From positions 38,609-102,608 of the forward strand of contig JBAMLY010000009.1 of the NCBI GenBank assembly GCA_039794045.1: a DNA stretch of 64,000 nucleotides. Reading direction: 5' to 3'. Numbering within the stretch: position 1 is the stretch's first letter; each line of letters opens with the position of its first letter. The position numbers and the translations under genes are program-made. Of the stretch, positions 1 through 64,000 are shown one piece after another. This DNA is from Candidatus Micrarchaeia archaeon (GTDB taxonomy: Archaea > Micrarchaeota > Micrarchaeia > Norongarragalinales > UBA8480). Under the pieces are notes generated by a model, which saw nothing but the letters and a program-made list of their open reading frames with translations, was not told the origin of the DNA and searched no databases.

Positions 1-38
1 CAAGAAATGCGAGTAAAACAAAGCGAGAAAGATTTTTC

Positions 39-449
39 GTGAAGAAAGGGTTTTTTTCTTCTGATGCCGCAATCGCGTCCTTGCTAGTGATAGCTATAAT
101 GGGTTTAGCTGTTTTTTCCTTGCGCGCCAACGCTATAAGCCTCGAACAAAAAAGCAGGGAAGCATTCCTGGAGCGCGTGGCCATAGAATCTGCCGACTTC
201 TTGTTGAAAAAGTGCGTTGGCGAGGGAGGGATTGCCGAGTGCAGCGCAACCGTGCACTCTCACGAGCTCGTGCAAGACGCTGAAAGCGCGGCGCGCGAGG
301 AAGCTAGCGAGCTTTCCAGGTTTTTCGGGGCAAGAGTGGAAGCATGGGTGCGCCCTGTTGGCGCGGAAGTAGTTGGCGGCGGCGTTTGCGTGAAGAGGCT
401 TGCCTTGCTTGAAGAAAAGGAAGTAGTGTTGGTGGTGTGCGCGCGGTGA
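39..449 (+). CDS. Pilin-like protein with class III (type IV prepilin) signal peptide, GTG start
   Basis: N-terminus MKKG|FFSSD followed by a ~20-aa hydrophobic helix, with an acidic residue at +5 after the predicted K-G cleavage site. Rest of the protein has no recognisable domain. Confidence 0.45.
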   Translation: MKKGFFSSDAAIASLLVIAIMGLAVFSLRANAISLEQKSREAFLERVAIESADFLLKKCVGEGGIAECSATVHSHELVQDAESAAREEASELSRFFGARVEAWVRPVGAEVVGGGVCVKRLALLEEKEVVLVVCAR

Positions 450-841
450 AGGGACTAGTTTTCTCTGTAGAGGCTTTGTTGAGCTTGCTCGCGGCAACCG
501 GTTTTGCTGCGCTGGTTGTAACCTCCAACGCGCCTGTCGGGCACGAGAGGGTTTACGAGTTCCAATTGGCGCAAGACTTTGCTGAAGTCTTGTGCAAGAG
601 CCACGAAAACAGGAAGGCGGTAGTTGAATTAGCTGGCGGGGGCGAGGCAACCGCGTTGCGCGAAAAAATTTTTGAGGCAGTGCACTCTCTGGGAAACTAT
701 TGCGTTAAAGTAAAGGCTGCAGAAAACGAGATCACAGTAAACTGCGATAGACAGCCAAACAATTTCGCGTCGGCGCAGAGGACTTTCTTTGACGGCAAAA
801 AGTTTTTCGTCGCCAGCGTTTCGGTTGGCTATTTTTCTTGA
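437..841 (+). CDS. Pilin-like protein, class III signal peptide
   Basis: N-terminus MRAVKG|LVFSVEALLSLLAATGFAALVV: basic residue then Gly, a hydrophobic helix and an acidic residue near +5/+6. It overlaps the upstream gene by 13 nt, which suggests an operon. Confidence 0.4.
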   Translation: MRAVKGLVFSVEALLSLLAATGFAALVVTSNAPVGHERVYEFQLAQDFAEVLCKSHENRKAVVELAGGGEATALREKIFEAVHSLGNYCVKVKAAENEITVNCDRQPNNFASAQRTFFDGKKFFVASVSVGYFS

Positions 842-1260
842 GCGAATGACACCCGCACTTCCCCGTTCAAGCAAGAAACAGTTGCCTGAAAGCTTCCACG
901 TGGAAGTCGAGTGGCGTTATAGAGGCTCACTGGGAATGAGAGGGCGCGCGAACTGTTTGAAGCCCTGCCACTTGAAGCAAAACTCATGCGAAGCTCGCCG
1001 GAGTCGGCGTCAAAGAAAAAAGAAGTATTGTCTGCCGGCAGGAAAACAGGGGTTGAAAAAGAGTTGCCGTTGCCGAGCACTGACGCATGCGAAGCCGCTT
1101 CCGCTACCCTGCTTAAAGCGCTTTCTTGAGCGCGCGACACTGCCGCGAAATTCGCGAGCGCGCGCGCAGAATTTATTGCTGGAATAAAGGCGGCAAGAAA
1201 AGCGAACAACGCCGCAAGAAGAATTATTAGTTCAACGCTGGCCTGGCTGTGCTTGCGCAT
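829..1260 (-). CDS. Pilin-like secreted protein, class III signal peptide
   Basis: N-terminus MRKHS|QASVELIILLAALFAFLAAF, i.e. Q at +1 and E at +5 like the pilins at 42-46 kb. Several N-x-S/T sequons (NTS, NSS, NAT). Confidence 0.45.
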   Translation of the reverse strand: MRKHSQASVELIILLAALFAFLAAFIPAINSARALANFAAVSRAQESALSRVAEAASHASVLGNGNSFSTPVFLPADNTSFFFDADSGELRMSFASSGRASNSSRALSFPVSLYNATRLPRGSFQATVSCLNGEVRVSFAQEK

Positions 1261-1810
1261 TATTCCAAGCTCCTACTTGAGAGAGCAGTTCGCTGGCTGA
1301 CTCGAAGTCCACGAGCGTCTTAAAGCATCCGTCGTTCAACAAAGCGACTCCGAGCGCTGGAATCCCGAGTTTTTCGCATGCCGCCAACCCGTCCTCTATT
1401 TCGCGAATGCACCCAAAGCCAATAACTGCGCCGGGCTTCTCGCGCTTTATTATCCTGAATAATATGGTGCTGCCGGGAGTAACGAAAACAGGTATTTTCA
1501 GACGCTCCTGCAAGAGCTTTACTTGGCAGGTGTCGTCGCACTTCTTGCAATGAAACCCGTTCTCGTCAAAGGAAGCGCGGCACTCGCCTTTAACGAGGCG
1601 GACGGGACTGCGAATGCAGTGCGGAAGGAAAGCGATTTTCTTTTTAGCTGCCTTGACTGCGGCGAGGTTTTTGTAGTTCTTTGCGCCTATTATGACGAGT
1701 GAAGCCTCGCGCTCGCTTATGCCGAACAAGTCGGCTACCCTGAGCTTCAAATCCTTTGAACTCAAGTCGAAGGCTATTGCCCTCTGAATAAAGTCTTTGA
1801 GTACGCTCAT
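1232..1810 (-). CDS. Conserved Cys-rich protein of unknown function (possibly DUF116-like)
   Basis: 192-aa ORF with CxxC and CxxxC clusters (HCKKCDDTC, GCIREIEDGLAAC). Family assignment is from memory only. Confidence 0.35.
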   Translation of the reverse strand: MSVLKDFIQRAIAFDLSSKDLKLRVADLFGISEREASLVIIGAKNYKNLAAVKAAKKKIAFLPHCIRSPVRLVKGECRASFDENGFHCKKCDDTCQVKLLQERLKIPVFVTPGSTILFRIIKREKPGAVIGFGCIREIEDGLAACEKLGIPALGVALLNDGCFKTLVDFESASELLSQVGAWNNAQAQPGQR

Positions 1811-1845
1811 TCAAATCAAGCAATAGAGTGGTGGACAAAGCTTTT

Positions 1846-2013
1846 CTACTTTATGTCCGCTATCTCGTCGAACGCTTTTTCGGTTTCGTTGCCGATTACT
1901 TTTTTTCCGGTTTGAGCCGTGCGCTGAAGCTGAGTAATCAAAACGACTGCAACTGCAATGACTGCTGCAATGATTATTATTAGTTCGGCGCTGACTTGAG
2001 CTTTCTCGTCCAT
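1846..2013 (-). CDS. Short Flp-like minipilin, class III signal peptide (start moved to internal ATG)
   Basis: The internal Met gives MDEKA|QVSAELIIIIAAVIAVAVVL (Q+1, E+5), the same MDE[KR]AQ start as the ORFs at 41959 and 44236. A GGAGGA Shine-Dalgarno lies about 8 nt upstream of this ATG. The 34-aa N-terminal extension in the ORF track is unlikely to be real. Confidence 0.55.
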   Translation of the reverse strand: MDEKAQVSAELIIIIAAVIAVAVVLITQLQRTAQTGKKVIGNETEKAFDEIADIK

Positions 2014-2027
2014 TTCTTTGTTCCTCC

Positions 2028-2684
2028 TCAGGCGGGCGTTCCCGCGAAAAACGCCGGGCCGAAAACCAGCAAGAAAAGCACGGCAGTTAACACTACCCAT
2101 ACAACTGCGTTCCACTTAAATATTTTCTCTCCATCGAAAGGAAAGAAGGGAATGGTGTTGAAGAGACCAAGCCAAGCGTTCGCCTTGTAGCCCAACCCTC
2201 CCACGAGCGCAACCATTCCCGCAGCTTCCTTGTTGCCTGAAGCCAGCACGAGGGGGACGACGAAGAACAACACTCCAGCGAAAAACAATGCGACAACCAA
2301 GTTAGTGAGCGGCCCGGCGATAGAAATCACTCCGTTCTGCTTGCGGTTAAGGTGCGGCCCAAAAATATATACCGCGCCAGGCGCCGCGAAAACTATTCCC
2401 ATGAATGAAGTCATTACAGCTACAAGCAGCCCAACCGGCCAGGCGCGAAACGCAGCGAAAGCACCATAGTGCTGCGCAGTGTACTTGTGAGCCAACTCGT
2501 GCAATACGAAGCCTGCGCCCACCGTCAAGAGAACGACTGCAAACGTGACGGCAAAGCTTGCGTCAGAAGGCACTCCCGCGAACGCTACAGAGAAAGCAAA
2601 AGAAATTACGGTAAGGGCAACGAAAATGTTCAGCATTTCTTGGTTATCCATAAAATTCTCCTCTCCTGCCACCAATTGCTTCAA
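2028..2684 (-). CDS. Membrane zinc metalloprotease, site-2-protease (M50) like
   Basis: HELAH (HExxH) sits in a transmembrane segment, with a downstream FDG motif resembling the LDG motif of S2P/M50 proteases. Polytopic membrane protein of 218 aa. Confidence 0.6.
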   Translation of the reverse strand: MKQLVAGEENFMDNQEMLNIFVALTVISFAFSVAFAGVPSDASFAVTFAVVLLTVGAGFVLHELAHKYTAQHYGAFAAFRAWPVGLLVAVMTSFMGIVFAAPGAVYIFGPHLNRKQNGVISIAGPLTNLVVALFFAGVLFFVVPLVLASGNKEAAGMVALVGGLGYKANAWLGLFNTIPFFPFDGEKIFKWNAVVWVVLTAVLFLLVFGPAFFAGTPA

Positions 2685-2702
2685 ACTTCTGCGTTAGCCA
2701 CT

Positions 2703-4868
<2,166 letters not shown>

Positions 4869-5651
4869 TCAAGCAGCGTCTGCGTCGCCGGGAAGCCACG
4901 CAAGCACGCCGTCATTGTTCGTTAAACCAAGAATCTTAATAACCATTTTCGCAAAATCAGTTTTCTTCACGCGCCCAGGCACCACCCGCAAAGCGCCAGC
5001 GGGCTTGGGGCAAACCACTGGAAGCACTGAAAGAATGCCTTCCCTCGCGAAGAACCACAGGCCAAGCGGAACGCCTCGAAACCACTTTCTCTCTCCGTAA
5101 ATCATGAAGCCGCCCTTTGCCACGAACTCGCCGTGAGAATACTTGCTGACTTGGTCGGGCTTCACCGCGTAAACGTCGCAAGAACTAAAGCCACCCTTCC
5201 AAGCGCTGCTGTAACTCGCAGCCCAGCAAGCAGTTTCCAGCAAGTCCTTCTCGCCAGCTTTTTGTCCGTCCTTTAAAATCGTTGCTGGCGCGCCATGAAC
5301 GTCTGCGTGAAAAAACAAGTCCCCTTCACGCAAGTACTTGGCAGCAAGCAACTCATTTTGCTTCGCATCCCTCCCAGCAACGACGAGGAACCCCCCACTC
5401 GTGCGAAACCACCGGAAAGCCTCAAACCACTCACGCTTGCGTGCTTCCTTGACGCGCACGCGCGGCGCTTCGCTCGCAGCACTTTTTTCTTCCTCTAACG
5501 CGATCTGCTTTCTTACTTCCTCCATGGAAGCAAGGGCTGCCTCGCGCTTGCGCTTGGCTTCCTTGGCTGCGTCGAAGTGCTTTGCCGCGTTCTGCCGCGC
5601 ACTCAGATTCAAGTCAATCTCTACCTGCATTAAAATCACTTTCTCCTGCAT
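4869..5651 (-). CDS. DUF814/NFACT-R domain protein (RqcH/FbpA-related)
   Basis: N-terminal coiled-coil region followed by the motif GDLFFHADVHGAP, typical of NFACT-R/DUF814. Length 260 aa. Confidence 0.45.
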   Translation of the reverse strand: MQEKVILMQVEIDLNLSARQNAAKHFDAAKEAKRKREAALASMEEVRKQIALEEEKSAASEAPRVRVKEARKREWFEAFRWFRTSGGFLVVAGRDAKQNELLAAKYLREGDLFFHADVHGAPATILKDGQKAGEKDLLETACWAASYSSAWKGGFSSCDVYAVKPDQVSKYSHGEFVAKGGFMIYGERKWFRGVPLGLWFFAREGILSVLPVVCPKPAGALRVVPGRVKKTDFAKMVIKILGLTNNDGVLAWLPGDADAA

Positions 5652-5926
5652 CTCACGAAAATTATACGCAAGCCCTCTACTATTTCGTTGTCAGGGTTTA
5701 TGCCGAAAAACCTTTCACGACCCCGCCTCTCCTCGGATACGAGACCAAGCCGCTCCAAGTTCTCCATTTCCCTGTGCACCGCGCTGAACGCCAAATCGAG
5801 TTGCTCGGAAAGCTCGCGCAAGTAAAAACTCTCGCCAGATTCTTCCAGCAACTTTGCCAAGATGAGTGCACGCGTCCGCGAACCAAACAAGCGCTCAACA
5901 CGCGAAATATCTAACCTTGAAATCAT
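5636..5926 (-). CDS. Winged-helix transcriptional regulator, ArsR/SmtB-like
   Basis: 96-aa ORF with the RALILAKLLEESGESFYLRELSEQLDLAFSAVHREMENLERLGLV helix-turn-helix region. It overlaps the upstream gene by 16 nt. Confidence 0.65.
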   Translation of the reverse strand: MISRLDISRVERLFGSRTRALILAKLLEESGESFYLRELSEQLDLAFSAVHREMENLERLGLVSEERRGRERFFGINPDNEIVEGLRIIFVRCRRK

Positions 5927-5947
5927 ATTATCTAATATTTAGATAAT
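5927..5947. promoter_or_regulatory. Perfect palindrome ATTATCTAA-TAT-TTAGATAAT abutting the ArsR-like start codon; putative operator
   Basis: A 9-bp inverted repeat with a 3-bp spacer was read directly in the sequence. It lies immediately 5' of the regulator start codon (minus strand) in an AT-rich promoter region. Confidence 0.4.
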
Positions 5948-5987
5948 AGGATTAATAATGTTTTGGGTTACTCACAACAGTGTAAAA

Positions 5988-8039
5988 TCAGTTACTTTCT
6001 TTCTTCTTTCCCCAGTTCTTCTTGGTTTCGCAGGCGGGGTCGAGGCACATCCTGAACGGGCGCTTGCCTTTGCGGACGATGGTCACTATTGGAGTCCCGC
6101 ACTTTTCGCAGGTCTTGCCTGTGGACTTGGGGACCGCGTCTTTGGGAAGCGAGTAAACGTTGCGGCACTCTGGGTAGGCGTTGCACCCCACGAAATAGCC
6201 GTACTTGCTCTTGCGTATGACGAGCATTCCTTTCCCGCATTTGCTGCACTTGCCGAGAGTGTTGGCGGAAGACTGGGTTACACGCAGTCCTTTGAGGAGG
6301 TCGGCGCCTATCTCTTGCTCTTTTTTCCTGAATTTTTCGAGTATGGCTGAAAGTTCTTTGCGGCTGTCCTCCAGCACTTTTTCTCTTGAAAGCCTTGCCT
6401 CCTGAATTTCCTCCATTTCTTTTTCGAGCGAGCGAGTCATTTCCTCGCTTAGAATGTCTGGTGCGTGCTTTTTGAGTGCCTCGAAAACAGTCATTCCCAA
6501 CGGGGTTACCTCTATGTTTTTCTCGCCGCGCAAGTAGCCCCTGTCGAAGAGCGTTTGAATTATGGCGGCGCGCGTTGCCTTCGTGCCCAACTCTTTTTCC
6601 TCGAGTTTTTTCACTAGGGAAGCGAGGGTGTAGCGCTTTGGCGGCTGCGTTTGTTTTTCCACTAACTCTATCTTGCTGGCCTCTATTTGTTGTCCTTCCT
6701 TGAAGGAAGGCAGCATTACTTCGTCCAAGGAAGCATAGGGAGCATAGAAATCTATCCAGCCAGGCTCGAGCGTGTGCGTGCCAGTAACCGAGTAAGGCTC
6801 TCCACCTATTTCCGCGTGAACGCAGTCAGTTTCCCTCCGCGCTTCCTCGGCGAAGCAGGCGAGGAACCTGCGCGTTATCAAGTCATACAATTTTTTTTGT
6901 TGCTCTCCTATTTCCGAGGGCTTCAACCCAGTCGGGTGAATTGCTGGATGCGCTGGATCCTCTTTTTTTCCTTCGCTTGGCTTGAAGCGGTTCGCTGCCT
7001 GAAGCCTGCCTGCAAGCTCAGAGTAAGCAGGGTTTTCAGCAAGCAACGAAATTATTTTCTTGAGGTTGAGTTTGGAGGGCAGTTTCTGCGAGGAAGTGCG
7101 CGGATAGGAAATGAGGGCTGCTTCGTAAAGGTTTTGCGCCAGCTGCAGGGTCTGCGTCGGAGAAAACCCGAACGCGCCGTAGGCTTCCACTTGAAGGCTA
7201 GTTAAGTCAAACGGGTGCGGTGGAAGCTGGCGGAACTCCTTGCGTTCCACGCGAACTATTCTCGCGCCGCGTTTTCCAGCCAAGCTTTTCTCGTAAGCTG
7301 CCACGGCTTTCTCTTTGTCGAAGAAATTGCCTGCCTCGTGGGAAAAGCGGACGCCGTGCTGCTTTTCGTAAGCGAACAACTGCCAGTACGGCTGGGGCTT
7401 GAATGCGCTTATCTCGTTTTCTTTTTTCGCGAGCAAGGCAAGCGCTGGTCCCTGCACTCGCCCAATGCTTAAGACGCGGAAAGCGCCTGCTTTTTTTATT
7501 GCGCTCATGAGAGCGCGGGAGAGGTTAATGCCCCAAACCCAGTCTACTTCGTGGCGGGTGCGACCTGCCTCTACTGCTTTGGAATCTTGGGGGCCGGCGT
7601 GCTCGAAGGCTTCAACTAAATCTTCTGCGACGAGTGTGGAGAAATACATTCTCTTCGGCTTTTTCACTCCGCACGCGAACTCTAAAATGTTGGCTGCGAT
7701 TACCTCGCCTTCAACGTCCCAGTCAGTGGCAGCCACGAAGTCGTCTGCTTTCTTGGCGAGCTTCTTTATGTTGTTCAAGTAGTCTTTCGTGAAAGCGCTT
7801 TCCTTGCTTACCTCGTAGGAAGGAACCCACTCTACTTCAAATGAAGGGTAAGAGTACCCTTTCTCTTTGGAGCGCAGTCCATACAAGTGACCCACGGCTG
7901 GCGCGACTATCACTTGCTTGCCGTTGTGAGTCAACTCGAACCAATAGACTTGCTTTGCACGCTCTTGCTTGGGTTTTGAGTCAGCCAACGCCGCAGCTAT
8001 TTTTGCTGCAGCCTGTGGTTTTTCTGCGAGAACCAGCAC
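5988..8039 (-). CDS. DNA topoisomerase type IA (Topo I/III-like) with C-terminal zinc ribbons
   Basis: Toprim N-terminus, a central topoisomerase IA core, and C-terminal CxxC...CxxC zinc ribbons (CSKCGKG...CNAYPEC; CEKCGTP...CLDPAC). Length 683 aa. Confidence 0.9.
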   Translation of the reverse strand: MLVLAEKPQAAAKIAAALADSKPKQERAKQVYWFELTHNGKQVIVAPAVGHLYGLRSKEKGYSYPSFEVEWVPSYEVSKESAFTKDYLNNIKKLAKKADDFVAATDWDVEGEVIAANILEFACGVKKPKRMYFSTLVAEDLVEAFEHAGPQDSKAVEAGRTRHEVDWVWGINLSRALMSAIKKAGAFRVLSIGRVQGPALALLAKKENEISAFKPQPYWQLFAYEKQHGVRFSHEAGNFFDKEKAVAAYEKSLAGKRGARIVRVERKEFRQLPPHPFDLTSLQVEAYGAFGFSPTQTLQLAQNLYEAALISYPRTSSQKLPSKLNLKKIISLLAENPAYSELAGRLQAANRFKPSEGKKEDPAHPAIHPTGLKPSEIGEQQKKLYDLITRRFLACFAEEARRETDCVHAEIGGEPYSVTGTHTLEPGWIDFYAPYASLDEVMLPSFKEGQQIEASKIELVEKQTQPPKRYTLASLVKKLEEKELGTKATRAAIIQTLFDRGYLRGEKNIEVTPLGMTVFEALKKHAPDILSEEMTRSLEKEMEEIQEARLSREKVLEDSRKELSAILEKFRKKEQEIGADLLKGLRVTQSSANTLGKCSKCGKGMLVIRKSKYGYFVGCNAYPECRNVYSLPKDAVPKSTGKTCEKCGTPIVTIVRKGKRPFRMCLDPACETKKNWGKKKESN

Positions 8040-8063
8040 TACCAGAAAGCATTACCTTGCCTT

Positions 8064-8807
8064 TCAGCCGAGAATAGAGTACTTAGACAAATAAATTTGG
8101 ACTTTGAGGCACTCCAGGAAAGGCAGGATTGCGAGCGCATTGACTACTATTGACAAGTAACGCGAAATCATTGCCTGCTCTCCCAACGCCGTCCCCAAAG
8201 CCAGGAAAAGCGCGTCGTTCGCGAGCAACAACAATACTGCAACGCCGAAAAAGCCTGCAACGTAAAACGGCTTGCGCGTCAGCAAAGAAATGCTCCTGCT
8301 GAAAACGTGTCTCGCCTCCAAGTCCTCTAAAACTATTGCTTGGCCAGCGAAAAGCACTGAAAGCGATAACGCGAAAGAGAAAAGCGCTCCAAGGAAAGTA
8401 TGCAAACCGAAATCGTAGAGCAAGTAGTTGACGCCGAAGCTCACGGCGAAAACCGCGGCGTAAACGAGGAACAACTTGAATGTTTGAACCTCTATTTTTT
8501 CGATGTCGCGCGAATTCAAGCGCAACAGCGTCCTCTGCGACTTTATCACAAGGTTTACTGCCACGACAGAGAAAGCGAATAGTAAGAGTGCGAAAACAAG
8601 GGCAGCGAAAATCAGTAAGGCGTCAAAGATCGTCAAGTCGTGGCGAATGCTTCCAAAACGCAGGAAAATGCTTCCCAGGGAAACAAAGTTGGGGAGTACT
8701 AGCGCAAGGGGAAACGAAACCAGGAAGGGAATGCTGAAAAACGAAATGAGTTTGAAGTTGCGGATGTAAGCAGATAAAGCGTGCCTCAACACGGCATAGA
8801 AAGACAT
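8064..8807 (-). CDS. Polytopic membrane protein, unknown function
   Basis: 247 aa with roughly six hydrophobic helices and no recognisable motif. Confidence 0.45.
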   Translation of the reverse strand: MSFYAVLRHALSAYIRNFKLISFFSIPFLVSFPLALVLPNFVSLGSIFLRFGSIRHDLTIFDALLIFAALVFALLLFAFSVVAVNLVIKSQRTLLRLNSRDIEKIEVQTFKLFLVYAAVFAVSFGVNYLLYDFGLHTFLGALFSFALSLSVLFAGQAIVLEDLEARHVFSRSISLLTRKPFYVAGFFGVAVLLLLANDALFLALGTALGEQAMISRYLSIVVNALAILPFLECLKVQIYLSKYSILG

Positions 8808-8859
8808 TCTATTACACCTGGAGTTGTTTAGTGCTCCACTGATTTTAAATTAAACGGTT

Positions 8860-10527
8860 TCAGGAAACAAAGCAGCTCTTCAAGTCCTCCATGACGTTCT
8901 CGTCGCTCAGCCGCGCATCGCATCCTCTGGCGCCGCGGTTGGCAAGGCAATACCATTCCTTGAGTTTTTCAGCAGAAGGAATCTCGCGCACGAGAACCTG
9001 GTTATTTATGAGTACTGCAGGTGCGCCATTTACTCCTGCTTGCGTGACGAAGTCAGCGTCCCTCTCCAGTAAGAACTTGCCTTGCCTTTCAACGCAATCT
9101 GCAATCTTGGTGGCGTTGTAACCAGCTTGCACCGCGCAATCTTGCCATGCCATGGAAGAATTGATTCCGCAAGCAACGTAGGCAGCGAAAGCGCTTGAAT
9201 TAATCGAGAAAGCGCAAGCCTGGCGAGCGTCTTCGTCGAGTTCTGCGGCAGAAGCAGCGTACAAAGAGTTGTTCGCGTAGCGCTTGACAACGAAGCGAAC
9301 GTCAAAAGAAGAGTTTTCAAGAGCGCTGGCAACGTCTCCCACGATCGCCGCCGCCACAGCAGAGGCGGGACACTTTCCCATCGCGAACAAAGTCAGTGAA
9401 TTGTTCTTCGCTTGCCTTTGCAGGAACTTGGAGGGCGCAGTGGAAGCAATTGCTTTCCCGTTCTTGTCCGCGAAAACCAGTGCGGGACTCAACACATAGT
9501 AGCCTCCCACGCTCAACAAGTCGTCTTTAACTTTTTCGTAGCCCTCGCCTTTCTTTACGCTCTCGTCAAAGACAAAGGCTGGAACTCCAGTCAAGCCAAG
9601 GTAGCGCGCCTTGCCTGCGCCAGCAATTGTTGAAACGTCTTCGAATGACGCGTTCAACCCCTTGAAGTAACCTTTTAAAACGCTTACCACTGGCTGCGCG
9701 TCGCAGGGACCACAAGAAGAGTCGGTGAAGACAGTCAAGTTTACTCGTTCTGCCGCGGAGTAAATGCATTTAGCTGAAAGCTTGCCAGCGTCAACGCACT
9801 TGCCAACCGCGCCTTCTCCTGCCGCGCACTCGAAGTCAGCCGAACAAGCTGGAATGCGCGCGCAAGCCTCGTGCGAGGGAATGACGCCGCAAACTGCTTG
9901 CATTACTGAAGTAACGGTTACTGGCTTCTGCAGCAAAGTCGTGTTTACGTAAAGCACTGGCGCGTTGATGGCGCGTACTCTAAGCGCGCTCGCCACGCGA
10001 AAACTCTCTTCAAGCAACTGCTTGCCTTCTTGGCCCTCCGCGCACGCGCTTACCACGTCGTAGTCAACGCCAGTCTGCTTGCCGCAAGTCCTGCCGTCAA
10101 TGCCGTTGGCGCGGCATGCTACAAAATCAAAAAAAATTTCAGGGTAATGTTTTTGAGCGCAAGCTTGCCTGGCGTCCTCGGCGACTTCTTCTTCCCCACC
10201 CTGCGCACGGAAAGCGTAGCCCTCGAATGCCACCACGAAATACATTTGCAGGGAAACATTGGAACCAAATTCTTCGAGGACGCGCTTGACCGCAAGTTCT
10301 GCCTCCTGCGACTTAGAGTCAAGGCCGTTCACGAACAACTCAAGTTTTACTGGCTTGAATTCGTTGTGCTGCTGCGCAACCGGCTCCTTGAACAGGAAAG
10401 CAGCCGCTATGAATAATATTACTATTACTGCCGCGGCCGCGACCCAAACGAGGGCGCCCGACTTCTCTAGCGTGGGCTGTTCCACGCGCTTTTCTGGCTT
10501 GGTTTTTTCCTTTCCTGTTTTCTTCAA
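8860..10527 (-). CDS. Membrane-anchored extracytoplasmic thioredoxin-fold protein with an internal duplication
   Basis: A Lys-rich N-terminus plus one TM helix, then a CGPC thioredoxin active-site motif (VFTDSSCGPCDAQ). The block ARQACA...FVAC appears twice. More than 20 Cys and many N-x-S/T sequons (NVS, NTT, NLT, NAS, NNS, NSS, NAT). Confidence 0.55.
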   Translation of the reverse strand: MKKTGKEKTKPEKRVEQPTLEKSGALVWVAAAAVIVILFIAAAFLFKEPVAQQHNEFKPVKLELFVNGLDSKSQEAELAVKRVLEEFGSNVSLQMYFVVAFEGYAFRAQGGEEEVAEDARQACAQKHYPEIFFDFVACRANGIDGRTCGKQTGVDYDVVSACAEGQEGKQLLEESFRVASALRVRAINAPVLYVNTTLLQKPVTVTSVMQAVCGVIPSHEACARIPACSADFECAAGEGAVGKCVDAGKLSAKCIYSAAERVNLTVFTDSSCGPCDAQPVVSVLKGYFKGLNASFEDVSTIAGAGKARYLGLTGVPAFVFDESVKKGEGYEKVKDDLLSVGGYYVLSPALVFADKNGKAIASTAPSKFLQRQAKNNSLTLFAMGKCPASAVAAAIVGDVASALENSSFDVRFVVKRYANNSLYAASAAELDEDARQACAFSINSSAFAAYVACGINSSMAWQDCAVQAGYNATKIADCVERQGKFLLERDADFVTQAGVNGAPAVLINNQVLVREIPSAEKLKEWYCLANRGARGCDARLSDENVMEDLKSCFVS

Positions 10528-10701
10528 CGCGTCCCACCCTCAAACAAGTAAAAAAATGCGGCTGCCGGGATTTTCAGACGGAAAAGCCTTTGCGGCCTTT
10601 CTTTTTCCGATGAACCCCTTCTCTTCCAGAAAAGGAGTTCTTTTGAACCCGGGTCTCCAGATTGGCAATCTGACGTCCTACCAGGCTAGACTACAACCGC
10701 T

Positions 10702-12381
10702 TCAAAAATCGGAGTAAGGACGGCTTCGCTTCAGCACTAGTATTACTGCTACCACAATTAAAAGAATTGCGACTGCCAACCCCGCCAGCATTCGAGCGTC
10801 GACGCCTGCAACCACAAGCGATTCAGTGGATGGCGTTGAAGAAGCAACTGGAGACTGCGCGGGAGGAATGCTGGCTTCCTGTCCAGAGAAAGACAAGACA
10901 AACTTTTGCGAGAAGGAACGCTTGCCGAAAACAACCCTGATTTCTCCCTCGTGGTTTCCAGGCGCGGGCAAAGGAAAAGCAAACTCGAACCTCTTCTTTT
11001 CTCCCACCTTCAAAGAAAAAGACTGCCTCTCCTCTGCTCCGTCCAGAAAAGCGTAAACGCTCGCCCCGCTTATGTCCTCGCCGCCCTTGTTACGCAACAC
11101 GCACACTAACTTAAAAGAGTCCCCAGAAGAAAGATAAGAGAGCTCGCTTACTTCCACGCCCTCGGCCAACGAAACAGCGCCGCCCTTGCGAGCCGTAATG
11201 TTGGCTTGCGCTTGCGCGCCCAAGCTCGTCACGGAAACAGGGAAAGTGTAAACATAGTTTTCAGCAAGCGAGGAAGGCACTACCACGGTCCAGTTCACTT
11301 CAGTTTCCTCCCCAGCCCGCAAGAACAAGAGCCTGTCCTTCTCGTCGACCACCTTCATTTCAACTGGTGTGGTGGGAACAGAGAGCGACAAAGGCACAGC
11401 CAAGTCTCGTGCGGCGCGCACGCGCGCGGAAACGACTGCAATCGAGCCCTCGCCAAGCGCCTGGGAAGGCACTGAAACGTTGAGGGAAACCAGGCCAGGA
11501 AAACCTTGCTTGGAAGCAAAAGAAAGCGAAGCGCCGCGCTCTATGCGGGCGAGAGACAAGTCCAAAGACCTTCCCTTGCCAGTGATTTCTTCGCGGACTC
11601 CGTCTTGGTCGACTGCCTGCGCGAACTTCAAGTGAGTAGCGTCGAGAACCACTCCCTCGCCGTAAGTCGCGTCGAATGGAACCCACTTGCCGTCTATTGC
11701 TGCCTCAACCCAAGCGTGCGGACCCCAGTCGTCGCCAGTGAAGACAAAGCCTGCCACGAAGCGCGCGGGAATCCCTTGCGAGCGAAGCATCGCAATCAGC
11801 AAGTGAGAGTATTCGCTGCACTTTCCTTTTCTCTGCTCGAAGGCCTCCTGCGACGTTAAGAGGTTGTCCCTGTAAAAACCGAGCCCCTCGTACTCTAACG
11901 CGTTGTGAACCCATTCAGTCAAGCGCGTTGCTTTCACCCAATCACTTGCGTTCCCTGCCACTTCCGCTGCCTTGGAACGAATTTCCGGGGAAATTAGTAC
12001 GTACTCGCTTTCACCCAAGTAACGCTGCGCCTCGGAAGCGCTAGCTTCTTGAAAGCCGCGCGAGTAGTCCACGGAAATGCGAGCATTCAAGTAAACCTGG
12101 CTTGGCTTCGCGCTGGAATCTAACGCGAAAACAATTACGTGGTTGCCGAAAGCGTCTTCACTCGCAGAAAAAGGAGAAAAAGCAAGAATTTCGCGGGCTT
12201 GGTGCGCGTCACTAAAAAAATCGTAGGACTTCAACTGTAAATCGCTCGCCGCCTGCCCCCCTAAGTCCACTGCCCAAGAAAGGCGGGCGTCTACTACAGC
12301 GCTGCCAATCATTTTCGGCGAGAAATCGATTGCGGCCGCCAACCCCGAAAGCAACACTAAGGCGAACACGAAGCGCTTCAT
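10702..12381 (-). CDS. Secreted transglutaminase-like (papain-fold) enzyme with C-terminal TM anchor; start moved to MKRFVF
   Basis: Signal peptide MKRFVFALVLLSGLAAA and a transglutaminase core with Cys (GKCSEYSHLL), His (GPHAWVEA) and Asp. C-terminal TM helix plus KRSRPYSDF tail. The ORF-track start at 12459 would overlap the adjacent tRNA. Confidence 0.75.
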   Translation of the reverse strand: MKRFVFALVLLSGLAAAIDFSPKMIGSAVVDARLSWAVDLGGQAASDLQLKSYDFFSDAHQAREILAFSPFSASEDAFGNHVIVFALDSSAKPSQVYLNARISVDYSRGFQEASASEAQRYLGESEYVLISPEIRSKAAEVAGNASDWVKATRLTEWVHNALEYEGLGFYRDNLLTSQEAFEQRKGKCSEYSHLLIAMLRSQGIPARFVAGFVFTGDDWGPHAWVEAAIDGKWVPFDATYGEGVVLDATHLKFAQAVDQDGVREEITGKGRSLDLSLARIERGASLSFASKQGFPGLVSLNVSVPSQALGEGSIAVVSARVRAARDLAVPLSLSVPTTPVEMKVVDEKDRLLFLRAGEETEVNWTVVVPSSLAENYVYTFPVSVTSLGAQAQANITARKGGAVSLAEGVEVSELSYLSSGDSFKLVCVLRNKGGEDISGASVYAFLDGAEERQSFSLKVGEKKRFEFAFPLPAPGNHEGEIRVVFGKRSFSQKFVLSFSGQEASIPPAQSPVASSTPSTESLVVAGVDARMLAGLAVAILLIVVAVILVLKRSRPYSDF

Positions 12382-12434
12382 GAAATTAGTTTGGCGCTCT
12401 TCAATTAAAAAGAATGCGAAAAAGAAAAAAAGAG

Positions 12435-12542
12435 TGCCGCTGGTGTGATTTGAACACACGACATACCGGTCTTCAGCTTCGTCACCCCCGGCGCTTGACG
12501 CGCCGCGGATTCGGACGCTCTCCCAGTCTGAGCTACAGCGGC
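12435..12542 (-). tRNA. Intron-containing tRNA, probably tRNA-Phe(GAA), with a ~34-nt intron at a non-canonical position
   Basis: Reverse complement: acceptor stem GCCGCTG/CAGCGGC, D-arm GCTC-AGACTGGGA-GAGC, T-arm GTGTG-TTCAAAT-CACAC, discriminator A. An anticodon-loop candidate CTGAAGA lies next to CCGGT. About 34 extra nt (containing the hairpin GGCGCGTCAAGCGCC) sit 5' of the loop, and I could not place exact exon-intron borders by eye. Confidence 0.55.
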
Positions 12543-12602
12543 ATGCAAGAAGTTATTTGGGCAGCCAACCTTTAAAACAATTCTGCGTCTTATTAATTTC
12601 AA

Positions 12603-12798
12603 GGGCCCGTAGTCGATTGGCTAAGACGCCTGTCTTACACAACCTTTTTTGCTATGCAATCACGCTTGGGCGCTCTTGCTGCGCAAAAAGCGTTGACGAA
12701 AAAGCAAGAAGGGTGTAGAAACAGGAGATGCGGAGTTCGATTCGAGCAATCAAAAGCGCGCGTCTCTTCGCTTGCTCGCGAACATCTCCGCGGGCCCA
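12603..12798 (+). tRNA. tRNA-Val(UAC) with two introns (about 80 nt at 37/38 and 43 nt in the T-loop at 58/59)
   Basis: Exon 1: GGGCCCG-TA-GTCG-ATTGGCTA-AGAC-G-CCTGT-CTTACA. Exon 2 (12720-12740): A-ACAGG-AGATG-CGGAG-TTCGA. Exon 3 (12784-12798): AT-CTCCG-CGGGCCC-A. All stems pair perfectly: 7-bp acceptor, D-stem with a G13-A22 mismatch, 5-bp anticodon stem, 5-bp T-stem. Confidence 0.7.
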
Positions 12799-12876
12799 CT
12801 CACGGCGGCGGGGAACCAAGGTTCTCCGTTAAGTCGAGTGCTCGTTTTCTTGCAAGCAGAGAAAGAGTGGTTTAAG

Positions 12877-12998
12877 CGGACCCACTGGGATTCGAACCCA
12901 GGTCAAGAGCTGTCTGCAATCAGTCTGCCGCGAGCGCGGCAGTCATGAGACCGCGATTTCCGCAAGCTCCCATTCTATCCAGGCTGAACTATGGGTCC
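12877..12998 (-). tRNA. tRNA-Arg(GCG) with a 48-nt canonical intron (37/38)
   Basis: Reverse complement: GGACCCA-TA-GTTC-AGCCTGGATA-GAAT-G-GGAGC-TTGCGG[48-nt intron]A-GCTCT-TGAC-CTGGG-TTCGAAT-CCCAG-TGGGTCC-G. Mature length is 74 nt and all stems pair. Confidence 0.8.
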
Positions 12999-13127
12999 TC
13001 GTTTGTTGCGCCGTGCTGGGGGACGGCAATAGTTTTTTGCAGGACAACCTATAAAAACAACTTGTTGCAGAATATTGTCCGCTGCTTTTCGTCGTTCGCG
13101 TTTGAAGCAGTGTTTTGGTGGTCTGCA

Positions 13128-13277
13128 ATGGCTTTTTGCTCGAGTTGTGGTAGGGAAACGAGTGACTACACTAAGTTTCCTTGCCCGAACGCGTCCTGCA
13201 ACGAGGTCGTGGTTAGGTGCAAGCCTTGCCGCGAGAACGAAGTTTCTTACGAGTGCTGCGGCTTTAAAGGTCCTTGA
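13128..13277 (+). CDS. Small Zn-ribbon protein (COG2888-like, translation-associated)
   Basis: 49 aa: MAFCSSCGRE...CPNASCNEVVVRCKPCRENEVSYECCGF with paired CxxC motifs. It is translationally coupled to the downstream gene by an ATGA-type overlap. Confidence 0.5.
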   Translation: MAFCSSCGRETSDYTKFPCPNASCNEVVVRCKPCRENEVSYECCGFKGP

Positions 13278-13705
13278 TTGCGATGACTGGGCGCGTGATG
13301 GCTTTCGGTACTTTTGACGTGCTTCACTTGGGCCACCTCAAGTTTTTTGAGGCGGCTCGGCGGCTGGGAAGCGAGCTCGTCGTCGTGGTGGCGCGCGACT
13401 GGATAGTCGAGAAAGTAAAAGGGCGAAAGCCTTTTTTTTCTGAGGGCGAGCGGCTTGAACTCGTTTCAGCGCTCAAGCCGGTAGACAAGGCCGTGCTCGG
13501 CTGCGAGGGAAACAAGTACGAAGTGATAAAACGCTTCAAGCCAGATGTAGTGGTGTTGGGCTACGACCAAAAAGATGACGCAAGGGTTTTGCGTGCGAAG
13601 CTTGACGAGATGGGCTTGAAGAAGACGAGGGTTGTTCGCTTGAAGCCTTTCGCGACGGGCAAGCACAAGAGTTCGCGAGTGAAAGAGTTTTTGAGGAAGT
13701 GTTGA
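13274..13705 (+). CDS. ribL: FAD synthase RibL (CTP-dependent archaeal FMN adenylyl/cytidylyltransferase)
   Basis: GTFDVLHLGH nucleotidyltransferase motif, and VVVARDWIVEKVKGRKPFFSEGERLELVSALKPVDKAVLG which closely matches archaeal RibL. Length 143 aa. Confidence 0.8.
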   Translation: MIAMTGRVMAFGTFDVLHLGHLKFFEAARRLGSELVVVVARDWIVEKVKGRKPFFSEGERLELVSALKPVDKAVLGCEGNKYEVIKRFKPDVVVLGYDQKDDARVLRAKLDEMGLKKTRVVRLKPFATGKHKSSRVKEFLRKC

Positions 13706-13718
13706 CGTGGTGGTTTGA

Positions 13719-13967
13719 ATGGGTAAAGTTATGACTGTAATGAAGATTTATCCTTGCGAGGGAGCTGACTTGACCAAGTTGCTTGACGCTGTTTACTCGG
13801 TCAAGGGGTGCAATTCTGCCAAGATAGAGGAATTCGTTTTCGGCGCCAAGATTTTGAAGGCTTCCTTTATTTGCGACGACAAAGAAGGAGTGGACTTCGA
13901 GGAAATAGTCAAGAAGATTGAAGGCGTCAGCGAGGTTCAAGTGGACGAAGTCGGCTTGATTAGTTGA
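13719..13967 (+). CDS. ef1b: Translation elongation factor aEF-1 beta
   Basis: 82-aa protein MGKVMTVMKIYP...GVSEVQVDEV, matching archaeal EF-1 beta in length and pattern. Confidence 0.85.
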   Translation: MGKVMTVMKIYPCEGADLTKLLDAVYSVKGCNSAKIEEFVFGAKILKASFICDDKEGVDFEEIVKKIEGVSEVQVDEVGLIS

Positions 13968-14455
13968 TGGCGTGGTTTCTTGCGCGAGACTAGCCTTTTT
14001 ATTCTAGCAGCAGTCGCTTTTATTTCGCGCCAGTGCGTTCCCTTCCAATAGATTTTGCCGCATGCGGTGCACTGCCAGAATTCGCGGTGGCGCTTGAATA
14101 CTCTTGGGAACACGTGGTTTTTCACTGTCTGCTTTGACACTCTCTTTATTTCTCCGCCGCAGGCGGGGCACAGTGAGCGCTTTGAGAGAGGCTTCAACTC
14201 GAGCGCGAATTCTGCTGCGACTTCAGCGAACTGGTTTTCAAGGTTGTTTGACTTAACTAGGAATGCCTTGCAGTAGTCTCTTGCCTTGCGCGCTAGTTCT
14301 TCGTCGCGCGTTAAAAGAATTCGGTTGCTGTTAATTGCTTTGCGTAAAACTTCCTCGTCTTCCGCGTCCTTTCCTGCGTACTCGCAGTCAAAACCGAGGA
14401 TGCGCAGCCACCTGCATAGTTTTCCAAGCATTGAGTCCGCGAAAAACTTTTTCAA
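13937..14455 (-). CDS. Mut7-C/DUF82 domain protein (predicted RNase) with Zn-ribbon
   Basis: MLGKLCRWLRILGFDCEY motif typical of Mut7-C (PF01927), plus CPACGG...CTACG. Convergent 31-nt overlap with ef1b. Confidence 0.7.
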   Translation of the reverse strand: MKKFFADSMLGKLCRWLRILGFDCEYAGKDAEDEEVLRKAINSNRILLTRDEELARKARDYCKAFLVKSNNLENQFAEVAAEFALELKPLSKRSLCPACGGEIKRVSKQTVKNHVFPRVFKRHREFWQCTACGKIYWKGTHWREIKATAARIKRLVSRKKPRHQLIKPTSST

Positions 14456-14576
14456 GTGATTTCGCCTTGCGCAGATACTTCAAGCATTCCTCGCAAGTAT
14501 TGCGTTGTTTGCTGGTTTTTAATTTTGTGCAGCGCCGAAAAAGGGCTTTAAAGCAACGCGGACTCAATTTATTGCA

Positions 14577-17213
14577 ATGATTTCTTCACTGAAGTTGAGG
14601 CACTGGAAGTCGCACGAGAAAACCGAGCTTTCCTTTGGCGCCGGCACTAACTTGATAGTGGGCGCTATGGGGAGCGGCAAGACGAGCTTGATGGACGCGA
14701 TTTGCTTTGCGTTGTACGGCACTTTTCCCGCTCTGCGCAGTCGCAAGATTACGCTGGATGAAGTGGTGATGCTGCGCCCGAGAAAGTATGATTCCGCGGA
14801 AGTTGAACTGCGCTTTCAGGCGGGGGGAAAGACTTTCACGGTTTCGCGGGTGGTAAGGAAGGGTGCTACTGAGGCGTTCTTGCGCGACTCGGACTCTCGC
14901 TTGATTGAAGGCCCTCAAAGCCAGCGAGTTACTGAAGCGGTAGAGGACTTGCTGAAAGTGGACTACGAGTTGTTCACGCGAAGCATTTACGCAGAACAAA
15001 ACCGCATTGACTACTTCATTGCGCTCGGCAAGGGCGAGCGCAAGAAGCAAATAGACGAGTTGCTGGGAATAGACAAGTTCGAGACCGCGCGCGCCACGGC
15101 AGGCGCGGTGGCCAACAAACTGAAGTCGCTTAAGGCCCAGTCGCAGGGCTTGCTTCAAGGAATGGACTTCGAGGGAATGCGAAAGGAAAAAGAATTGCTT
15201 GAAGGCGAGCTTGGCTCGCTGCAATCCCGCGCTGCTGCCGCAAGCGAGGAGCTCGCGCTAGCACAGGAAAAAGCCGGAAAGCAAAAGAAACTCGTTGCAC
15301 AACTGGAGGAAAGCGAGGCGAGGGCGAGCCAACTCGAGAAACGCAAGGCCGCCGCCGAGGCTTCGTTGTCCGAGCTTTCAGCAGAACTGGAACGCAAAAA
15401 AAGGTTTTTTGGGAGGAAAGTCACGCGCGCGGAGTTGGAAGGAAAGAACGCCTTGGAACGCGAGCTCGAAGGACTGCGCAACGCGCGCGCTGAAGCCGCC
15501 GAGCTAGACAAGAAGCTCGAGCGCTTGCGTGGAGAAAAAGAGGCAGTGGAATCTCAGTTAAAGGAATTCTCTTCGTTGAAGTCTTATTCTCTTGAAGGAG
15601 CAAGAGAGCAAGCGCAGAAGCTTTCGCGCGAGGTTGAAGTCAAGCGTGCTGAGGCGAGAAGGCTCTCGGAAGCAATTGCTTCCTTGAAGGCGGATGGTGC
15701 TTCTGCGGCGAGAGAGGCTGCGGAGGCGCGAGAGAAGGGAGGACAGCTTCGCGTACTCGTTTCAGCTTTCCAGGAAAAGCTTTCTGCTTTGGGTGGCTTG
15801 AATGCCGTGCGAGAAAAGCAAGTCCGTTCAGAGGAGAGGCTGGCTGGCGTTCGCAGGGAGTTAGAGGAAGCCCTTGTTTCAGTTGAAGTTGCTTCAACTG
15901 CTCTCGGCTCGCTTAAGGCGGGAACGGGAGAGTGTCCGGTGTGTGGTTCTCCTTTGTCGGACGAAAAAGTGGTTTCACTTAAGCGCGAGAAGGAGGGCGC
16001 GCGGGCTGCCGCTGTAGAAAAAGCGCGTCGTTTGCAGGAAGAACGCGCTTTGCTTGAAGGAGAGCTCGCCGAATTAAAGCAGGTTTTAGCTGATGCTGCC
16101 GCGTTCGAGGAAAAGAAAGTCGAGCTCGCGGTACTCGAAGAACGCGTGAAAGCCCTTGAAGCTAAGGCAAGGAAGGCAGCCGGCGAGGCGGCGCAGTTGG
16201 CGGAAGCCGCGAATGCTTTAAACGCAGAAATTGCGTCGCTAGAGGAAAGCTTGTCGCGCGCTCGCGCCGAGAAAGACAAGCTAGAATTGAAGGAAAGGCT
16301 TTCCGCCCAGCTTTCTCGTTTGACAGCAGAAGAACAGCGCTTGCAGGCTCTAGCGGCAGCGTGCGCCAAGCGTTTTTCTGAGCAAAAAATTCTTGAAACA
16401 GAGAAAAAGATTGAAGAGCTTCGTGCGGCAGAAGAGTTTTTCCGCGTTGAAGACGCTGTTGCAGAAGCGCGAAAGCGGTTGGAGGATGCAACGCGAGAGC
16501 TTTCCGTTCTCGGTTTTGAAGCGGCGCAGCTTGCTAGCGCGCGCCAGGTGTTGTCCTCGCTTGAAGCGCAGGCAAGCGTTCTTCGCGCTGAGTCGCGTTC
16601 GCTTGCCGAGTTGTTGAAAGAGAAGAGGAAGAGGCTTGACTCGGTTCAGTCGCGTCTTTCACTCCTTGAACAGCGCAGGAATGAAATCGCTTTGCTTTCT
16701 TCGCTTGTAGAAGAACTTTCTTGTTTCCAGGAAGCGCTCGTGCAGACGCAGGCGGAGTTGAGGCAGGAGCTCGTGGCCGCTGTCAACGAGGCAATGTCTT
16801 CTCTGTGGCGCTCGCTTTACCCTTACGGCGACTATTCTTCGTTGATGTTGGAGTGCAGCGAGGACGACTATTCTTTGAAGTTGCAGGCTTCGAGTGGCGA
16901 GTGGGTTGGAATTGAAGAGGCTTCAGGGGGGGAAAAGAGTTGCGCTTCGCTGGCGTTGCGCGTGGCGTTCGCGATGGTGCTGACGCCTAATTTGAGTTGG
17001 CTGGTTTTGGACGAGCCAACACACAACCTTGACTCGCAGGCGGTGAGCTTGCTCGTGAGCGTCTTGCACGACGAGATTCCTAAGATAGTGCAACAGACTT
17101 TCATAATAACGCACGACGAGGCGTTGAAGGAGGGGGCGAGCGCAAAGGTTTACCGCGTCGAGCGCGACAAGGAGCGGGGAGACGCCAGCGTCGTGGAAGA
17201 GCTCTTTGTTTGA
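14577..17213 (+). CDS. rad50: Rad50 DNA double-strand break repair ATPase
   Basis: Walker A GAMGSGKTS, long coiled coils, zinc-hook CPVCGS in the middle, signature SGGEKSCASLA and Walker B LVLDEPTHNLD. Length 878 aa. Confidence 0.85.
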   Translation: MISSLKLRHWKSHEKTELSFGAGTNLIVGAMGSGKTSLMDAICFALYGTFPALRSRKITLDEVVMLRPRKYDSAEVELRFQAGGKTFTVSRVVRKGATEAFLRDSDSRLIEGPQSQRVTEAVEDLLKVDYELFTRSIYAEQNRIDYFIALGKGERKKQIDELLGIDKFETARATAGAVANKLKSLKAQSQGLLQGMDFEGMRKEKELLEGELGSLQSRAAAASEELALAQEKAGKQKKLVAQLEESEARASQLEKRKAAAEASLSELSAELERKKRFFGRKVTRAELEGKNALERELEGLRNARAEAAELDKKLERLRGEKEAVESQLKEFSSLKSYSLEGAREQAQKLSREVEVKRAEARRLSEAIASLKADGASAAREAAEAREKGGQLRVLVSAFQEKLSALGGLNAVREKQVRSEERLAGVRRELEEALVSVEVASTALGSLKAGTGECPVCGSPLSDEKVVSLKREKEGARAAAVEKARRLQEERALLEGELAELKQVLADAAAFEEKKVELAVLEERVKALEAKARKAAGEAAQLAEAANALNAEIASLEESLSRARAEKDKLELKERLSAQLSRLTAEEQRLQALAAACAKRFSEQKILETEKKIEELRAAEEFFRVEDAVAEARKRLEDATRELSVLGFEAAQLASARQVLSSLEAQASVLRAESRSLAELLKEKRKRLDSVQSRLSLLEQRRNEIALLSSLVEELSCFQEALVQTQAELRQELVAAVNEAMSSLWRSLYPYGDYSSLMLECSEDDYSLKLQASSGEWVGIEEASGGEKSCASLALRVAFAMVLTPNLSWLVLDEPTHNLDSQAVSLLVSVLHDEIPKIVQQTFIITHDEALKEGASAKVYRVERDKERGDASVVEELFV

Positions 17214-17215
17214 AG

Positions 17216-18658
17216 TCAGGCTGGTTGTCTGGAAAGCCACCAGTCGCGGCGGAACACGAATTTTTCGAGGAAGGGAAGCGCCTCTTCTTCGAAGGCTTTG
17301 GAGCGAGTTATCTCGTCGCCTTCAAAAATTCTTGCTTTGCTTACTGGTTTGAGGAAGTGGGAGGCAATGCCGTTCGCCTTGGGTTGCGAGACTATCTTTT
17401 TTAGTGCGTCGCGCGCGTTAGTGGTCTCGCGTTTTTTTTCGGCTGCGAGGCTTCCTCCTTCCACGTAGGGGCCGCGCGCCCACTCGCTTGGCTTGTGTGA
17501 GGCCAAGAAGTTTTCGCATGCTTTCTCGTCGGTTACGGGGGGTCCACGTACTCTCTTGAGGGGCGCGAGGCAACTCGTTTCCAGTTCGAAGAGCATGAAG
17601 CAGTTCTTACTGGAGGAAAAAGAGGTGAAGTCGTAGATGTTGAAGTCGACGCGCTCGAGTTGGCGTGCTATGGCGGCGGCGCTCTTGCGCAGTTGGGGCG
17701 TGAGCACGTCGGCTACGATGCCTGTTGGCTTGCTTGTTTGGACGAGGAAGAGCGAGTGTCCTCTTGCTGTAATGGCTTTTGCTATTCTTGTAGCGTCAGG
17801 TTTTTTTGGCTCGTGGAAAAAGAATTCGAGTGAGGGACGGCGCCAGAATGCGCGGCACAGCGTAATGAATTTGGAGAGGTTGGTTGCGTTGACGGCCGCC
17901 GCCGCGTTCCTGTTGTAGTCGATGGCGTCCACGAGAATTAACGGCGAGTCGGAAAATTTTTTGGTGAGGGCTTGCCGTCCCGCTTCTCCTTGGTATGCTC
18001 CCTCTAAGTCTATTATTACTGGGGGCTTCCAGTCTTTGGCTGCTTCAACGAGTCCAGCGAGAGAGCGGTAGTTCAAAATCATTTGCTCGCATACGAGTCC
18101 ACTGAATCCTTCTACTTCTATTTCTGCGCCGTATATTCCGTTGGCTTTCAAGAGTTTTTTTAGGACGCGCACGTCCCTCCGCTGGCGGGGGGAAAGCTTT
18201 TCCTGCAAGTACTTCATGTGGAGGGGCGAGCGGTCTACGGCGCTCTTGATTTTTTGTTGTGGTTTTATTTTAAAGCAAGGGATTACTTCTACTTCGTAGC
18301 CTGAAACGTTGGCGCGAAGGTAAGGGTGTTCAGCGTAATGCATTTCCCATTTCGCTTTCACTGCAGACTTCGTAGCGGAAATGGTTTTTCTTATTATGTA
18401 TTCGCGGTCGCGCGAGACTGGAAAGGCGACGAACAAGTCAATGTCTCTGTCTCCTGCGAGTCCAGTGTCTCTCGCTGCAGAGCCAACGAAGTTTATTTCC
18501 GCTTCTCTTCCGAGTTTTGCGGCTAGCTTTCTTGAAAGCGTTGCAGCAAACTTTTTTTCTGCAGCGGCTTCTGCCGGCGAGGGGGAAACTTTTCGTGAAA
18601 CAATTTCCGCTATTTTTTCTATTGCTTTATGAGTCTCTTCCGTGTCGCTGGATTCCAT
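17216..18658 (-). CDS. cca: CCA-adding tRNA nucleotidyltransferase (archaeal class I)
   Basis: GSAARDTGLAGDRDIDLFVAFP catalytic motif. Length 480 aa. Confidence 0.85.
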   Translation of the reverse strand: MESSDTEETHKAIEKIAEIVSRKVSPSPAEAAAEKKFAATLSRKLAAKLGREAEINFVGSAARDTGLAGDRDIDLFVAFPVSRDREYIIRKTISATKSAVKAKWEMHYAEHPYLRANVSGYEVEVIPCFKIKPQQKIKSAVDRSPLHMKYLQEKLSPRQRRDVRVLKKLLKANGIYGAEIEVEGFSGLVCEQMILNYRSLAGLVEAAKDWKPPVIIDLEGAYQGEAGRQALTKKFSDSPLILVDAIDYNRNAAAAVNATNLSKFITLCRAFWRRPSLEFFFHEPKKPDATRIAKAITARGHSLFLVQTSKPTGIVADVLTPQLRKSAAAIARQLERVDFNIYDFTSFSSSKNCFMLFELETSCLAPLKRVRGPPVTDEKACENFLASHKPSEWARGPYVEGGSLAAEKKRETTNARDALKKIVSQPKANGIASHFLKPVSKARIFEGDEITRSKAFEEEALPFLEKFVFRRDWWLSRQPA

Positions 18659-18754
18659 GCTTTCTTGAACGCTTGCCGTCTTTAAAACTTGTTTCCTTTT
18701 GATTGCGTTGCTAGCCCAGGCAAGGTTTTAATTGAAGTCCTTCCTTTTAAGCGC

Positions 18755-20164
18755 ATGGCAAAAATTCGCGTGGGCTATCCGTTTCCAGAGTACGTGGTTG
18801 ACGAGCCAGTGCTAGGCAGGGAAGCAAAGCGCTTGCTGGAAAAATTTGTTGGCTTGGCGCAACGCAGGGTTTCAGTGAAAGAGTTTTGCGAGGAATTTGG
18901 CTTGGATGAAGGAGAAGCTGAAGAGTTCCTCAAGAGCTTGGATGTTTCTTCTTTCGGGAAGCCGTTGCCGCGCCAAGAAATGGAGGAAGTTGTCGCGAGC
19001 GCACGCAAAGTAGTTGCTGGGCTATCGGAAGCTGAAACGATTGCGAGGGGCGTGGCGCGCTCTCTCTACGGTTTCAAGGTAGTGCAGCCGTTGTTCGAGG
19101 ACGACGACTTGGAAGAAATAATGGTTAATGGTTTTTCTTCGCCTGTAATCGTGGCACATCGAAAGCATGGTTTATGCAAGACTAACTTGCGGTTCAAGAA
19201 CGAGAGAGAGTATGGGGACTTCTTGGTGCAGGTTTGCGGTGGCTCGGCTGGCGCCGCGTGCGATGTCCGCCTCCCGGATGGAAGCCGTGCTAACGTGGTT
19301 TTCCCGCCTGCGGCAAGCGAAGCAGCGGTTACCGTGCGCAAGTTCCGCCGCCAGCGTTTGAGCTTCGTTGAACTCGTAGAGGAAGGCGTTTTTTCTTCTC
19401 ACTTGGCGGCGTTCTTGTGGCTCTGCATTGAGGGAATGAGGGTTAGGCCGTTGAATGTCCTTTTCGCTGGCGGTACTGCCTCGGGCAAGACTTCTTCTCT
19501 TGACGCATTTTCTTGCTTTATTCCCCCGCACGAGCGAATTATAAGCATTGAGGACACGCGAGAGCTTTCCCTGCCAGGCAAGGAGAACTGGGTTGCGTTG
19601 GAGAAGACTGAAGAACTTGACTTGAACGCCTTGCTGCGCAACTCGCTGAGAATGCGTCCCGACAGGATAATCGTGGGCGAGGTGAGGGGCGCGGAAGCTG
19701 AAACGCTTTTCACGGCAATGAACATTGGGCAGAATGGAGTGCTTGGAACTCTTCACGCTAACAGCGACCGCGATGCCATCCAGCGCTTGGAGGCCGCGCC
19801 AATGAACGTCCCCCGTGACTTGATTCCGTTGCTTGACGTGGTAGTAGTTCAGCACAGGGTTTATGATGGAGGCGAGTTGAAGCGGCGCGTTACGCAAGTG
19901 AGCGAGGTTTCCCGCATTGAGGACAAGATTGCTTTGAATGAAGTGTTCAAGTGGGACGCGGGAAAGGAGAGCGTGGTGCGCACGCAGCAGACGAGCGAGT
20001 TAGTTGAAAAGATTGCTTTGCTGTCCGGCAACCCGATAAGTGCCGTTAACGCCGAGTTAGACCGCCGCCGTGAAATAGTTGACTTCTTGGTTGAAAAAAA
20101 GGTAAAATCGCAGGAGGACGTCACCGAGTTCATGAAAAAGTATTACGCTGAAAGCCTGCCTTGA
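18755..20164 (+). CDS. Type II/IV secretion-family ATPase (FlaI/PilB/TadA-like), orphan paralog; start moved to MAKIRVGY
   Basis: Walker A FAGGTASGKTS, motifs RPDRIIVGEVRG and GTLHANS. Paralogous to the ATPase at 38089. No neighbouring pilin or PilC genes. Confidence 0.8.
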   Translation: MAKIRVGYPFPEYVVDEPVLGREAKRLLEKFVGLAQRRVSVKEFCEEFGLDEGEAEEFLKSLDVSSFGKPLPRQEMEEVVASARKVVAGLSEAETIARGVARSLYGFKVVQPLFEDDDLEEIMVNGFSSPVIVAHRKHGLCKTNLRFKNEREYGDFLVQVCGGSAGAACDVRLPDGSRANVVFPPAASEAAVTVRKFRRQRLSFVELVEEGVFSSHLAAFLWLCIEGMRVRPLNVLFAGGTASGKTSSLDAFSCFIPPHERIISIEDTRELSLPGKENWVALEKTEELDLNALLRNSLRMRPDRIIVGEVRGAEAETLFTAMNIGQNGVLGTLHANSDRDAIQRLEAAPMNVPRDLIPLLDVVVVQHRVYDGGELKRRVTQVSEVSRIEDKIALNEVFKWDAGKESVVRTQQTSELVEKIALLSGNPISAVNAELDRRREIVDFLVEKKVKSQEDVTEFMKKYYAESLP

Positions 20165-20203
20165 CTTTTTAGAGTAAGACGTGGAAAGCAGTGTTTAAAG
20201 CGT

Positions 20204-20782
20204 TCAACTCAACTTAAAACAAGCTATTTCTTCGTGTACTGGCCGGTTTGGCGTGAGAGTGCTTTTCTTTAAAGCTACCTTGTCTGCCGTGAACTCAGCG
20301 AGCTCTTTTTCCGCGTATTCTTTTTGGAGGGCGCGCAGTAGCGCAAGGTTTTCTCTTCCCTTCACCCGGCATATTGTGACGTGCGCCGTGAAGTTTTTTT
20401 CTTTGCCTTGCACGCCCACGGCTTTGGCTATGGCTTGCCTTAACTCGTTCAAGCCACTTCCTTGCACGCCAGTCCAGAAGACGTTGATGCGTTGCTCGCT
20501 CGGAAAAAAGCCGGCGCCCTTTAGCTTTAGCGCGAGTGGTTTCATTCCCTGTAGTGCCCCCCTTAGTTTGGCTGCCGTCTCTGCTGCCTTGCTTTCAGTG
20601 ATTTCGCCGAGGAAGGCGAGCGTGACGTGCCATTCTTCCGGTGAAGTGAAGGTAGCGTGCAAGCCTAGTGCCTTCGCCTTGGCGGAAAGCTCGCCGATTT
20701 TTTGTTTTGCCTCGGCTGGAATTTCAAGTGAAACAAAGCAACGCAAGCCAATCACAAGTTTTTTTAATTTCGTTTCATTCAT
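20204..20782 (-). CDS. thpR: RNA 2',3'-cyclic phosphodiesterase / 2'-5' RNA ligase (LigT/ThpR, 2H family)
   Basis: Two HxT/S motifs (HVTLAFLG and HVTICRV). Length 192 aa. Confidence 0.8.
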   Translation of the reverse strand: MNETKLKKLVIGLRCFVSLEIPAEAKQKIGELSAKAKALGLHATFTSPEEWHVTLAFLGEITESKAAETAAKLRGALQGMKPLALKLKGAGFFPSEQRINVFWTGVQGSGLNELRQAIAKAVGVQGKEKNFTAHVTICRVKGRENLALLRALQKEYAEKELAEFTADKVALKKSTLTPNRPVHEEIACFKLS

Positions 20783-20788
20783 TCAAGC

Positions 20789-21631
20789 ATGAAGAAATTG
20801 TTTCCCGTATTTTTACTGGTTGCGGTATTCGCCTCAGTTGCTTCGGCTGCTCACTTGAAAGTCATAGCTCCCACGGCGCACGAGATTCAATCAGGTGATT
20901 ACGCCCAGCCAGTCGAAATAGGCGTGGTTGGGCCAGGACAAAAAGTAGAGATTTCTATAGAGCGCGGCACTGGGCAGATGAGCAACGACAAGACTACTTT
21001 CGGGCAGGAAGCGATTTGGGACCGGCTTGAAGTAATTCGTTCTTCGCTGCCGAGCGGGTGGGACGCGCGCGACAGCCTCGTTTACGAGACTCCTTTGACT
21101 GCCTTCGTAATAGTCTCTCCTGAAGCTTCTGACGGGGAGTACGTCGTCGAAATGCAGTCAGTTGACGAGTACGAGGGAGTCGCGCCCATCAAGTTCAAAG
21201 CGAAAATCAGGGTGGCGCGCGACGCTTTTTCTTTCTCCATGAATCCATCGAGCGTGATAGCGGGAGTGGGACAGCCCGCCGTTTATTCTTTCAAATTGAA
21301 GAGCAACAGCGACGCTTCTGATGCCTACCAGATTTCAGCGGAAGGGCTCCCCTACAACTGGGGTTTCACTAAAAGCGTTTTCTTGCCACGCCGCGGCGAA
21401 GCGATAGTAGCTTACGAAGTGGTTGGCTCTTCGCAGAAGCAAGTAAGCTTCAACTTCAGGATTCGCTCGCTTTCTAGTTCTTTGATTGAGGGAACGCAGG
21501 AGGCGAGGCTCGTCACTGTTTCTTCGTTGTGGCAGGACATGAAGGCGGCAGCGTCAGGCATTCCCTTGTTTCCAAGCGCCGAGCAACCAATTCACTCGTT
21601 GTTGGGCTTCACAGCAAACTTGTTCCCTTGA
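20789..21631 (+). CDS. Secreted protein of unknown function (signal peptide)
   Basis: N-terminus MKKLFPVFLLVAVFASVASA. A beta-rich 280-aa protein with no recognisable motif. Confidence 0.45.
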   Translation: MKKLFPVFLLVAVFASVASAAHLKVIAPTAHEIQSGDYAQPVEIGVVGPGQKVEISIERGTGQMSNDKTTFGQEAIWDRLEVIRSSLPSGWDARDSLVYETPLTAFVIVSPEASDGEYVVEMQSVDEYEGVAPIKFKAKIRVARDAFSFSMNPSSVIAGVGQPAVYSFKLKSNSDASDAYQISAEGLPYNWGFTKSVFLPRRGEAIVAYEVVGSSQKQVSFNFRIRSLSSSLIEGTQEARLVTVSSLWQDMKAAASGIPLFPSAEQPIHSLLGFTANLFP

Positions 21632-21677
21632 ATGCGCCACAGCACGCCTAATATTCTTTTTCGTTCCCAGAAATTAC

Positions 21678-23273
21678 GTGGCTTCCAGTGCAGCGCAGGC
21701 GAGAATTAATGCAGCGAGAGAAGTAGCGCGAGCCATTGCGGGAATGCGTTCAAAGCCTAGTCCACGCAAGCTGATGGCTTTAAAGCGCGCGGCGTGCAAG
21801 AGACACGGCTTGAGCGAAATGCTTTCAAACGCGGAATTGCTTGAAGCCCTCCCGTCAGCGGTATTGCGAGAAAAAAAACAGTTTTTCAGGACGAGGCAAG
21901 TGCGCTCGCTTTCAGGCGTTTGCGTTGTCGCGATAATGGCGAGGCCTGCTGAGTGCCCGCACGGCAGGTGCGCTTACTGTCCTGGAGGCCCGCAAAACAA
22001 TTCGCCTCAAAGCTATACGGGGCGCGAGCCAGCGGCAATGCGTGCTTCTCAGAACGGCTTCGATTCCTTTGCGCAAGTTAGGGCGAGGCTCGACCAACTG
22101 CGCGCCATTGGCCACGAGCCACAGAAATGCGAGTTGATAGTAATGGGCGGCACTTTCAACGCCCAGCCTCTTGAATACCAACGCGTTTTCTTGAAGCGCG
22201 CCTTTGAAGCATTCAATGAAGGCACGTCGCGTTCTCTTGAAGCCGCGATAAAAGCTAACGAGGGCGCGCGGCACAGGGTGGTGGGACTGACTTTCGAGAC
22301 GCGTCCTGACTGGGCGACTCGCGAGAGGATTTCCAGGCTCGTGGACTGGGGGGCGACGAGGATAGAGTTGGGAGTTCAGACTTTAAGCGACGAGGTTTAC
22401 AAGAAAGTGGAGAGGGGGCACTCGGTTGCCGACGTAGTGGAAGCCACGCAGACTTGCAAGGATGCGCTCCTCAAGGTAGGCTATCACTGGATGCCTGGGC
22501 TTCTCTGCGGCCCTCGCGACGACGAGAGGATGTTCAAGCGCTTGTTTTCTGACTCGCGTTTCAGGCCCGACATGCTGAAAATTTATCCTTGCCTGGTAAT
22601 GCCTGGCACGAAAATGTTTGAGTGGTGGGAGAAAGGAGAATTCGTTCCCTACGACGCTGAAACCGCGGCGAGAGTGGTGGCACGCTTGAAGCGTTTAGTT
22701 CCGCCTTACTGTAGGGTGATGCGCGTAGAGCGAGACATTCCAGTGCAGTTGATTGCTGCGGGCGTCAAGAAAAGCAACTTGCGGCAGCTCGTGCGCAAGG
22801 AAATGCTTGAGCGCGGGTGGGAGTGCAAGTGCATTCGGTGCAGGGAAGTTGGCTTCAAGCAAGCGGCTGGCGCGAAAATTGATTGGAGCGCCGTTGAGTT
22901 GAAGCGCTTTGACTACGAGGCGAGCGGCGGCAAAGAAGTTTTTCTTTCTTTCGAAGAGCCGGGAGCGGATGCGCTGGTTGCCTTCCTGCGCCTGCGATTA
23001 CCTGGCAGGCCTTGGCGCAAAGAATTCCGTGAAGGAGACGCTGGCGTGCGCGAGTTGCACGTCTACGGCGAGCAGTTGCTCGTGGGCGAGAGAAAGGAAG
23101 TGGCAGCGCAGCACAAGCGCTTTGGGCGCCTGCTGTTAGGGGAAGCCGAGCGCATAGCTGGCGAGGAGTGGGGTTCGCGGAAGCTCTTCGTTATAAGCGG
23201 CGTTGGAGTGCGTCCTTACTACAAGCGGTTGGGCTACGCTCAAGACGGTGCTTTCGTCTCCAAAAAACTATAA
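21678..23273 (+). CDS. elp3: Elp3-like radical SAM/GNAT tRNA modification enzyme
   Basis: Radical SAM Cys triad (AECPHGRCAYCPGG) and a C-terminal acetyltransferase region. GTG start. Length 531 aa. Confidence 0.9.
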   Translation: MASSAAQARINAAREVARAIAGMRSKPSPRKLMALKRAACKRHGLSEMLSNAELLEALPSAVLREKKQFFRTRQVRSLSGVCVVAIMARPAECPHGRCAYCPGGPQNNSPQSYTGREPAAMRASQNGFDSFAQVRARLDQLRAIGHEPQKCELIVMGGTFNAQPLEYQRVFLKRAFEAFNEGTSRSLEAAIKANEGARHRVVGLTFETRPDWATRERISRLVDWGATRIELGVQTLSDEVYKKVERGHSVADVVEATQTCKDALLKVGYHWMPGLLCGPRDDERMFKRLFSDSRFRPDMLKIYPCLVMPGTKMFEWWEKGEFVPYDAETAARVVARLKRLVPPYCRVMRVERDIPVQLIAAGVKKSNLRQLVRKEMLERGWECKCIRCREVGFKQAAGAKIDWSAVELKRFDYEASGGKEVFLSFEEPGADALVAFLRLRLPGRPWRKEFREGDAGVRELHVYGEQLLVGERKEVAAQHKRFGRLLLGEAERIAGEEWGSRKLFVISGVGVRPYYKRLGYAQDGAFVSKKL

Positions 23274-23325
23274 TAAGCGCGCGCTCTAAACCGTGTTGGT
23301 GTCTCGCTTGTATTCCGAAAAGATA

Positions 23326-24642
23326 ATGCTGGCCTTGAAGGCTGCCGGCGCTTCTTTTGGCGACCGCGTTCGCGTGAAGTCTGGCAGTGCAGTGTTCGAG
23401 GGAGTTCTGTTGCCACGCCACGACTACGGTGACCCGGATTGCCTTGTGCTAAAGCTTTCCAGTGGCTATAACGTCGGGGTGGCGTTTGACTCCAAGACTT
23501 TGGTGGAGCGGGTTGGTGGCGCGGCGAAGGCAGGAAAGGAGGCGTTGCCTCGGTTTCCGCGCAATCCCTTGCTTCCAGACGTCTCGCTTGTCGCGACTGG
23601 CGGAACGATTAGCGCGAGAGTGGACTACAAGACTGGCGGGGTGGACATGTTCTTGTCCCCTGAAGAAATTCTTGCGGTTGCACCTCAAGTTGCTGAAGTA
23701 ATCAATTTAAGGAACTTGATTAGCCCTTTCAGGGTGGCTAGCGAGGACATGACTTTCAGGGAGTGGAAGAAGATTGCCGCCGTGGTGGCGAAAGAGCTTT
23801 CCAGTGGCGCGGCTGGCGTGATAGTCACTCACGGGACTGACACTCTCCACTTTACTGCAGCCGCGCTGTCGTTCATGCTCCGCAACCTCGAACAACCAGT
23901 AGCTCTCGTTGGCGCTCAGCGTTCTCCTGACAGGGGAAGTTTTGACGGCACCATGAACTTGGTTTGCGGTGCTCACTACGCGAAAAGCTCGCTTGCCGAA
24001 GTTGCAGTGGTAATGCATGGCACGAGCAGTGACGACTACTGCCTCGCCATTCGCGGAACTAAAGCGCGAAAAATGCATACTACTCGCCGCGACGCCTTCC
24101 GTCCAATCAATGACTTGCCTCTCGCGAGAATTTGGCCTGACGGCAGGATTGAAGGAGTTCAGGGGGCTCGCGCGCGGGGCAGTGGAGTAGTTGAGTTAGA
24201 CGACTCTTTCGAGCCGCGCACTGCGCTAGTGAAAGTATTTCCCGGCGCTTCCCCGGAAGTAATTGATTTTTACGTTGACAGGAAGTACCGTGGCATTGTT
24301 TTGGAGGGTACGGCTTTGGGGCACGCGCCAGTTGCCACGCTTGACTCGCGCGACAGCTGGCTGCCTTCCATCGAGCGCGCCGTGGAAGAAGGAGTGGTTG
24401 TCGCGATGGCGACGCAGTGCCTTTACGGTTCCACTAATCCCTTCGTTTACGCTAACGGCCGCCGCCTCGCCCGCGCTGGCGTTGTTTACTGTCGCGACAT
24501 GCTTCCAGAAACGGCTTTCGTGAAGCTCGGCTGGCTTTTGGGGCACAAGGGTTTGTCGCTCGAGGGGGTTGCCGCGAGAATGACTGAAAACTTGTGTGGC
24601 GAAATAAATGCGCGCTTGACTGAAGCGCACTTTCTTGCGTGA
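23326..24642 (+). CDS. gatD: Glutamyl-tRNA(Gln) amidotransferase subunit D (GatD, asparaginase-like)
   Basis: N-terminal GDRVRV...EGVLLPR...YNVGV domain and an asparaginase core (TGGTISARVD, IVVTHGTDTL). An alternative GTG start lies at 23293. Confidence 0.9.
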   Translation: MLALKAAGASFGDRVRVKSGSAVFEGVLLPRHDYGDPDCLVLKLSSGYNVGVAFDSKTLVERVGGAAKAGKEALPRFPRNPLLPDVSLVATGGTISARVDYKTGGVDMFLSPEEILAVAPQVAEVINLRNLISPFRVASEDMTFREWKKIAAVVAKELSSGAAGVIVTHGTDTLHFTAAALSFMLRNLEQPVALVGAQRSPDRGSFDGTMNLVCGAHYAKSSLAEVAVVMHGTSSDDYCLAIRGTKARKMHTTRRDAFRPINDLPLARIWPDGRIEGVQGARARGSGVVELDDSFEPRTALVKVFPGASPEVIDFYVDRKYRGIVLEGTALGHAPVATLDSRDSWLPSIERAVEEGVVVAMATQCLYGSTNPFVYANGRRLARAGVVYCRDMLPETAFVKLGWLLGHKGLSLEGVAARMTENLCGEINARLTEAHFLA

Positions 24643-24648
24643 TTTGAA

Positions 24649-26493
24649 TTGATTGACTTCAAGGCAATTGGCTTCAAGTGCGGCGTCGAAGTCCACCAGC
24701 GAGTGGACTCGCACAAGCTGTTCTGCGAGTGCTACTGCAACCCCAACAAGGAAGGGGAGAAAGGACAGGTTTTCGAGTTGAAGCGGAGGCTGGCGGCGGT
24801 GGCGGGCGAGCTTGGCGGCTTGGATCCGGCTGCTGCCTTCGAGGCTGCACGCGGAAAGGAATTCACTTACTTTTCTGACTCGAAGACTTCTTGCTTGGTT
24901 GAGTGCGACGAAGAACCACCACACCAAATAAATGAAGAGGCAGTGAAGGTGGCTTTGCAGATTGCGCTTGCTTTGGGGGCGCGCCCCGTGGACGAAGTTC
25001 AGGTAATGCGAAAGACGGTGGTGGACGGCAGCGCAGTAAGCGGCTTTCAGCGCACTGCGTTGGTTGCTTTGAATGGCTTACTTGAAACCTCGCGGGGCAG
25101 GGTAGGAATTCCCACTATTTGCGTGGAGGAAGAAAGCGCGGGAATCGTTGAGAAGTCGGCTGGCTCGGCGGCTTACAGGCTGGACCGCCTCGGCATTCCG
25201 TTGATTGAAATTGCTTCCGACGCGTCAATAAAAGACGGCGTTCACGCAGCCGAAGTCGCTGAAAAGATTGGGCTCTTGTTGCGCACTACGGGGAGAGTGC
25301 AGAGGGGAATTGGCACGATAAGGCAGGACTTGAACGTAAGCGTCGAGGGAGGCGCGCGCGTAGAGATTAAGGGAGCGCAAGAGCTTGCCGCGATTCCTGC
25401 GATTGTTGAGAACGAGGCGCGACGCCAAGTCGAGTTAATCAAAATCAAAAAAAAGTTGGCTGGAAAGAAAAAAATCGCAGTGCAGCCTGCCGTGAGGGAC
25501 GTCACGCACTTGTTGAAGGAGGACGGTCCTTCTTTCGTGCGCAAAGCGATTTCTGAGGGCGCTTCCGCGATGGCGGTCAAGCTTGAAGGCTTTGCCGGCT
25601 TGCTTGGCAGAGAGTTGATGGAGAACCACAGGCTGGGCACTGAATTGAGTGACTACGCTAGAGCCAGCGCGGGCGTGAAGGGAATTATTCACTCCGACGA
25701 AGACCCGGCAAAGTATTCTTTGGAGGAAAGCGTTTTCTCGGCCGTCGCAAGGCAACTCGGCTGCACTGCTTCCGATGCGTGGGTTTTGTGCGTGGAAAAA
25801 GAGCTCGTTGCCGTAAAGGCTTTGGATGCGGCGTTCCACCGAGCTCGTCTCGCCTTTGACGGCGTGCCGAGCGAGACGCGGCGCGTTGAGGGAGAGAAAA
25901 GCGTTTTCATGCGCCCCATGCCTGGAGCGGATAGAATGTACCCTGAGACTGACGTCGCGCCGCTGCGCTTGAACGCCGTCTTCTTGGCTGGAGTGAAGCC
26001 TTTAGAGGACTTTGAGGCAAGGAAAAAGCGGTTCAAGGCAATGGGTTTGAATGAGGAACTAGCAGAAAAAATACTGCGAGGAAGCGAAGCAAACTCGTTC
26101 GAGGAACTCGTGCGCGACAGTGGCGCAGACGCTTTGTTTGTGGCAGTGACTTTAGAGGATACCTTGAAGGCGCTGCGGCGCGCTGGCTTTTCGGTTGACT
26201 CTCTTGGCATTGAGCGGTTGCGCGAGGTTTTCTCGCTTTACGCGAAGGGAAGAATAGTGAAGGCGGCGGTCCCAGAGTTGTTGAAGGCGTTGTGCGAGTG
26301 GCCAGCCCCAGCTGAAACTGTCTTGCGCGAGAAAAAGCTCGAGAAATTCAGTTCAAGGCGTCTTGCCGCTACAGTCAAGGCATTGCGCGAGGAAGGAGTG
26401 AGCGAGAAACAATTGTTCGCGGAAGTAATGAAGAGGCACAGGTTAAACGTTGACGCTGGCGAGCTTCAAGCTTTGTTGAAGAAGGCATTTTAA
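24649..26493 (+). CDS. gatE: Glutamyl-tRNA(Gln) amidotransferase subunit E (GatE)
   Basis: MIDFKAIGFKCGVEVHQ N-terminus, GatB/E core and a C-terminal GatB_Yqey-like tail. Length 614 aa. Immediately downstream of gatD. Confidence 0.9.
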   Translation: MIDFKAIGFKCGVEVHQRVDSHKLFCECYCNPNKEGEKGQVFELKRRLAAVAGELGGLDPAAAFEAARGKEFTYFSDSKTSCLVECDEEPPHQINEEAVKVALQIALALGARPVDEVQVMRKTVVDGSAVSGFQRTALVALNGLLETSRGRVGIPTICVEEESAGIVEKSAGSAAYRLDRLGIPLIEIASDASIKDGVHAAEVAEKIGLLLRTTGRVQRGIGTIRQDLNVSVEGGARVEIKGAQELAAIPAIVENEARRQVELIKIKKKLAGKKKIAVQPAVRDVTHLLKEDGPSFVRKAISEGASAMAVKLEGFAGLLGRELMENHRLGTELSDYARASAGVKGIIHSDEDPAKYSLEESVFSAVARQLGCTASDAWVLCVEKELVAVKALDAAFHRARLAFDGVPSETRRVEGEKSVFMRPMPGADRMYPETDVAPLRLNAVFLAGVKPLEDFEARKKRFKAMGLNEELAEKILRGSEANSFEELVRDSGADALFVAVTLEDTLKALRRAGFSVDSLGIERLREVFSLYAKGRIVKAAVPELLKALCEWPAPAETVLREKKLEKFSSRRLAATVKALREEGVSEKQLFAEVMKRHRLNVDAGELQALLKKAF

Positions 26494-26539
26494 ACGAGGA
26501 CTGCCTTCTTAGAAAAGGTTTTGTTAAGGGTTTTCGTTT

Positions 26540-27565
26540 ATGGCAGACGATTTCGGCGAGGCTGCTCCTCAGGAAGGCGGTGGCTTCGACAAAGAGAAAA
26601 TTATTGCTTTGCTGAAGAAGTTCGCGCCTTTCTTAGTGGCTGCAGTGGTAGTGGTTGGTGGCGTGCTTTTCTATTTCAGCCTGCCAAAGCCGGCCACGGT
26701 AACAGTTTGCGTTGACGGCTTGGACCAAGCCACGAAAGTGGAGGCTGCGTCAGTTACTTTTTCTCGGGGCGACGAGTCTTGGTCTGTTGACTTGGAGGAC
26801 CGCTGCGGCGAGTTGAGTGGCACACTGCCAGCGGGAGTAGAGTTGAGCGTGGAAGTGGATGCGGGCTCGAAGTATTCTTCTACTCCAGACCCTTCTTCAG
26901 TCATCCTTGAACCCGGCACTAACACTGTTAACTTGAAGCTTCCCTACGACTACAAGCTTTCAGCGAACCAAAAGTCTTTCACGATAGACACTGCGCCGGG
27001 CTGCAACCGCACCATCATCCTCGGCGTGAAAAACAATGGCAAGTCCGCGGCTGAAATTGGTTTAGTGCCTGAAGGCGACGCCCGGCAATACTTGTTTGTT
27101 CCGCCGTTCAAGACCATCGCAGCTGGCGCGGACACGACTATTGCGGTTTCGGTTTTAGTGCCGGCCGCGGGCCAGAAAACGATTACTGGTGCGTTGAGGC
27201 TCGCGCATACTACAACCAAGATTCCGGTGACAATAAACGTGGGAGAGGGAGCCAAGCTAAGTATAACTCCTACTTCGGTGAGGCTCTCAAACGACGACAA
27301 AGTGCTGGTCACGGTGAAGAACGCTGGAAAGACTGACGTTACCGACTTGCGCGTTGAAACTTGTTATTCCGAAGAAAAGATAAGCGTGTCTTACAACGCG
27401 CAGTCAATTACAAAATTCTTAGCTCCTGGAAGCCAGACTACTTTCCCGGTAGACGTTTACTCTGCCGAGCCAGGAAAGTTTTTCGCGAAACTCTGCATTT
27501 CAGACGGCGGCTGCCAAGCGACCGAGGTTCCGATAACGCTGGAGAAGGCCGCGCCGCGCTCGTGA
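26540..27565 (+). CDS. Membrane-anchored extracellular protein, unknown function
   Basis: One N-terminal TM helix then a beta-rich 300-aa ectodomain with sequons NRT, NGK. Confidence 0.45.
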   Translation: MADDFGEAAPQEGGGFDKEKIIALLKKFAPFLVAAVVVVGGVLFYFSLPKPATVTVCVDGLDQATKVEAASVTFSRGDESWSVDLEDRCGELSGTLPAGVELSVEVDAGSKYSSTPDPSSVILEPGTNTVNLKLPYDYKLSANQKSFTIDTAPGCNRTIILGVKNNGKSAAEIGLVPEGDARQYLFVPPFKTIAAGADTTIAVSVLVPAAGQKTITGALRLAHTTTKIPVTINVGEGAKLSITPTSVRLSNDDKVLVTVKNAGKTDVTDLRVETCYSEEKISVSYNAQSITKFLAPGSQTTFPVDVYSAEPGKFFAKLCISDGGCQATEVPITLEKAAPRS

Positions 27566-27631
27566 GCTACGCCGCAGCCTTTGGTTGTCTTGCGAACACA
27601 CATTAAAATAATGCGTCGCCCAAAATAGTTA

Positions 27632-29110
27632 GTGGTGTTGCTATTGGATTGCGCGAGCGCTTGCCTTTCACCCCAGGAATTCGAGTCTACAGCGGAAGTA
27701 AGCATTCCTCGTGACCCATTGCAGCAAGTGATTGGGCAAGAGGAAGCCGTGCGGCTGGCGCGCATTGCCTGCAAGCAAAGACGCAACTTGTTGTTGGTTG
27801 GCCCGCCAGGCACTGGCAAGAGTTTGATAGCGCAAGCAATAGCTTTCCATTTGCCTAAGCCGAGCCAAGAAGTAAGCGTTCTCCACAACCCTGAAGCGCC
27901 GGAGAGGCCAATCGTGGAAGTGCGCACTGCTGCAGACATAGCCAAGGAAAAAAAGCTTTTGCGGGAAATACAAGGGAGGCTTGTTTCCCCAAGCGAAGTG
28001 CCTTCATTCGTCGCCGAGAGGCTGGGCTTCAGGTGCAGGAAGTGCGGGAGGCTCAGCAAGCCAGACGAGCAAGCATGCCCGAACTGCGGCAATGAAAAAT
28101 ATTCCGTGGGCGGCTCTCCCTTCGGCGACTTGCTGGCGCCCTACCTCGAAGAAGGCAAGCGAGTGCAGAGAGTTCACACGACCCGCAGCGTCGGCGACAA
28201 GGAAGAAGTAATCGTTTACGAGGCAGCAGGAGAAAAAATTCACGTGCTAGACCAGCCCGCGCTGGAAAAAATTGATGCTTTAAAGAAGGCGCGTCCTCGC
28301 AAGGTGCTCGTGCCTTTGGAGCGCAAGACTTTCGTGGCTGCGACTGGCTCAAGCGAGACCGAGTTGTTGGGCGACGTGCGACACGACCCGTACGGCGGGC
28401 ACGCGCAAGTGGGAACGCTTCCTTACGCGCGCGTCTTGCCTGGCGCGGTACACGAAGCGCACGAGGGCGTCTTATTCATAGACGAGTTAGGGGCGTTGAA
28501 TGCAGTGCAAAGGTTTCTCTTGACTGCCATGCAGGAGAAAAAGTATCCAATAGTTGGAAAAAACCCTCAAAGTGCTGGGGCGAGCGTGCGGGTGGACGAC
28601 GTCCCTTGCGACTTTATTCTCGTCGCTGCATCCAACATCAACGACTTGCACTTGATTTTGCCTCCCTTGCGCTCGCGCCTCATCGGAAACGGTTACGAGG
28701 TCTTGCTTGACACTTTCTTGCCGGACACGCCTGAAAACCGCGCTAAATTCGTTCAATTCGTTGCCCAGGAAATCCGGAAAGACGCAAAAATACCGCACGC
28801 GCTGCCAGAGGCAGTACAAGCTATCATAAGCGAGGCGAGGAGGAGGGCTTTCGTGGTGGACGGCGCCGCGAATTCCTTGACTCTGCGCTTGCGCGAGTTG
28901 AGTGGCGTGATCAGGCTAGCAGGCGATTTAGCGGTTGCCGAGAAAGCGCAGTTCATTGAAGAACGCCACGTTGCGCGAGCAATAGAAAAAGCTAAAGCTA
29001 TAGAACAACAGTTGGCGGAAAAGTACGGGAGCGTTTGGAAAGCCAGTGCGAGCGAGGCGTCATTCAACGCGAGGACAACTAATGCAAGCGCGGGCAAAGA
29101 AATCAGTTAA
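27632..29110 (+). CDS. LonB-like AAA+ ATPase lacking both the membrane insertion and the protease domain
   Basis: VIGQEEAVRLARIACKQRRNLLLVGPPGTGKSL, LLGDVRHDPYGGHAQVGT...HEGVLFIDELG and CDFILVAASN...RSRL...YEVLLD match archaeal LonB. A Zn-ribbon (CRKCGR...CPNCG) sits where LonB has TM helices. The protein ends at 492 aa without the Ser-Lys protease domain. Confidence 0.75.
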   Translation: MVLLLDCASACLSPQEFESTAEVSIPRDPLQQVIGQEEAVRLARIACKQRRNLLLVGPPGTGKSLIAQAIAFHLPKPSQEVSVLHNPEAPERPIVEVRTAADIAKEKKLLREIQGRLVSPSEVPSFVAERLGFRCRKCGRLSKPDEQACPNCGNEKYSVGGSPFGDLLAPYLEEGKRVQRVHTTRSVGDKEEVIVYEAAGEKIHVLDQPALEKIDALKKARPRKVLVPLERKTFVAATGSSETELLGDVRHDPYGGHAQVGTLPYARVLPGAVHEAHEGVLFIDELGALNAVQRFLLTAMQEKKYPIVGKNPQSAGASVRVDDVPCDFILVAASNINDLHLILPPLRSRLIGNGYEVLLDTFLPDTPENRAKFVQFVAQEIRKDAKIPHALPEAVQAIISEARRRAFVVDGAANSLTLRLRELSGVIRLAGDLAVAEKAQFIEERHVARAIEKAKAIEQQLAEKYGSVWKASASEASFNARTTNASAGKEIS

Positions 29111-29160
29111 TGCTTTTAAACGATTGCATGCTAAAAATTAGAGAGGGAGGCGAGAAGAAA

Positions 29161-29505
29161 ATGCCGGAAAAAAACAGCGTTCTTTTCAATCAGCCAGGCA
29201 TTCATCCTGCGGCTTACCCAAAGAAAACAGCGCAGTTTTCTCTCTCCCGCCGAACACCGCACGCCATTGAATCAATAAAAAAAATTTCTTCGGGTTACTC
29301 TGCCCGCGTTTCTTCTTACTTGGTTGAAGGCAAGAAAGCATTGCACCGCGACTTCTACAACCAAAACCTTGCAGTGCTCCTCAAAAAAAGAATTCCGTTG
29401 GAGGCCGCGCGAAAGCTCGCCGGCGTTCCCGGGGCAGTGAAGTGGAGGAAAGGCAAGCCAGTCTTTAACGCTGCCCAGTTAAAGCGCTTTGCTGGACGCG
29501 CTTAA
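29161..29505 (+). CDS. Hypothetical basic protein (start moved to an ATG behind GAGGGAGG)
   Basis: 114 aa, Lys/Arg-rich, with a GGAGG-like motif upstream of MPEKNS. No domain recognised. Confidence 0.35.
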   Translation: MPEKNSVLFNQPGIHPAAYPKKTAQFSLSRRTPHAIESIKKISSGYSARVSSYLVEGKKALHRDFYNQNLAVLLKKRIPLEAARKLAGVPGAVKWRKGKPVFNAAQLKRFAGRA

Positions 29506-29523
29506 AAAAATAGTGGGCCGCAC

Positions 29524-29958
29524 TCATTTTCGCTTGTGCGCTTTGTGGGCGGCAACCGCTTTCTGAATCAGCGCTCGGTGGTGCTCGCTTATTTTTTGCT
29601 CGTATTCTTCCACTGGCAAGACTACCTTGCCTGCCTGGTAAACCATTATTGCGACCACCATGACGCCAAGCCAGAACAAGAACGCTGCAACTGGACCCAA
29701 CAACACGCCGAGCACGTCCTGTGAAGTAAAGTGGCCGAACCCGCCTGGAGCCGCGCCAATCGCCCAACCAAACAATGCGGGAATAAGAGAGGGATTGAGT
29801 TGCGCGTAAGTCGCTTTCTGTACTGTAACGAAAATCTGGTAAGCAGACTGGGCCACCATTAAAACGGCGGCGACAACGAAGAAGGCGCCGGCAAGCTTTA
29901 TCATGTGAAGCTTCTTTCCGCCAACCCTCAACCAAATTATTCTGTGCATGAAAACCAC
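29524..29958 (-). CDS. Small membrane protein
   Basis: 3-4 TM helices, 144 aa. Confidence 0.4.
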   Translation of the reverse strand: MVFMHRIIWLRVGGKKLHMIKLAGAFFVVAAVLMVAQSAYQIFVTVQKATYAQLNPSLIPALFGWAIGAAPGGFGHFTSQDVLGVLLGPVAAFLFWLGVMVVAIMVYQAGKVVLPVEEYEQKISEHHRALIQKAVAAHKAHKRK

Positions 29959-30388
29959 TCCTCCTTTCCCAGTAAAAACCCACGTGGGAACGCAATTTAA
30001 AGGTTACCTTTCAAGTCGCCGCCAGCGCTTCTCTGGCTGGAATGAAGGTTTTTTTAAGCCCTTTTTCCTTTATTGGTCGATGGCTTACAACGTGGTTCTC
30101 GGCTTGGCGGCTTTCTTGTTGGCGCTAGCCCTGCTTTTCGCGGTTTACTTCTTTTTTCGCGCTTTCAAGGAAAGCAGTCTTGCTCGCGCGCTCTTGATAG
30201 TTGACGCGGGCTTGCTCGCAGTTTGTTTTCACGCGGCGATCGAGCTCTTGAATGGAGTTGGCGTGACTGACTTCGCGGAAGCGCCCTTCATTGAAATACT
30301 GGCTTACGTAATCATATTAATTGGTTTGTTCGTCGCGCGCAAGGACTTTCAGTCGTTCGACTGGCTCAAGGAAATAACTCGTGGTTGA
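29948..30388 (+). CDS. Small membrane protein
   Basis: Hydrophobic helices, 146 aa. Confidence 0.4.
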   Translation: MKTTPPFPVKTHVGTQFKGYLSSRRQRFSGWNEGFFKPFFLYWSMAYNVVLGLAAFLLALALLFAVYFFFRAFKESSLARALLIVDAGLLAVCFHAAIELLNGVGVTDFAEAPFIEILAYVIILIGLFVARKDFQSFDWLKEITRG

Positions 30389-30399
30389 GGTAGAAAGAA

Positions 30400-30771
30400 A
30401 TGGCTTCAAGGAAAAACGTGAAAAAAAAGGGAGACGCTGATGTTTCAAGGATTACTGCCGCGTTCTCTTACTTGCTTTGCTTTGTGTCCGCAGTAATAGT
30501 TTTGTTGTTGAGGTACGACGACGAGCACGCAAAGTTTCATTCCCTGCAATCCATTCTCTTCTGGGCTCTCTGGATAGTCGGGGGCTTTGCCGTGGCAGCG
30601 GTTGCAGGCGTTCTTTTGCTCGTGCCCTTCATTGGCTGGATTTTCGGCGTAATAGTAGTAGTAGCATTCTACGCGGCCTTCCTTGTTTCCTGGATTTACT
30701 TGATGTACAAGGCGTTGAAGGGAGAAAAGTACGAGTATCCCTTGATTGGAAAGTACGCTGCGAGGTGGTAA
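30400..30771 (+). CDS. DUF4870-like membrane protein
   Basis: SYLLCFVSAVIV...DDEHAKFHSLQSILFW pattern typical of DUF4870. Length 123 aa. Confidence 0.45.
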   Translation: MASRKNVKKKGDADVSRITAAFSYLLCFVSAVIVLLLRYDDEHAKFHSLQSILFWALWIVGGFAVAAVAGVLLLVPFIGWIFGVIVVVAFYAAFLVSWIYLMYKALKGEKYEYPLIGKYAARW

Positions 30772-31075
30772 AATGATTTTGAAGTCAGTAAAGCCCTCCA
30801 CTGCCGCCATAATTGGGGGAGGAGTAGGCGGAGTCATTGGATTCATTCTCGGCTTAGTCAGTGCCTTGTGGTGGTTGCTTGCTGGCGTGGCTTCCTCGCT
30901 CGTGGCAGGCCCGCTTGGAAGCGGGTTAGGCGTAGCCGCAGCAATCATTTCAGTTGCAATCATTATGGTTTTAAGCGCGGTCGTGGGCGCAGTGTACTGC
31001 GGTTTTGTCGCGGTAGTCTACAACTTTGCTGCCAGCAAGTTCGGCGGCTTGCAATTAGATTTAAAGAACGAGTGA
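30746..31075 (+). CDS. Gly-rich small membrane protein
   Basis: 109 aa with GGVGGVIGFILG-type glycine-zipper helices. Confidence 0.4.
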   Translation: MESTLRGGKMILKSVKPSTAAIIGGGVGGVIGFILGLVSALWWLLAGVASSLVAGPLGSGLGVAAAIISVAIIMVLSAVVGAVYCGFVAVVYNFAASKFGGLQLDLKNE

Positions 31076-31081
31076 GCCACT

Positions 31082-32380
31082 TCAAGGATAGCTCCTGTTT
31101 ATCACGCGCGGGAAGGGAATGGCGTCGCGAATGTGGTTGAGCTTGCAAATCCAGCGCAGCACGCGCTCCACTCCCATTCCGAACCCACTGTGGGGAACGC
31201 TTCCATAGCGCCTCAAGTCCAAGTACCACTTGAAGTCCTCTGGTTTTTGGCCGTTGGCGCGCAGCCTTGCAGTCAAGGCTTCAACGCTGTCCTCGCGCTG
31301 GCTTCCCCCAATTATTTCGCCGAAGCCCTCGGGCGCCAGGCAGTCGTTGCTTAGCACGAGGCGCTCGTCCTCTGGGTCTTCCTTCATGTAGAACGCCTTG
31401 AACGTCTTTGGGTGGCGGACGACGAAAACAGGTTTCTTCAAGTCTTGAGTTAAAAGCCTTTCCTCTTCAACGCCAAAGTCGTCTCCCCACTCTACTTGCG
31501 CGCCCTTGCCGCGCAGCAACTCGACCGCTTCAGAGTACGAAATTCTTTGGAATGGTGGCTTTACTTCAAGCAATTCTTTGGGGTCACGCCCAAGAAAACG
31601 CAGTTCCTTGCCGCGCTCGCGCGCGACTTTATGGCACGCAAAACTCACGAGCTGTTCCTCGAATTCCAGCAACTGCTCGAAGTTCATGTGCGCTTCCTCT
31701 CCCTCAACGTGCCAGTACTCTGCAAGGTGGCGCACCGTCCTGCTTTTCTCGGCACGGAAGGAAGGAGTAATAGAATAAACTTTTTCTAGGCTGTAAATCA
31801 GTGCCTCCAAGTAGAGTTGCGCGCTCTGCGACAGGAACGCTTTCTTGCCGAAGTAGTCGAATTCGAAGAGAGTGCTTCCGCCCTCGCAAGCGCCGCTCAC
31901 TATTATGGGGGGAGTGGTTTCCCAGTACCCCTTGTTCTTAAAGAACTCGCGGCACGCTTCTAGGAGCGAGTGCTTTACCTTCATTACGGCGGTGAGCTCG
32001 CGCGAGCGAATGGAGAGATGACGGATGTCCAAGAACCATTCCTCGCTGTTGTCCTTCGCTATGGGAAACGGTTCGGCGGCCTGAATTGTTGCAAAGTCAG
32101 TTGCCTGCAACTCGAAGCCGTTCGGAGCGCGAGCGTCCTTCACGACAACGCCTGAAACTATGACGCTTGACTCTACTCGCGCAGACTCGGCCATCTTCCA
32201 AGCGCGCGCGCTCACCTTATCTTTTTTTACGGCGGCCTGGATGACGTCTGTAGAGTCCCTCAACACCAAAAATTTCACGCCGCCGCTTGAACGCTCCCTG
32301 TAAACCCAGGCGCGCACCGAGAACTCTTTTCCTACAGCGTCGTCGTCAAGCAATTCCTCGATCTTGGTGTAAGAAACCAT
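31082..32380 (-). CDS. asnS: Asparagine--tRNA ligase (class IIb aaRS; AspRS is not excluded)
   Basis: OB anticodon-binding N-domain and class II motifs. The C-terminus GEIIGGSQRE...WYLDLRRYGSVPHSGFGMGVERV...RDAIPFPR closely resembles AsnRS. Confidence 0.8.
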   Translation of the reverse strand: MVSYTKIEELLDDDAVGKEFSVRAWVYRERSSGGVKFLVLRDSTDVIQAAVKKDKVSARAWKMAESARVESSVIVSGVVVKDARAPNGFELQATDFATIQAAEPFPIAKDNSEEWFLDIRHLSIRSRELTAVMKVKHSLLEACREFFKNKGYWETTPPIIVSGACEGGSTLFEFDYFGKKAFLSQSAQLYLEALIYSLEKVYSITPSFRAEKSRTVRHLAEYWHVEGEEAHMNFEQLLEFEEQLVSFACHKVARERGKELRFLGRDPKELLEVKPPFQRISYSEAVELLRGKGAQVEWGDDFGVEEERLLTQDLKKPVFVVRHPKTFKAFYMKEDPEDERLVLSNDCLAPEGFGEIIGGSQREDSVEALTARLRANGQKPEDFKWYLDLRRYGSVPHSGFGMGVERVLRWICKLNHIRDAIPFPRVINRSYP

Positions 32381-32785
32381 TCAAAGCAACTCCGCCGACT
32401 TCTTCGGCACCACTACTTCTAAGACTCCGTTCTTGAAGGAAGCCCTGGCCTTGCTCGCGTCAGTGTCGGAGGGAAAGCGCACGTACTCATTGACTTCCTC
32501 CACTTCCTCGCCGCGAGTGAACCACTTTCCGCTGCCTTCGGGCCTGAGGTTGCGGCCTGCCTTGACGCTCATTCCGTCTCCGAAAATCTTGAGGCGAATG
32601 TTTTCGCGAGAGTAGTTAGGCAAGTGCACGATGACGACGACTTCACGCGCGTTCTCGAAAGCATCTATTTCAGGCGAGCCAGCGGAAGCCACGCGTGGAA
32701 GCCGCTTGTACTTCAAGTCTTCTTCTCTTTCAAGAAAGGGACTAGAGACTCCCCACTTGCGTTTTAGTTCGTCAAAAGAAACCAT
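32381..32785 (-). CDS. hsp20: Small heat shock protein (Hsp20/alpha-crystallin)
   Basis: 134-aa protein with an alpha-crystallin domain pattern (VVIVHLP...SFKNGVLEVVVPK). Confidence 0.85.
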   Translation of the reverse strand: MVSFDELKRKWGVSSPFLEREEDLKYKRLPRVASAGSPEIDAFENAREVVVIVHLPNYSRENIRLKIFGDGMSVKAGRNLRPEGSGKWFTRGEEVEEVNEYVRFPSDTDASKARASFKNGVLEVVVPKKSAELL

Positions 32786-32840
32786 ACTGGAAAATTACTG
32801 CGACTCAATTAAAAAAAGCTTGCCGCCCACAAGAAAAGCA

Positions 32841-34727
32841 ATGGCAGAAGTTAGTCTCTTGTTCCGCCACGAAAATTTCAGGGCAGGGCAAAAACAAATA
32901 GTTTCCGACGTCTGGCACGCCTTGAAGGCCGGAAAGCACTTGCTATTGAACGCGCCAACTGGAAGCGGCAAGACTGACGCCGTGCTTTCTCCCGCGCTTA
33001 CTTACGCTCTGCAAAACGACTTAGATGTTTTCTTCGTGACGCCTAAGACGTCGCAGCACGAAATCGCTTTTCAGGCTGCAGCGGGAATAGCGGACAAGTA
33101 TGGCTTGGACTTCGGAATCGTGGACTTCAACGGCAAGAAAAACATGTGCTTGGACGAGAAAACCAAGGAAAGCCCTGACTTTTACCACGCTTGCCGCGCG
33201 CGCTCGAAAGCCCGCAAATGCGTTTACTATGCTAAGTCGCGCGACGAAAGCGCTTGCCGAGAGGCTGTCTTGCGCTTGCAGGGAAAAGCGTCGCGCGAGC
33301 AACTGCTCGCGGAATGCGCGAAGCAAGGCTTGTGCGCTTACGAAGCGGCAGTGCGAATCGCGCGAAGCGCTCGCTTGGTCATCGCGGACTACTACCAGTT
33401 GTTCGCTCCAGGCATCAAGGAAAAGTTTTTGCGGGGCACTGGAAAGAACTTGAGCCAGTCAATAATAATCGTGGACGAAGCACACAACCTGCCCCAGCGC
33501 TTGCGCGACTACTTGAGTTCTTCCGTGAACGAGGCAGTCTTTCAAGGCGCTTGCAGGGAAGCCGCTGCCACGCGCCACCCAGTCAGGAAATCCGCTGAGA
33601 AAGCCGCGCTCGCGTTCGCCGAATTCAAGGCGCGAAGGTTGTGCGCTTGCAGCTTGGATGAGCTGAAGCGGGAAGCCAGTGGCGGCGCTCCCTCGCAGTT
33701 GGCTTTGGCTGAAGAACTCGAGTTGCCAGTAGCCAAGAACGAGTTCTTGGAGTTGCTGGGCGGGGAAGAGGAAGCCGCGGCCTTGTCTGCTGCGCTCGCC
33801 GAGTGCGGCGAAAAGTTTCTAGAAAGAGAAGAGAGGCAGAAGAGCGCGTGCATTAAGTTGTCGGAATTCATTGCGTTGTGGCTCTCTGCTGGAAGCGATT
33901 ACTTGCGGGCACTGAGCGCGCGGGGACTGGAGTGCAAGTGCCTTGACTCTGCTCCGGCTACTAGCGCAGCAAACTCTGCTTACTCTTGTATAGCCATGAG
34001 CGGCACGCTCTTGCCGCTTGAAATGTACCGCGACGTCATCGGCTTGCCGGAAAGCCGAACGCTTTTGAAGGAGTACCCTTCTTCTTTCCCGCCAGAGAAT
34101 AGGTTGAACTTGGTTGTGGACGAGGTTACAACGCGGTTTTCCGAGCGCTCTCCAACCAACTACGAGAGAATCGCAGCAATATTGCAGGAAGTCGGTAACG
34201 CCATGAGTGGAAAGCGCACCGCGTTCTTCTTTGCTTCATACAAGGTAATGCGCGAAATCATTCCGTTGCTGCGCTTTCAGAAAATGTTCGTGCAGAAAGA
34301 ACAGGCGAGCGCCGTGGAAACCAGTGAATTAATTGAAGCATTCAAGAAAGACCCTGGAGTGCTTTGTGGGGTGATGGGCGGCTCGCTTTCCGAAGGAATA
34401 GACTACGATGGAGGAGAACTGAAGTGCATTTGCTTGGTGGGCGTGCCGTTGCAGGAAGTAAGCCTTGAAACGCAGTCGCTTGTTTCGTATTACGACAAAA
34501 AGTTTGGGAGGGGGTGGGAGTACGGCTATGTTTTTCCTGCCATGAACAAAGCGCTTCAAGCAGCTGGACGAGGCGTGAGGAGCACGAAAGACAAGTGCGT
34601 CGTCTTGTTCATGGACTCTCGTTACTTGGAGAAGGCATACAAGCAGTGTTTTCCCCGCGACCTCTACTTCTATCGTGCGAGAAACCCAGCCGCTCAAGTG
34701 GAAGCTTTTTTCTCCAACCAATTTTAA
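32841..34727 (+). CDS. xpd: XPD/Rad3-family 5'-3' DNA helicase with FeS domain; start moved to MAEVS
   Basis: Walker A APTGSGKT, DEAH box (VDEAHNL), four Cys of the FeS domain (C...C..C...C) and a C-terminal helicase domain. The ORF-track start at 32631 overlaps hsp20 on the opposite strand. Confidence 0.85.
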   Translation: MAEVSLLFRHENFRAGQKQIVSDVWHALKAGKHLLLNAPTGSGKTDAVLSPALTYALQNDLDVFFVTPKTSQHEIAFQAAAGIADKYGLDFGIVDFNGKKNMCLDEKTKESPDFYHACRARSKARKCVYYAKSRDESACREAVLRLQGKASREQLLAECAKQGLCAYEAAVRIARSARLVIADYYQLFAPGIKEKFLRGTGKNLSQSIIIVDEAHNLPQRLRDYLSSSVNEAVFQGACREAAATRHPVRKSAEKAALAFAEFKARRLCACSLDELKREASGGAPSQLALAEELELPVAKNEFLELLGGEEEAAALSAALAECGEKFLEREERQKSACIKLSEFIALWLSAGSDYLRALSARGLECKCLDSAPATSAANSAYSCIAMSGTLLPLEMYRDVIGLPESRTLLKEYPSSFPPENRLNLVVDEVTTRFSERSPTNYERIAAILQEVGNAMSGKRTAFFFASYKVMREIIPLLRFQKMFVQKEQASAVETSELIEAFKKDPGVLCGVMGGSLSEGIDYDGGELKCICLVGVPLQEVSLETQSLVSYYDKKFGRGWEYGYVFPAMNKALQAAGRGVRSTKDKCVVLFMDSRYLEKAYKQCFPRDLYFYRARNPAAQVEAFFSNQF

Positions 34728-34736
34728 TAAGCTGGA

Positions 34737-34991
34737 ATGCATTCACTTGGTTGGGGTGGTTTCGTGGCTGAACTAAACGAATTCATTGAAGAAATAGAGA
34801 AAGAGCAAAAAGCGTTAGAGGAAGCGCCAAAACAAAAACCGGAAATGCATATTTACCAGCCTGACGTGGACCAGCAAGGAAAAAAGAAGTTCGTGGAAGT
34901 TGGTGCAATTTGGAGGAACACGAGCAAGGCAGGGCGAACTTTTTACTCCATCAAGATAGGCAACCTTCGCTTGATAGCTTTTCCAGCTTGA
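34737..34991 (+). CDS. Small hypothetical protein (weak DUF736-like segment)
   Basis: 84 aa. VGAIWRNTSKAGRTFYSIKIG resembles the G-A-W-x-x-TS-x-x-G-x-x-Y-x-S-x-K signature of DUF736. Whether it is a real gene is uncertain. Confidence 0.3.
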   Translation: MHSLGWGGFVAELNEFIEEIEKEQKALEEAPKQKPEMHIYQPDVDQQGKKKFVEVGAIWRNTSKAGRTFYSIKIGNLRLIAFPA

Positions 34992-35004
34992 ATGCGCGAA
35001 AAAC

Positions 35005-36525
35005 TCAAATGAATGCTTTCTCGTCGCCATCGAGTTTGGCGGAAGCGCTTTCCTCGAATTCCAGCGCCTGCTCTTCAACCGACTTGCTTTTCCCGGCCTT
35101 CGCGCTCTTCCTCTGGCGCACGCGCAAGAACAATGGGAAATTAACTGCCTCGCCCAAAAGAATTCCTTCGCCGGTGCGAAGGGAAGTAATTTGGTTTTGC
35201 GCGGAACGGTCTATTCCCTCGCAAGACTTTGCAATGTGTTCTACGTCGTAAGGGTTGGTGACGCGCATGACGAGGAACGAATTGCATTGAGACAAGGCGG
35301 TCGTACTCAACTGCACGGGGCGCTGAGAGACGAGGCACAAGCAAGCCCCAAACTTTCTTCCCTCCCTCGCAACGGTTTCAATTATGTTTTTAGATAAAGC
35401 ATTCTCTCGCGAGGCTTTCTCTGGCGCGAAATTGTGGGCTTCCTCTACTAACATCAAGTACGGAGGAATTTCTTGCTGGCGCCTCAAGGCAAACAACATC
35501 TTAGCGACAAAAGAAACGAGCAACTGCTTCTTCTTCAAAGAGTTGACGCCGCTCAAGTCAAAGACTGCGAGCTTGCCTGGGCGAATGACTTCCCGCAAGT
35601 CAGGATTGTCCGCGCGCCCGAAAACACTTATTTCGCTTAACTCCTCGAGCCACCCAAGCAAGGGAAGGCGCACGTTTTCTTTCAGCGACTCGTCGCCCTC
35701 CACCGCGTCCACTATCTCGGAAACTTCCAAGCCAGCGTTTCCCCTCTCTTTAGAGAGGCGCTGCAAAGTCCTTGAGAACTCTCTCGCGCCAGTCGCCGTA
35801 ATCTCTGGAAGTATCTCGCGCAGGAAAGACGCGGTCAAGTGCTTCGTGGAAATCCTCAAGTCACCGCAGTCAACTACTTTAGTGTGCGCGCCGAAAGCCG
35901 TGCTCGCGTCAGCAAAGCCGAGGTAGTCTCCGTGCGCGTCGAAAACCACTGCCGCCAGCCGCCCCTCGCCTGCCTTGCGCGACAAAACCTCTTCCAAAAC
36001 CACTGCTGCCGCATGAGACTTGCCGCTGCCGCTCATACCGAGGATGGCAAGGTGCTTTTGAAGCAGCCTCGAAAGATTAACTCTCACAGGAATGCCGTGG
36101 TTCAACAACTCGCCTAACTCCACGCCGCCGTCAAAGCCAGCCACCGTCGAAACAACTTGCTGGTCGGCGGCTAGCACTCTCGCGCCAGGAGCCGGCGGGA
36201 AGCCACACCTCTTCAACGCACCAGAGTCAAGCACACCAAGCACGCCGCAATTCGCGAGAACGTATTCCCACTCGCCAGCAGGAAACTGTTCCGTGAAAGC
36301 CCCGCTCTTCTCGTACTCGCTCACGCTGTCAGCGCGCTCGAAGTACTTGTTAACGCGGAAAATCTCGCGCACCCACCCCACCACCAAGCCTTCCTCTGAA
36401 TAGACTTGAACGAAGGCGTTCTTGCGCACGGACTTGCCAGCGCTCACCACGAAAGAAAAACTCGAAGTGTTCGGGCCCTCCAAAGTCGAAACAACTGTAC
36501 CAAGTTCAGTCACGCAAACCACCAA
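35005..36525 (-). CDS. herA: HerA-like FtsK/HerA-family hexameric ATPase/helicase
   Basis: Walker A GMSGSGKSH and Walker B LMLVEEAHNF. Length 506 aa. Adjacent to nurA. Confidence 0.8.
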   Translation of the reverse strand: MVVCVTELGTVVSTLEGPNTSSFSFVVSAGKSVRKNAFVQVYSEEGLVVGWVREIFRVNKYFERADSVSEYEKSGAFTEQFPAGEWEYVLANCGVLGVLDSGALKRCGFPPAPGARVLAADQQVVSTVAGFDGGVELGELLNHGIPVRVNLSRLLQKHLAILGMSGSGKSHAAAVVLEEVLSRKAGEGRLAAVVFDAHGDYLGFADASTAFGAHTKVVDCGDLRISTKHLTASFLREILPEITATGAREFSRTLQRLSKERGNAGLEVSEIVDAVEGDESLKENVRLPLLGWLEELSEISVFGRADNPDLREVIRPGKLAVFDLSGVNSLKKKQLLVSFVAKMLFALRRQQEIPPYLMLVEEAHNFAPEKASRENALSKNIIETVAREGRKFGACLCLVSQRPVQLSTTALSQCNSFLVMRVTNPYDVEHIAKSCEGIDRSAQNQITSLRTGEGILLGEAVNFPLFLRVRQRKSAKAGKSKSVEEQALEFEESASAKLDGDEKAFI

Positions 36526-36545
36526 CCACGCAAACCAAATTTTCT

Positions 36546-37652
36546 TTAACGAAAAGGACGCTCGTTGCGCCTCAAGCCAAACAAGGAAGCGCTGAAGCCA
36601 AGCTTGGAGCGAAAGCGCGCTACCTCGTTCTCCAACTCCCGGCCTTCAATCGCGGCACGCAAGTCTGCTTCAATTAATGCAGCGGGATAGCCGTAAGCCC
36701 TGTTGATCGCACTCAAAGAAAAAACAATTGAAGCAACTTTTTCCGCGCCCTCGCGCCCCCCAACTGTTTTCCCTCGCAAGAAGTCCACTCTCAGCGGCCG
36801 GTCAAAAGCAACCGGCTTAACGTAAAACGAGCAAACGCGCTCCGCCCACTTACCCAAGTCGCGCAAGACGCCGTGCTCGGACGGAATTGAAGAGTAAGAA
36901 AAGCAGGCGCTGCGCTCTCCCTCGCCAAGCAAGAAATAAAGAAAAAGCGAGTCCGTCGTGCGCCCAGCCTCTCCAAGCAAGCCCCGCGCTTCAGGAAAAC
37001 AAGAAGCAACTATTGCGGCAAAGTGCTTTGCGCGAGAGTCCTTAACCACTCCAGCCAACAACGCGCCCCTCTCCTCAACCTCGCCGTAAAGCCGCAAATA
37101 CTTTTCAATAACTCGCTCGTATTCACTGAAAACCCTGCTCTCGCGGGGAGGCTTGTCTGCAGTCTGTGGAACAATGCTACCGTCAAGCAACAACACTTGC
37201 GGAGAAAACTTTTTCAGCACTCCCAAAGCGCAGTCCAGTTCCACGCCAAGCCGCTTCAAAGACTTCATCCAAGCCACTTCAAACGGCTCCCACGAGTAAT
37301 TCGCCAGAAACTGCAAAGCAACAAATTTAGAGGGAAAATAGTGGTGCCCGCGAAGGCGTCCTTCGCTGTAGTCGAAGACTGCGGCGGCAGCGCGATAGAA
37401 AAGCAAGTCCAAGCCGTGAAGCTCCACCAACGCAATCCCTCCGTCCACGGCCGCGACTCGCCCGCTGAATTGCTGGCGCTTGACTGGCAAGAACAAGCGC
37501 TCGTCGAAAACCTCGCGCGCCTCAAGCTCCGGGGACTCGCGCAGCCTAGCGCAAAGCCTCGCCTGGCGTTCTTCTAGGTCGCGCAACTTCTTTACTGCTT
37601 CCTCCCAAGAATCCATTCCGCACTCACGAGAAACAAGCTTAAAGAATACCAC
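36546..37652 (-). CDS. nurA: NurA 5'-3' nuclease
   Basis: VAAVDGG and LLLDGSIVPQ motifs, as in the NurA catalytic Asp motifs. Length 368 aa. Immediately downstream of herA. Confidence 0.7.
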   Translation of the reverse strand: MVFFKLVSRECGMDSWEEAVKKLRDLEERQARLCARLRESPELEAREVFDERLFLPVKRQQFSGRVAAVDGGIALVELHGLDLLFYRAAAAVFDYSEGRLRGHHYFPSKFVALQFLANYSWEPFEVAWMKSLKRLGVELDCALGVLKKFSPQVLLLDGSIVPQTADKPPRESRVFSEYERVIEKYLRLYGEVEERGALLAGVVKDSRAKHFAAIVASCFPEARGLLGEAGRTTDSLFLYFLLGEGERSACFSYSSIPSEHGVLRDLGKWAERVCSFYVKPVAFDRPLRVDFLRGKTVGGREGAEKVASIVFSLSAINRAYGYPAALIEADLRAAIEGRELENEVARFRSKLGFSASLFGLRRNERPFR

Positions 37653-37670
37653 GCAAACAAACTATTTTAA

Positions 37671-38036
37671 GTGGTTGGAGTGAGCGAGTTCAAGCAAGCA
37701 ATAATAATTCGCTGCGACCTCGGAATGGGGAAAGGAAAAATGGTGGCGCAAGGAAGCCATGCGTCGCTCCTCGCCTTTGAGGAAGCCCTAAAGAAAAACG
37801 AGGAAGCCGCGCGCGCTTGGCAAGCGAGCGGAAGCAAGAAAATAGTTCTGAGGGCTGCAAGCGAAAAAGAACTCGTCGAACTATACGCTAAAGCAAGGAA
37901 GGCAAGACTGCCTGCAGCGCTCGTAGTTGACGCGGGGCACACGCAAATAGAGGCGGGCACGAAGACCGCAGCTGGCATCGGACCAGCAGAAGAAAGCGCG
38001 CTTGACAAGATCACTGGAAAACTCAGGTTGTTATAG
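37671..38036 (+). CDS. pth2: Peptidyl-tRNA hydrolase Pth2 (archaeal type)
   Basis: 121 aa: KQAIIIRCDLGMGKGKMVAQGSHASL...GIGP, characteristic of Pth2. Confidence 0.85.
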   Translation: MVGVSEFKQAIIIRCDLGMGKGKMVAQGSHASLLAFEEALKKNEEAARAWQASGSKKIVLRAASEKELVELYAKARKARLPAALVVDAGHTQIEAGTKTAAGIGPAEESALDKITGKLRLL

Positions 38037-38088
38037 CGCTGCCACAAAGCTTTTTGAACACTCGCCGCATTCTATTTTTGAGCGCAAA

Positions 38089-39645
38089 ATGGCTTACTTG
38101 GACGAATTGATAGGGAAAGCGAAAGCGCAAAAAAAGGGAGTGGCTGGGCTCACGCCTGGCACGAAAGAACCAGAAAAGCCAGGCGGGCCAGAAAAAGAAA
38201 AAGTGTTGATTGACACTTACGACTCAGTCCACATCTACCGCGTGCCAGGAGAAGCCCTCTACTTCTACGAAGTCCCAACCCCGCGCTACCGCGGCGAAGA
38301 AAAAGCCTTGATTCAAGCCCTCATGGACATCGCAAGCAAAGTAATAGAAAGCGAGCACGAAGTCCCCCGCACTCTAGAGCAAAAGCGTTTCGCTTACAAG
38401 CAAAAAATCCTTGACATAATAGAGTCAACGCCGGAACTCAAAGTGCCGCCTGCCGCTAAAGAATTTTATGCTGACGCGGTAGTGCGCGAGATGGTAGGCT
38501 GGGGCTTGATAGACCCGCTCCTGGAAGACGAGTGGCTTGAAGATGTTATGGTGAACGGCCCAAACCAGCCAGTCTACGTCTTCCACAGGAAATACGACAT
38601 GATGAAGACGAACATAGTCTTCTACGACGACAAAGACATTCGCGACTTGATAGACCGCATCGCGCGCACCATAGGACGCCACATAGACATTCAAACCCCT
38701 TTGCTGGACGCGAGGCTCCCCGACGGAACGCGCGTGAACGCAACAGTGCCGCCAGCGAGCTTGAACGGCTCCACTTTGTCAATAAGAAAGTTCCGCACCG
38801 ACCCAATAACCATAATAGACTTAGTAAACTACGGCACGCTCAACTACGAAGTGGCCGCGTTTCTTTGGCTGGCAGCCGACGGCTTCGGAGCAAAGCCAGC
38901 CAACATGATAATAAGCGGCGGCACGGCAAGCGGGAAGACGACGCTATTGAACGTCATCTCGTCACTGGTGCCGAACAGCGAGCGCGTCATCACAATAGAA
39001 GACACTGCTGAACTCAACTTGCCGCTGGAGCAATGGGTTCGCTTTGAAACAAGGCCTCCTGGCGTGGAGGGCGGCGGCGAACTCACGATGGACATGCTGT
39101 TAAAGAACTCGCTGCGCATGAGGCCAGACCGCATCATTGTCGGCGAAATCCGGGGAGAGGAAGGACACACTCTTTTCTCGGCGATGAACACAGGACACGA
39201 CGGCTGCCTTGGAACGCTTCACGCAAACAGCGCGCGTGAAACCCTCATTCGCCTCAGCAACCCGCCAATCAACGTTCCCCTCATAATGCTTTCTTCCCTC
39301 AACTTCATCATAATGGAGCAGAGAATCAATGACCGCCGCAAGGGACTCATTCGCCGCATCACGGAAATAGCGGAAGTGATTTCAGTAGAGGAAAACAAGA
39401 TGCCCGAACTCCAAGTAATCTATCAATGGGACCCCGCAAAAGACGTCCTGCAAAGCACTGGAATGAATCCCTTGTACTTCCAAGTACTGCAGCGCTACAC
39501 GGCCTACACCAAGGACGTCATAGAAGAAGAACTCAAAAACCGCGCCAACATATTGAGGGAACTAAACTCGCGTGGCGTGCGCAGCCTCTCTGACGTGTGC
39601 GCCGTAACCCACAACTACATCTTGCGCACTCAAGGAAAACTGTGA
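38089..39645 (+). CDS. Type IV pilus assembly ATPase (FlaI/PilB/TadA-like); start moved to MAYLDEL
   Basis: Walker A ISGGTASGKTT, Asp/His boxes (RPDRIIVGEIRG, GTLHANS). It heads a locus with PilC-like genes and many prepilins. Confidence 0.85.
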   Translation: MAYLDELIGKAKAQKKGVAGLTPGTKEPEKPGGPEKEKVLIDTYDSVHIYRVPGEALYFYEVPTPRYRGEEKALIQALMDIASKVIESEHEVPRTLEQKRFAYKQKILDIIESTPELKVPPAAKEFYADAVVREMVGWGLIDPLLEDEWLEDVMVNGPNQPVYVFHRKYDMMKTNIVFYDDKDIRDLIDRIARTIGRHIDIQTPLLDARLPDGTRVNATVPPASLNGSTLSIRKFRTDPITIIDLVNYGTLNYEVAAFLWLAADGFGAKPANMIISGGTASGKTTLLNVISSLVPNSERVITIEDTAELNLPLEQWVRFETRPPGVEGGGELTMDMLLKNSLRMRPDRIIVGEIRGEEGHTLFSAMNTGHDGCLGTLHANSARETLIRLSNPPINVPLIMLSSLNFIIMEQRINDRRKGLIRRITEIAEVISVEENKMPELQVIYQWDPAKDVLQSTGMNPLYFQVLQRYTAYTKDVIEEELKNRANILRELNSRGVRSLSDVCAVTHNYILRTQGKL

Positions 39646-39657
39646 GGCCTTCAGTGA

Positions 39658-40797
39658 ATGCCTGAAAGCAAGCTGGAAAAAATAAAGCGCGCCGTGGAAA
39701 AAACAGAGCTTGAAACCCGCGCCGAAGTCTTGAAGGAAGAAGAGCTGGCGCGCCGCCGCGAACTCGACGAAATAATCGCAAAACTCAAGGAAAAACAAAA
39801 AAAAGGTTTTGTGGCAGAAAAGCGGCTGGAAAAAATAAAGGAGCACGTAGAAGAAAAACCAGAAATAAGCGAGGAAGAAACCAAGGCAGCAATCCGCTTG
39901 CAAGTAAGCAAGACGAAGGGAGTAGGCTGGTTTTACTCTTCCCTGCAAAAACCCATAACTTCAGTGTCAAAAGTTTTCTCTGTTATTCCAGTCGCAAAAA
40001 ACTTGAAGAAAGAACTCGCAAGCGCAGACATGCACATCACGCCAGAAGCCTACCTCGCCCTAACTACCACGGTCTCCGTCATAGCCGCAATAACTACTTG
40101 GATTGCCGCAGGCATTCTAGCGACTAGCTTGAGTAACTTGAGTGTAATAGAAATAGCTTCATCTATCTCGCTTGCCTTCGTTGGAGCAGTGCTGGCGTTC
40201 TTCGGGGTTTCTGCAGTCGCGCTCGCTTACCCTTCAATTCGCGCGTCCGAGCGAGCAAACAAAATAGACAAGGAACTGCCGTTCGCGTTGCGCCACCTCG
40301 CCACTCAACTCAAGGCCGGCGTGAGCCTCAACCGCGCAATGCGGTCAGTCGCGGACGCCAACTACGGCGCACTCACGCAAGAGTTCAGAAAAACGCTCGC
40401 TGACTTGGAGAGCGGCTTGAGCACGGAAGACGCGTTATTGAAGCTTGCAGACCGCAACCGCTCTCGAGGCCTAAAGCGCGCGGTAGTGCAAATAACGCGC
40501 GCGATCAGGACGGGCGGAAACCTCGCCGAAATAATTTCATCCATAGCAGACGACATCTCGTTTGAGTCCCGCATGAAAATACGCGACTTCACGGAAATGC
40601 TGAACATAATAAGCATAGTCTACATAATGGTAGGAGTAGTCGCGCCAGTAATGATAACCATTCTGTCCGCCGTAGCCCAGCTGCCAGTGTTCGGTGGCGG
40701 GATAGCATTCGGATTAGTGCTCGCAGTGTTCGCGGGAATAGTGGGCGCTACTGGCGCCCTCATCTTCCTAATCAAGAGACTAGAACCAGTAGCGTGA
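39658..40797 (+). CDS. Type IV pilus platform membrane protein (TadC/FlaJ/PilC-like)
   Basis: 379 aa with a coiled-coil N-terminus, then TM helices and a GspF/TadC-like cytoplasmic segment (LPFALRHLATQLKAGVSLNRAMRSVAD). Follows the ATPase. Confidence 0.65.
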   Translation: MPESKLEKIKRAVEKTELETRAEVLKEEELARRRELDEIIAKLKEKQKKGFVAEKRLEKIKEHVEEKPEISEEETKAAIRLQVSKTKGVGWFYSSLQKPITSVSKVFSVIPVAKNLKKELASADMHITPEAYLALTTTVSVIAAITTWIAAGILATSLSNLSVIEIASSISLAFVGAVLAFFGVSAVALAYPSIRASERANKIDKELPFALRHLATQLKAGVSLNRAMRSVADANYGALTQEFRKTLADLESGLSTEDALLKLADRNRSRGLKRAVVQITRAIRTGGNLAEIISSIADDISFESRMKIRDFTEMLNIISIVYIMVGVVAPVMITILSAVAQLPVFGGGIAFGLVLAVFAGIVGATGALIFLIKRLEPVA

Positions 40798-40801
40798 AAA
40801 A

Positions 40802-41845
40802 ATGACTTCGCTTTCGCAGCAGTGGGAAAACTTGAAGCGCTACTATGCGGCAACCGGCTTCCGAATAAGCCTGCCTGCCTTCATGGCGGTGATGCTGGCT
40901 TTCGCGGCAATAGCTGCCATGGCAAGCCTTGCGTTAATTCAACTCTTGCCGCCGGACTTGAAGCAGAACGCCCCCATAGTCGCGGCAGCATGCTTTGCAG
41001 CAATAATTTCGTTAATCATAGGCATTCCCGTTACGATCAGAAACAACCGCATTTCAGCAATAGAAAATAACTTGCCTGACGCGCTCAAGCACATGGCTTT
41101 AGTATTAAAGGCAGGCGGAACCACTGAAGCCGCGCTAGAAGAAGTGGCGAACGCAGACTACGGCCCACTCAGCGCAGACCTCAAAATTGGCTTGAAGGGC
41201 TTGAAGGAAGGAAAGCCGTTCGACGACGTGCTCCGCGAAACCGCAATAAACACTGGCTCGGTGTTGTTCAACAGGACTAGCGCAATAATGGTTGACGCGC
41301 GCCGCGCTGGCGCTGGCTTGGCAGATGTCATGAACGCGGTGGGAGACGACGCGCGAGACATTCTCCGCATCGGGCGCGAGCGAAAGAGTAGGACGATGAT
41401 GCACGTAATGTTCCTAATAATTTCAGGGTTGTTTCTCTCGCCATTCATTTTCGGCTTCACGATGAGCATTGTTTCCTTCATGTCTTCCGGAATTGCAGTG
41501 AGCGGCACAGGGCTCGGCGAAAGCGGGAGCACCGTCAACATGACAATCGCAGACTGCAGGGTTCCCTGCCTCATTCAAACCGACCCAGTAATGGCTGGCT
41601 TTCTCGCGGCCGGCCTTGCTCCCTTGAACACCGTAAAGCCATTGTACGAGTGGAGGCTCAACGCAATGGACCAGCTTTTAATGGTTTTCCTCGCAATAGT
41701 TTCAATAGTCACGCTCGTAGCAATAGGAGTTATAAGGGAAGGAAAACTGTTCAAGTACGTGCTTTACTTCCCCTTCGCCATACTCGCAGTAATAGTAATA
41801 TATTTGGCTGGAAAAATATTCAGTGGATTCATTATTGGGTCGTGA
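40802..41845 (+). CDS. Second TadC/FlaJ/PilC-like platform membrane protein
   Basis: 347 aa, paralogous in layout (LPDALKHMALVLKAGGTTEAALEEVANADYG). Tandem with the 39658 gene, as split PilC halves would be. Confidence 0.65.
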   Translation: MTSLSQQWENLKRYYAATGFRISLPAFMAVMLAFAAIAAMASLALIQLLPPDLKQNAPIVAAACFAAIISLIIGIPVTIRNNRISAIENNLPDALKHMALVLKAGGTTEAALEEVANADYGPLSADLKIGLKGLKEGKPFDDVLRETAINTGSVLFNRTSAIMVDARRAGAGLADVMNAVGDDARDILRIGRERKSRTMMHVMFLIISGLFLSPFIFGFTMSIVSFMSSGIAVSGTGLGESGSTVNMTIADCRVPCLIQTDPVMAGFLAAGLAPLNTVKPLYEWRLNAMDQLLMVFLAIVSIVTLVAIGVIREGKLFKYVLYFPFAILAVIVIYLAGKIFSGFIIGS

Positions 41846-41849
41846 AAAA

Positions 41850-41951
41850 ATGAGGGCGCAAACAGCAATAGAATACCTTCTCTTGATAGCGATGGCGGTT
41901 GTCGCGGTAACCGCCATAACTTACTTCGTGAAAACGGTTTTGTCGCGGTGA
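41850..41951 (+). CDS. Minipilin (33 aa) with class III signal peptide; absent from the ORF track
   Basis: MRA|QTAIEYLLLIAMAVVAVTAITYFVKTVLSR, with Q+1 and E+5. I found it by reading the sequence, and it is below the ORF-track size cutoff. Confidence 0.45.
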   Translation: MRAQTAIEYLLLIAMAVVAVTAITYFVKTVLSR

Positions 41952-41958
41952 AAGAAAA

Positions 41959-42165
41959 ATGGATGAAAAAGCACAGGGAGCATTCGAGTACATTTTAATG
42001 CTGGCAGGCATTCTCTTGATCGTGGTCGTAATAATAATGGTGGTGAAGTCCAACATTCTCTCGCCGGCCACAGGGACAGTAGAACAAACAACTGGTCAAT
42101 ACCAGCAAACCACTAACTGTAGTGACTTGAACGCTTCAACGCTGCAGGAATGCTTGAACAAATAA
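41959..42165 (+). CDS. Short pilin (68 aa), class III signal peptide MDEKA|QGAFEY
   Basis: The signal peptide and helix are nearly identical to the four major pilin paralogs, but the C-terminal part is short (2 Cys, sequons NCS, NAS). Confidence 0.6.
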   Translation: MDEKAQGAFEYILMLAGILLIVVVIIMVVKSNILSPATGTVEQTTGQYQQTTNCSDLNASTLQECLNK

Positions 42166-42179
42166 GGAAGGTGAAAAAA

Positions 42180-42602
42180 ATGGGTTTTGCGCCGCGAAAG
42201 GGACAGGGAGCCTTCGAGTACATATTATTGCTCGCTGGCATTCTCTTAATAGTAGTAATCGTAATAATAGTCCTCAAAAGCGGTTTGACGCAGCAGTCGA
42301 GCACGAACATTGGAGAGTCAAGCGAGAAAATCCGCGTGAACGCGGCAGTGCGGTGCCTAGACTTCTGCGGCGACGGCGCGTGGGCTTGGGTAAAGTCAGC
42401 TAACTCGTCGATAACGCTTCAATACAACTCTTCTTGCCCGATTGCCGCAGGACTCAATGGAACTCCTAATTGCTTCTGGACTGGAAGCGACAACGCCGTC
42501 GGCTGCAACGCCACGTGGTCTACTGGAAGCAGCGTCTACGCCAACACTCCGCCCAACAACGCGAAATTCTGTCAGTTGGCGCAGCAGAGCTCGAGCAGCT
42601 GA
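42180..42602 (+). CDS. Major pilin paralog 1 (class III signal peptide, 6-Cys framework)
   Basis: MGFAPRKG|QGAFEYILLLAGILLIVV, then CLDFCGDGAW and C..NC..GCNAT..FC. Sequons NSS, NSS, NGT, NAT. RBS AGGAAGGTG upstream. Confidence 0.75.
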   Translation: MGFAPRKGQGAFEYILLLAGILLIVVIVIIVLKSGLTQQSSTNIGESSEKIRVNAAVRCLDFCGDGAWAWVKSANSSITLQYNSSCPIAAGLNGTPNCFWTGSDNAVGCNATWSTGSSVYANTPPNNAKFCQLAQQSSSS

Positions 42603-42610
42603 GCGCCACC

Positions 42611-42643
42611 CCTCTTTTTATTTTTATTCAAACTATTTTTTTC
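42611..42643 (+). promoter_or_regulatory. AT/T-rich intergenic element (TTTTTATTTTTATT): putative TATA/BRE promoter for pilin paralog 2 and T-rich terminator for paralog 1
   Basis: This is the only AT-rich stretch between the two pilin ORFs and lies about 20-30 nt upstream of the ATG at 42644. Confidence 0.35.
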
Positions 42644-43081
42644 ATGCCACGAAAACGCGGGCAAGGAGCTTTTGAATACATCTTGTTAGTCGCAGGCATT
42701 CTGTTAATCGTGGTCGTCGTCGTCTTGCTCTTGAAGTCAGGCGTAGTGCAAGGCGCGCAGAAAAACGTTGGCGAAAGCAGTGGAAGGCTTTCCGTGAACA
42801 GCAAGATAAGCTGCCTAGATTTCTGCGGCGAAGGGGCTTGGAGTTACGTGGCGAACGCCGAGCCAAGCGCGCGCGTGACGCCTTACGTTGACGCGTGCAC
42901 TCTCGCGGAAGGAGTGAACGGCAACGCTTCCTGTTTTTACGGTGAAAGCGACGCGGCTGCGCGCGACGGCGCCTACCATTACTGGTGCAACGCATCCAAC
43001 GTGACTGGAATGCAGAAGTACGCAAACACGCGTCCCAACAACCAGTTGTTCTGCGGCTACGTGCGCGAAAACGCTCCCTGA
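42644..43081 (+). CDS. Major pilin paralog 2; start moved to MPRKRG|QGAFEY
   Basis: Same signal peptide; CLDFCGEGAW, AC..SC..WCNAS..FCGYV. Sequons NAS, NAS, NVT. Confidence 0.75.
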   Translation: MPRKRGQGAFEYILLVAGILLIVVVVVLLLKSGVVQGAQKNVGESSGRLSVNSKISCLDFCGEGAWSYVANAEPSARVTPYVDACTLAEGVNGNASCFYGESDAAARDGAYHYWCNASNVTGMQKYANTRPNNQLFCGYVRENAP

Positions 43082-43099
43082 AAAGAATTTATATCGCGG

Positions 43100-43588
43100 T
43101 TGATTATTGGCTTAAACGGTTTGAGAGAGATTAAATTGAGAATTCCAGAGTTTGGGAAAAGAGGCCAGGGAGCCTTTGAATACATTTTGCTCGTCGCAGG
43201 CATTCTGCTCATCGTCGTGCTCGTCATACTACTCCTAAAGGGCGGGCTGGTGTCGCAAAGCGGTGCCAACGTGGCCGAGTCAGGCGAGAAAGCACGCATA
43301 AACAGCGAAATAAATTGCCTGCAATTCTGTGGCGCTGGCGCGTGGAAGTACATAACGCCAAATGCGAAGGGTAATTACACTAATTGCACTGTAAGAGAAG
43401 GAATAACCGGCAATCCGGCGTGCTTCTGGAACGCCAGCACTGGCGACACGGCAACCTGCAACGTCACTGCAGTTCTCATCGAGGCAGGCTATACTCCATC
43501 CGAGGCAGCAAAATACTACAATGTAACGCCCGCCAACACTGACTTCTGCGGCTACGTAAGGCAGACCGCCAAGGAAAGCACGAGGTAA
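43100..43588 (+). CDS. Major pilin paralog 3 (start uncertain: TTG at 43100, 43121 or 43136)
   Basis: ...EFGKRG|QGAFEYILLVAGILLIVV; CLQFCGAGAW, NC..AC..TCNVT..FCGYV. Sequons NYT, NCT, NAS, NVT, NVT. A TTTATAT box sits at about 43088. Confidence 0.7.
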   Translation: MIIGLNGLREIKLRIPEFGKRGQGAFEYILLVAGILLIVVLVILLLKGGLVSQSGANVAESGEKARINSEINCLQFCGAGAWKYITPNAKGNYTNCTVREGITGNPACFWNASTGDTATCNVTAVLIEAGYTPSEAAKYYNVTPANTDFCGYVRQTAKESTR

Positions 43589-43686
43589 GCAACGCGACCC
43601 ACCCGTGACTTTAAAAAAGCCACGAAATTTATTTTTAAAGAAGTGAACGCCTTCGAGGCGTTAAAAAGAATGGAGGGAAAAAGAAA

Positions 43687-44157
43687 ATGGTGCCCACCTT
43701 GAATTTAAAAAAGAAGAAAGGGCAGGGAGCCTTCGAGTACATCTTGCTCGTCGCAGGCATTCTGCTCATCGTAGTAATCGTGGTCTTCCTGTTGAAGGGA
43801 GGACTGCAAGCGCAAGCCGGAAGCGGCGGTGTAGTAAGCACGAGCACGGAAAAAATCAACATCAACGTGGAAAGCCAGTGCTTGGACTTCTGCGGCCCGG
43901 GCGCTTGGGCAGCGTACGGAGTGCAAAACAGTGACTTCGCAAACACTAATTGCACTCTCGCCGAAGGAGTAAACGGCAACAGCAGCTGCTACTACTCTGC
44001 AACCACTATAGGCAATAACGGCTTATGTAACGCGACTTACGTCTTAAAGCCCGGCGTTGCGCAAAGCAAGGGCTTACTGAACTCAAGTGGCGCCACGGTA
44101 GTACACCCGCAGAACACGCAGTTCTGCACTTACGTGCGCCAAGCAAGAGCAGGCTAG
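43687..44157 (+). CDS. Major pilin paralog 4
   Basis: MVPTLNLKKKKG|QGAFEYILLVAGILLIVV; CLDFCGPGAW, NC..SC..LCNAT..FCTYV. Sequons NCT, NSS, NAT, NSS. GGAGGG RBS upstream. Confidence 0.75.
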   Translation: MVPTLNLKKKKGQGAFEYILLVAGILLIVVIVVFLLKGGLQAQAGSGGVVSTSTEKININVESQCLDFCGPGAWAAYGVQNSDFANTNCTLAEGVNGNSSCYYSATTIGNNGLCNATYVLKPGVAQSKGLLNSSGATVVHPQNTQFCTYVRQARAG

Positions 44158-44235
44158 AACTTCCCGCTTTTCCCCCTTTTTTTATTTCTTCTTTTCCCTA
44201 AACCTTTTTATTGAAGGCGGGCCTGCAATAAAGTC

Positions 44236-44406
44236 ATGGACGAGCGAGCGCAGACCGCCACTGAGTACTTGCTTATTCTAGCGCTTGGCCTCGTCTTGCT
44301 CGGCGTCGTGCTCGCCATGGCTTTGCGCCTCCGCGACTTCAGCAACGTCTTGACCGGCCGCGTGGCAGAAGAAAGAAACAATACCTTGTCGATGCTAGTC
44401 AGCTGA
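44236..44406 (+). CDS. Minipilin (56 aa) with class III signal peptide; absent from the ORF track
   Basis: MDERA|QTATEYLLILALGLVLLGVVLAMAL.... The start mirrors the ORFs at 1846 and 41959. Confidence 0.5.
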   Translation: MDERAQTATEYLLILALGLVLLGVVLAMALRLRDFSNVLTGRVAEERNNTLSMLVS

Positions 44407-44439
44407 ACTAATTTTATACCAGCGGCGCTACTTGATTGC

Positions 44440-45492
44440 ATGCAGTACGCCTTGCCGGCATTAGTGGCAGCAGCTTTTGCTTGCACTGCAACAGTGTGGG
44501 ACTTGAGGAAGCGCTTGATTCCCAACGCGTTAAACTATTCATTTCTCGCCGCGGGGGCGGCGCTGGCGCTAGCGCAAGGAATTTTTTCTGTGGGTTACGT
44601 CGGACTAGTTGCGTTGTCTTTTGCTTTCGCTTATGCTTTGTACAAGGCAGGCGTTTGGGCTGGGGGAGACGCAAAGTTTTTCACGGCGCTCTCGTCTTTC
44701 CTGCCTTTCTTTTGGCAAGTACCGTTGACTGGCTGGAACGTTTTCTCTTTCCTAGCAATATTTTTTTACTCGGTGGCAGCAGGAGTGCCTGTCACTCTCC
44801 TCGCTTGCGCGCCAAAGCTGTGGTTGTTGCGTGGCGAGCTCGCTTCGCTCTTGCGCGCAGCAGCGCCGCGCGCTTTCTCGGCAGCGCTTGCTTCAGCGGC
44901 GGTTGCCTTTGCGTTGCAAAAGTTTTTCGCGCTCGTTCCACAAGCTGGTTGGGTTGCCTCGGCAGCCGCAGTCGTGTTTTTGTTGGCGGCGCGCGTGCCG
45001 CTAGCGGTTTCTGCGGCCGTCTTCGTTGCCGCTCTCGCGCTAGACCCGTTGAACTCGCTTGAGTTGTTTGCTGGCGCGCTCGCGGTCTCGTGGCTTGCGT
45101 TGTTCGCGTGGCAGGCGCTCGCGCTTGCCAGGAACAAGGTTTTGCGCCGCCACGTGAGAGTAGACGAGTTAGAAGAGGGAATGATTCCGGCTTACTCTGT
45201 GGTCGTTGACGAGAGCGGAAGAGCGCGGGAGTTGAGAACGCCTGGCTTAAAGGAGTTGCTTGCCGCCGCGGGAAAGGCTGATGCTGCCGCGCTGGCGCGG
45301 TTGCTCAAGCCACGGGAAAGAATAGTCGCGGACTCCAGGCTAGCTCGTGGTTTGAGTGAGACAGAGATAAAGGAATTAAAGGCGCTTGGAGTAAAGAGTT
45401 TGGTTGTCCGCGAGTCCATCGCGTTCGCGCCAGTAATGGTTGCTGGGTTCGCGTTGGCGGCTTTGCTGGGAGTGAAGTGGCTTGGCTTTTAA
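44440..45492 (+). CDS. Prepilin/preflagellin peptidase (A24 family, FlaK/PibD/EppA-like)
   Basis: First catalytic Asp in DLRKRLIPN, second in GGDAKFF, and a polytopic membrane topology. At 350 aa it has a long hydrophobic C-terminal extension. Confidence 0.8.
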   Translation: MQYALPALVAAAFACTATVWDLRKRLIPNALNYSFLAAGAALALAQGIFSVGYVGLVALSFAFAYALYKAGVWAGGDAKFFTALSSFLPFFWQVPLTGWNVFSFLAIFFYSVAAGVPVTLLACAPKLWLLRGELASLLRAAAPRAFSAALASAAVAFALQKFFALVPQAGWVASAAAVVFLLAARVPLAVSAAVFVAALALDPLNSLELFAGALAVSWLALFAWQALALARNKVLRRHVRVDELEEGMIPAYSVVVDESGRARELRTPGLKELLAAAGKADAAALARLLKPRERIVADSRLARGLSETEIKELKALGVKSLVVRESIAFAPVMVAGFALAALLGVKWLGF

Positions 45493-45916
45493 GAGAGGAC
45501 AGTTGGGAATAGAGTTTTTCTTGGTGGTGGCGTTCGTGCTTGTTCTCGGCAGCGTCTTGAGTGCTTCCGTGGACGAGCAAGTCATTGCCGCGAGGGCCTT
45601 AGACAGGGCTGCGCTAGCGAAAAGCGCGGTGGATGCAGTGTCTCACGCAATAAACCTCGTCACGCTGGAAGGCAACGGGGCTCTTGCCAGCAGAGAAGTT
45701 TTCTTTCCAGCTGAAACGCAGTGCATCCAGTACAGCAGCGCACGCAAGGCGCTTTACTGCGATGTCGCGGGAGCAGGCAAGGTTTACGGCGTAGCGCTTT
45801 ACCGCGAGCCGACAGTGTTACTGAATTGTTTTTCTTCAGGCACTCAAGGCTGGTTCCTTGTGACCGTGAATGGAACCAGCAATGGAGCGCAAGTTAATTG
45901 TACTAAACTGGGTTGA
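45482..45916 (+). CDS. Pilin-like protein (class III signal peptide MAFKRG|QLGIEFF), TTG start
   Basis: Q+1 and E+5, a hydrophobic helix and 3 Cys. It overlaps the peptidase stop by 11 nt. Confidence 0.6.
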   Translation: MAFKRGQLGIEFFLVVAFVLVLGSVLSASVDEQVIAARALDRAALAKSAVDAVSHAINLVTLEGNGALASREVFFPAETQCIQYSSARKALYCDVAGAGKVYGVALYREPTVLLNCFSSGTQGWFLVTVNGTSNGAQVNCTKLG

Positions 45917-45922
45917 AGTTGT

Positions 45923-46312
45923 TTGCGGGGGCAAGCTTTTTCAGAGTATTTGCTCGTCGTCGCCTTCATCGTGGCGCTGGCGGCGTTCTTCGTGCTTCCA
46001 GGCGCCCACCAAACAGAGGTGACGATGGGCTTGGCTGGCGCGCGCCTGGGTTGCGCGGAATACTCTGCAATTGAAAACTCTTCAGTTTACTGCACAGAGT
46101 TTTCTTACGCGGCAAGCGGACCGAACTTGACTATTTATCCCAAGGTGTTCGACTTGCAAGGCAAAAGAGTCACGGACTTGCCTGGAAGTTTTTACGCGCG
46201 AGTAATTTCAGGCATCGCAGGAAACATTTTAAACAACCGGAGTTTTTCTTGCGTTAACTGTATTTCGTGTTGGGTGGGGCACTACAATTACTGTGTTAAC
46301 GCGACGAGTTGA
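45923..46312 (+). CDS. Pilin-like protein (class III signal peptide MRG|QAFSEYLL), TTG start
   Basis: Q+1 and E+5, 6 Cys, sequons NSS, NLT, NRS, NAT. Confidence 0.6.
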   Translation: MRGQAFSEYLLVVAFIVALAAFFVLPGAHQTEVTMGLAGARLGCAEYSAIENSSVYCTEFSYAASGPNLTIYPKVFDLQGKRVTDLPGSFYARVISGIAGNILNNRSFSCVNCISCWVGHYNYCVNATS

Positions 46313-46836
46313 TGCGAGTGGACAACGCTTCAAAGTTTTACTTGCTGCTTGTTTGCGGGCTCGCGTTCGCCAGCGTTTCGGCTTTCGCGGAACCTTTGTT
46401 AGCGTTCGCTGGCTTTGCAGCGTTCTTGGTTGCAGCCATTGCTTTATCTAAGCGGTTCAAGGAAGCCGAGTTAAATGACGCGTGGAAGCTGCTCGCGCTC
46501 ACTGCCGTGATGGCTGCGCTCATGTTCAACGCGCGGTTGTTGTCTCGCGCTGGCGCTTTCGCCGTCGCAGTTGCGCTTGCTGTAGTCGTAGCGGCGTTCA
46601 CTGCGTTCAAGTTGCTTGCAAGCCGCAACGCGGTTGGCAGGGTGGTGGGGAGAAGGCGCGGCTTCATTTTAGTTGAAACAACTCGTTCGCTCTTGTCTCC
46701 TCTTCCTCCAGGAGTTTACGCCGTGAAAAGCACTGCAAGGCACCGAGAAGGAGAAAAAGTTGAGTTGCGCGTGAGCAAGGGCTTGTTTGGCCCGCCAAAG
46801 CCCGTGGAAGTGCTTTCTTGCAAGAAAAAGGAATAA
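46312..46836 (+). CDS. Membrane protein with C-terminal beta-rich (possibly NfeD-like OB) domain
   Basis: Three TM helices then GFILVETTRSLLSPLPPGVYAVKS...GEKVELRVSKG. Its ATG overlaps the upstream stop (TGATG). Confidence 0.4.
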   Translation: MRVDNASKFYLLLVCGLAFASVSAFAEPLLAFAGFAAFLVAAIALSKRFKEAELNDAWKLLALTAVMAALMFNARLLSRAGAFAVAVALAVVVAAFTAFKLLASRNAVGRVVGRRRGFILVETTRSLLSPLPPGVYAVKSTARHREGEKVELRVSKGLFGPPKPVEVLSCKKKE

Positions 46837-47201
46837 TTTTTTTCTGCGTCATCGTCTCGCTTGCAGGGGTGGCGGCGCTGTTTTTCTTGTCTTGGTCTCT
46901 CGAGCCACGCAAGGCAGCAATAAACGAGTTGGGTTTGGAGGACGTCGGCAAGAAAGTGCTTGTTTCTGGGTTTGTGGCGTCCGCGCGCAAGTCTGGCGGA
47001 AACTATTTCTTGAAGGTCTGCGATTCAAGCGCCTGCATTCAAGTCCCCGTTTTTTCCTCTGTTGCGGCGAGAATGAAGGAAAGGGGTTTTGACGCGGGCA
47101 GCGTGGGAAAGGGAGACTTCATTGAAGTAGTAGGCGCGGTAAGCGAGTACGGCGGCGAGCTCGAAGTCGTGGCAGCCGAGTTAGACGTGCTTAGAAAATG
47201 A
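46818..47201 (+). CDS. Membrane-anchored OB-fold protein
   Basis: N-terminal TM helix then KKVLVSGFVASARKSGGNYFLKVCDSSACIQV...GDFIEVVGAVSEYGGELEVV, a typical OB-fold (tRNA_anti-like) pattern. Confidence 0.45.
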   Translation: MQEKGIIFFCVIVSLAGVAALFFLSWSLEPRKAAINELGLEDVGKKVLVSGFVASARKSGGNYFLKVCDSSACIQVPVFSSVAARMKERGFDAGSVGKGDFIEVVGAVSEYGGELEVVAAELDVLRK

Positions 47202-48343
47202 GTGAGTTAGTCGCTTTTCTTGCTGGAACCGCGGTCGGCGCGCTCGGATTGATTCCGTTTCTTCACACTAACACTTTAGTGGAGTTGCTTCCGCGTTTTC
47301 TTGAAAGCGGGCCTGCAGCCGTTTTCGTGGTCTCCCTCGCCTTCAGCCACGCCGTGTTCGAAGTGCTTCCCGCGACTTTCTTTGCGGTGCCGTCCGCCTC
47401 GCAGAACATAAGCGTCGTGCCTGCGCACAGGCTAGCTCGCGAGGGGAAAGGCTTTCAAGCAATGAAGTTGATGGCTTACTCTCTCGCCGCCGGCGTTTTC
47501 TTTGGCGTGCTCGCGTCTCCTGCAGCCACGTTCTTGCTTCCATTGGCTTACTCGCTCGTCAAGCCAGTTACGGCCTTGCTTTTGTGCGGCGTGGTCGCAG
47601 TAATGCTCGCAGGAGAAAAAAACTTTTTCGCGGGATTGATTGTAGCGTGCTTGTCTGGATTGCTGGGCTTAGCTTCTTTTGGCTTGCCTCTCCCAGAACC
47701 AGTTTTTCCTTTGCTGGCGGGCTTGTTCGCAGTTCCTGCAGCGCTTGCTGGCGCTCGCGCGAGCGAGTTGGTGGAGCAGAGTGCGGGCGAACCACGCGTG
47801 CCGTGGGCGATGGTGCTGCTCGGCGCTTTTCTTGGCGCGTGCTCTGGGTTGCTGCCTGCCTTGAGTCCCGCCCTCTTGGCGGGAATCGCTTTCGTCTTCG
47901 TCAAGTCTGGTTCGGAGAAATTCATTGCTTTGACTTCCTCGATTGCCGGCGCAAAACTGGTTTCCGACTTGATAGTGCTTGGAGAGCTCGGCAAGGCCAG
48001 GTCTGGCGCGGCCGCAGCAGTGCAAAGCTTTCTTGGAGTGCCTTCTGCAACTGAAACCACTTTATTGGTGGTAGCGGGCGCGGCTGCGCTCGCGGCAGCG
48101 CTGGCTGCGCTGTTGCTGGTTTACAGGCGGGCCGCGCTAGCGCTTTGCGGCAAAAACTATGCTTTTTCAAGCAAGGTTTTCTTGTCGTTCTTGGCAGTCA
48201 TGTTGTTCTTTTTCGGTGGTTGGCTGGCTTTATTTGTTTGCGCTGTCGCCGCGTGCGTGGGAGTGCTTGCGCTCTTGCTGAATTGCAAGCGCAGCCTATG
48301 CTGTGCGGCGCTCTTGGTTCCAGCAATAGCTGCCTTGATTTAA
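47198..48343 (+). CDS. Polytopic Ala/Gly-rich membrane protein (possibly DUF112/TctA-like)
   Basis: 381 aa with roughly 10 TM helices. ATGA overlap with the upstream gene. The family call is from memory. Confidence 0.45.
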   Translation: MSELVAFLAGTAVGALGLIPFLHTNTLVELLPRFLESGPAAVFVVSLAFSHAVFEVLPATFFAVPSASQNISVVPAHRLAREGKGFQAMKLMAYSLAAGVFFGVLASPAATFLLPLAYSLVKPVTALLLCGVVAVMLAGEKNFFAGLIVACLSGLLGLASFGLPLPEPVFPLLAGLFAVPAALAGARASELVEQSAGEPRVPWAMVLLGAFLGACSGLLPALSPALLAGIAFVFVKSGSEKFIALTSSIAGAKLVSDLIVLGELGKARSGAAAAVQSFLGVPSATETTLLVVAGAAALAAALAALLLVYRRAALALCGKNYAFSSKVFLSFLAVMLFFFGGWLALFVCAVAACVGVLALLLNCKRSLCCAALLVPAIAALI

Positions 48344-48373
48344 CTCTTTTAAACCGAGGCGAGTAATGTTTTC

Positions 48374-48790
48374 ATGGTGCGCGCCCAACTGTCAATTGAA
48401 TTGTTTTTTGCTTTAGCATTGTTTTTCCTGGTGCTTTCGTGGGTGTCAAACTATGCTTCCACTGTCTATGACTCGCCAGCCCTCGTTTACACGCAGGAAA
48501 AAGCGGTAGCCAACTCACTGGTTGCCGCCGCGAACGCAGCCTGCGCTTCAAACACTTCGTCTTCTTTTTATTTGCCCTGCATTTCCAAGCGCGGCACAAA
48601 CTACGACTACGAGGCATTCAACGCGACCTCTAACTCGCCCGAGTTGCGAGTGCGCGTTCCAGCCCTGAACTCGTTCGCGCAAGCCAGGGCCTTGTGCCCA
48701 ATTTCAGGTTACGCCTCGGCTGAATGCGGGACTCTCGTGTGCATGAAAAGTAATTCTTCGTCAGTGTTGCTGAAAAACGGTGCTTGTTGA
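48374..48790 (+). CDS. Pilin-like secreted protein (class III signal peptide MVRA|QLSIELFF)
   Basis: Q+1 and E+5, 7 Cys, sequons NTS, NAT, NSS. Confidence 0.55.
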   Translation: MVRAQLSIELFFALALFFLVLSWVSNYASTVYDSPALVYTQEKAVANSLVAAANAACASNTSSSFYLPCISKRGTNYDYEAFNATSNSPELRVRVPALNSFAQARALCPISGYASAECGTLVCMKSNSSSVLLKNGAC

Positions 48791-49162
48791 GTGAAGGGAC
48801 AATTTTTCACAATGGATTTCCTCGCCGCAATAATAGTGGTCACTGCAGTGGTAGGTGGAATGCTTCACTTCCACGAACTCAACCAAAAAGCCTTCCTGCG
48901 CGCGACTGAATACAACTCTAACTCTGCTGAAGCGCTGGCGGAATACTTCGTGAACAACAACGCCACGCCTCCCTTCCAGCCGGCTTGCTGGTGCGCAGTG
49001 ATGCGGAACGCGACAAGCGTTTTCTACGACGACTGCAGAGAAAAAGAGTGCATGCGTTCTTGCAGTACGGTGTTCGCAGCAACGCGTCTTTCCCGCTACT
49101 GCTTGAACGCTACTTGCCCATGCGAAGGAGTTTCGTGTGCTTTAGAGGTGAGAACGTGCTGA
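48791..49162 (+). CDS. Cys-rich pilin-like secreted protein (MKG|QFFTMDF), GTG start
   Basis: K-G-Q motif plus a hydrophobic helix, 11 Cys, and three NAT sequons. The start codon abuts the upstream stop. Confidence 0.5.
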   Translation: MKGQFFTMDFLAAIIVVTAVVGGMLHFHELNQKAFLRATEYNSNSAEALAEYFVNNNATPPFQPACWCAVMRNATSVFYDDCREKECMRSCSTVFAATRLSRYCLNATCPCEGVSCALEVRTC

Positions 49163-49542
49163 AGGCCGCCATACTGTCTTTCGACGCGCTGCTGGCGCTT
49201 GCCGTCGCCGCTATAGCGTTCGGCTCAGTTGTTTCGTTCAGCAGCCTTGGCGCCGACAACTCCAAGAACGCACAGTTGAACGCGTTGGCGTGGGACTTCC
49301 TACACGACAAATACGGATTGAATTTGACTGTTTCAGCTGACGACTTCCACAACTTGACTGGACGCCACGTATTCGAAAGCCCTCCTTCAACAGCGCCCGC
49401 CGGGCACGCTCTTTACTACAAGTACAACAACTTGTGCGGTTGCGGGCAGTCATGCTACCTTGAAAACGAAATTAACACGTCGTGCTTGGAAGCGCAGGAC
49501 AATAACTCGAAGTACGAGTTCGAGGCTTGGGTGACTCCTTGA
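49156..49542 (+). CDS. Secreted or membrane-anchored protein with N-terminal hydrophobic helix (GTG start overlapping the upstream stop)
   Basis: GTGCTGA start-stop overlap. MLKAAILSFDALLALAVAAIAF, then CGCGQSC and sequons NLT, NLT, NTS. Confidence 0.4.
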   Translation: MLKAAILSFDALLALAVAAIAFGSVVSFSSLGADNSKNAQLNALAWDFLHDKYGLNLTVSADDFHNLTGRHVFESPPSTAPAGHALYYKYNNLCGCGQSCYLENEINTSCLEAQDNNSKYEFEAWVTP

Positions 49543-50192
49543 AAGCGTTTTTTTCGGCTTTGAGCGCGGCCCTCGTCATCGCAGCGATAACTGCTTCCGC
49601 GATCGCCGTACTCCACCTCTCCTCTCAAGAGGAAGTACAGCTCGCGCAAGTTTCAGCGAAAATAGCTTCCGATCGCCACGCATCAGTAAAACAGTTTTTC
49701 GCTGACGCTGTGAACGACGCCTTAGCTGACGCGGCTTACTCTGTTTACGGGTGCGCGCCATCCAAGCCAAATTTTTGCGAGCAAGTGAATCGCTCCACGT
49801 CTACAGACAAGGTCGTGGCTTACCTGAATTGGTCGCTTTCAGCCACTAACAACTCGCTAGTGGCAGTGTCTTACTCTCTCGCCAACCCTTACGCAACCCT
49901 CCCTTACGAGTGCTACGAGTTCGCCGCAGAACCCGGCTACAACCACTCATTCAATTACTCGACGCTATTGAACTTGCGAGTGGACTCGCCGAACGCCTTC
50001 AAACAAGACCAAACGCTTTTGTCCCGCAACGTTTCAGTGCGCGACTACGCACCAAAAATAATTAATGCAAGTCAAACTTGCTCGGAAGCCCAGTTGCTGC
50101 GCATCACGATTACCGGCAACTACGGTGCCGCCAAAGACTTCCTAGTAGACTGCAACCAAACCATCGACTTAGGCAACAACCCCTGCCCCTAA
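49539..50192 (+). CDS. Secreted or membrane-anchored protein with N-terminal hydrophobic helix (TTG start overlapping the upstream stop)
   Basis: cTTGAa overlap. MKAFFSALSAALVIAAITASAIAVL, and many sequons (NRS, NWS, NNS, NHS, NYS, NVS, NAS, NQT). An alternative TTG start lies at 49527. Confidence 0.4.
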   Translation: MKAFFSALSAALVIAAITASAIAVLHLSSQEEVQLAQVSAKIASDRHASVKQFFADAVNDALADAAYSVYGCAPSKPNFCEQVNRSTSTDKVVAYLNWSLSATNNSLVAVSYSLANPYATLPYECYEFAAEPGYNHSFNYSTLLNLRVDSPNAFKQDQTLLSRNVSVRDYAPKIINASQTCSEAQLLRITITGNYGAAKDFLVDCNQTIDLGNNPCP

Positions 50193-50238
50193 GTTTTTCG
50201 CAAGGATTTAAAGAGGAAACAACTCTTACTAGTAAGGG

Positions 50239-50856
50239 ATGCAAATGACTAAAAAACTCGTATTATGGGCTTTGTTCTTCCTCGTGCTCGCAATAGTCGT
50301 GCCTCCCTTCCTAAGCTTAGTGGACTATTCATTGAACGCCAAAAACTCGCAGCAAATAGACGCGGCACTCGCCGCGAAGCTAATCAAGGACGACGCGCGC
50401 GCGGCGTTCGGCGAGAGCGCGGCAGTCACGCTTAAGTCGCTCAACCAGAAAAACGGCAAATGGGAAGCAGAAGTGGAAATAGAGCAAGAACCGCACTCTG
50501 CCTGCCCAAAGCTCTACCGCCGGTATTACTCCCTTATGCCTATTTACTCGGTGACCGAAAACGTTTTGACTTCCTGTCAAGCCCTGCCCCCCGTAAGCAA
50601 CCGCGTCGAAGCAATAATTTTTTCTTCAAAGCTAGCCTCAATAGCGCAGCACGCTAATGCTAACGCCTACGCTTGCGCGTTCAAGGCCGGCGAAGAAATA
50701 GACTCTTCTTACTGCCCGAAAGCCAGTCCCGCCGAAATAAAGGCGTTCGCTGACTCTACGCCACGAGCTCGCTGGATAACCGCCTGGTTTTACGGCGACG
50801 GTTCAACTGCACTAATAGCCTTGGACGAGAAAGGAAGCGTGGTAGCGCAGCGCTAG
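50239..50856 (+). CDS. Secreted protein with signal anchor
   Basis: MQMTKKLVLWALFFLVLAIVVPPFLSL. Length 205 aa. Last gene of the pilus locus. Confidence 0.45.
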   Translation: MQMTKKLVLWALFFLVLAIVVPPFLSLVDYSLNAKNSQQIDAALAAKLIKDDARAAFGESAAVTLKSLNQKNGKWEAEVEIEQEPHSACPKLYRRYYSLMPIYSVTENVLTSCQALPPVSNRVEAIIFSSKLASIAQHANANAYACAFKAGEEIDSSYCPKASPAEIKAFADSTPRARWITAWFYGDGSTALIALDEKGSVVAQR

Positions 50857-52634
50857 CCGCGCGCTTCATAGTAATAGTATTCTCCTGCCTCGCGTTGCTC
50901 CCTATCCAGAGCAGACCCTGGCTTGTTGGCTCTCGGCCTACCAGTCAAAGCATCGCGCCTGAAAGTCACGTTCATTTGCTTGAGCAACGCAGTCATTCCC
51001 TCCTTCAAGCCAACCGGCGCCAGCGCCTTGCCGCGAACCCCGGGACTGCCTTCAAACACTATAACCCGGTTAGCAGTCTTGTCAACGAACAAAACGTCGT
51101 GCTCGACTACAAAGCATGGAACGCCAGTAGCCTCGGCAACTTTCTTGATGAGCGAAGCAGCGCGAAGCCTTTGCTCCACGTCCAAAAACGCTGACGGCTC
51201 GTCAATCAAGCGCACTCCAGCGTCCTTGCACAAGCACAAAGCAATTGAAACGCGTTGCAGTTCTCCGCCGCTCAAGCTCTTCACTGGTTTGTCAAAGAGC
51301 TCAGAAATCTCGAGTCCCTCGCGCACTTCCGCGTCGAAGAGTTCCTTGTTCAAGTCTTTTTGCGCAGCGAAAAGCTCTCGCACAGAGCCGCCGAACTCAG
51401 AGTAAGGATGCTGGGGCTTGAAGGCAATGCTTACCTTCTCCGAAAAACCGCTTCCCTCGTCGGCTTCCTCAACGCCGGCGAGAAGCTTCACGAAAGTGCT
51501 TTTGCCGATAGCGTTAGGGCCCACCACCGCAATTACTTCGCCTTTGCCTACGCCGCCTCCTTCGACTTCAAGGGAAAAAGATTGATTTCCGTGAAAGCTC
51601 TTGCGCAAGCTCGAGTAAGAGTAAATTACGCTGGGCTTCTGAGACTGAGGCTTTACTGCCTCGAACTTTATCGAGTTGACTCGAAAGCGCACGTTCTCGT
51701 CGCGCAGGAAGCCATCCAAGTACTCGTTCACGCCGTTCTTCGCGCTCTTCAGCGAGGAAACCACTCCGTAAACTCCTTTAGAGCCGTATAAGACGTGAAC
51801 GTAGTCACTTAAGTAGTCCAGCACAGCCAAATCGTGTTCCACTACGACCACTGCAGCCTTCGCTGAAAGCTCGCGAATGCGGGCGGCAACTTTCAACCTC
51901 TGCCGTATGTCCAAGTAGCTTGAAGGCTCGTCAAACACGTACGCGTTCGCATTGCGAAGCATCGTGCAAGCTATCGCCAGCCTCTGCAGTTCTCCGCCAC
52001 TCAAACTCGACAAGCTCCTGTCCAGGAAAGAGGAAAGCTCGAAGGACTCGATTGCTTGAGGCGCCTCGTTTTTCTCATCGCAGGCTTCCAGCAACTGCCG
52101 AGCAGTTCCCCTCCCTTTTGCCAGCTCGTCAACATACTGCATTTTGTAGGCCACGCGCACTTGCTTTGAAGCCAGTTTTTCCAGGAACGCCTGAATTTCT
52201 TGCCCGCGGAATTCCTTGCGGATTTCCTCCCACGACGGCTCGCGGTTGAAGTGACCAAAATTTGGCTTCAGCGCGCCTGCAAGCATTTTCAACGCAGTAG
52301 TCTTGCCTATGCCGTTTACGCCCACTATGCCCACCACCGCTCCTTGCTTGGGCAAAATCATTCCGTAAACGCGGAAAGTGTTTGCGCCGTACTGGAAGGT
52401 AGGGCGCCCGCTTTCCCCCGGCAAGTTAATTACTCGAATAGCATCCCGCGGGCACCGCTTTACGCACAAACCGCAGCCCGTGCAAAGCTCTTCGTTTATT
52501 ACTGGAAAAGAAGAGCTTGGCTCTACAACTATAACTTCCTCGCGCATTTTAACGCCGGGACAAATTTTAATGCATTGAAAGCCACAGGCGACGCTGGTAC
52601 ACTTGTCTCGGTCAATGACTGCAATCCTAGGCAT
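50853..52634 (-). CDS. abce1: ABCE1 (RNase L inhibitor-like) ribosome-recycling ATPase
   Basis: N-terminal FeS domain (CxxCxxxC pairs: CTSVACGFQCIKICP, CTGCGLCVKRCP) followed by two ABC cassettes. Length 593 aa. Confidence 0.95.
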   Translation of the reverse strand: MPRIAVIDRDKCTSVACGFQCIKICPGVKMREEVIVVEPSSSFPVINEELCTGCGLCVKRCPRDAIRVINLPGESGRPTFQYGANTFRVYGMILPKQGAVVGIVGVNGIGKTTALKMLAGALKPNFGHFNREPSWEEIRKEFRGQEIQAFLEKLASKQVRVAYKMQYVDELAKGRGTARQLLEACDEKNEAPQAIESFELSSFLDRSLSSLSGGELQRLAIACTMLRNANAYVFDEPSSYLDIRQRLKVAARIRELSAKAAVVVVEHDLAVLDYLSDYVHVLYGSKGVYGVVSSLKSAKNGVNEYLDGFLRDENVRFRVNSIKFEAVKPQSQKPSVIYSYSSLRKSFHGNQSFSLEVEGGGVGKGEVIAVVGPNAIGKSTFVKLLAGVEEADEGSGFSEKVSIAFKPQHPYSEFGGSVRELFAAQKDLNKELFDAEVREGLEISELFDKPVKSLSGGELQRVSIALCLCKDAGVRLIDEPSAFLDVEQRLRAASLIKKVAEATGVPCFVVEHDVLFVDKTANRVIVFEGSPGVRGKALAPVGLKEGMTALLKQMNVTFRRDALTGRPRANKPGSALDREQREAGEYYYYEARG

Positions 52635-52705
52635 TCAAAACTTCCTCGAGCGGCAACCGCCTAAAACAAGGGAGAAAGAAAAATAAAAAAGGTTGAGAAA
52701 AGCGT

Positions 52706-52906
52706 TTAAAGAACAAGGATGAACAAACCAATCAAGAACAAGAACAACCCTGCCCAGAAAACGCCTGCCACGAGCACGGAAACGATCAAGGAAACAATGC
52801 TGGCAACCACGCCCGCACTCGACTGAAAGAAGGCAAAATACCACACCGCCACCATTAACACTAGGCCGCCAAGAAAAGAAACTATTCCTGCTTTGCTTAC
52901 GGTCAT
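52706..52906 (-). CDS. Putative small membrane protein (66 aa)
   Basis: Two hydrophobic helices, located in the abce1-pelota intergenic region. Low confidence that it is real. Confidence 0.25.
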   Translation of the reverse strand: MTVSKAGIVSFLGGLVLMVAVWYFAFFQSSAGVVASIVSLIVSVLVAGVFWAGLFLFLIGLFILVL

Positions 52907-52990
52907 GCATTCTCACCTGCAATAAAACATTTAATTGATTAAGACAAAGAGTTTAAGCGAAAAACTATTAATAAAGCTTTAGTGAACTGC

Positions 52991-54040
52991 ATGAAAATAA
53001 TTCGCTTTGACAGGAAAGAAGGCGTCATTAAAGTCGAGCCGCAGTCGGTAGAAGACTTGTGGTACCTCGCAAAAATAATTGGGGAAGGAGACTTCGTGGA
53101 AGGGCGTTCCTTCAGGCGCTTCAAGCCAGAGGGAGCAACGCAGGCAAGCTCTGGAGAAAAAAAGCCCGTGCGCGTCGAAGTACGCGTCGAAAAAACAGAG
53201 TTCGCCGAGCAAGCAAACAAGTTGAGGGTGACTGGCAAAATCGTTGCAGGCGAGCCAGAAGAATACTGTCCTCACGGAGACTACCACACCCTCGAAGTAG
53301 AGCCACGCCAAACCATAACCGTGAAAAAAAAGTTCGGCGCTTACGAGGAAGCCTTGCTCGACGAAGCCATGAAGCAGTCGCAGCACGTCAAAGCACTAAT
53401 AATAGCTATGGACGAAGAAAAAGCGGTTTCCGCGCAACTGAGAACTACTGGAATAAAGTTTGGCGCGGAATACTACTGCCACGCGAACAAGAGAGACCCT
53501 TCAAGCTTCGAAGAAAAACAAAAACACTTTTTCTCTGAAATCGCGGCGGCCTTAAAAGAAGCTGGGCAAGACAGTCACTTAGTGGTCGCCGGCCCAGGCT
53601 TCACGAAAGACGCCTTCAAGAAATACTTGACGGAAAAAAACCCTGCCCTCGCAAAGAAAATCTTGTGGGAGCACGCAGACAGCGCTGAACGCACAGCGGT
53701 TTACTCTTTGCTCAAGCAAGGCACCCTCGAAAAACTCTTGGGAGAACAAAAGCTTCAAACAGAGTTCGCTGCCCTCGAAAAACTCAAGGCAAGCATTGGG
53801 CGCGGCGACGGCTTGAGCGTTTACGGCTTGAGCGAAACCAGAGAGGCAGCCGCGAGCGGCGCCGTAGCAGAACTACTTGTTTTAGACGAGCTCGTGAGAA
53901 AAAACGAGGAAGCAAGAGAAGTAATGGAATTGGCGAGAAAAAACGGCGCAAAAATACTAGTGTTCAACTCAGAAGACGACGCCGGCGCTGAATTCAAGGC
54001 GTTCAAGATAGCGGCTCTCTTGCGCTACAAAACTTATTGA
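52991..54040 (+). CDS. pelA: Pelota/Dom34 ribosome rescue factor; start moved to MKIIRFD
   Basis: MKIIRFDRKEGVIKVEPQSVEDLWYLAKII N-terminus typical of aPelota, and an eRF1-like C-domain. Divergent from abce1. Confidence 0.9.
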   Translation: MKIIRFDRKEGVIKVEPQSVEDLWYLAKIIGEGDFVEGRSFRRFKPEGATQASSGEKKPVRVEVRVEKTEFAEQANKLRVTGKIVAGEPEEYCPHGDYHTLEVEPRQTITVKKKFGAYEEALLDEAMKQSQHVKALIIAMDEEKAVSAQLRTTGIKFGAEYYCHANKRDPSSFEEKQKHFFSEIAAALKEAGQDSHLVVAGPGFTKDAFKKYLTEKNPALAKKILWEHADSAERTAVYSLLKQGTLEKLLGEQKLQTEFAALEKLKASIGRGDGLSVYGLSETREAAASGAVAELLVLDELVRKNEEAREVMELARKNGAKILVFNSEDDAGAEFKAFKIAALLRYKTY

Positions 54041-54049
54041 GCGAGCGCG

Positions 54050-55063
54050 TCAAACGCCGCCGTTCCTTCCTCCAACCAAAACCATTTGAGCAAGCAGCGC
54101 CTCCAACTGAATTCGCTCGTCAGCTCCCTCGCTCATACGGAAGTCGTACTCCCCTATCTTGTCCACGAGAACAACCTTGTCTTTCTCAGGCAAGGAAAGC
54201 CCTCCAACTTCAGAGAAAACCTGTTTTATGACGTCCTCGCCAGACATCCCGTACTTGACGAGCAAGTCATCCAAAAACTTTCGCGCTTCCAAGAACTTGC
54301 CGTTCAACGCAAGCGAAACCATTTCCTTTATTTCCTTGGGGCGCGCACGAGAAGAAACCTTGTAGACGTCTTCCTCAGTTATCTTCTTGCCGGAAAGCGC
54401 TGCGGCTTGAAGGCAGTTCGTCGCCTTCCTCGCGTCCCCTGCGGCAACGTAGACTACCGCGTCCTCGGCTCCACCATCTAGTTTTAGCCCCTCGCTCTCG
54501 CAAATCCGCTTTATTATTTGGCGCACTTCCGCTTCCGAGAGGGGACTGAAGCGAAAGACGGCGCACCTGCTTTGAATTGGCTCTATTATCCTGCTGCTGT
54601 AATTGCAACTCAAAACAAAGCGCGTGTTAGATGAAAAGCGTTCCATCGTCCGCCTAAGCGCCTGCTGAGCGTCCGCGGTCATGGAGTCAGCTTCGTCAAG
54701 CAAAATCATCTTGAATGGAACGCTATTCAAAGGCAGCGTGCGCGCGAAGTCCTTTATTTTTCCCCTGACTACTTCAATGCCTCTCTCGTCTGAAGCGTTT
54801 AGTTCCAGAAAGCTTTGCTGGAAAGCGTCTCCGAACAACTGGCGCGCCAATGCCAAGGCGACCGTGGTCTTGCCCGTTCCCGCAGGACCAGAAAAAAGCA
54901 GGTGAGGCATGTTGCGTGCCTTCGCGTAAGCCTCCATTCGCTTTACTGCGGCAGCGTGCCCCACTACCTCTGAAAGTTTTTTGGGGCGGTATTTCTCTAC
55001 CCATGGCACGAAGTCTTGCTCGGTTTTAGGGTCAGTACTTTCAGTCAAACTAAAACACCGCAA
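54050..55063 (-). CDS. rfcS: Replication factor C small subunit
   Basis: PWVEKYRP, Walker A LLFSGPAGTGKTT, DEADSMT, SCNY and SRC motifs. Length 337 aa. Confidence 0.9.
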   Translation of the reverse strand: MRCFSLTESTDPKTEQDFVPWVEKYRPKKLSEVVGHAAAVKRMEAYAKARNMPHLLFSGPAGTGKTTVALALARQLFGDAFQQSFLELNASDERGIEVVRGKIKDFARTLPLNSVPFKMILLDEADSMTADAQQALRRTMERFSSNTRFVLSCNYSSRIIEPIQSRCAVFRFSPLSEAEVRQIIKRICESEGLKLDGGAEDAVVYVAAGDARKATNCLQAAALSGKKITEEDVYKVSSRARPKEIKEMVSLALNGKFLEARKFLDDLLVKYGMSGEDVIKQVFSEVGGLSLPEKDKVVLVDKIGEYDFRMSEGADERIQLEALLAQMVLVGGRNGGV

Positions 55064-55150
55064 AAAGCCACGCTAGAATAATGCGCGGAACGATTTTAAA
55101 TACGTGGAGGAGTCGCCGAATATTTATAATTTGAGTTACACGATTAAGGC

Positions 55151-56407
55151 ATGCGAGTATTCATTGAAACTTATGGCTGCACCTTCAACCAAGCGGACTC
55201 GGACGCTCTCGCGAACGCGCTCAAGAAAGCAGGGCACTGCGAGACTGAAAGCGAGAAAAACGCGGACTTGATTGTTGTAAACTCTTGCGGAGTTAAAAAC
55301 GCTACTGAACAGCGAATCCTGTTGCGCTTGCGGAACCTGCGCGGAAAACGCGTTCTCGTCACCGGCTGCCTGGCGCAAGCCGACCCTGCAAAGCTATTGA
55401 AAGCAAACCCCGAAATTTCATTGCTTGGAACCTTCTCTCAAAAAGAATTCGTGAAAGCAGCCGAGGCAACGCTTCAAGGAAGGCAAGTGAAAATCCTTTC
55501 AAGAAAAGGCTTCGCTGAACCAGTAGTGCGAGTAGAGAACGCGAAAGCAAGAATCCAGGTGGCGAGAGGGTGCCTGGGAGAATGCTCGTTCTGCCAAACC
55601 AAGCTCGCACGCGGCACCTTAGAAAGCATTCCGGCCAAGAAAGTGGTTCGATTGTGCGAGCAAGCCGTCAAGGCCGGAGCAAAAGAAATCCAGTTAACCG
55701 CCCAAGATACTGGCTGCTACGGTTTCGACCGCAGAGACAGCGTTCTCTTGCCCGACCTCGTAAAAAGAGTTTGCGCGATTACAGGAAGGTTCAGGACCAG
55801 AATAGGAATGATGAACCCCCAGCACGCCAAGAAAATACTTTCTCGGTTGCTGGAAGCATACGAGGACGAGAAAGTATTCAAGTTCCTTCACTTGCCCCTT
55901 CAAAGCGGCAGCGACGCCGTCTTGCGTGAAATGAAGCGCCACCACTCGGCGCGAGACTTCCTCGAAGCCGCCGCAGCATTCCGCAAAAAATTTCCTTTGG
56001 GTACGCTTGCCACTGACGTAATAATTGGTTTTCCAGGAGAAAGCGAGCAAGACTTCTGCGAGACCCTGTCAGTGCTCAGAAAAGCAATGCCAGACTGCGT
56101 CAACATCTCGCGTTACAGCGCGCGGCCCAAGACACCGGCCGCTGGAATGAAGCAGTTAAGCAACGAAACAATAAACCGCCGCACTCGCGAGTGCAGCGAG
56201 TTGTGCAGGGCTATTGCACGGCAACGCAACCAACAAAGAATCGGGGAAAGTGGAGTAGTGCTCGTCACAGAAAAGCAAGAAAAAGCTTGGCTGTCGCGCG
56301 ACGAAAACTACGCGCCCATCTTGTTGAGGAAGGGAAGAGAAGGCGAGTTCGTGAGAGCGCGAATAATTGGTTCTGCAGAAAGAGTGTTGAAAGGGGAAAG
56401 GATTTGA
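55151..56407 (+). CDS. MiaB-like tRNA methylthiotransferase (archaeal MtaB/CDKAL1 type)
   Basis: N-terminal MTTase Cys (ETYGCTFN), radical SAM CLGECSFCQT, and a C-terminal TRAM-like domain. Length 418 aa. Confidence 0.85.
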   Translation: MRVFIETYGCTFNQADSDALANALKKAGHCETESEKNADLIVVNSCGVKNATEQRILLRLRNLRGKRVLVTGCLAQADPAKLLKANPEISLLGTFSQKEFVKAAEATLQGRQVKILSRKGFAEPVVRVENAKARIQVARGCLGECSFCQTKLARGTLESIPAKKVVRLCEQAVKAGAKEIQLTAQDTGCYGFDRRDSVLLPDLVKRVCAITGRFRTRIGMMNPQHAKKILSRLLEAYEDEKVFKFLHLPLQSGSDAVLREMKRHHSARDFLEAAAAFRKKFPLGTLATDVIIGFPGESEQDFCETLSVLRKAMPDCVNISRYSARPKTPAAGMKQLSNETINRRTRECSELCRAIARQRNQQRIGESGVVLVTEKQEKAWLSRDENYAPILLRKGREGEFVRARIIGSAERVLKGERI

Positions 56408-57180
56408 TTGAAGCGAAAGCCAAAAAAGTGCTCGTCGAGTCAAGGCTCGCGGACTACTGCGTAAACCCCTATTCTGGATGCGAGCACGCCTGCAAGTACT
56501 GCTACGTTCCAAGAATGCCTTGGAACAAAAAAAGAGCAGAGGCTAGGACAGGCAAGGAATTGCCAGAGACCTGGGCTTCCGACAGTGTTTCAGTTAAAAT
56601 CAACGCCTCAGAAGTCCTAGAAAAAGAATTGAGGAAAGCACGTCCCGGCACGGTAATGGTGAGCACTTCATGCGATGCTTGGCAGCCAGCAGAAGAAAAA
56701 TACGGCGTGACTAGAAAGTGCTTGGTCGTCCTCGCCGAAAAAGATTTTCCGTTGGTGGTGCTCACGAAGTCGCCTCTGGTGTTGCGCGACGCTAGCTTGC
56801 TGAAAAAATTTTCGCGTGCTTCAATCGGCTTCACTGTTTCAACTGACGACGACGCGGTAGCGGCAGCCCTTGAACCGAAAGCCGCGCCGCCAAGCGCTAG
56901 GATTGAAGCGCTCGACGCACTCAAGAAAGAAGGCCTCGAAACTTATGCCTTCATAGGGCCTTTGCTGCCCTTGAATGCCGCGAGGCTAGCAGAAAAACTG
57001 GCTGGAAAAATAGATTATGCCTTCATAGACCGATTGAATTACGTGGATGAAAGCCTAACAAGAGAGCTCGAGCGCCTTGGCTTAAGTGATTGCGCGAAAG
57101 TTGAGTGGAGCAAAGCAAGAAAACAAGAGCTGGAAAAAGAGCTGGCTAGGCAAGGAATTGAAGCGAAGGCGTTGTTCTAG
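56404..57180 (+). CDS. Radical SAM protein, SplB/DNA-repair-photolyase-like (COG1533); TTG start overlapping the upstream stop
   Basis: [14 protein letters not shown] (CxxxCxxC). The ORF-track N-terminal extension (56191-56403) overlaps the MiaB-like gene in another frame and was discarded. Confidence 0.65.
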
Positions 57181-57524
57181 CCCACTCTCGTGCCTTCTGG
57201 AACATCTTTTTCTGGGGAGAGCAACACTACTTTTGACTCTCCTTCAGTCACCGCCGCCAAAAGCATTCCTTTAGACTCAACGCCCCTAATCACGCGTGGG
57301 GCGAGGTTCGCCACCACAACTATCTTTTTTCCGACGAGTTCCTCGGGAGAGTAGTGAAGACCAATGCCTGCAGCGATGGTGCGTTCCTCGCCGCCAAGCG
57401 ATACAGTAAGCTTCAATAGCTTGTCAGCGCCAGCAATTTTTTCAGCGGAAATTATTTTAGCGACCCTCAAGTCAAGCTTCGCGAAATCCTGGAAAACTAT
57501 TTGCTCCAACAAAACCACTCCCAA
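57177..57524 (-). CDS. tRNA-binding protein (Trbp111/CsaA-like EMAP/Myf domain)
   Basis: [41 protein letters not shown] is typical of the MetRS C-terminal-like tRNA-binding OB domain. Confidence 0.8.
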
Positions 57525-57552
57525 ACAAAAATTTAGCGCTTTGCTTTATAAA

Positions 57553-58461
57553 TCACTCTAGGAACTCGACCGCGTCTACTACCCCGTCGCCGTCCTCGTC
57601 GAATCCTTCCACGACGCGCGCGAAAACACTGGAACTACGCGAGTTTCCTTTCTCGACTTCGCTCAAGTGCTTTGCGATGGCGAGGACTGCAGCACGCGTT
57701 CCAGAGTGATTCAAGCCACCCACGAGCAACAGCTTGCGCATGCGGTTGAAGGGACTTTCAACTAATTCTATCACGCCCACGTTCTCCGAATACCTTTTGC
57801 CGCTCAAGTCACTTTCCACTCCAGAAAAACTCTTGTTGAACCGCACTGGCAGGAAAGGGTTTGCTTCAGCAACCAATAAGTTGACTTTCGGTCCGCCCAC
57901 GAGCAACAAGTTCTGCTTCCTGTGAGACTCCCTCACTTCAGTGTCCAACAAGTAAAGCGGAAAAGAAAAAGACGCGAAAGCACCCAAAACCATTGCTATT
58001 TCCGCCGCGCACAAGTCGCTGCCCCTCATGCGGAACGGGCCGTGCGGGTCAGGAGAGCCTACCACCATCTTGCCGTCGAACACTCCTCCGCTCACGAACG
58101 GCTTGAAAAAAGAAGGAGGTTTTTGGGTGCGGGCAAGAAAAGGCTTCCACGCCGAATCATTCAAAACAAGAGCCAAACCGTCGGCAGCCACAGCGTACTT
58201 TTTTGCGAGCGCGCCACCTTTCTCCTCGTATTCCACTAACTTAACCAAGCCAGCGCGCTGAAGCAAGCGAACATGGTAGTAAAGCGTTTGCACTTGCTCC
58301 CCCATTTCTTTGGCGAGTTGAGCAGGATACTTTGGCTCGCACGCGAGGGCACGCAAGATACGCAGCCTGTCAGCAGACAAGTTGTGCAGCGCCGCTTCCT
58401 CTACCAACTTCACTGAAACGCTTTTATCTTCCACTACGAGCTTACCTTCCACCAACAACAC
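57553..58461 (-). CDS. Winged-HTH (ArsR-like) regulator fused to a 200-aa C-terminal domain of unknown function
   Basis: N-terminus LSADRLRILRALACEPKYPAQLAKEMGEQVQTLYYHVRLLQRAGLV. The C-terminal half is unassigned. Confidence 0.5.
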   Translation of the reverse strand: MLLVEGKLVVEDKSVSVKLVEEAALHNLSADRLRILRALACEPKYPAQLAKEMGEQVQTLYYHVRLLQRAGLVKLVEYEEKGGALAKKYAVAADGLALVLNDSAWKPFLARTQKPPSFFKPFVSGGVFDGKMVVGSPDPHGPFRMRGSDLCAAEIAMVLGAFASFSFPLYLLDTEVRESHRKQNLLLVGGPKVNLLVAEANPFLPVRFNKSFSGVESDLSGKRYSENVGVIELVESPFNRMRKLLLVGGLNHSGTRAAVLAIAKHLSEVEKGNSRSSSVFARVVEGFDEDGDGVVDAVEFLE

Positions 58462-58671
58462 CTTTTTTTAAAAACTTAATAATAATGCAAAAACTTTTTT
58501 AAAAAAATGCGTTTTTTACTCAAAAAATTTTAAAGTATTTCAAATCAAGAAAAAAATGAATTTATTGGGGTATAAAAACAATGCCATTGAACTGTTTCAG
58601 GCAATGCGTTAAACGCGAAGCAAAAAAGGGAAGGCGTTGTAAAGCGCCTCCCCTTATCCCCCCTGATTTTC

Positions 58672-59877
58672 ATGGCATGCAAGTTCGTTGTCCTCGCAGC
58701 AGGAAGCGGCACCCGCCTTTGGCCAATCACTGAAGAATACCCCAAACCGTTAGCGCGAGTGCTCGGCAAGCCATTGCTTGGCTGGATTCTTGACGCCATA
58801 GCGCCCGCAGCAAAAGAAATAGTGGTCGTAGTCGGCGCGAAACAAGAAAAAATAAGAGAGTACGTGGCGGGAACGCCTCACGCGCGAAAGACTTCCTTTG
58901 CCGTGCAAGAAAAACAGTTGGGCACAGGGCACGCCATCCTTCAAGCCGCTTCCTTGTTCGACGACGACTTCGTAGTATTGAATGGCGACTTCTTCGCATC
59001 CCAAAAATTTTATTCGTTGTTGCGCGAGAACGCTGGAAAGAACTTTTTCGTGGCAGCAAAACGCGTTGCAGATGGAAGCCGCTACGGCGTGATAAGCGAG
59101 GAAAACGGTTTTTTCAAGAAAATACGCGAAAAGCCGGCCAACGCGCGCAACTGCCTTGCAAACACTGGCGCGTTCTTTGTGCCAGCCGAGTTCAAGAAGT
59201 TCTTGAAAGCGTTAAAGCCTTCGCCGCGCGGGGAACTCGAGGCAACCGACGCCTTGAATGCGTTCGCGGAAAAAAACGACTTAAAAGTGCTCGAGTTCGA
59301 CGGCTACTGGGACGACATAGGAAGCTACTGGAATCTTGTTGACGCCAACTTGTTCGCAGTAACAGAGTGTGGCCGCCCTTGCGTGGGCAAAGCCAGCGAC
59401 AAAGCCGTTTTGAAAGGCAAAGTCATCTTAGAAGAGGGCGCGAGAATCTTGGACGGCGCAGTAGTAGAAGGGCCTTCCTGGATTGCAGCGAACTCCGTCG
59501 TTAAAGGCAGCGCAAAAATAACGCGCGCAGTCATAGAAGAAAACTGTTTCGTGAGCGACTCACAAATAACTGGCTCTCTCTTAATGCGGGAAAGCAAGTG
59601 CACTAAAAGCAATGTATTCAATTCCGTGTTATGCGAGAACTCACTCGTTGAAGGAGCACTGCTTTCAGCGCGAGAGAATGGCTCTCCACCAATACTCGAA
59701 GTAAACAACAAAAAAATTGAGTGCGGCGACAGAGCAGTTGGAAGCGTGGTGGGAGCGCGAGCTAAAGTGCTGGCCGGCGCGAGAGTGAAGGGCGGTTCGC
59801 TCGTTGGCGTTGACTGCGTGGTGGGCAAGCAAGCAACAGTGCAAGGAAGCGTTCCCTCGCGCACCACAATTACTTGA
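58672..59877 (+). CDS. Bifunctional sugar-1-phosphate nucleotidyltransferase with left-handed beta-helix domain (GlmU-like)
   Basis: VLAAGSGTRLWPITEEYPKPL NTP-transferase motif, plus C-terminal hexapeptide repeats. Confidence 0.8.
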   Translation: MACKFVVLAAGSGTRLWPITEEYPKPLARVLGKPLLGWILDAIAPAAKEIVVVVGAKQEKIREYVAGTPHARKTSFAVQEKQLGTGHAILQAASLFDDDFVVLNGDFFASQKFYSLLRENAGKNFFVAAKRVADGSRYGVISEENGFFKKIREKPANARNCLANTGAFFVPAEFKKFLKALKPSPRGELEATDALNAFAEKNDLKVLEFDGYWDDIGSYWNLVDANLFAVTECGRPCVGKASDKAVLKGKVILEEGARILDGAVVEGPSWIAANSVVKGSAKITRAVIEENCFVSDSQITGSLLMRESKCTKSNVFNSVLCENSLVEGALLSARENGSPPILEVNNKKIECGDRAVGSVVGARAKVLAGARVKGGSLVGVDCVVGKQATVQGSVPSRTTIT

Positions 59878-61816
59878 ATAAAGGCCTCCTAGACAAGTGG
59901 TCTGGCAGCGTGCACCGCTCGAAGGGCTTGCCCGAAGTTTCTCCTTTTACCAAGTCGCTTAACTGCTGGGGGGAAAGCCTTTCATTCTTGCCGCTCGACC
60001 GAACTCTGACGCTCAAAGTGTTCGAGGCCGCTTCTTTCTCGCCAACTACTGCAATAAAAGGAATCCACTCGTGTTCCGCGTCACGAATTTTTTTCTGGAG
60101 CGTCTCGCTGCGGTCATCGACGTCAGCGCGAATGCGGCAGGGCGGCGCGTTCAAGAGCTTGAGCACTTCTTCAGCGTACTGCTTCTGCTTGTCAGTGATT
60201 GGAATTATGCGCACTTGAATTGGGGCAAGCCACAACGGAAACGAGGGCGTCTTGCCAGCCGCTATCTTCATTGCCTCGCGCTCCAGTATCGCGTAAAGCA
60301 CGCGGTCTATCGCTCCGCTTATCGAGGCGTGAAGGATGACGGGGCGCTTTTTCTTGCCGTCTGAGTCAATGAAAGCCAAGTCATAAGTTTCAGCGTTTTC
60401 AACGTCTATTTGCACGGTGCTGAGGCCTGAAGCCTTGCCGGCCGCGTCCACGAAATTCATCTCGAATTTTGTGATGAAGTAAGCGTAGCGCACGTCAAAG
60501 ACTTCAAGCAAGATTGGCTTGTTTATTTTTTGAACCATGCGCAAATACCAGTCCTTGTTTTCTTCAAAGAAGTCTTTCTGCGCCCTGAAAGCAACTTCTA
60601 CTGGAATCCCTAAGTCCATGTTCCACTCGGCGCACTTGTAGTACTGCTTCTCGAACTCTTTCTTCGCCATCTCCAAGTCCGCGGCGACCGTGTGCATGTC
60701 GGGCATCGTGAAACAACGCAAGCGCTTCAAGCCGGCTAGCTCGCCTGACTGCTCGCGGCGGAATGAATAGTGCGTTAGCTCGTACATTTTAAGTGGAAGG
60801 TCTTTGTATGAGATGTTCATGTCGTGCTTTATGAGGAACTGGCCAAAGCACGCCGCAAAGCGCAGGAAGAACTCTTTATCGTCAGAGCGCACTACATACT
60901 GTCGTGCGGGAAAGCGATTCAAGTACTTCTTGAGCGCAGGGTGGTCGTAGTCGTACATTATCGGCGTCTCCACCTGCATTGCGCCGTAATCAACCACTAA
61001 GTCGGTTATCGCGCGCTCCAACAACTTTTTAATGACTAATCCTTTTGGAAGCCAGCGCAAGTTCCCCGAGTCACTGGCTGGCTCGTAATTCACTAAATCG
61101 TGTTCCTTCATCAACTTAATGTGAGGCGGTTCTTGGGCGTAAACACGGGCTTTGTGAATCTCGTAGTCAGCGAACTTCTTCAAGTTTTCGTGCCCAGAGA
61201 AATCAAACTTACTTGCCTCAACTAGTTCTCCTTTCGGCGTTAAAACGTAGAAGCGGCTATTCATTTTCTCTTCTTGCTTGAGGGACTCGCTGACTACTGA
61301 TTCTACCTCTGTTTTTTTCTGTGGCTCCACTGAAACCTCGCGCGCTTCCACGACTCCCTTGCCTGCAGCCTTCAAAACAACTTTTTTCCCTGCCTCGGCT
61401 GAAATGTGTTTGCTCAACTCGCTTAACGGGTGCCCCTTGCACTTTATCTCAAACGACTTGTACCAGCCAAATGGGCTCTTGTGCGCTTTCGGCGCGAACT
61501 TCTGGCACGCCGCGTAAAACTTGTTCAAGAGCTTTACCGCCTCAGGGGGCTTGGCGAGGTCGCTTGACAAGTGCGCGTAAGGATAAACTAACAAGTTCTC
61601 GGCTTTCACTTCCCTGTAGTTTTTCTTGACTTCCTCCGCCGCCTCCCTCACTACTTCTTCGTTGTCTTCAGACTCAATGGAAGTGAACACCACCAAAACG
61701 TTTTCAAGCCTCACTCCACGCCGCTGCTCTTCAGTAGCTTCCTCTGCACCCTTCTTTATTGCTTTCTCGCGGGCAGCGTATTGCGCGTAGTCGCAGTGCA
61801 GTTCCAATAACTTCAT
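59870..61816 (-). CDS. thrS: Threonine--tRNA ligase (archaeal type with N-terminal editing domain); start moved to MKLLELHCDY
   Basis: N-terminus resembles the archaeal ThrRS editing domain. Class II core with motif 2 (RCFTMPDMH), then an anticodon-binding domain. Confidence 0.8.
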   Translation of the reverse strand: MKLLELHCDYAQYAAREKAIKKGAEEATEEQRRGVRLENVLVVFTSIESEDNEEVVREAAEEVKKNYREVKAENLLVYPYAHLSSDLAKPPEAVKLLNKFYAACQKFAPKAHKSPFGWYKSFEIKCKGHPLSELSKHISAEAGKKVVLKAAGKGVVEAREVSVEPQKKTEVESVVSESLKQEEKMNSRFYVLTPKGELVEASKFDFSGHENLKKFADYEIHKARVYAQEPPHIKLMKEHDLVNYEPASDSGNLRWLPKGLVIKKLLERAITDLVVDYGAMQVETPIMYDYDHPALKKYLNRFPARQYVVRSDDKEFFLRFAACFGQFLIKHDMNISYKDLPLKMYELTHYSFRREQSGELAGLKRLRCFTMPDMHTVAADLEMAKKEFEKQYYKCAEWNMDLGIPVEVAFRAQKDFFEENKDWYLRMVQKINKPILLEVFDVRYAYFITKFEMNFVDAAGKASGLSTVQIDVENAETYDLAFIDSDGKKKRPVILHASISGAIDRVLYAILEREAMKIAAGKTPSFPLWLAPIQVRIIPITDKQKQYAEEVLKLLNAPPCRIRADVDDRSETLQKKIRDAEHEWIPFIAVVGEKEAASNTLSVRVRSSGKNERLSPQQLSDLVKGETSGKPFERCTLPDHLSRRPLFK

Positions 61817-61865
61817 TAAACCACCAATATCCCTCAATCAAATAAGCGGCTTCTTTTTTATTTCG

Positions 61866-63008
61866 TTACGCGGCAAGGATTTTTGCGACTATTTCCTTGG
61901 AGTCGAACTCCACTAAGTCGCCGTAATCTTGCCCCATTCCAACAAACAAAACAGGCAGCTTAGTCTCAAAAGCAATCGAAATAGAATTGCCTCCCTTCGC
62001 GTCGCAGTCGAGCTTCGTCAACACAAGGGCATCCACTCCAACCGCTTTCGAAAACTCTTTCACTTGCTCTACCAAGGCATTGCCAGCAATTGCTTCACCA
62101 ACGAAAACCTTCAAGTCAGGCTTTATCACTCGGCTTATCTTCTCCATTTCCTTCAACAAGTTCGCATTCGTTTCCTGCCTTCCAGCCGTGTCCACCAACA
62201 CCACGTCAACCTTGCTGGCTTTCGCGTGAGAAACAGCGTCGAAAGCCACTGCGGCTGGGTCGGCGCCATAACCCTGCCTGATTACTTTAACGCCAAGCTT
62301 TTCCCCGTGGTGAATTGCTTGCTCTAACGCGGCAGCGCGGAAAGTGTCGCTAGCGCTTATGACGCACGAAAAGCCTTTTTGCTTCAAGCGCCAAGCTATC
62401 TTCGCAATCGTGGTGGTCTTGCCCGCCCCATTTGGGCCCATGAACAAAACGACGAACGGCCTTCCCTGCGCCCGCGCCGCCTCAACGCGTTCCACTAAAT
62501 CGATTTTTGGAGTAGAGGAGAGAATGGATTCAAGCGCCAACGCGATTTCAGCCTTTATTGCCTCGCTCAAGCGCTCCCTGAAAAACTTTTTGCCGATTAT
62601 TCGCTTCTTCAAGTCGGCGACCAGAAACTGCGCAGCGTCAAAAGAAACATCGCTTTCAAGCAAAGCCACTTCAAGTTCGTCGAACAACTGCCGAGTTTCA
62701 GCCTCGCTTACTGACACTTCCCCCGAAAAAACGCTTTTTATTTTAGTGAAGGCGCTGAGCTTCGGCGTCAAGTCGCGTTGTTCTTGTGACTCGATGAAAG
62801 CAGGCGACTGGCTTGGTTCAGTCACTGTTTTGCGTTCGTTTTCTTGGGGGGGCTCGCTCGCCTGCTGGACAGGCTGCCTGGCTTCCTGCACGGAATCCAG
62901 CGCTTGCACTTTATCTGTAGGCGATTCCTCTTTCTTGCCCGCAATAGTTGAAACGAATGAAGACAATTTTTTCTTCAGCAAGTCAAACAATTCAGTTACC
63001 CCGACCAC
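61866..63008 (-). CDS. ftsY: Signal recognition particle receptor FtsY
   Basis: Acidic N-domain, then SRP-GTPase motifs GPNGAGKTTT, DTAGR and TKLD. Length 380 aa. Confidence 0.9.
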   Translation of the reverse strand: MVGVTELFDLLKKKLSSFVSTIAGKKEESPTDKVQALDSVQEARQPVQQASEPPQENERKTVTEPSQSPAFIESQEQRDLTPKLSAFTKIKSVFSGEVSVSEAETRQLFDELEVALLESDVSFDAAQFLVADLKKRIIGKKFFRERLSEAIKAEIALALESILSSTPKIDLVERVEAARAQGRPFVVLFMGPNGAGKTTTIAKIAWRLKQKGFSCVISASDTFRAAALEQAIHHGEKLGVKVIRQGYGADPAAVAFDAVSHAKASKVDVVLVDTAGRQETNANLLKEMEKISRVIKPDLKVFVGEAIAGNALVEQVKEFSKAVGVDALVLTKLDCDAKGGNSISIAFETKLPVLFVGMGQDYGDLVEFDSKEIVAKILAA

Positions 63009-63174
63009 GCCTCGCCTTCCTTAGTTTAGAGGCAAACAACTCGTAATCGTCTTTCTTTCCCGTCTCTTGCACGACGCCGTTGAAGCCGCACTCGCGGCAC
63101 TTGCAAGTAACGGCAGAGAGCCCGGAAGTAAAAATTATTTCAACTTCCCTTGAACCACACTTGGGACACAACAT
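62992..63174 (-). CDS. Small Zn-ribbon protein (60 aa)
   Basis: MLCPKCGS...CKCRECG: two CxxC pairs. Sits between pfdA and ftsY. Confidence 0.4.
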   Translation of the reverse strand: MLCPKCGSREVEIIFTSGLSAVTCKCRECGFNGVVQETGKKDDYELFASKLRKARRGRGN

Positions 63175-63180
63175 GCTTCA

Positions 63181-63645
63181 TCAGCGTTGGCGCGCCGCCT
63201 CCAACTCGGCGGCGGCACTCTGTATTTCGGTTGCCCTTTCGGCTACCGCAGCAAGGTTTTGCTGTAGTTCATTCAAGACCTTCTCTAACTCTGACTTTTT
63301 TTGTTCCAAGAACTTAGTGGCTTCGGGAATGCTCTTCTCGGAAAGCACACGCGCGCCAACTTCCACTAAAACTTTTTCAGAGCTCGCAACCCGTATCTTA
63401 GCGAACACGCCCGAACCAATTGGCATGAGGGAATCACTCATTTCCTTGAGCGCGGAAAGAGCCTTTATCGCCGCGTCGTTTTCTGCGTTGAGCTGGCTGG
63501 CGAGTTGCAGTTGCCTTTGCAGCTCGCTCGCCTGCTGCTGCAGGACTTCGTACTCGTAACCAAGCCGCTCAAGTTTTTCGTCGCTAGCGCCAAGCACGGC
63601 GCCGCCAACTGATTTCCTAGCTTTTCCAGCAGCCACTAAAACCAC
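63181..63645 (-). CDS. pfdA: Prefoldin alpha subunit
   Basis: Coiled coil, beta-hairpin region (PIGSGVFAKIRV...VLVEVGARV), coiled coil. Length about 150 aa. Confidence 0.8.
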   Translation of the reverse strand: MVLVAAGKARKSVGGAVLGASDEKLERLGYEYEVLQQQASELQRQLQLASQLNAENDAAIKALSALKEMSDSLMPIGSGVFAKIRVASSEKVLVEVGARVLSEKSIPEATKFLEQKKSELEKVLNELQQNLAAVAERATEIQSAAAELEAARQR

Positions 63646-63652
63646 CCTTTAA

Positions 63653-64000
63653 TCAAGACAATGCCTCGTAAACTCTTTGAACCTCGAAACCAGAAGTGAG
63701 TTGCCCCACCAGCGCCCCATTAGTGTTTGCGACTACCCCGAACGCGTTACACACAGAACCCATGTTGGAAGTCCCCCGCGCCCCGTGAACGCCAAAGATT
63801 TGAATCAAGCGCTTGAACTCTACATCGGTTACTTCGTTGAATGCAAGCAAGCCCTTGTTAGTCACAACGTTGAGCGACCCAACCACTCCCCTACTCGTAA
63901 TCGGTTGCTGGAAAACTTCTACGCCCAAGCAGTCGCCTATCCTCCGCGCGTCAGATGGGTGAATCGCTGGATTCAAGAGCGCCGCCTTGTCGTTGCACAA
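63653..64000 (-). CDS. eif6: Translation initiation factor 6 (aIF6), C-terminal part only; N-terminus lies beyond the window edge
   Basis: Pentein-repeat pattern (TNKGLLA, GTSNMGSVC, VANTNGALVG). Confidence 0.85.
   Translation of the reverse strand: MCNDKAALLNPAIHPSDARRIGDCLGVEVFQQPITSRGVVGSLNVVTNKGLLAFNEVTDVEFKRLIQIFGVHGARGTSNMGSVCNAFGVVANTNGALVGQLTSGFEVQRVYEALS

What the first reader, a model, noticed from the sequence alone, without database searches (positions are those of the whole stretch)
12603..12798. tRNA-Val with two introns, including a 43-nt intron inside the T-loop (58/59)
Exon 1 ends at anticodon-loop position 37 (CCTGT-CTTACA), and exon 2 resumes 80 nt later (A-ACAGG-AGATG-CGGAG-TTCGA). 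The T-stem 3' strand CTCCG and acceptor 3' strand CGGGCCC-A appear only after a further 43 nt. A T-loop intron is rare and restricted to a few archaeal clades. It requires a splicing endonuclease with relaxed bulge-helix-bulge specificity, such as the heterotetrameric or epsilon2 type.
Basis: seen in the sequence. Interest (0 to 1): 0.55.

Follow-up and report, generated by a model that had tools for sequence, protein, structure and literature searches.

The report
tRNA-Val gene with two introns
This is a real valine tRNA gene from an uncultured Micrarchaeia (DPANN) archaeon, split into three pieces by two protein-spliced introns, one of them in the T-loop; this gene layout is already known from the related organism ARMAN-2, so it is a new example of a known kind, and standard tRNA finders miss it.

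Summary
Window 12603-12798 (+) encodes tRNA-Val(UAC) in three exons separated by introns of 80 and 43 nt. ARAGORN and Rfam find nothing on the unspliced locus. The joined exons give a perfect 73-nt cloverleaf.

I calibrated the bulge-helix-bulge (BHB) cleavage rule on the neighbouring tRNA-Phe, and it predicts these sites.

The T-loop intron sits in a strict 3-4-3 hBHBh' motif. The anticodon-loop intron has the relaxed motif.

The host belongs to Candidatus Micrarchaeia, probably Norongarragalinales. In this class 59/60 introns and the broad-specificity epsilon2 splicing endonuclease are already described for ARMAN-2. Relatives carry the Val 59/60 intron with unrelated sequence (two lineages) or no intron (two lineages).

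All four tRNA genes in the window are interrupted. One is a hidden tRNA-Gly(GCC) with another 59/60 intron. No endonuclease gene is in the window.

Verdict: new member of a known kind.

The parts
12603..12640 (+). Exon 1 of tRNA-Val(UAC), tRNA positions 1-38: acceptor 5' strand, D-arm, anticodon stem 5' strand, loop CUUACAC
   Evidence: C38 is invariant in all four orthologues.
12641..12720 (+). Intron 1, 80 nt, between positions 38 and 39. Relaxed BHB: central helix U33-C36 (12635-12638) with GUAG (12715-12718); 5' bulge A37 C38|A; 3' bulge A A|A39, with C32 (and U31 if the U31-A39 pair opens) unpaired opposite; 12-bp inner helix
   Evidence: The constrained fold has the same energy as the MFE, -37.1 kcal/mol. 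The cut rule was calibrated on tRNA-Phe.
12721..12741 (+). Exon 2, positions 39-59: anticodon stem 3' strand, variable loop AGAUG, T-stem 5' strand CGGAG, T-loop UUCGAU
12742..12784 (+). Intron 2, 43 nt, between positions 59 and 60 in the T-loop. Strict hBHBh': central helix U54-G57 (12736-12739) with CGAA (12779-12782); bulges A58 U59|U and C A|U60; outer helix is the T-stem; inner helix CGAGCAA/UUGCUCG (12743-12749 with 12772-12778)
   Evidence: MFE fold. It is the only BHB in the window with both flanking helices >=7 bp. The predicted T-loop UUCGAUU equals that of intronless L012.
12785..12798 (+). Exon 3, positions 60-73: U60, T-stem 3' strand CUCCG, acceptor 3' strand CGGGCCC, discriminator A. 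CCA is not encoded.
12568..12574 (.). Palindromic TTTAAAA/TTTTAAA TATA-like box in the 60-nt divergent spacer between tRNA-Phe (-) and tRNA-Val (+), about 29-32 nt from each gene start. It may serve as a shared promoter element.
   Evidence: Sequence. The 17-mer AATTGTTTTAAAGGTTG is conserved in the Val-Phe spacer of L012. The promoter role is an inference.

Best explanation
A functional tRNA-Val(UAC) gene of a Micrarchaeia (DPANN) archaeon, interrupted by two archaeal protein-spliced (BHB) introns. It would be transcribed as a precursor of about 196 nt from a TATA-like box in the spacer it shares with the divergent tRNA-Phe. In the precursor, T-loop bases U54-G57 pair with CGAA at the 3' end of the 43-nt intron. 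This 4-bp helix is flanked by two 3-nt bulges, with the T-stem on one side and a 7-bp intron helix on the other. Anticodon-loop bases U33-C36 pair with GUAG near the 3' end of the 80-nt intron in a looser version of the same motif. The splicing endonuclease is inferred to be the three-unit epsilon2 type that is widespread in this class. It would cut between the second and third base of each bulge, after C38, before A39, after U59 and before U60. An RNA ligase would join the three exons, and the CCA-adding enzyme encoded at 17216-18658 would add CCA, giving a 73+3-nt tRNA with anticodon loop CUUACAC and T-loop UUCGAUU. Shown here: gene structure, BHB motifs, orthologue support and host lineage. 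Inferred: transcription, the enzyme that does the cutting, and the order of splicing.
For: The spliced product is a perfect tRNA-Val(tac). It is 71/73 identical to intronless L012 and 69/73 to intronless L006, which score 64 and 70 bits against Rfam tRNA. Five orthologues keep 100% of stem pairs, with compensatory changes at 12-23 and 31-39. The T-loop intron has a strict BHB. The BHB-like fold of intron 1 is co-optimal with the MFE. The cut rule is validated on the neighbour: tRNA-Phe spliced by the rule at 30/31 is 74/74 identical to the intronless tRNA-Phe of L012, whereas a one-base shift would not be. C38 and U59 are invariant in all four orthologues. The same 59/60 position is occupied by an intron in tRNA-Val of L013 and L017. 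The host's relatives are Micrarchaeota/Micrarchaeia. ARMAN-2 has 59/60 introns, and its epsilon2 EndA cleaved a pre-tRNA-Cys carrying a 59/60 intron in vitro (PMC3239211). There are 1415 homologues of the ARMAN-2 enzyme; the best 120 are 368-406 aa and cover 97-100% of a query joined from its three units.
Against: There is no RNA evidence of expression or splicing. The endonuclease and ligase genes of this genome were not found; they are absent from the window, and the four Micrarchaeia EndA hits I checked come from other MAGs. The BHB of intron 1 is imperfect: its 3' bulge faces one or two unpaired bases. The intron sequences are known only from near-identical population copies, so covariation within the introns cannot be tested. 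Whether another tRNA-Val(UAC) copy exists elsewhere in the genome is unknown.
Confidence: 0.88

Rival explanations
1. One reading: a canonical 37/38 intron plus a 58/59 T-loop intron, giving anticodon loop CUUACAA and T-loop UUCGAAU.
For: This product also folds as tRNA-Val(tac) in ARAGORN. The one-base repeats at both boundaries make the two versions indistinguishable from the DNA alone.
Against: It would require cuts between bulge bases 1 and 2. That rule gives a wrong product for the neighbouring tRNA-Phe. All four orthologues have C38 and U59. Identity to L012 falls to 69/73.
Confidence: 0.08
2. A decaying or non-functional tRNA gene whose interruptions are not spliced, with valine GUA/GUG decoding supplied from another locus.
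For: No expression data exist, and the BHB of intron 1 is relaxed.
Against: All 73 exon positions retain a perfect cloverleaf and are 94-97% identical to intronless orthologues. Both interruptions sit in BHB motifs at positions that restore the orthologous sequence exactly. All four tRNA genes of the window are interrupted in the same way. The locus is identical in three population copies.
Confidence: 0.03
3. The interruptions are self-splicing (group I or II) introns or mobile-element insertions rather than BHB introns.
For: None specific.
Against: They are only 80 and 43 nt long. Rfam finds no intron family there even at E<=10. No repeats of either intron occur elsewhere in the window or loci. 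Both fit the BHB model.
Confidence: 0.01

Closest known systems
Pre-tRNA-Cys(GCA) (59/60 intron) and pre-tRNA-Pro(GGG) (53/54 + 59/60 introns) of Candidatus Micrarchaeum acidiphilum ARMAN-2 (Fujishima et al. 2011, PMC3239211)
   Same: Same archaeal class. Same T-loop insertion site, 59/60. More than one intron per gene. BHB-type junctions. tRNA-Pro also has a strict hBHBh' motif in the T-loop. A high fraction of that genome's tRNA genes are disrupted (56%; here 4 of 4 in the window).
   Different: Different tRNA (Val). Different order (Norongarragalinales-like rather than Micrarchaeales). Here the 59/60 intron is combined with a 38/39 intron of 80 nt. The 59/60 intron is longer (43 nt against 13 nt in tRNA-Cys). 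There is no biochemical evidence here.
Multiple-intron tRNA genes of Thermoproteales (Sugahara et al. 2007, 2008; Fujishima et al. 2010, as cited in PMC4033280)
   Same: Up to three BHB introns per tRNA at non-canonical positions. Strict and relaxed motifs occur together. Presence or absence changes quickly between relatives. There is evidence of intron movement between sites.
   Different: A different superphylum (TACK) and a different enzyme, (alpha-beta)2 with the Crenarchaea-specific loop. Those hosts are hyperthermophiles, not small-genome DPANN archaea.
Canonical archaeal 37/38 tRNA intron, for example tRNA-Arg(GCG) in this window at 12877-12998 (-)
   Same: Same BHB geometry and cut rule. 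The anticodon-loop bases form the central helix with the 3' end of the intron.
   Different: Intron 1 of tRNA-Val is shifted one base, to 38/39. Its 3' bulge is not a clean 3-nt bulge.

Membership tests
Archaeal BHB (protein-spliced) tRNA intron | Removing the intron restores a canonical cloverleaf tRNA | tested here: met
   ARAGORN calls tRNA-Val(tac), 73 nt. The product is 71/73 identical to an intronless orthologue that scores 64 bits against Rfam tRNA. All 20 stem pairs are standard pairs in each of five orthologues.
Archaeal BHB (protein-spliced) tRNA intron | The exon-intron boundaries lie in two 3-nt bulges separated by a 4-bp helix (hBHBh') or in a relaxed derivative | tested here: met
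   Intron 2 is strict 3-4-3, with flanking helices of 7 and 7 bp as scored by my scan (the outer one is the 5-bp T-stem plus two further precursor pairs). Intron 1 has a 4-bp helix and a clean 5' bulge, but its 3' bulge faces 1-2 unpaired bases, so it is relaxed; the fold is isoenergetic with the MFE.
Archaeal BHB (protein-spliced) tRNA intron | Cuts between bulge bases 2 and 3 give the correct mature sequence | tested here: met
   The rule reproduces the intronless tRNA-Phe of L012 exactly, 74/74. For tRNA-Val it yields C38 and U59-U60, as in the orthologues.
Archaeal BHB (protein-spliced) tRNA intron | The host genome encodes a splicing endonuclease (EndA) and an RNA ligase | tested here: inconclusive
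   No EndA domain is on record among the called genes over window positions ~7-66 kb, nor in a Pfam scan of ten further ORFs of the window, nine of them in 1-7 kb and 29-31 kb. tblastn with M. jannaschii EndA found nothing. Class-wide, epsilon2-like EndA homologues are abundant.
Archaeal BHB (protein-spliced) tRNA intron | Spliced RNA and excised (often circular) intron are observed | not testable with these tools
   No RNA data are available.
Micrarchaeota-type disrupted tRNA gene with a 59/60 intron (ARMAN-2 type) | Intron inserted between T-loop positions 59 and 60 | tested here: met
   BHB cut sites at 12741|12742 and 12784|12785. The same site is occupied in tRNA-Val of L013 and L017, tRNA-Phe of L013 and tRNA-Gly of the window. 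An ARMAN-2 precedent is in PMC3239211.
Micrarchaeota-type disrupted tRNA gene with a 59/60 intron (ARMAN-2 type) | Host belongs to Micrarchaeota/Micrarchaeia | tested here: met
   The window's CCA-adding enzyme has its best GTDB matches in Micrarchaeota MAGs, at 60% identity. The adjacent transglutaminase is named Candidatus Micrarchaeia archaeon, and one cluster member is named Candidatus Norongarragalinales.
Split or permuted tRNA gene | tRNA pieces encoded at separate loci or in permuted order | tested here: not met
   The three exons are colinear, on one strand, within 196 nt.
Group I / group II intron in a tRNA gene | A conserved ribozyme core detectable by covariance models; length above about 200 nt | tested here: not met
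   The introns are 80 and 43 nt. Rfam reports no intron family at E<=10 over 11500-14000.

The most novel reading that the evidence does not exclude
The tRNA-Val introns may belong to an active, ongoing turnover of tRNA introns in Micrarchaeia, with T-loop position 59/60 as a hot spot for insertion. There, any intron ending in YGAA can build the central BHB helix with the conserved UUCR of the T-loop. The evidence has three parts. First, tRNA-Val carries unrelated intron sequences at 59/60 in three lineages and none in two. Second, the 59/60 introns of the adjacent tRNA-Val and tRNA-Phe of L013 resemble each other. Third, the window's hidden tRNA-Gly(GCC) has, at 59/60, an intron homologous over nearly its whole length to the canonical 37/38 intron of the orthologous tRNA-Gly in another Micrarchaeota MAG. 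If this is real, it would be intron relocation or transposition of the kind described only for Thermoproteales, now in a DPANN lineage with a different endonuclease. That would point to a general mechanism, such as reverse splicing by EndA and ligase, or recombination.
Probability: 0.35. Interest if true: 0.55.

Novelty: new member of a known kind. Interest (0 to 1): 0.3.

Why it matters
On its own this is another example of a gene structure documented since 2011 for ARMAN-2 and earlier for Thermoproteales. It matters in two practical ways.

First, ARAGORN and the Rfam tRNA model miss it. They also miss the neighbouring tRNA-Gly, and Rfam at its default gathering threshold misses tRNA-Arg. tRNA complements of Micrarchaeia and other DPANN MAGs will therefore be under-counted unless BHB-aware tools are used. 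A 2018 survey (PMC5829648) already noted that complete tRNA sets could not be predicted for some DPANN genomes.

Second, the small comparative set gathered here shows introns appearing, disappearing and apparently changing position within one syntenic tRNA cluster. This set is a convenient one for studying how archaeal tRNA introns spread in a lineage that uses the epsilon2 endonuclease.

Tried and rejected
1. ARAGORN with and without intron search, and Rfam at gathering and permissive thresholds, on the unspliced locus. No tRNA-Val was called. This confirms there is no contiguous alternative.

2. Central-helix register 34-37/UGUA for intron 1. The helix is perfect, but the cut rule would leave a 9-nt anticodon loop, so I rejected it.

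3. A canonical 37/38 BHB for intron 1. Only 2 of 4 central pairs form, and it implies A38 where all four orthologues have C38. Rejected.

4. A C/D-box sRNA or other known RNA hosted in the introns. Rfam reports no family there, and by eye the 80-nt intron contains no CUGA D box.

5. Similarity of the Val introns to each other, to other introns, or to anything else in the window. Nothing was significant: z<=3.8 over 55 pairs and no extra BLAST hits.

6. EndA in the window. Precomputed Pfam hits on called genes, a Pfam scan of the remaining small ORFs and tblastn with M. jannaschii EndA were all negative.

7. EndA of the same MAG through NCBI accession proximity. The four 'Micrarchaeia' EndA hits have accessions far from this MAG's MGC8850773 and MGC9113844, so the gene was not identified.

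8. Synteny through the CCA-adding enzyme in GTDB genomes. Only three loci came back and none covered the tRNA cluster.

9. A metagenome pattern scan for the Val 5' half. It returned only two loci, one useful (L006) and one unrelated tRNA array (L007).

10. Statistical rarity of the BHB motif alone. It is not significant in 64 kb, so I did not use it as evidence by itself.

Full report
**Observation**

Window 12603-12798 (+) reads GGGCCCGTAGTCGATTGGCTAAGACGCCTGTCTTACA, then 80 nt, then AACAGGAGATGCGGAGTTCGA, then 43 nt, then ATCTCCGCGGGCCCA. ARAGORN finds no tRNA anywhere in the window without intron search. Rfam finds nothing at this locus at gathering or permissive thresholds.

**Calibrating the splice rule**

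The window holds two more intron-bearing tRNAs next door on the minus strand: tRNA-Phe(GAA) at 12435-12542 and tRNA-Arg(GCG) at 12877-12998.

- In tRNA-Phe, a 4-bp helix CGUC/GACG is followed on each strand by a 3-nt bulge (CG|A and AA|G). Cutting between bulge bases 2 and 3 removes 34 nt (12478-12511) at position 30/31.
- The spliced sequence is 74/74 identical to an intronless tRNA-Phe in relative L012. A one-base shift would not reproduce it.
- tRNA-Arg has a canonical 37/38 intron of 48 nt (12912-12959) in a strict BHB with helix UUGC/GCAG.
- I therefore used this geometry: outer helix, 4-bp helix, 3-nt bulge, with the cut after the second bulge base.

**T-loop intron**

In the MFE fold of the precursor (-80 kcal/mol, z = -4.35), U54-G57 (12736-12739) pair with CGAA (12779-12782).

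- The 5' bulge is A58 U59 U and the 3' bulge is C A U.
- The T-stem forms the outer helix. CGAGCAA/UUGCUCG forms a 7-bp inner helix.
- My BHB scan returns intron 12742-12784 as the only motif in the window with both flanking helices >=7 bp.
- Shuffled windows give 0-2 such motifs, so the motif alone is not statistically remarkable. Its coincidence with the exon boundaries is what counts.
- The rule places the intron at 59/60 and gives T-loop UUCGAUU, not 58/59 with UUCGAAU.

**Anticodon-loop intron**

A canonical 37/38 BHB would need bases 32-35 (CUUA) to pair with UGUA, and only two of the four pairs form. Instead, U33-C36 (12635-12638) pair with GUAG (12715-12718).

- The 5' bulge is A37 C38|A, followed directly by a 12-bp inner helix.
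- The 3' bulge is A A|A39. C32, and U31 if the U31-A39 pair opens, lie unpaired opposite it.
- A fold constrained to this structure has the same energy as the unconstrained MFE, -37.1 kcal/mol.
- This is a relaxed BHB. It places the 80-nt intron (12641-12720) at 38/39 and gives loop CUUACAC.
- The alternative register 34-37/UGUA would leave a 9-nt loop, so I rejected it.

**Relatives**

The window matches contigs of MAGs GCA_049969435.1 and GCA_049972335.1 and JGI metagenome 3300041911. Two of these copies (GCA_049969435.1 and the JGI contig) were aligned over 12400-13010; their tRNA cluster is identical to the window's apart from one base outside the genes.

- The CCA-adding enzyme has its nearest GTDB matches in Candidatus Micrarchaeota MAGs, at 60% identity.
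- The adjacent transglutaminase-like protein is named 'Candidatus Micrarchaeia archaeon'. One cluster member is named 'Candidatus Norongarragalinales'.
- Loci around homologues of that protein, plus one metagenome pattern hit, gave orthologous tRNA-Val(UAC) genes.
  - L012 (53% protein identity) and L006 are intronless.
  - L013 (48%) and L017 (40%) have a single intron at 59/60, of 54 and 41 nt.
- All four orthologues have C38 and U59.
- The window's product spliced at 38/39 and 59/60 is 71/73 identical to L012.
- The intronless orthologues score 64 and 70 bits against Rfam tRNA.
- Over the five sequences, all 20 stem pairs are standard in every sequence. There are compensatory changes at 12-23 (C-G to U-A) and 31-39 (U-A to C-G).
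- The three 59/60 introns of tRNA-Val are not alignable with one another (z <= 1.9). The L013 and L017 motifs are relaxed.

**Mechanism**

Shown: the gene structure, the two BHB motifs and the orthologue-consistent junctions.

Inferred:
- transcription from the TATA-like TTTAAA in the 60-nt spacer shared with the divergent tRNA-Phe;
- cleavage by a splicing endonuclease at the four bulge sites;
- ligation of the three exons;
- CCA addition by the enzyme encoded at 17216-18658, since the gene does not encode CCA.

No EndA gene is in the window. The ARMAN-2 paper reports 59/60 introns in tRNA-Cys and tRNA-Pro, 56% disrupted tRNA genes, and an epsilon2 enzyme that cleaves both strict and relaxed motifs in vitro (PMC3239211). 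I joined the three ARMAN-2 EndA units recovered from PDB 4FZ2 alignments into one query. It finds 1415 homologues. The best 120 are 368-406 aa and cover 97-100% of the query, and many are named Micrarchaeota or Micrarchaeia. None could be tied to this MAG.

The same paper states that alpha4 and alpha2 enzymes need only a strict 3-4-3 motif. The strict T-loop intron therefore does not by itself demand a relaxed-specificity enzyme. The relaxed motifs do: Val 38/39, Phe 30/31 (outer helix of 2 bp) and Gly 59/60 (inner helix of 2 bp).

**Comparison and novelty**

Multiple BHB introns, non-canonical positions and specifically the 59/60 site are all documented for ARMAN-2 and for Thermoproteales (PMC3239211, PMC4033280, PMC5829648). 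Papers on Norongarragalinales and Micrarchaeota genomics in the searchable library do not mention tRNA introns. This is a new member of a known kind, in a less-studied order.

**Other things seen**

- A fourth tRNA, tRNA-Gly(GCC) at 10557-10700 (-), has a 71-nt 59/60 intron. Both ARAGORN and Rfam miss it.
- That intron aligns over nearly its whole length with the canonical 37/38 intron of the orthologous gene in L015. The local score is 52, against 16.3 +/- 3.2 for shuffles, with 0 of 500 shuffles as high. This suggests the intron has changed position.
- In L013, the 59/60 introns of the adjacent tRNA-Val and tRNA-Phe resemble each other (z 5-6).

These points are leads and are not established.

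Noticed in passing
window 10557-10700 (-); intron 10571-10641: A hidden tRNA-Gly(GCC) with a 71-nt intron at 59/60 (central helix UUCA/UGAA, bulges AA|A and AA|U, inner helix only 2 bp). ARAGORN and Rfam miss it. The spliced product is called tRNA-Gly(gcc). I found it by synteny with L012, L013 and L015 and with my own structural scan.
   Followed up: yes
window 10571-10641 (-) versus L015 7673-7820 (GCA_026396285.1, JAPLXB010000021.1): The window's tRNA-Gly 59/60 intron is homologous over nearly its full length to the canonical 37/38 intron (77 nt) of the orthologous tRNA-Gly(GCC) in L015. Local score 52 against shuffles 16.3 +/- 3.2, z about 11, 0 of 500 shuffles as high. The same intron appears to sit at different positions in two lineages. 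The corresponding tRNA-Gly genes have an intron just 5' of the T-loop (about 53/54) in L013 and a T-loop intron in L014.
   Followed up: partly
window 12435-12542 (-); intron 12478-12511: tRNA-Phe(GAA) with a 34-nt intron at non-canonical 30/31 (central helix CGUC/GACG, both 3-nt bulges clean, outer helix only 2 bp). The spliced product is 74/74 identical to the intronless tRNA-Phe of L012. The 30/31 intron is also present in L013 and L014, where the inner-helix sequences differ but still pair. L013's tRNA-Phe has a 59/60 intron as well, and L015 has a D-loop intron instead.
   Followed up: partly
window 12877-12998 (-); intron 12912-12959: tRNA-Arg(GCG) with a canonical 37/38 intron of 48 nt in a strict BHB (helix UUGC/GCAG). 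With this gene, all four tRNA genes found in the window are interrupted.
   Followed up: yes
L013 5679-5732 and 5889-5947 (JGI 3300005839, Ga0068707_1001655): The 59/60 introns of the adjacent tRNA-Val and tRNA-Phe genes in this relative resemble each other along their length (z 5.1-5.9 against shuffles). This suggests an intron was copied between neighbouring tRNA genes at the same position.
   Followed up: partly
L012 2004-2018 and 2129-2143; 1605-1640 and 1747-1780 (Logan ERR7015355): In the relative whose Val and Phe genes are intronless, the last 15 nt of tRNA-Phe plus trailer are repeated exactly 125 nt downstream. A degenerate copy of the tRNA-Val 3' end plus trailer lies about 140 nt downstream of that gene. 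Both copies begin near tRNA position 60. They could be att-like scars of an integrated element or relic 3' exons. Unexplained.
   Followed up: no
window 12543-12602: The 60-nt divergent spacer between tRNA-Phe and tRNA-Val contains one palindromic TTTAAA box about 30 nt from both gene starts. The 17-mer AATTGTTTTAAAGGTTG around it is conserved in L012. It may be a bidirectional promoter element.
   Followed up: partly
window 17216-18658 (-), 20204-20782 (-), 21678-23273 (+): Genes related to tRNA and RNA processing lie close to the tRNA cluster: an archaeal CCA-adding enzyme, a LigT/2',5'-RNA-ligase-family protein, and a radical-SAM protein carrying the Radical_SAM_C domain. No EndA domain and no RNA-ligase family other than LigT appeared in the Pfam hits seen for the window's genes.
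   Followed up: partly
protein database: Three-unit epsilon2-type EndA homologues are far more widespread than the 2011-2018 literature states, which reported only ARMAN-1/2 and Mancarchaeum. There are 1415 hits at E<=1e-10. The best 120 are 368-406 aa and cover 97-100% of the query. A few are labelled Marsarchaeota or Nitrososphaerota by their source; these labels may be binning or annotation errors and are worth checking.
   Followed up: no

What the first reader, a model, noticed from the sequence alone, without database searches (positions are those of the whole stretch)
38089..50856. A ~13-kb archaeal type IV pilus locus with an unusually large complement of prepilin-like genes
One contiguous, same-strand block encodes a PilB/FlaI-like ATPase, two PilC/TadC-like membrane proteins, two minipilins and five pilins sharing one signal peptide. 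It also carries the A24-family prepilin peptidase, two further pilins, three embedded membrane proteins and five more secreted Cys-rich proteins. Most junctions overlap stop and start codons (ATGA, TGATG, GTGCTGA, cTTGA). No archaellum accessory genes (flaC-H) are present, so this is an adhesive pilus or surface-filament system rather than a motility organelle. The number of substrate genes (at least 13) is far above the 1-3 pilins seen in characterised Aap/Ups/Epd loci.
Basis: partly seen in the sequence, partly recalled or inferred. Interest (0 to 1): 0.75.

Follow-up and report, generated by a model that had tools for sequence, protein, structure and literature searches.

The report
Archaeal pilus operon with DNA-uptake genes
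This is a 21-gene type IV pilus operon from a tiny symbiotic archaeon (Micrarchaeota), and inside it sit the two membrane genes that a methanogen needs to take up DNA, so it is probably a DNA-uptake machine rather than only an adhesive pilus.

Summary
Window 38089-50856 (+) carries 21 tightly packed same-strand genes: one secretion ATPase, two single-domain platform genes, an A24 prepilin peptidase, and 13 proteins with class III (prepilin) N-termini. The organism is a Candidatus Micrarchaeota (DPANN) genome assembled from a metagenome.

By architecture it is an Epd-like ("system 1 / clade 1", Tad-related) pilus. This kind is already known to carry many pilins and to occur in DPANN, so the pilin count is not the novelty.

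A pair of the same families and order is essential for natural transformation in Methanococcus maripaludis, as is its Epd pilus (PMC10133366).

The OB-TctA-five-gene core is collinear in all 16 related Micrarchaeota loci with enough flank; two of them have the whole operon. Pilin genes are not linked to TctA in 64 other archaeal loci.

Best reading: a self-contained nucleic-acid uptake pilus (confidence about 0.5). Direct comparison with the Methanococcus proteins was not possible. The verdict is a new variant of a known kind.

The parts
38089..39645 (+). Secretion ATPase (518 aa), FlaI/CpaF/TadA type
   Evidence: PF00437 3e-48. Best solved relatives are CpaF 8rkd 3e-75, A. fulgidus GspE2 2oap 6e-75 and FlaI 4ii7 6e-63. 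Below NCBIfam's FlaI cut-off.
39658..40797 (+). Platform protein 1 (379 aa), one T2SSF domain; aligns to the N-terminal half of FlaJ
   Evidence: PF00482 1e-25. Aligns to FlaJ profile positions 5-246 of 555.
40802..41845 (+). Platform protein 2 (347 aa), one T2SSF domain; aligns to the C-terminal half of FlaJ
   Evidence: PF00482 5e-17. Aligns to FlaJ profile positions 253-476 of 555.
41850..41951 (+). Minipilin mini0 (33 aa), MRA|QTAIEYLLL
   Evidence: Sequence. Called as a gene with a weak PF04021 hit in L001-L005. Motif positive. Orthologs in L088 and L089.
41959..42165 (+). Minipilin mini1 (68 aa), MDEKA|QGAFEYIL; candidate short major pilin
   Evidence: PF04021 1.6e-6. Motif.
42180..42602 (+). 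pilA1 (140 aa; alternative start 42150), 6 Cys
   Evidence: PF04021 5e-8. Paralog alignment at 45-49% identity with 6 invariant Cys.
42644..43081 (+). pilA2 (145 aa), paralog
   Evidence: PF04021 1.8e-7.
43136..43588 (+). pilA3 (150 aa, TTG start), paralog
   Evidence: PF04021 3e-7. Start checked.
43687..44157 (+). pilA4 (156 aa), paralog; the most variable gene between strains
   Evidence: PF04021 5e-8. 97% identity with one indel against L001, while most other genes are 100%.
44236..44406 (+). Minipilin mini2 (56 aa), MDERA|QTATEYLL
   Evidence: Motif. Orthologs in L013, L016, L018, L088 and L089. No Pfam hit.
44440..45492 (+). Prepilin peptidase (350 aa), A24 family, large multi-helix form with a C-terminal Arc_PepC domain
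   Evidence: PF01478 3e-11 and PF06819 1.7e-6. D21 and the GGD77 motif are invariant in 8 orthologs. 7 helices by automated hydropathy, about 9-10 by reading the sequence. No hit to any solved chain, FlaK included.
45482..45916 (+). pilB1 (144 aa), minor-pilin-like, KRG|QLGIEFFL
   Evidence: Motif conserved in 5 orthologs. No Pfam hit.
45923..46312 (+). pilB2 (129 aa), minor-pilin-like, RG|QAFSEYLL
   Evidence: Motif conserved in 7 orthologs.
46309..46836 (+). Four-helix membrane protein (175 aa) with a soluble C-terminal tail; an optional member of the module
   Evidence: Hydropathy. Orthologs only in L013, L017, L018 and L089; absent in L006-L008 and L088. No Pfam or NCBIfam hit.
46818..47201 (+). 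Membrane-anchored OB-fold protein (127 aa): one N-terminal helix, with the OB domain predicted to lie outside the cell
   Evidence: PF01336 2.5e-10. One helix. Charge distribution around the helix in orthologs favours N-in/C-out (inference). Lies directly upstream of TctA in 16 loci.
47198..48343 (+). TctA-like membrane protein (381 aa, ~11 helices); ATGA overlap with the OB gene
   Evidence: PF01970 1.5e-25, full length. Hydropathy. AlphaFold model pLDDT 93. hhalign against euryarchaeal TctA-like proteins gives probability 100%, E 1e-71.
48374..48790 (+). pilC1 (138 aa), minor-pilin-like, RA|QLSIELFF
   Evidence: Canonical motif conserved in 13 orthologs.
48791..49162 (+). pilC2 (123 aa, 10 Cys), KG|QFFTMDFL
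   Evidence: The motif [KR][GA]|QLLS.D is conserved in 11 orthologs.
49156..49542 (+). pilC3 (128 aa, GTG start), KA|AILSFDAL
   Evidence: The motif [KR][GA]|FIFT.DAL is conserved in orthologs. Start checked.
49527..50192 (+). pilC4 (221 aa, 8 N-glycosylation sequons), KA|FFSALSA, with no acidic residue after the cleavage site
   Evidence: [KR][GA]|F is conserved in 13 orthologs with no acidic residue at +5/+6.
50239..50856 (+). pilC5 (205 aa): plain N-terminal anchor, conserved PHSxCP motif, orphan family; not a prepilin by motif
   Evidence: Most conserved downstream gene (E to 1e-88). Only 56 clusters among 1.84 billion representative proteins. No Pfam or PDB relative.

Best explanation
The locus is one operon-like unit that encodes an Epd-like (Tad-related) type IV pilus together with a nucleic-acid uptake module.

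Shown:
- The unit contains an assembly ATPase, a split two-gene membrane platform and a dedicated A24 prepilin peptidase with both catalytic aspartates.
- It also contains three very short pilins, four paralogous cysteine-rich pilins and six minor-pilin-like proteins in a fixed order.
- Embedded in it are a one-helix OB-fold protein and an ~11-helix TctA-like protein, with overlapping stop and start codons.

Inferred:
- The peptidase cuts the prepilins before Gln+1.
- The ATPase and platform polymerise a thin filament from the short pilins.
- The fixed-order minor pilins prime or cap the filament. The one without an acidic residue (pilC4) is the likely tip subunit, by analogy with GspK.
- The filament catches extracellular DNA and brings it to the membrane.
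- The outward-facing OB domain receives the DNA, playing a ComEA-like role.
- The TctA-like protein moves it, or its breakdown products, into the cell, playing a ComEC-like role.

In a DPANN archaeon of reduced genome, this would supply nucleotides, recombination substrate, or both. Whether intact DNA or only fragments or nucleotides cross the membrane is unresolved.
For: 1. All pilus parts are present and adjacent.
2. The OB and TctA genes overlap by ATGA and lie in the middle of the pilin genes.
3. In M. maripaludis, a one-helix OB-fold protein (MMJJ_13020) and the adjacent 11-helix TctA-like protein (MMJJ_13030) are each essential for natural transformation. The defects are complementable, and the TctA homolog of Methanoculleus thermophilus is essential too. 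The same screens also hit the Epd pilus genes epdA, eppA and epdJKL (PMC10133366).
4. The gene order and tight junction are the same there. Primer DF1-226 reads ...gggatTAAATGattaat..., so the stop of 13020 is followed directly by the start of 13030.
5. OB-TctA-pilC1..C5 is collinear in all 16 related Micrarchaeota loci with enough flank, down to 35% TctA identity. The whole 21-gene order is kept in L088 (38%) and L089 (46%), and L088 has different genes upstream (GatD/GatE-type amidotransferase genes instead of Pth2).
6. Prepilin-like ORFs within 5 kb of TctA number 3-8 in that clade and 0-2 in 64 other archaeal loci.
7. TctA-like genes sit next to other extracellular nucleic-acid domains elsewhere. 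These include an OB gene with the same 4-nt overlap in a Woesearchaeon, OB in Nanoarchaeota and L041, and a membrane-anchored bifunctional-nuclease domain in L037 (PF02577, 5e-25).
8. The Micrarchaeota TctA aligns end to end with euryarchaeal TctA-like proteins (hhalign probability 100%, E 1e-71). It keeps the 13 residues invariant across 65 archaeal sequences.
9. The ATPase's best solved relative is CpaF, the single motor that both extends and retracts Tad pili (PMC11300603 abstract).
Against: - No Methanococcus sequence could be retrieved, so homology to MMJJ_13020/13030 rests on family, topology, size and gene order. No alignment or tree was made.
- The Methanococcus paper did not report whether the OB/TctA mutants still make pili. 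The genes could therefore act in pilus function rather than in translocation.
- The OB ectodomains are mostly acidic (pI about 5 in 11 of 18).
- No nuclease, DprA or recombinase gene is in the operon.
- Outside this Micrarchaeota clade, TctA-like genes are not linked to pilus genes.
- Nothing is known about expression or about filaments in this organism.
Confidence: 0.5

Rival explanations
1. It is a host-attachment or adhesion pilus, and the TctA-like protein is a small-molecule importer. In one version the importer is merely co-transcribed. In the other it is fed by pilin-like binding proteins, a bindosome-like arrangement in which prepilin-type proteins replace the missing TctC binding protein and the 4-helix protein replaces TctB.
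For: - Epd pili mediate surface attachment in M. maripaludis (PMC6668835; preprint).
- DPANN archaea need cell contact with a host, and type IV pili are suspected to mediate it (PMC11291902).
- The TctA family is a carboxylate transporter family in bacteria (PMC10133366 discussion).
- The model's nearest solved folds are secondary transporters.
- A 4-helix membrane protein precedes the OB gene in some loci.
- Variation between strains concentrates in the exposed pilA4 and pilA1 genes.
Against: - No TctB or TctC Pfam hit was found.
- The 4-helix gene is absent from several orthologous loci.
- The partner that is conserved is a nucleic-acid-type OB fold (PF01336), not a binding protein.
- The OB/TctA pair is required for DNA uptake in the only organism tested.
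Confidence: 0.25
2. The OB and TctA-like proteins are accessory parts of the pilus machine itself, for example a membrane anchor, an alignment component or a pilin-handling component. The transformation defect in Methanococcus would then be an indirect effect of losing functional pili.
For: - The pair is embedded between minor-pilin genes with overlapping codons and moves with them in evolution.
- Piliation of the Methanococcus mutants was not reported.
Against: - TctA-like genes occur widely in archaea far from any pilus gene. One example is Methanomicrobium, a relative of M. thermophilus, where the gene is needed for transformation.
- The family's invariant residues are kept, which argues for one conserved biochemical activity.
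- An OB fold and a nuclease domain as partners are hard to explain by a purely structural role.
Confidence: 0.15
3. It is a motility organelle (archaellum).
For: The ATPase and platform proteins are homologous to FlaI and FlaJ.
Against: - The ATPase scores 312 bits against a FlaI cut-off of 550.
- The platform is split in two.
- No archaellin, FlaH, FlaF/G or FlaC/D/E domain was found in any of the 21 proteins.
Confidence: 0.01

Closest known systems
Epd (EppA-dependent) pilus of Methanococcus maripaludis; 'clade 1' of Makarova 2016, 'system 1' of the 2026 TFF census
   Same: - Two platform genes with one T2SSF domain each.
- Very short pilins plus many minor pilins.
- The QxSxE-type class III signal (PF04021).
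- Its own large A24 peptidase.
- Extra membrane proteins in the locus.
- Reported presence in DPANN.
   Different: - The gene order is ATPase first here, but platform-platform-ATPase in Epd and Tad.
- No FleN/MinD/FlaH-type second ATPase and no DUF2341 adhesin was found.
- The OB-fold/TctA-like pair and an orphan family (pilC5) lie inside the locus. In M. maripaludis the OB/TctA pair lies at a separate site (different locus tags and insertion coordinates).
MMJJ_13020 (OB-fold) and MMJJ_13030 (TctA-like) of M. maripaludis, essential for natural transformation
   Same: - Same Pfam families.
- Same topology: one helix plus OB, and ~11 helices.
- Same order, with an abutting or overlapping junction.
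   Different: - Here the pair is physically inside the pilus operon.
- Direct sequence comparison was not possible.
- Function in Micrarchaeota is untested.
Bacterial competence machinery (Com or T4a pilus with ComEA and ComEC)
   Same: The proposed logic is the same: a retractile type IV filament, a membrane-anchored DNA receptor outside the cell, and a polytopic membrane translocator. ComEC itself carries an OB-fold domain (my own knowledge).
   Different: There is no sequence or fold relationship. No competence domain, helix-hairpin-helix domain or metallo-beta-lactamase domain was found. The TctA model looks like a secondary transporter.
Bacterial Tad/Flp pilus (CpaF/TadA, TadB, TadC, Flp)
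   Same: - The ATPase's best solved relative is CpaF.
- The platform is split.
- The pilins are short.
- Tad is thought to derive from an Epd-like archaeal system.
   Different: This is an archaeal system with no secretin, no TadZ, and an archaeal class III signal with Gln at +1.
Bacterial tripartite tricarboxylate transporter TctABC
   Same: The large membrane subunit belongs to PF01970 over its full length.
   Different: The protein is shorter (381 aa, ~11 helices). No TctB or TctC was detected. Its partner is an OB-fold protein.
Sulfolobus Ups pilus with the Ced DNA-import system
   Same: It is an archaeal type IV pilus functionally coupled to DNA import.
   Different: Ced is homologous to conjugation machinery (PMC9905601, title and abstract). 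It is unrelated to TctA and is not encoded in the pilus operon.

Membership tests
Archaeal type IV pilus (type IV filament) system | Secretion ATPase of the T2SSE family | tested here: met
   PF00437 3e-48. PDB relatives are CpaF, GspE2 and FlaI.
Archaeal type IV pilus (type IV filament) system | Membrane platform protein with T2SSF domain(s) | tested here: met
   Two genes, PF00482 1e-25 and 5e-17.
Archaeal type IV pilus (type IV filament) system | Class III signal peptidase (A24) with two catalytic aspartates | tested here: met
   PF01478 3e-11. D21 and GGD77 are invariant in 8 orthologs.
Archaeal type IV pilus (type IV filament) system | Filament proteins with a class III signal peptide | tested here: met
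   PF04021 is above its cut-off in 5 proteins. The motif rule is positive in 13. Motifs are conserved by family in orthologs. FlaFind itself was not run.
Epd-like / clade 1 / system 1 pilus | Two adjacent platform genes, each with a single T2SSF domain | tested here: met
   Criterion taken from PMC6668835.
Epd-like / clade 1 / system 1 pilus | Short major pilins without a globular domain | tested here: met
   Prepilins of 33, 56 and 68 aa lie in the locus, and a stand-alone one of about 55 aa lies at window 1846-2013 (-). Which of them is the major pilin is unknown.
Epd-like / clade 1 / system 1 pilus | Dedicated large (9-helix, arCOG02300) EppA-type peptidase | tested here: inconclusive
   The protein is 350 aa. 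Automated hydropathy gives 7 helices, and reading the sequence gives about 9-10. It has no match to the solved FlaK. arCOG assignment and comparison with EppA could not be done.
Epd-like / clade 1 / system 1 pilus | ATPase and platform proteins fall in the Epd/Tad clade in a phylogeny | not tested
   No Epd reference sequences were obtainable. The only indirect support is that the best solved relative is CpaF.
Epd-like / clade 1 / system 1 pilus | Second ATPase (FleN/MinD/TadZ-like or FlaH) in the locus | tested here: not met
   No such Pfam hit in any of the 21 proteins. The literature describes it as frequent rather than universal.
Archaellum | FlaI equivalog, FlaH, FlaF/G, archaellins | tested here: not met
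   FlaI model score is 312 bits against a 550 cut-off. No archaellin or accessory domains.
Archaeal OB-fold / TctA-like transformation pair (MMJJ_13020/13030 type) | One-helix membrane protein with a nucleic-acid-type OB fold, directly upstream of the TctA-like gene | tested here: met
   PF01336 2.5e-10. One helix. ATGA overlap. The junction is the same type in M. maripaludis.
Archaeal OB-fold / TctA-like transformation pair (MMJJ_13020/13030 type) | Archaeal-type TctA-like protein of about 400 aa with ~11 helices | tested here: met
   PF01970 1.5e-25. 11 hydrophobic segments. hhalign against Thermococcus, Methanomicrobiales and Archaeoglobus proteins gives probability 100%.
Archaeal OB-fold / TctA-like transformation pair (MMJJ_13020/13030 type) | Orthology to the M. 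maripaludis proteins by alignment or tree | not testable with these tools
   Three protein searches returned no Methanococcus sequence.
Archaeal OB-fold / TctA-like transformation pair (MMJJ_13020/13030 type) | Requirement for DNA uptake | not testable with these tools
   This needs genetics or biochemistry.
Bacterial tripartite tricarboxylate transporter (TctABC) | TctA together with TctB and a TctC binding protein | tested here: not met
   Only PF01970 was found. No TctB or TctC hit appears in the locus, even at E up to 0.1 for the 4-helix protein.

The most novel reading that the evidence does not exclude
A clade of Micrarchaeota encodes, in a single operon, a complete archaeal competence machine. 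In it, an outward-facing OB-fold receptor and a TctA-family protein with a secondary-transporter fold do the jobs of bacterial ComEA and ComEC. The TctA-like protein would then be the long-sought archaeal DNA (or oligonucleotide) translocator, evolved independently of the bacterial one and here physically wired to its pilus.
Probability: 0.35. Interest if true: 0.85.

Novelty: new variant of a known kind. Interest (0 to 1): 0.62.

Why it matters
How archaea move DNA across the membrane during natural transformation is an open question. They lack ComEC, and the only candidate so far is a TctA-like protein found by a genetic screen in one methanogen (PMC10133366).

This locus adds independent evidence from gene neighbourhood. 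In a distant archaeal phylum the same OB-fold/TctA-like pair has been built into the pilus operon, and it has stayed there through deep divergence.

That strengthens the idea that the pilus, the OB protein and the TctA-like protein work as one machine. It also names candidate partners to test: the fixed set of minor pilins, the orphan pilC5 family and the optional 4-helix protein.

Finally, it suggests how genome-reduced DPANN archaea, which cannot make nucleotides, might feed on or recombine with foreign DNA. This parallels what is proposed for the competence pili of Patescibacteria.

Tried and rejected
1. Three searches of the large protein collection never returned a Methanococcus or Methanoculleus protein, so no direct comparison with the published genes was possible. 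The queries were the window TctA, a mixed archaeal alignment and a euryarchaeal alignment.
2. The AlphaFold model of pilA1, built from only its four paralogs, was poor (pLDDT 52). Only the N-terminal helix was credible, so the globular pilin fold could not be confirmed. Orthologs from fetched loci are not accepted by the structure tool.
4. The idea that the OB protein is itself a prepilin was rejected. The window protein has KG|I before its helix, but orthologs have no conserved [KR][GA] site.
5. The archaellum reading and the canonical TctABC reading were rejected.
6. My first impression was that relatives lack the ATPase and platform genes next to the module. This is true for L006, L015 and L018, but it had to be corrected, because L088 and L089 have the whole operon.
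7. The bacterial-type promoter and terminator scan was uninformative. It found 8 sites against 5.5 expected and 25 against 22 expected, and archaeal promoters are not covered.
8. pilC5 has no Pfam, NCBIfam or PDB relative, even when searched with a 39-sequence profile.

Full report
**What is there**

Between 38089 and 50856 the + strand carries 21 genes in one direction. Pfam assigns the following.
- A T2SSE secretion ATPase (38089-39645, 3e-48).
- Two T2SSF platform proteins (39658-40797 and 40802-41845).
- The Class_IIIsignal family PF04021 for a 68-aa protein and four 140-156-aa paralogs.
- Peptidase_A24 plus Arc_PepC (44440-45492).
- The TctA family PF01970 over the full length (47198-48343, 1.5e-25).

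A 33-aa prepilin gene (41850-41951) lies below the default ORF length. It is called as a gene in the public copies of this contig.

Nearly identical contigs (99-100% per gene) occur in two NCBI genomes assembled from metagenomes and in one JGI metagenome. NCBI names the organism Candidatus Micrarchaeia/Micrarchaeota, a DPANN archaeon. G+C content is even across the window (0.50-0.57), so nothing suggests a recent insertion.

**Prepilin signals**

A FlaFind-like rule I wrote looks for [KR][GA] within the first 40 residues, followed by an uncharged hydrophobic stretch. It marks 13 locus proteins as prepilin-like (plus the OB protein, discussed below), against only 5 other ORFs among 660 in the window.

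Ten have the canonical Gln at +1 and Glu at +5: mini0, mini1, pilA1-4, mini2, pilB1, pilB2 and pilC1. In orthologs from other Micrarchaeota the motif is conserved family by family.
- pilC2 keeps |QLLS.D.
- pilC3 keeps |FIFT.DAL.
- pilC4 keeps [KR][GA]|F with no acidic residue.
- pilC5 has only a plain membrane anchor.

The OB protein's KG|I is not conserved in orthologs, so it is an ordinary anchor. All predicted exported proteins have even numbers of cysteines (4-10) and many N-glycosylation sequons. The four pilA paralogs are 45-49% identical with six invariant cysteines.

The structure prediction for pilA1 was too poor to confirm a pilin fold beyond the N-terminal helix. FlaFind itself was not available.

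**The machine**

The ATPase is closest to CpaF of the Tad pilus and to A. fulgidus GspE2 (both about 1e-75), then to FlaI (1e-63). It is far below NCBIfam's FlaI cut-off.

The two platform proteins align to the N- and C-terminal halves of FlaJ, which makes this a split platform. The peptidase has both catalytic aspartates, D21 and the GGD77 motif, invariant in eight orthologs. It is much larger than FlaK/PibD-type enzymes, with 7 helices by automated hydropathy and about 9-10 when I read the sequence. It matches no solved chain.

None of the 21 proteins has an archaellin, FlaH, FlaF/G, FlaC/D/E, MinD/FleN or DUF2341 domain.

Of the 20 junctions, 6 overlap and 13 are 14 nt or less. The longer gaps (41-98 nt) lie around the pilA paralogs.

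**Which known kind**

Denise et al. define the Epd-like/Tad lineage by two platform genes with one T2SSF domain each and by short pilins (PMC6668835). Makarova et al. describe clade 1 systems as follows (PMC4858521).
- An ATPase and two TadC proteins.
- Roughly 70-aa major pilins, often encoded by stand-alone genes.
- At least five minor pilins.
- The 9-helix peptidase EppA.
- More complexity than any other archaeal pilus.

A 2026 preprint reports system 1 in DPANN and stresses its "high variety of pilins" and the 11-gene Epd cluster.

The window's locus meets the architectural criteria. ATPase phylogeny and arCOG assignment of the peptidase could not be tested. The large pilin complement is therefore typical of this kind rather than exceptional. 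None of these three papers mentions TctA, and the Makarova paper was also checked for OB-fold, without result.

**The embedded pair**

The OB-fold protein has one N-terminal helix. Across orthologs the charges flanking that helix favour an N-in, C-out orientation, which puts the OB domain outside the cell (inference). The TctA-like protein has about 11 hydrophobic segments.

Fonseca et al. (PMC10133366) found the following in M. maripaludis.
- A one-helix OB-fold protein (MMJJ_13020) and the adjacent 11-helix TctA-like protein (MMJJ_13030) are each essential for natural transformation, and the defects are complementable.
- The TctA homolog of Methanoculleus thermophilus is essential too.
- The same screens hit the Epd pilus genes (epdA, eppA, epdJKL) and a membrane-anchored thermonuclease.

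They propose the TctA-like protein as the missing archaeal DNA transporter. They did not report whether the mutants still carry pili.

Their primer table shows the stop codon of 13020 followed directly by the start codon of 13030. This is the same tight junction as the ATGA overlap here.

**Comparative genomics**

A scan of one genome per species with a TctA alignment gave 80 loci from many archaeal phyla. Iterated profile searches in those loci gave these results.
- OB-TctA-pilC1-pilC2-pilC3-pilC4-pilC5 is collinear in every related Micrarchaeota locus with enough flank, at TctA identity of 35-46%.
- The peptidase, pilB1 and pilB2 lie upstream in five of the loci fetched.

Two further contigs, L088 (38% identity) and L089 (46%), match the window gene for gene from the ATPase to pilC5. 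L088 has different genes upstream (GatD/GatE-type amidotransferase genes instead of Pth2). In L006, L015 and L018 no ATPase lies within 10 kb.

The number of pilA-type genes varies (one in L088, two in L089, four here), so the expansion here is recent.

Prepilin-like ORFs within 5 kb of TctA number 3-8 in this clade and 0-2 in the other 64 loci. Other Micrarchaeia with a more distant TctA (L022, L059) also lack them. The fusion is therefore specific to one Micrarchaeota clade.

Elsewhere the neighbours of TctA vary.
- In a Woesearchaeon an OB gene precedes it with the same 4-nt overlap.
- OB genes precede it in three Nanoarchaeota loci, and two do so in L041.
- In L037 a membrane-anchored bifunctional-nuclease domain precedes it (PF02577, 5e-25).
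- In eight of the 42 non-Micrarchaeota neighbours scanned, apparently the Methanomassiliicoccales loci, a phosphoribosyltransferase precedes it.
- In Halobacteria the neighbours are ribosomal-protein genes.
- In Thermococcus it is an unannotated 388-aa membrane protein.
- In Methanomicrobium there is no linked partner.

The Micrarchaeota TctA profile aligns end to end with a euryarchaeal profile (probability 100%, E 1e-71). Thirteen residues are invariant across 65 archaeal sequences.

**Structure of the TctA-like protein**

With a 65-sequence alignment the model is confident (pLDDT 93, pTM 0.90). Foldseek finds no solved relative.

**Most likely mechanism**

Shown: the parts list, the tight packing, and the conserved linkage.

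Inferred:
- The peptidase processes the prepilins.
- The ATPase and split platform assemble a thin filament from the short pilins.
- The fixed-order minor pilins prime or cap the filament. pilC4, which lacks the acidic residue, is the probable tip subunit, by analogy with GspK (my own knowledge).
- The filament captures DNA.
- The external OB domain receives it.
- The TctA-like protein imports it or its fragments.

I put this at about 0.5. Three rivals remain.
- An attachment pilus with a co-encoded or bindosome-like small-molecule importer (0.25).
- OB/TctA as accessory parts of the pilus, which would explain the Methanococcus phenotype indirectly (0.15).
- An archaellum (0.01).

Acidic OB ectodomains and the lack of a nuclease or DprA gene in the operon weigh against DNA uptake. 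The nucleic-acid-type partners of TctA in several phyla and the published genetics weigh for it.

**Novelty and limits**

The pilus system is a member of a known kind. The fusion of the OB/TctA pair into it, with the orphan pilC5 family (only 56 clusters among 1.84 billion representative proteins), is not described in any paper found here. I therefore rate it a new variant of a known kind.

The weakest link is that the Methanococcus sequences could not be obtained, so orthology is inferred from family, topology and gene order only. All function is inferred.

Noticed in passing
window 1846-2115 (-), probable true start at 2013: A stand-alone short prepilin gene (MDEKA|QVSAELIIIIAAV..., about 55 aa, PF04021 1.8e-5). 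It is flanked by a DUF116 gene (1232-1810) and an M50-family peptidase gene (2028-2684). It fits the 'small major pilin encoded by a stand-alone gene' pattern of clade 1 systems. An M50 peptidase was also a hit in the Methanococcus transformation screen.
   Followed up: partly
window 39-449 (+) and 437-841 (+): Two more adjacent ORFs with prepilin-like N-termini (MKKG|FFSSDAAIASLLV, MRAVKG|LVFSVEALLSLL) and no Pfam hit. They may be further pilin-like substrates at the window edge.
   Followed up: partly
window 18689-20164 (+): A second T2SSE-family secretion ATPase (491 aa, PF00437 2.6e-35). No platform gene was recognisable next to it, since the two downstream ORFs have no Pfam hit.
   Followed up: partly
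window 10702-12459 (-): A transglutaminase-like protein (585 aa, PF01841 3.7e-23). Makarova 2016 reports a strong link between surface transglutaminase-family peptidases and clade 1 pilus systems.
   Followed up: no
window 8860-10527 (-): A 555-aa protein with thioredoxin/DsbA-like domains. It is a possible disulfide oxidoreductase for the many cysteine-rich exported pilins.
   Followed up: no
window 35005-37652 (-) and 14577-17213 (+): HerA-like (DUF87) and NurA genes lie directly upstream of the operon, divergent from Pth2. A Rad50-like SMC_N protein lies 21 kb away. These are DNA-end-processing genes near a putative DNA-uptake operon. In L089 and L088 the upstream genes differ, so the proximity may be chance.
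   Followed up: partly
window 43687-44157 and 42180-42602 compared with L001-L003: Among near-identical strains, differences concentrate in pilA4 (11 mismatches and one indel against L001) and pilA1 (4 mismatches against L003). Most other genes are 100% identical. This may reflect diversifying pressure on exposed pilins.
   Followed up: partly
L031, L049, L056, L064, L072, L073 and related loci (apparently Methanomassiliicoccales): A phosphoribosyltransferase-domain gene (PF00156) sits directly upstream of the TctA-like gene in 8 of the 42 non-Micrarchaeota neighbours scanned. If it is a purine-salvage enzyme, this hints that TctA-like proteins handle nucleic-acid-derived substrates.
   Followed up: partly
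L037 5741-6268 (+): A membrane-anchored protein with a bifunctional-nuclease domain (PF02577, 5e-25) lies immediately upstream of the TctA-like gene in an uncultured archaeon.
   Followed up: partly
window 46309-46836 (+): The 4-helix membrane protein before the OB gene has a roughly 70-residue soluble tail and no family assignment. It is present in only some orthologous loci. Its size and topology recall TctB, but no similarity was detected.
   Followed up: partly
L086 6853-8019 (+) (Thermococcus piezophilus): A 388-aa protein with no Pfam hit overlaps the start of the TctA-like gene. Its homolog in another Thermococcus (L023, 384 aa) has one N-terminal helix. It may be a divergent counterpart of the OB partner.
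   Followed up: no

What the first reader, a model, noticed from the sequence alone, without database searches (positions are those of the whole stretch)
41850..44406. Flp-like minipilins flanking the major pilin array, two of them missed by ORF calling
The 33-aa MRA|QTAIEYLLLIAMAVVAV... (41850-41951) and the 56-aa MDERA|QTATEYLLILALGL... (44236-44406) fall below the ORF-track size threshold. Both have perfect class III features (Q+1, E+5, a 20-aa hydrophobic helix) and sit exactly at the two ends of the pilin array. Together with the ORFs at 41959 and 1846 they share an MDE[KR]AQ/MRAQ N-terminus. They are candidate minor or initiator pilins, or Flp-type fibre subunits.
Basis: seen in the sequence. 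Interest (0 to 1): 0.55.

Follow-up and report, generated by a model that had tools for sequence, protein, structure and literature searches.

The report
Conserved mini-pilin genes in Micrarchaeota
Two tiny genes (33 and 56 codons) at the ends of a pilin gene array in a Micrarchaeota (DPANN archaeon) pilus operon are real and conserved; they encode single-helix, headless pilin-like proteins of the archaeal Epd / bacterial Tad-Flp kind, so this is a tidy but largely expected component of a known type of machine.

Summary
Both small ORFs exist exactly as described and are real genes. HMMs built only from orthologues score them at 62 and 83 bits, against at most 9 and 17 bits in 30 shuffled windows. 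The window is a Candidatus Micrarchaeota contig carrying an Epd-like ("System 1", Tad-like) type IV filament operon: ATPase, two single-domain platform genes, mini1 (33 aa), mini2 (68 aa), four paralogous 140-156-aa pilins, mini3 (56 aa), an A24 prepilin peptidase, then more pilin-like genes. Mini1 follows tadC directly in 31 of 36 related loci. Its mature length is fixed at 29-32 aa while the leader varies from 3 to 20 aa. Mini3 sits directly upstream of the peptidase and has a mature length of exactly 51 aa in 79 of 84 clusters. Both are under purifying selection, have invariant Q+1/E+5/Y+6, and are predicted as single helices (pLDDT 94-95). Mini1 passes Pfam PF04021. Mini3 has no Pfam hit but is homologous to mini1 (hhalign 97%). 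Neither passes Flp_Fap. Public annotation already calls both, so "missed by ORF calling" reflects only the first stage's size threshold. The most likely role is as conserved minor or priming pilins, but a thin Flp-type fibre made of mini3 is not excluded. This is a new member of a known kind, of modest interest.

The parts
38002..39645 (+). TadA/EpdL-like assembly ATPase. Public gene calls start it at 38089 (518 aa).
   Evidence: Pfam T2SSE, E 3.6e-48. Gene calls.
39658..40797 (+). First platform protein (TadB-like), with a single T2SSF domain.
   Evidence: Pfam T2SSF, E 1.1e-25.
40802..41845 (+). Second platform protein (TadC-like), with a single T2SSF domain.
   Evidence: PF00482 in the public gene calls. 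41-66% identical homologues in 36 Micrarchaeota loci.
41850..41951 (+). mini1: 33-aa prepilin-like protein with leader MRA and a 30-aa mature single helix (finding ORF 1).
   Evidence: PF04021 26.2 bits, above the gathering score of 23.7. The ortholog-only HMM scores 62.2 bits. It lies directly after tadC in 31 of 36 loci. Alignment A2 is. pN 0.11 against pS 0.65 versus L006. AF2 predicts a helix over residues 2-32, pLDDT 94.3.
41959..42165 (+). mini2: 68-aa short pilin with leader MDEKA and a C-terminal pair of Cys plus N-x-S/T sequons.
   Evidence: PF04021 28.3 bits. It is conserved as the second gene after tadC (alignment A5).
42180..42602 (+). Pilin paralogue 1 (140 aa), Cys-rich head, many N-glycosylation sequons.
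   Evidence: PF04021 33.1 bits. 40-53% identical to its paralogues.
42644..43081 (+). Pilin paralogue 2 (145 aa).
   Evidence: PF04021 31.3 bits.
43136..43588 (+). Pilin paralogue 3 (150 aa, TTG start).
   Evidence: PF04021 29.8 bits.
43687..44157 (+). Pilin paralogue 4 (156 aa); hot spot of strain-level variation.
   Evidence: PF04021 33.0 bits. It holds 14 of 33 (L001) and 12 of 23 (L005) differences between near-identical contigs.
44236..44406 (+). mini3: 56-aa prepilin-like protein with leader MDERA and a 51-aa mature single helix (finding ORF 2).
   Evidence: The window copy has no Pfam hit. The ortholog-only HMM scores 83.2 bits. The mature length is 51 aa in 79 of 84 clusters, with invariant Q1, E5, Y6 and R42. 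hhalign to mini1 gives 97.4%, E 1.5e-11. AF2 predicts a helix over residues 3-55, pLDDT 95.4. It is adjacent to the peptidase in related loci.
44440..45492 (+). Prepilin (class III signal) peptidase.
   Evidence: Pfam Peptidase_A24 E 3.4e-11 plus Arc_PepC E 1.7e-6. NCBIfam EppA scores only 14.9 bits against a cut-off of 450.
45482..45916 (+). p144: pilin-like protein (KRG|QLGIEFFLVV...), a candidate minor pilin.
   Evidence: Class III-like N-terminus. It is syntenic after the peptidase in related loci.
45923..46312 (+). p129: pilin-like protein (RG|QAFSEYLLVV...), a candidate minor pilin.
   Evidence: The mini1 ortholog HMM scores it at 15.6 bits.
48374..48790 (+). p138: a further pilin-like protein (MVRA|QLSIELFF...).
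1846..2013 (-). Stand-alone 55-aa short pilin with leader MDEKA (the '1846' ORF of the finding, with corrected start).
   Evidence: PF04021 26.2 bits. It is called in the public annotation. A GGAGG motif lies 9-13 nt upstream of the ATG.

Best explanation
The two ORFs are real genes for headless type IV pilin-like preproteins in an Epd-like (archaeal 'System 1', Tad-like) type IV filament operon of a Micrarchaeota archaeon. Each is made with a short cytoplasmic leader ending in [KR]-[AG]. Each inserts in the membrane through its hydrophobic N-terminal helix. Each is cut before Gln+1 by the co-encoded A24 aspartyl prepilin peptidase (44440-45492). This leaves a 30-residue helix (mini1, essentially alpha1-N plus six polar residues with an invariant Lys25) and a 51-residue continuous helix (mini3, with a hydrophobic N-half and an amphipathic polar C-half). 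The ATPase and the TadB/TadC platform then lift them from the membrane into the filament. The most likely role is as conserved, low-abundance 'core' or minor pilins rather than the bulk subunit. Mini1 (with mini2) is genetically coupled to the platform and probably primes assembly or plugs the hydrophobic core at the start of assembly. Mini3 heads the peptidase/p144/p129 minor-pilin module. The four variable, sequon-rich 140-156-aa paralogues would form the exposed shaft. SHOWN: coding status, family conservation, synteny, the cleavage-motif signature, single-helix models, and homology to PF04021. INFERRED: cleavage by this peptidase, incorporation into the filament, and the minor or priming role.
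For: Coding and conservation. Ortholog-only HMMs score 62.2 and 83.2 bits, against at most 9.3 and 16.7 bits in shuffles. pN/pS is 0.11/0.65 for mini1 against L006 and 0.21/0.67 for mini3 against L007; family means are 0.31/0.76 and 0.36/0.75.

Processing signature. The leader length varies (3-20 aa) while the mature length is fixed. Mature mini1 is 29-32 aa in 99 of 119 hits and mature mini3 is 51 aa in 79 of 84. Position -2 is K/R, position -1 is G/A/S, and Q+1, E+5 and Y+6 are invariant or nearly so across both families.

Family. Mini1 scores 26.2 bits on PF04021 (gathering score 23.7), and 80 of 82 relatives hit PF04021. Of the mini3 relatives, 74 of 84 hit PF04021 weakly. hhalign between mini3 and mini1 gives 97.4%.

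Structure. Both are single helices at pLDDT 94-95.

Machinery context. The locus has a T2SSE ATPase, two single-T2SSF platform genes and an A24 peptidase. Two platform genes plus short pilins is the Epd/Tad hallmark (PMC6668835; preprint 10.64898/2026.04.22.720090).

Minor rather than major role. Mini1 starts -10 to +30 nt from the tadC stop in about 20 of 31 loci, and 4 nt from it here. Mature mini1 is 37-77% identical across loci, as conserved as TadC (41-66%). The large pilins are undetectable by tblastn beyond the two closest loci. Strain-level variation concentrates in paralogue 4, with no amino-acid change in the minis. Mini1 almost never carries a glycosylation sequon (2 of 99). Mini3 stays with the peptidase, p144 and p129 even when that module is separated from the ATPase module (L032). 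Essential minor pilins are typically the conserved ones and start assembly at the tip (PMC10191384). A 67-76-aa PF04021 protein, MMP1283, is an essential minor pilin in M. maripaludis (PMC3875500).
Against: There are no expression, cleavage or localisation data. In M. maripaludis and in Tad systems the short headless pilin is the MAJOR subunit (MMP1685, 62 aa mature, PMC3875500; Caulobacter PilA, 45 aa, PMC10710030), so mini3 could be a fibre subunit. In a related archaeon (L048) only 49-, 86- and 58-aa pilin-like genes lie between tadC and the peptidase, with no large pilin. A 30-residue mature protein is below the 40-60-residue range reported for any filament-forming pilin (PMC10710030), so incorporation of mini1 is uncertain. 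The adjacent peptidase is not an EppA equivalog. The high identity of short transmembrane helices is partly compositional.
Confidence: 0.55

Rival explanations
1. Mini3 (and possibly mini2 or the 1846 protein) is itself the major subunit of a thin, headless Flp/EpdE-type fibre built by the same machinery. The larger Cys-rich paralogues would form a second filament type or decorate it.
For: Mature mini3 is 51 aa, one continuous helix with a polar C-terminal half, inside the 40-60-residue range of Tad pilins, which lack a globular domain (PMC10710030). [quoted passage not shown] The only pilin hits for the mini1 and mini3 profiles in the PDB are the Caulobacter Tad pilins 8u1k and 8u2b, aligned in register at TAIEY, although E is only 0.26-0.45. 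The gene lies next to the prepilin peptidase, as flp does next to tadV (from memory of tad loci). In window, L006 and L007 a T-rich tract and a TATA-like CTTTTTATT lie about 30 nt upstream of its ATG. L048 has no large pilin in the locus. The major Epd pilin MMP1685 is 62 aa when mature (PMC3875500). System 1 loci have been suggested to make two pilus types (preprint 10.64898/2026.04.22.720090).
Against: Mini3 is strongly conserved and shows no amino-acid variation between strains, whereas exposed major pilins usually vary, as paralogue 4 does here. An N-x-S/T sequon at positions 43-45 is present in only 34 of 79 members. In most distant loci mini3 has no separate promoter-like spacer. It always travels with the p144/p129 minor-pilin-like genes.
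Confidence: 0.25
2. Mini1 is not a filament subunit. After cleavage (or uncleaved) it stays in the membrane as a small subunit or regulator of the TadB/TadC platform or of the peptidase. It would be a pilin-shaped helix that occupies the pilin-docking site or tunes assembly.
For: The mature protein is only 29-32 aa, too short to provide any filament surface. Its gene is coupled to tadC with overlapping or near-overlapping start and stop in most loci. It is as conserved as the platform itself. It has an invariant Lys25 just beyond the hydrophobic stretch and almost no glycosylation sequons.
Against: It keeps every feature of a peptidase substrate and of the pilin alpha1-N assembly motif (K/R at -2, G/A at -1, Q1, T2, E5, Y6) shared with the pilins of the same operon. 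It would not need all of these merely to be a membrane anchor. No precedent was found in the papers read.
Confidence: 0.18
3. The ORFs are chance open frames in intergenic spacers and are not expressed.
For: They are very short. The window copy of mini3 has no Pfam hit.
Against: HMM scores are 62 and 83 bits against at most 17 bits in shuffles. There are 141 and 84 database clusters. Position is conserved in 31 of 36 loci. pS is saturated while pN is low. Mature lengths are fixed.
Confidence: 0.01

Closest known systems
Methanococcus maripaludis Epd pilins of the DUF361/PF04021 (UPF0333) family: major pilin MMP1685 (EpdE), essential minor pilin MMP1283, plus MMP0528 and MMP0903
   Same: Archaeal. 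Short class III leader ending in G/A with K/R nearby. Q at +1 and E at +5. Very small proteins without a globular head (54-63 aa mature). They belong to a system with two platform genes and a dedicated A24 peptidase (PMC3875500, PMC6668835). Mini1, mini2 and the 1846 protein pass the PF04021 threshold.
   Different: Mini1 is half that size (30 aa mature). Mini3 (51 aa) falls below PF04021 detection in the window copy. The peptidase here is not an EppA equivalog. Here the pilin genes sit in one operon with the ATPase, platform and peptidase, whereas in M. maripaludis they are scattered over at least four loci (PMC3875500). The host is a DPANN archaeon.
Bacterial Flp/Tad (type IVc) pilins, e.g. 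Caulobacter crescentus PilA (PDB 8U1K) and Flp (8U2B); Pfam Flp_Fap PF04964
   Same: Mature length of 40-60 residues. A single continuous helix with no globular domain. The E5-Y6 'Flp motif' in a hydrophobic N-terminus (PMC10710030). A TadA/TadB/TadC-type machine thought to descend from an archaeal Epd-like system (PMC6668835). Mini3 fits all of these. The TAIEY of mini1 aligns in register with PilA. JGI labels some family members 'Flp pilus assembly pilin Flp'.
   Different: The window copies do not hit PF04964, and only 30 of 82 (mini1) and 2 of 84 (mini3) relatives hit it weakly. Position +1 is Gln, not the residues seen in bacterial Flp. There is no secretin or Rcp genes, since this is an archaeon. 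Mini1 is shorter than any Flp.
TadE/TadF pseudopilins (minor pilins of Tad systems)
   Same: Pilin-like genes encoded downstream of tadC. Processed by the same peptidase. Required for assembly rather than forming the shaft (PMC10191384). 25 of 84 mini3 relatives give weak TadE (PF07811) N-terminal hits.
   Different: TadE and TadF are much larger proteins with C-terminal domains (from memory). The hits here cover only the shared N-terminal helix and are below threshold.

Membership tests
Pfam PF04021 Class_IIIsignal (DUF361; archaeal Epd-type short pilins) | HMM score at or above the gathering score (23.7 bits) | tested here: met
   Mini1 (41850-41951) scores 26.2 bits, mini2 28.3 bits and the 1846 protein 26.2 bits. 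80 of 82 mini1 relatives hit it, best E 6.6e-9.
Pfam PF04021 Class_IIIsignal (DUF361; archaeal Epd-type short pilins) | The same HMM criterion applied to mini3 (44236-44406) | tested here: inconclusive
   The window copy has no hit at E<=1. 74 of 84 family members have sub-threshold or weak hits, best E 5.6e-5. Profile-profile homology to mini1 is 97.4%, E 1.5e-11. Mini3 is therefore homologous but is a divergent subfamily outside the curated model.
Pfam PF04021 Class_IIIsignal (DUF361; archaeal Epd-type short pilins) | Short leader ending in G/A, Gln at +1, Glu at +5, followed by a hydrophobic helix (QxSxExxxL-type motif) | tested here: met
   Seen directly in the sequence. Q1 and E5 are invariant in mini3, and E5 is invariant and Q1 nearly so across mini1 relatives. 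Position -1 is G/A/S and position -2 is K/R.
Epd (EppA-dependent) pilus system | Processing by an EppA-type prepilin peptidase | tested here: not met
   The adjacent peptidase has Peptidase_A24 plus Arc_PepC domains. It scores only 14.9 bits against NCBIfam EppA, whose cut-off is 450. Actual cleavage cannot be tested with these tools.
Epd-like / archaeal TFF 'System 1' / Tad-like locus | One T2SSE ATPase plus two adjacent platform genes with one T2SSF domain each, short pilins, and a class III peptidase | tested here: met
   The criterion comes from PMC6668835 and preprint 10.64898/2026.04.22.720090. Micrarchaeon Mia14 is reported to carry a Methanococci-group T4P locus (PMC5498576).
Pfam PF04964 Flp_Fap (bacterial Flp pilins) | HMM match | tested here: not met
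   Neither window copy hits it at E<=1. Weak hits occur in 30 of 82 mini1 relatives (best E 1.9e-4) and 2 of 84 mini3 relatives (best E 6.6e-4).
Flp/Tad pilin architecture | Mature length of 40-60 residues, a single helix, no globular domain, Glu5-Tyr6 | tested here: met
   This holds for mini3: 51 aa, helix over residues 3-55 at pLDDT 95.4, E5/Y6 invariant. The criterion comes from PMC10710030. Mini1 has the helix and E5/Y6 but is only 30 aa, outside the range.
Minor (priming) pilins | Low abundance in the filament, and required for or present at the start of assembly | not testable with these tools
   Only indirect support is available: conservation, operon position, and lack of strain variation.

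The most novel reading that the evidence does not exclude
Mini1 defines a so far undescribed class of 'alpha1-N-only' pilin: a 30-residue processed helix, translationally coupled to tadC and conserved across Micrarchaeota. It would act either as the obligatory first subunit or core plug that nucleates a headless or short-pilin filament, or as a stoichiometric pilin-shaped subunit of the platform. That would make it the smallest functional type IV pilin-like protein known and a handle on how type IV filament assembly is primed in minimal DPANN cells.
Probability: 0.2. Interest if true: 0.6.

Novelty: new member of a known kind. Interest (0 to 1): 0.33.

Why it matters
DPANN archaea such as Micrarchaeota live attached to host cells, and pili are suspected to mediate that contact (PMC5498576). 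This operon has a fixed gene order: ATPase, tadB, tadC, mini1, mini2, variable pilins, mini3, peptidase, minor pilins. That order gives a compact parts list for an archaeal relative of the bacterial Tad pilus. The 51-aa mini3 family has no Pfam model and is labelled 'hypothetical' by NCBI. The 30-aa mature mini1 lies below the size range of any described pilin. If their roles were established, they would inform how headless pilins are primed and assembled. They would also inform what the archaeal ancestor of Flp/Tad pilins looked like. As it stands, the finding mainly confirms correct biology that annotation pipelines already partly capture.

Tried and rejected
- A single-sequence database search with mini3 found only itself and one 86% relative. 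A profile was needed.
It was re-run with a longer first row.
- Foldseek of the mini3 model against the PDB gave no matches, as expected for a lone helix.
- PDB sequence searches gave only non-significant Tad pilin hits (E 0.26-0.45). These were used as a lead, not as proof.
- NCBIfam gave nothing useful for the small proteins.
- The peptidase has no sequence relative in the PDB.
- ARAGORN and Rfam found only one tRNA far away at 12435-12542 and no RNA feature in the region.
- The sigma-70 promoter/terminator scanner was not used because the organism is an archaeon. Upstream regions were read by eye instead, and the TATA-like elements noted there are inference only.
- A simple regex for Q...E plus a hydrophobic stretch gave about eight false positives in the window. 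It was dropped in favour of HMMs.
- The idea that the ORFs are chance frames was rejected.
- The idea that the 89-aa GTG form of the 1846 ORF is the product was rejected in favour of the 55-aa ATG form.


Full report
**What is in the sequence.** Both ORFs are present as described.
- The first is 41850-41951 (+), encoding MRAQTAIEYLLLIAMAVVAVTAITYFVKTVLSR (33 aa).
- The second is 44236-44406 (+), encoding MDERAQTATEYLLILALGLVLLGVVLAMALRLRDFSNVLTGRVAEERNNTLSMLVS (56 aa).

The surrounding genes form one same-strand cluster:
- a T2SSE ATPase (38002/38089-39645);
- two platform genes with one T2SSF domain each (39658-40797 and 40802-41845);
- the 33-aa ORF, here called mini1, 4 nt after the platform stop;
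- a 68-aa short pilin, mini2 (41959-42165);
- four paralogous 140-156-aa Cys-rich pilins (42180-44157), all matching PF04021;
- the 56-aa ORF, mini3;
- an A24 prepilin peptidase with an Arc_PepC domain (44440-45492);
- further proteins with pilin-like N-termini (45482-45916, 45923-46312 and 48374-48790).

It scores 26.2 bits on PF04021 and has a GGAGG upstream.

**Origin.** The second platform protein is encoded identically on contigs of two NCBI MAGs of 'Candidatus Micrarchaeia' and on a JGI metagenome contig. Thirty-six related loci, with 41-66% identical platform protein, all come from Micrarchaeota or Norongarragalinales MAGs. On the identical contigs the public gene calls already list the 33-aa ORF (flagged PF04021) and the 56-aa ORF. 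NCBI names them 'class III signal peptide-containing protein' and 'hypothetical protein ACP5O3_01080'. 'Missed by ORF calling' is therefore true only of the first stage's size filter.

**More than chance.** HMMs built from orthologues only, excluding the window and its near-identical contigs, score the window ORFs at 62.2 bits (E 1.8e-18) and 83.2 bits (E 6.6e-25). The best scores in 30 dinucleotide-preserving shuffles were 9.3 and 16.7 bits. All hits above 20 bits lie in the seven ORFs of the pilin array, and the few weaker hits with E<1e-3 are other pilin-like ORFs.

**Conservation and synteny of mini1.**
- A mini1 orthologue lies directly after the second platform gene in 31 of 36 related loci.
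- In the other five loci the pilin genes are simply not next to the platform; four have DnaJ or another gene there, and in L014 mini1 lies 5.9 kb away.
- The gap between the platform stop and the mini1 start is -10 to +30 nt in about 20 loci, which suggests co-transcription and often translational coupling.
- The leader varies from 3 to 20 residues, but the part after Gln+1 is 29-32 residues in 99 of 119 database relatives.
- E+5 and K+25 are invariant across database relatives, Q+1, T+2 and Y+6 are nearly so, and position -2 is K/R.

**Conservation and synteny of mini3.**
- The mature length is exactly 51 residues in 79 of 84 clusters and 52 in the other five. Q1, E5, Y6 and R42 are invariant.
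- Mini3 sits immediately upstream of the A24 peptidase, long or short form, followed by p144- and p129-like genes. L007 is the exception: one extra 133-aa pilin-like gene lies between mini3 and the peptidase there.
- This also holds in L032, where that module lies apart from and inverted relative to the ATPase module.
- It holds in L044 and in L048, an unclassified archaeon whose mini3 relative is distant; other distant relatives include one from Diapherotrites.

**Selection.** Synonymous sites are saturated while non-synonymous change is low. For mini1 against L006, pS is 0.65 and pN 0.11. For mini3 against L007, pS is 0.67 and pN 0.21. Family means are 0.76/0.31 and 0.75/0.36.

**Family size.** A profile search of 5.8 billion proteins gives 141 clusters for mini1 and 84 for mini3. 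A full HMMER scan of 1.84 billion representatives gives only 80 mini3 relatives. These are small, lineage-restricted families.

**What they are.**
- Mini1 passes the curated PF04021 (Class III signal peptide, DUF361) threshold, as do 80 of 82 relatives.
- The window's mini3 has no Pfam hit, but 74 of 84 relatives give weak PF04021 hits, 25 give weak TadE hits and 2 give weak Flp_Fap hits.
- hhalign relates mini3 to mini1 at 97.4% probability, E 1.5e-11.
- AlphaFold2 with family alignments predicts one uninterrupted helix for each: residues 3-55 at pLDDT 95.4, and residues 2-32 at pLDDT 94.3.
- Thirty of 82 mini1 relatives hit Flp_Fap weakly.
- Searching all PDB sequences with the mini1 profile returns only the two Caulobacter Tad pilins (8u1k and 8u2b). 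They align in register at TAIEY, mature positions 2-6, but E is only 0.45, so this is a lead and not proof. The mini3 profile behaves similarly.

**Comparison with known systems.**
- Two single-domain platform genes plus short pilins define the Epd-like/Tad clade. Bacterial Tad is inferred to descend from an archaeal Epd-like system (PMC6668835).
- 'System 1' loci of this kind are reported in DPANN, and their primary pilin lacks a globular domain (preprint 10.64898/2026.04.22.720090).
- A Micrarchaeon (Mia14) was reported to carry a Methanococci-group T4P locus (PMC5498576).
- M. maripaludis DUF361 pilins have 5-13-aa leaders ending in Gly, with Q+1 and E+5. They include very small proteins of 54-63 aa when mature. 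One of these is the major pilin (MMP1685, 62 aa) and another is an essential minor pilin (MMP1283) (PMC3875500).
- Tad pilins are 40-60 residues, headless continuous helices, with Tyr6 conserved (PMC10710030).

Mini3 (51 aa) fits this known kind well. Mini1 (30 aa) is a more extreme version, essentially alpha1-N alone. The peptidase is A24 plus Arc_PepC and is not an EppA equivalog. The system is therefore Epd-like in architecture but not strictly 'EppA-dependent'.

**Likely role.** Several observations point to conserved, low-copy core or minor pilins rather than shaft subunits.
- Mini1 is tightly coupled to tadC.
- Mature mini1 is 37-77% identical across loci, against 41-66% for TadC. The large pilins are not detectable beyond the two closest loci.
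- Between near-identical strains, 14 of 33 and 12 of 23 nucleotide differences in a 21-kb region fall in paralogue 4 (2% of the length). No amino-acid change falls in the minis.
- Mini1 lacks glycosylation sequons (2 of 99), whereas the large paralogues are rich in them.
- Mini3 always travels with the peptidase and the p144/p129 genes.

Conserved minor pilins that nucleate assembly at the tip are the rule in type IV filaments (PMC10191384).

I therefore favour the following model, at about 55%. Mini1, with mini2, acts as a platform-coupled primer or core plug. Mini3 is the first gene of the minor-pilin and peptidase module. The four paralogues form the variable exposed shaft.

**Arguments against the favoured model.**
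- In both characterised relatives the headless short pilin is the major subunit.
- L048 has only 49-, 86- and 58-aa pilin-like genes between tadC and the peptidase.
- The window's mini3 has a T-rich tract and a TATA-like element of its own upstream (inference).

A thin Flp-type fibre made of mini3 therefore remains plausible (about 25%). Mini1 may instead stay in the membrane as a platform or peptidase partner (about 18%). Chance ORFs are excluded.

**Verdict.** These are new members of a known kind: PF04021/Epd-type, Flp-like headless pilins in an Epd-like operon of a DPANN archaeon. They are already partly annotated in public databases. The fixed 30- and 51-residue mature lengths and the two conserved gene couplings (mini1 with tadC, mini3 with the peptidase) are the points worth keeping. 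Interest is modest.

Noticed in passing
L006:1072-4347 (also L027 about 3854-6649 and L031 about 3894-6743): In some related Micrarchaeota the pilus ATPase is a single 1091-aa ORF. It has an in-frame insertion of about 530 aa between ...NTGHDG and C(M/L)GTLHAN.... The insertion carries LAGLIDADG-like motifs and ends ...FISN|C, so it looks like an intein with a homing endonuclease. The window's ATPase lacks it.
   Followed up: partly
window 43687-44157: Differences between the window and near-identical contigs from other samples pile up in pilin paralogue 4 (14 of 33 for L001, 12 of 23 for L005). The machinery genes and mini-pilins are almost invariant. This suggests diversifying selection or recombination on an exposed pilin.
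   Followed up: partly
window 46818-48343: An OB-fold (tRNA_anti-codon) protein gene and a TctA-family membrane protein gene follow the peptidase/p144/p129 genes. The same order recurs in L044 and in the non-Micrarchaeota archaeon L048. This is an unexplained conserved association with the pilus operon.
   Followed up: no
window 39-2013: A second group of ORFs with pilin-like N-termini lies here: 829-1260 (-) MRKHSQASVELIILL..., 1846-2013 (-), and possibly 39-449 and 437-841 (+). They sit next to a DUF116 gene (1232-1810) and an M50-like peptidase gene (2028-2684). Public calls show four more small unannotated genes beyond the window edge.
   Followed up: partly
L015:11511-11918, L022:11217-11645, L028:10972-11439: In several related loci the gene after mini3 is a short (135-155 aa) membrane protein. 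It has the ...KIPNW... motif of A24 peptidases, in place of the 350-aa A24 plus Arc_PepC form seen in the window.
   Followed up: no
L048:5477-6177: An unclassified archaeon (GCA_035289625.1) has the same operon but only 49-, 86- and 58-aa pilin-like genes between tadC and the peptidase. Its mini1 analogue has a 40-aa mature part and Ala instead of Tyr at +6.
   Followed up: partly
window 41959-42165 and orthologues (alignment A5): In the closest relatives, mini2 carries a conserved C-terminal N-C-S...L-N-[AS]-S...C motif: two Cys and two or three N-glycosylation sequons within about 20 residues. This amounts to a miniature exposed 'head'.
   Followed up: no
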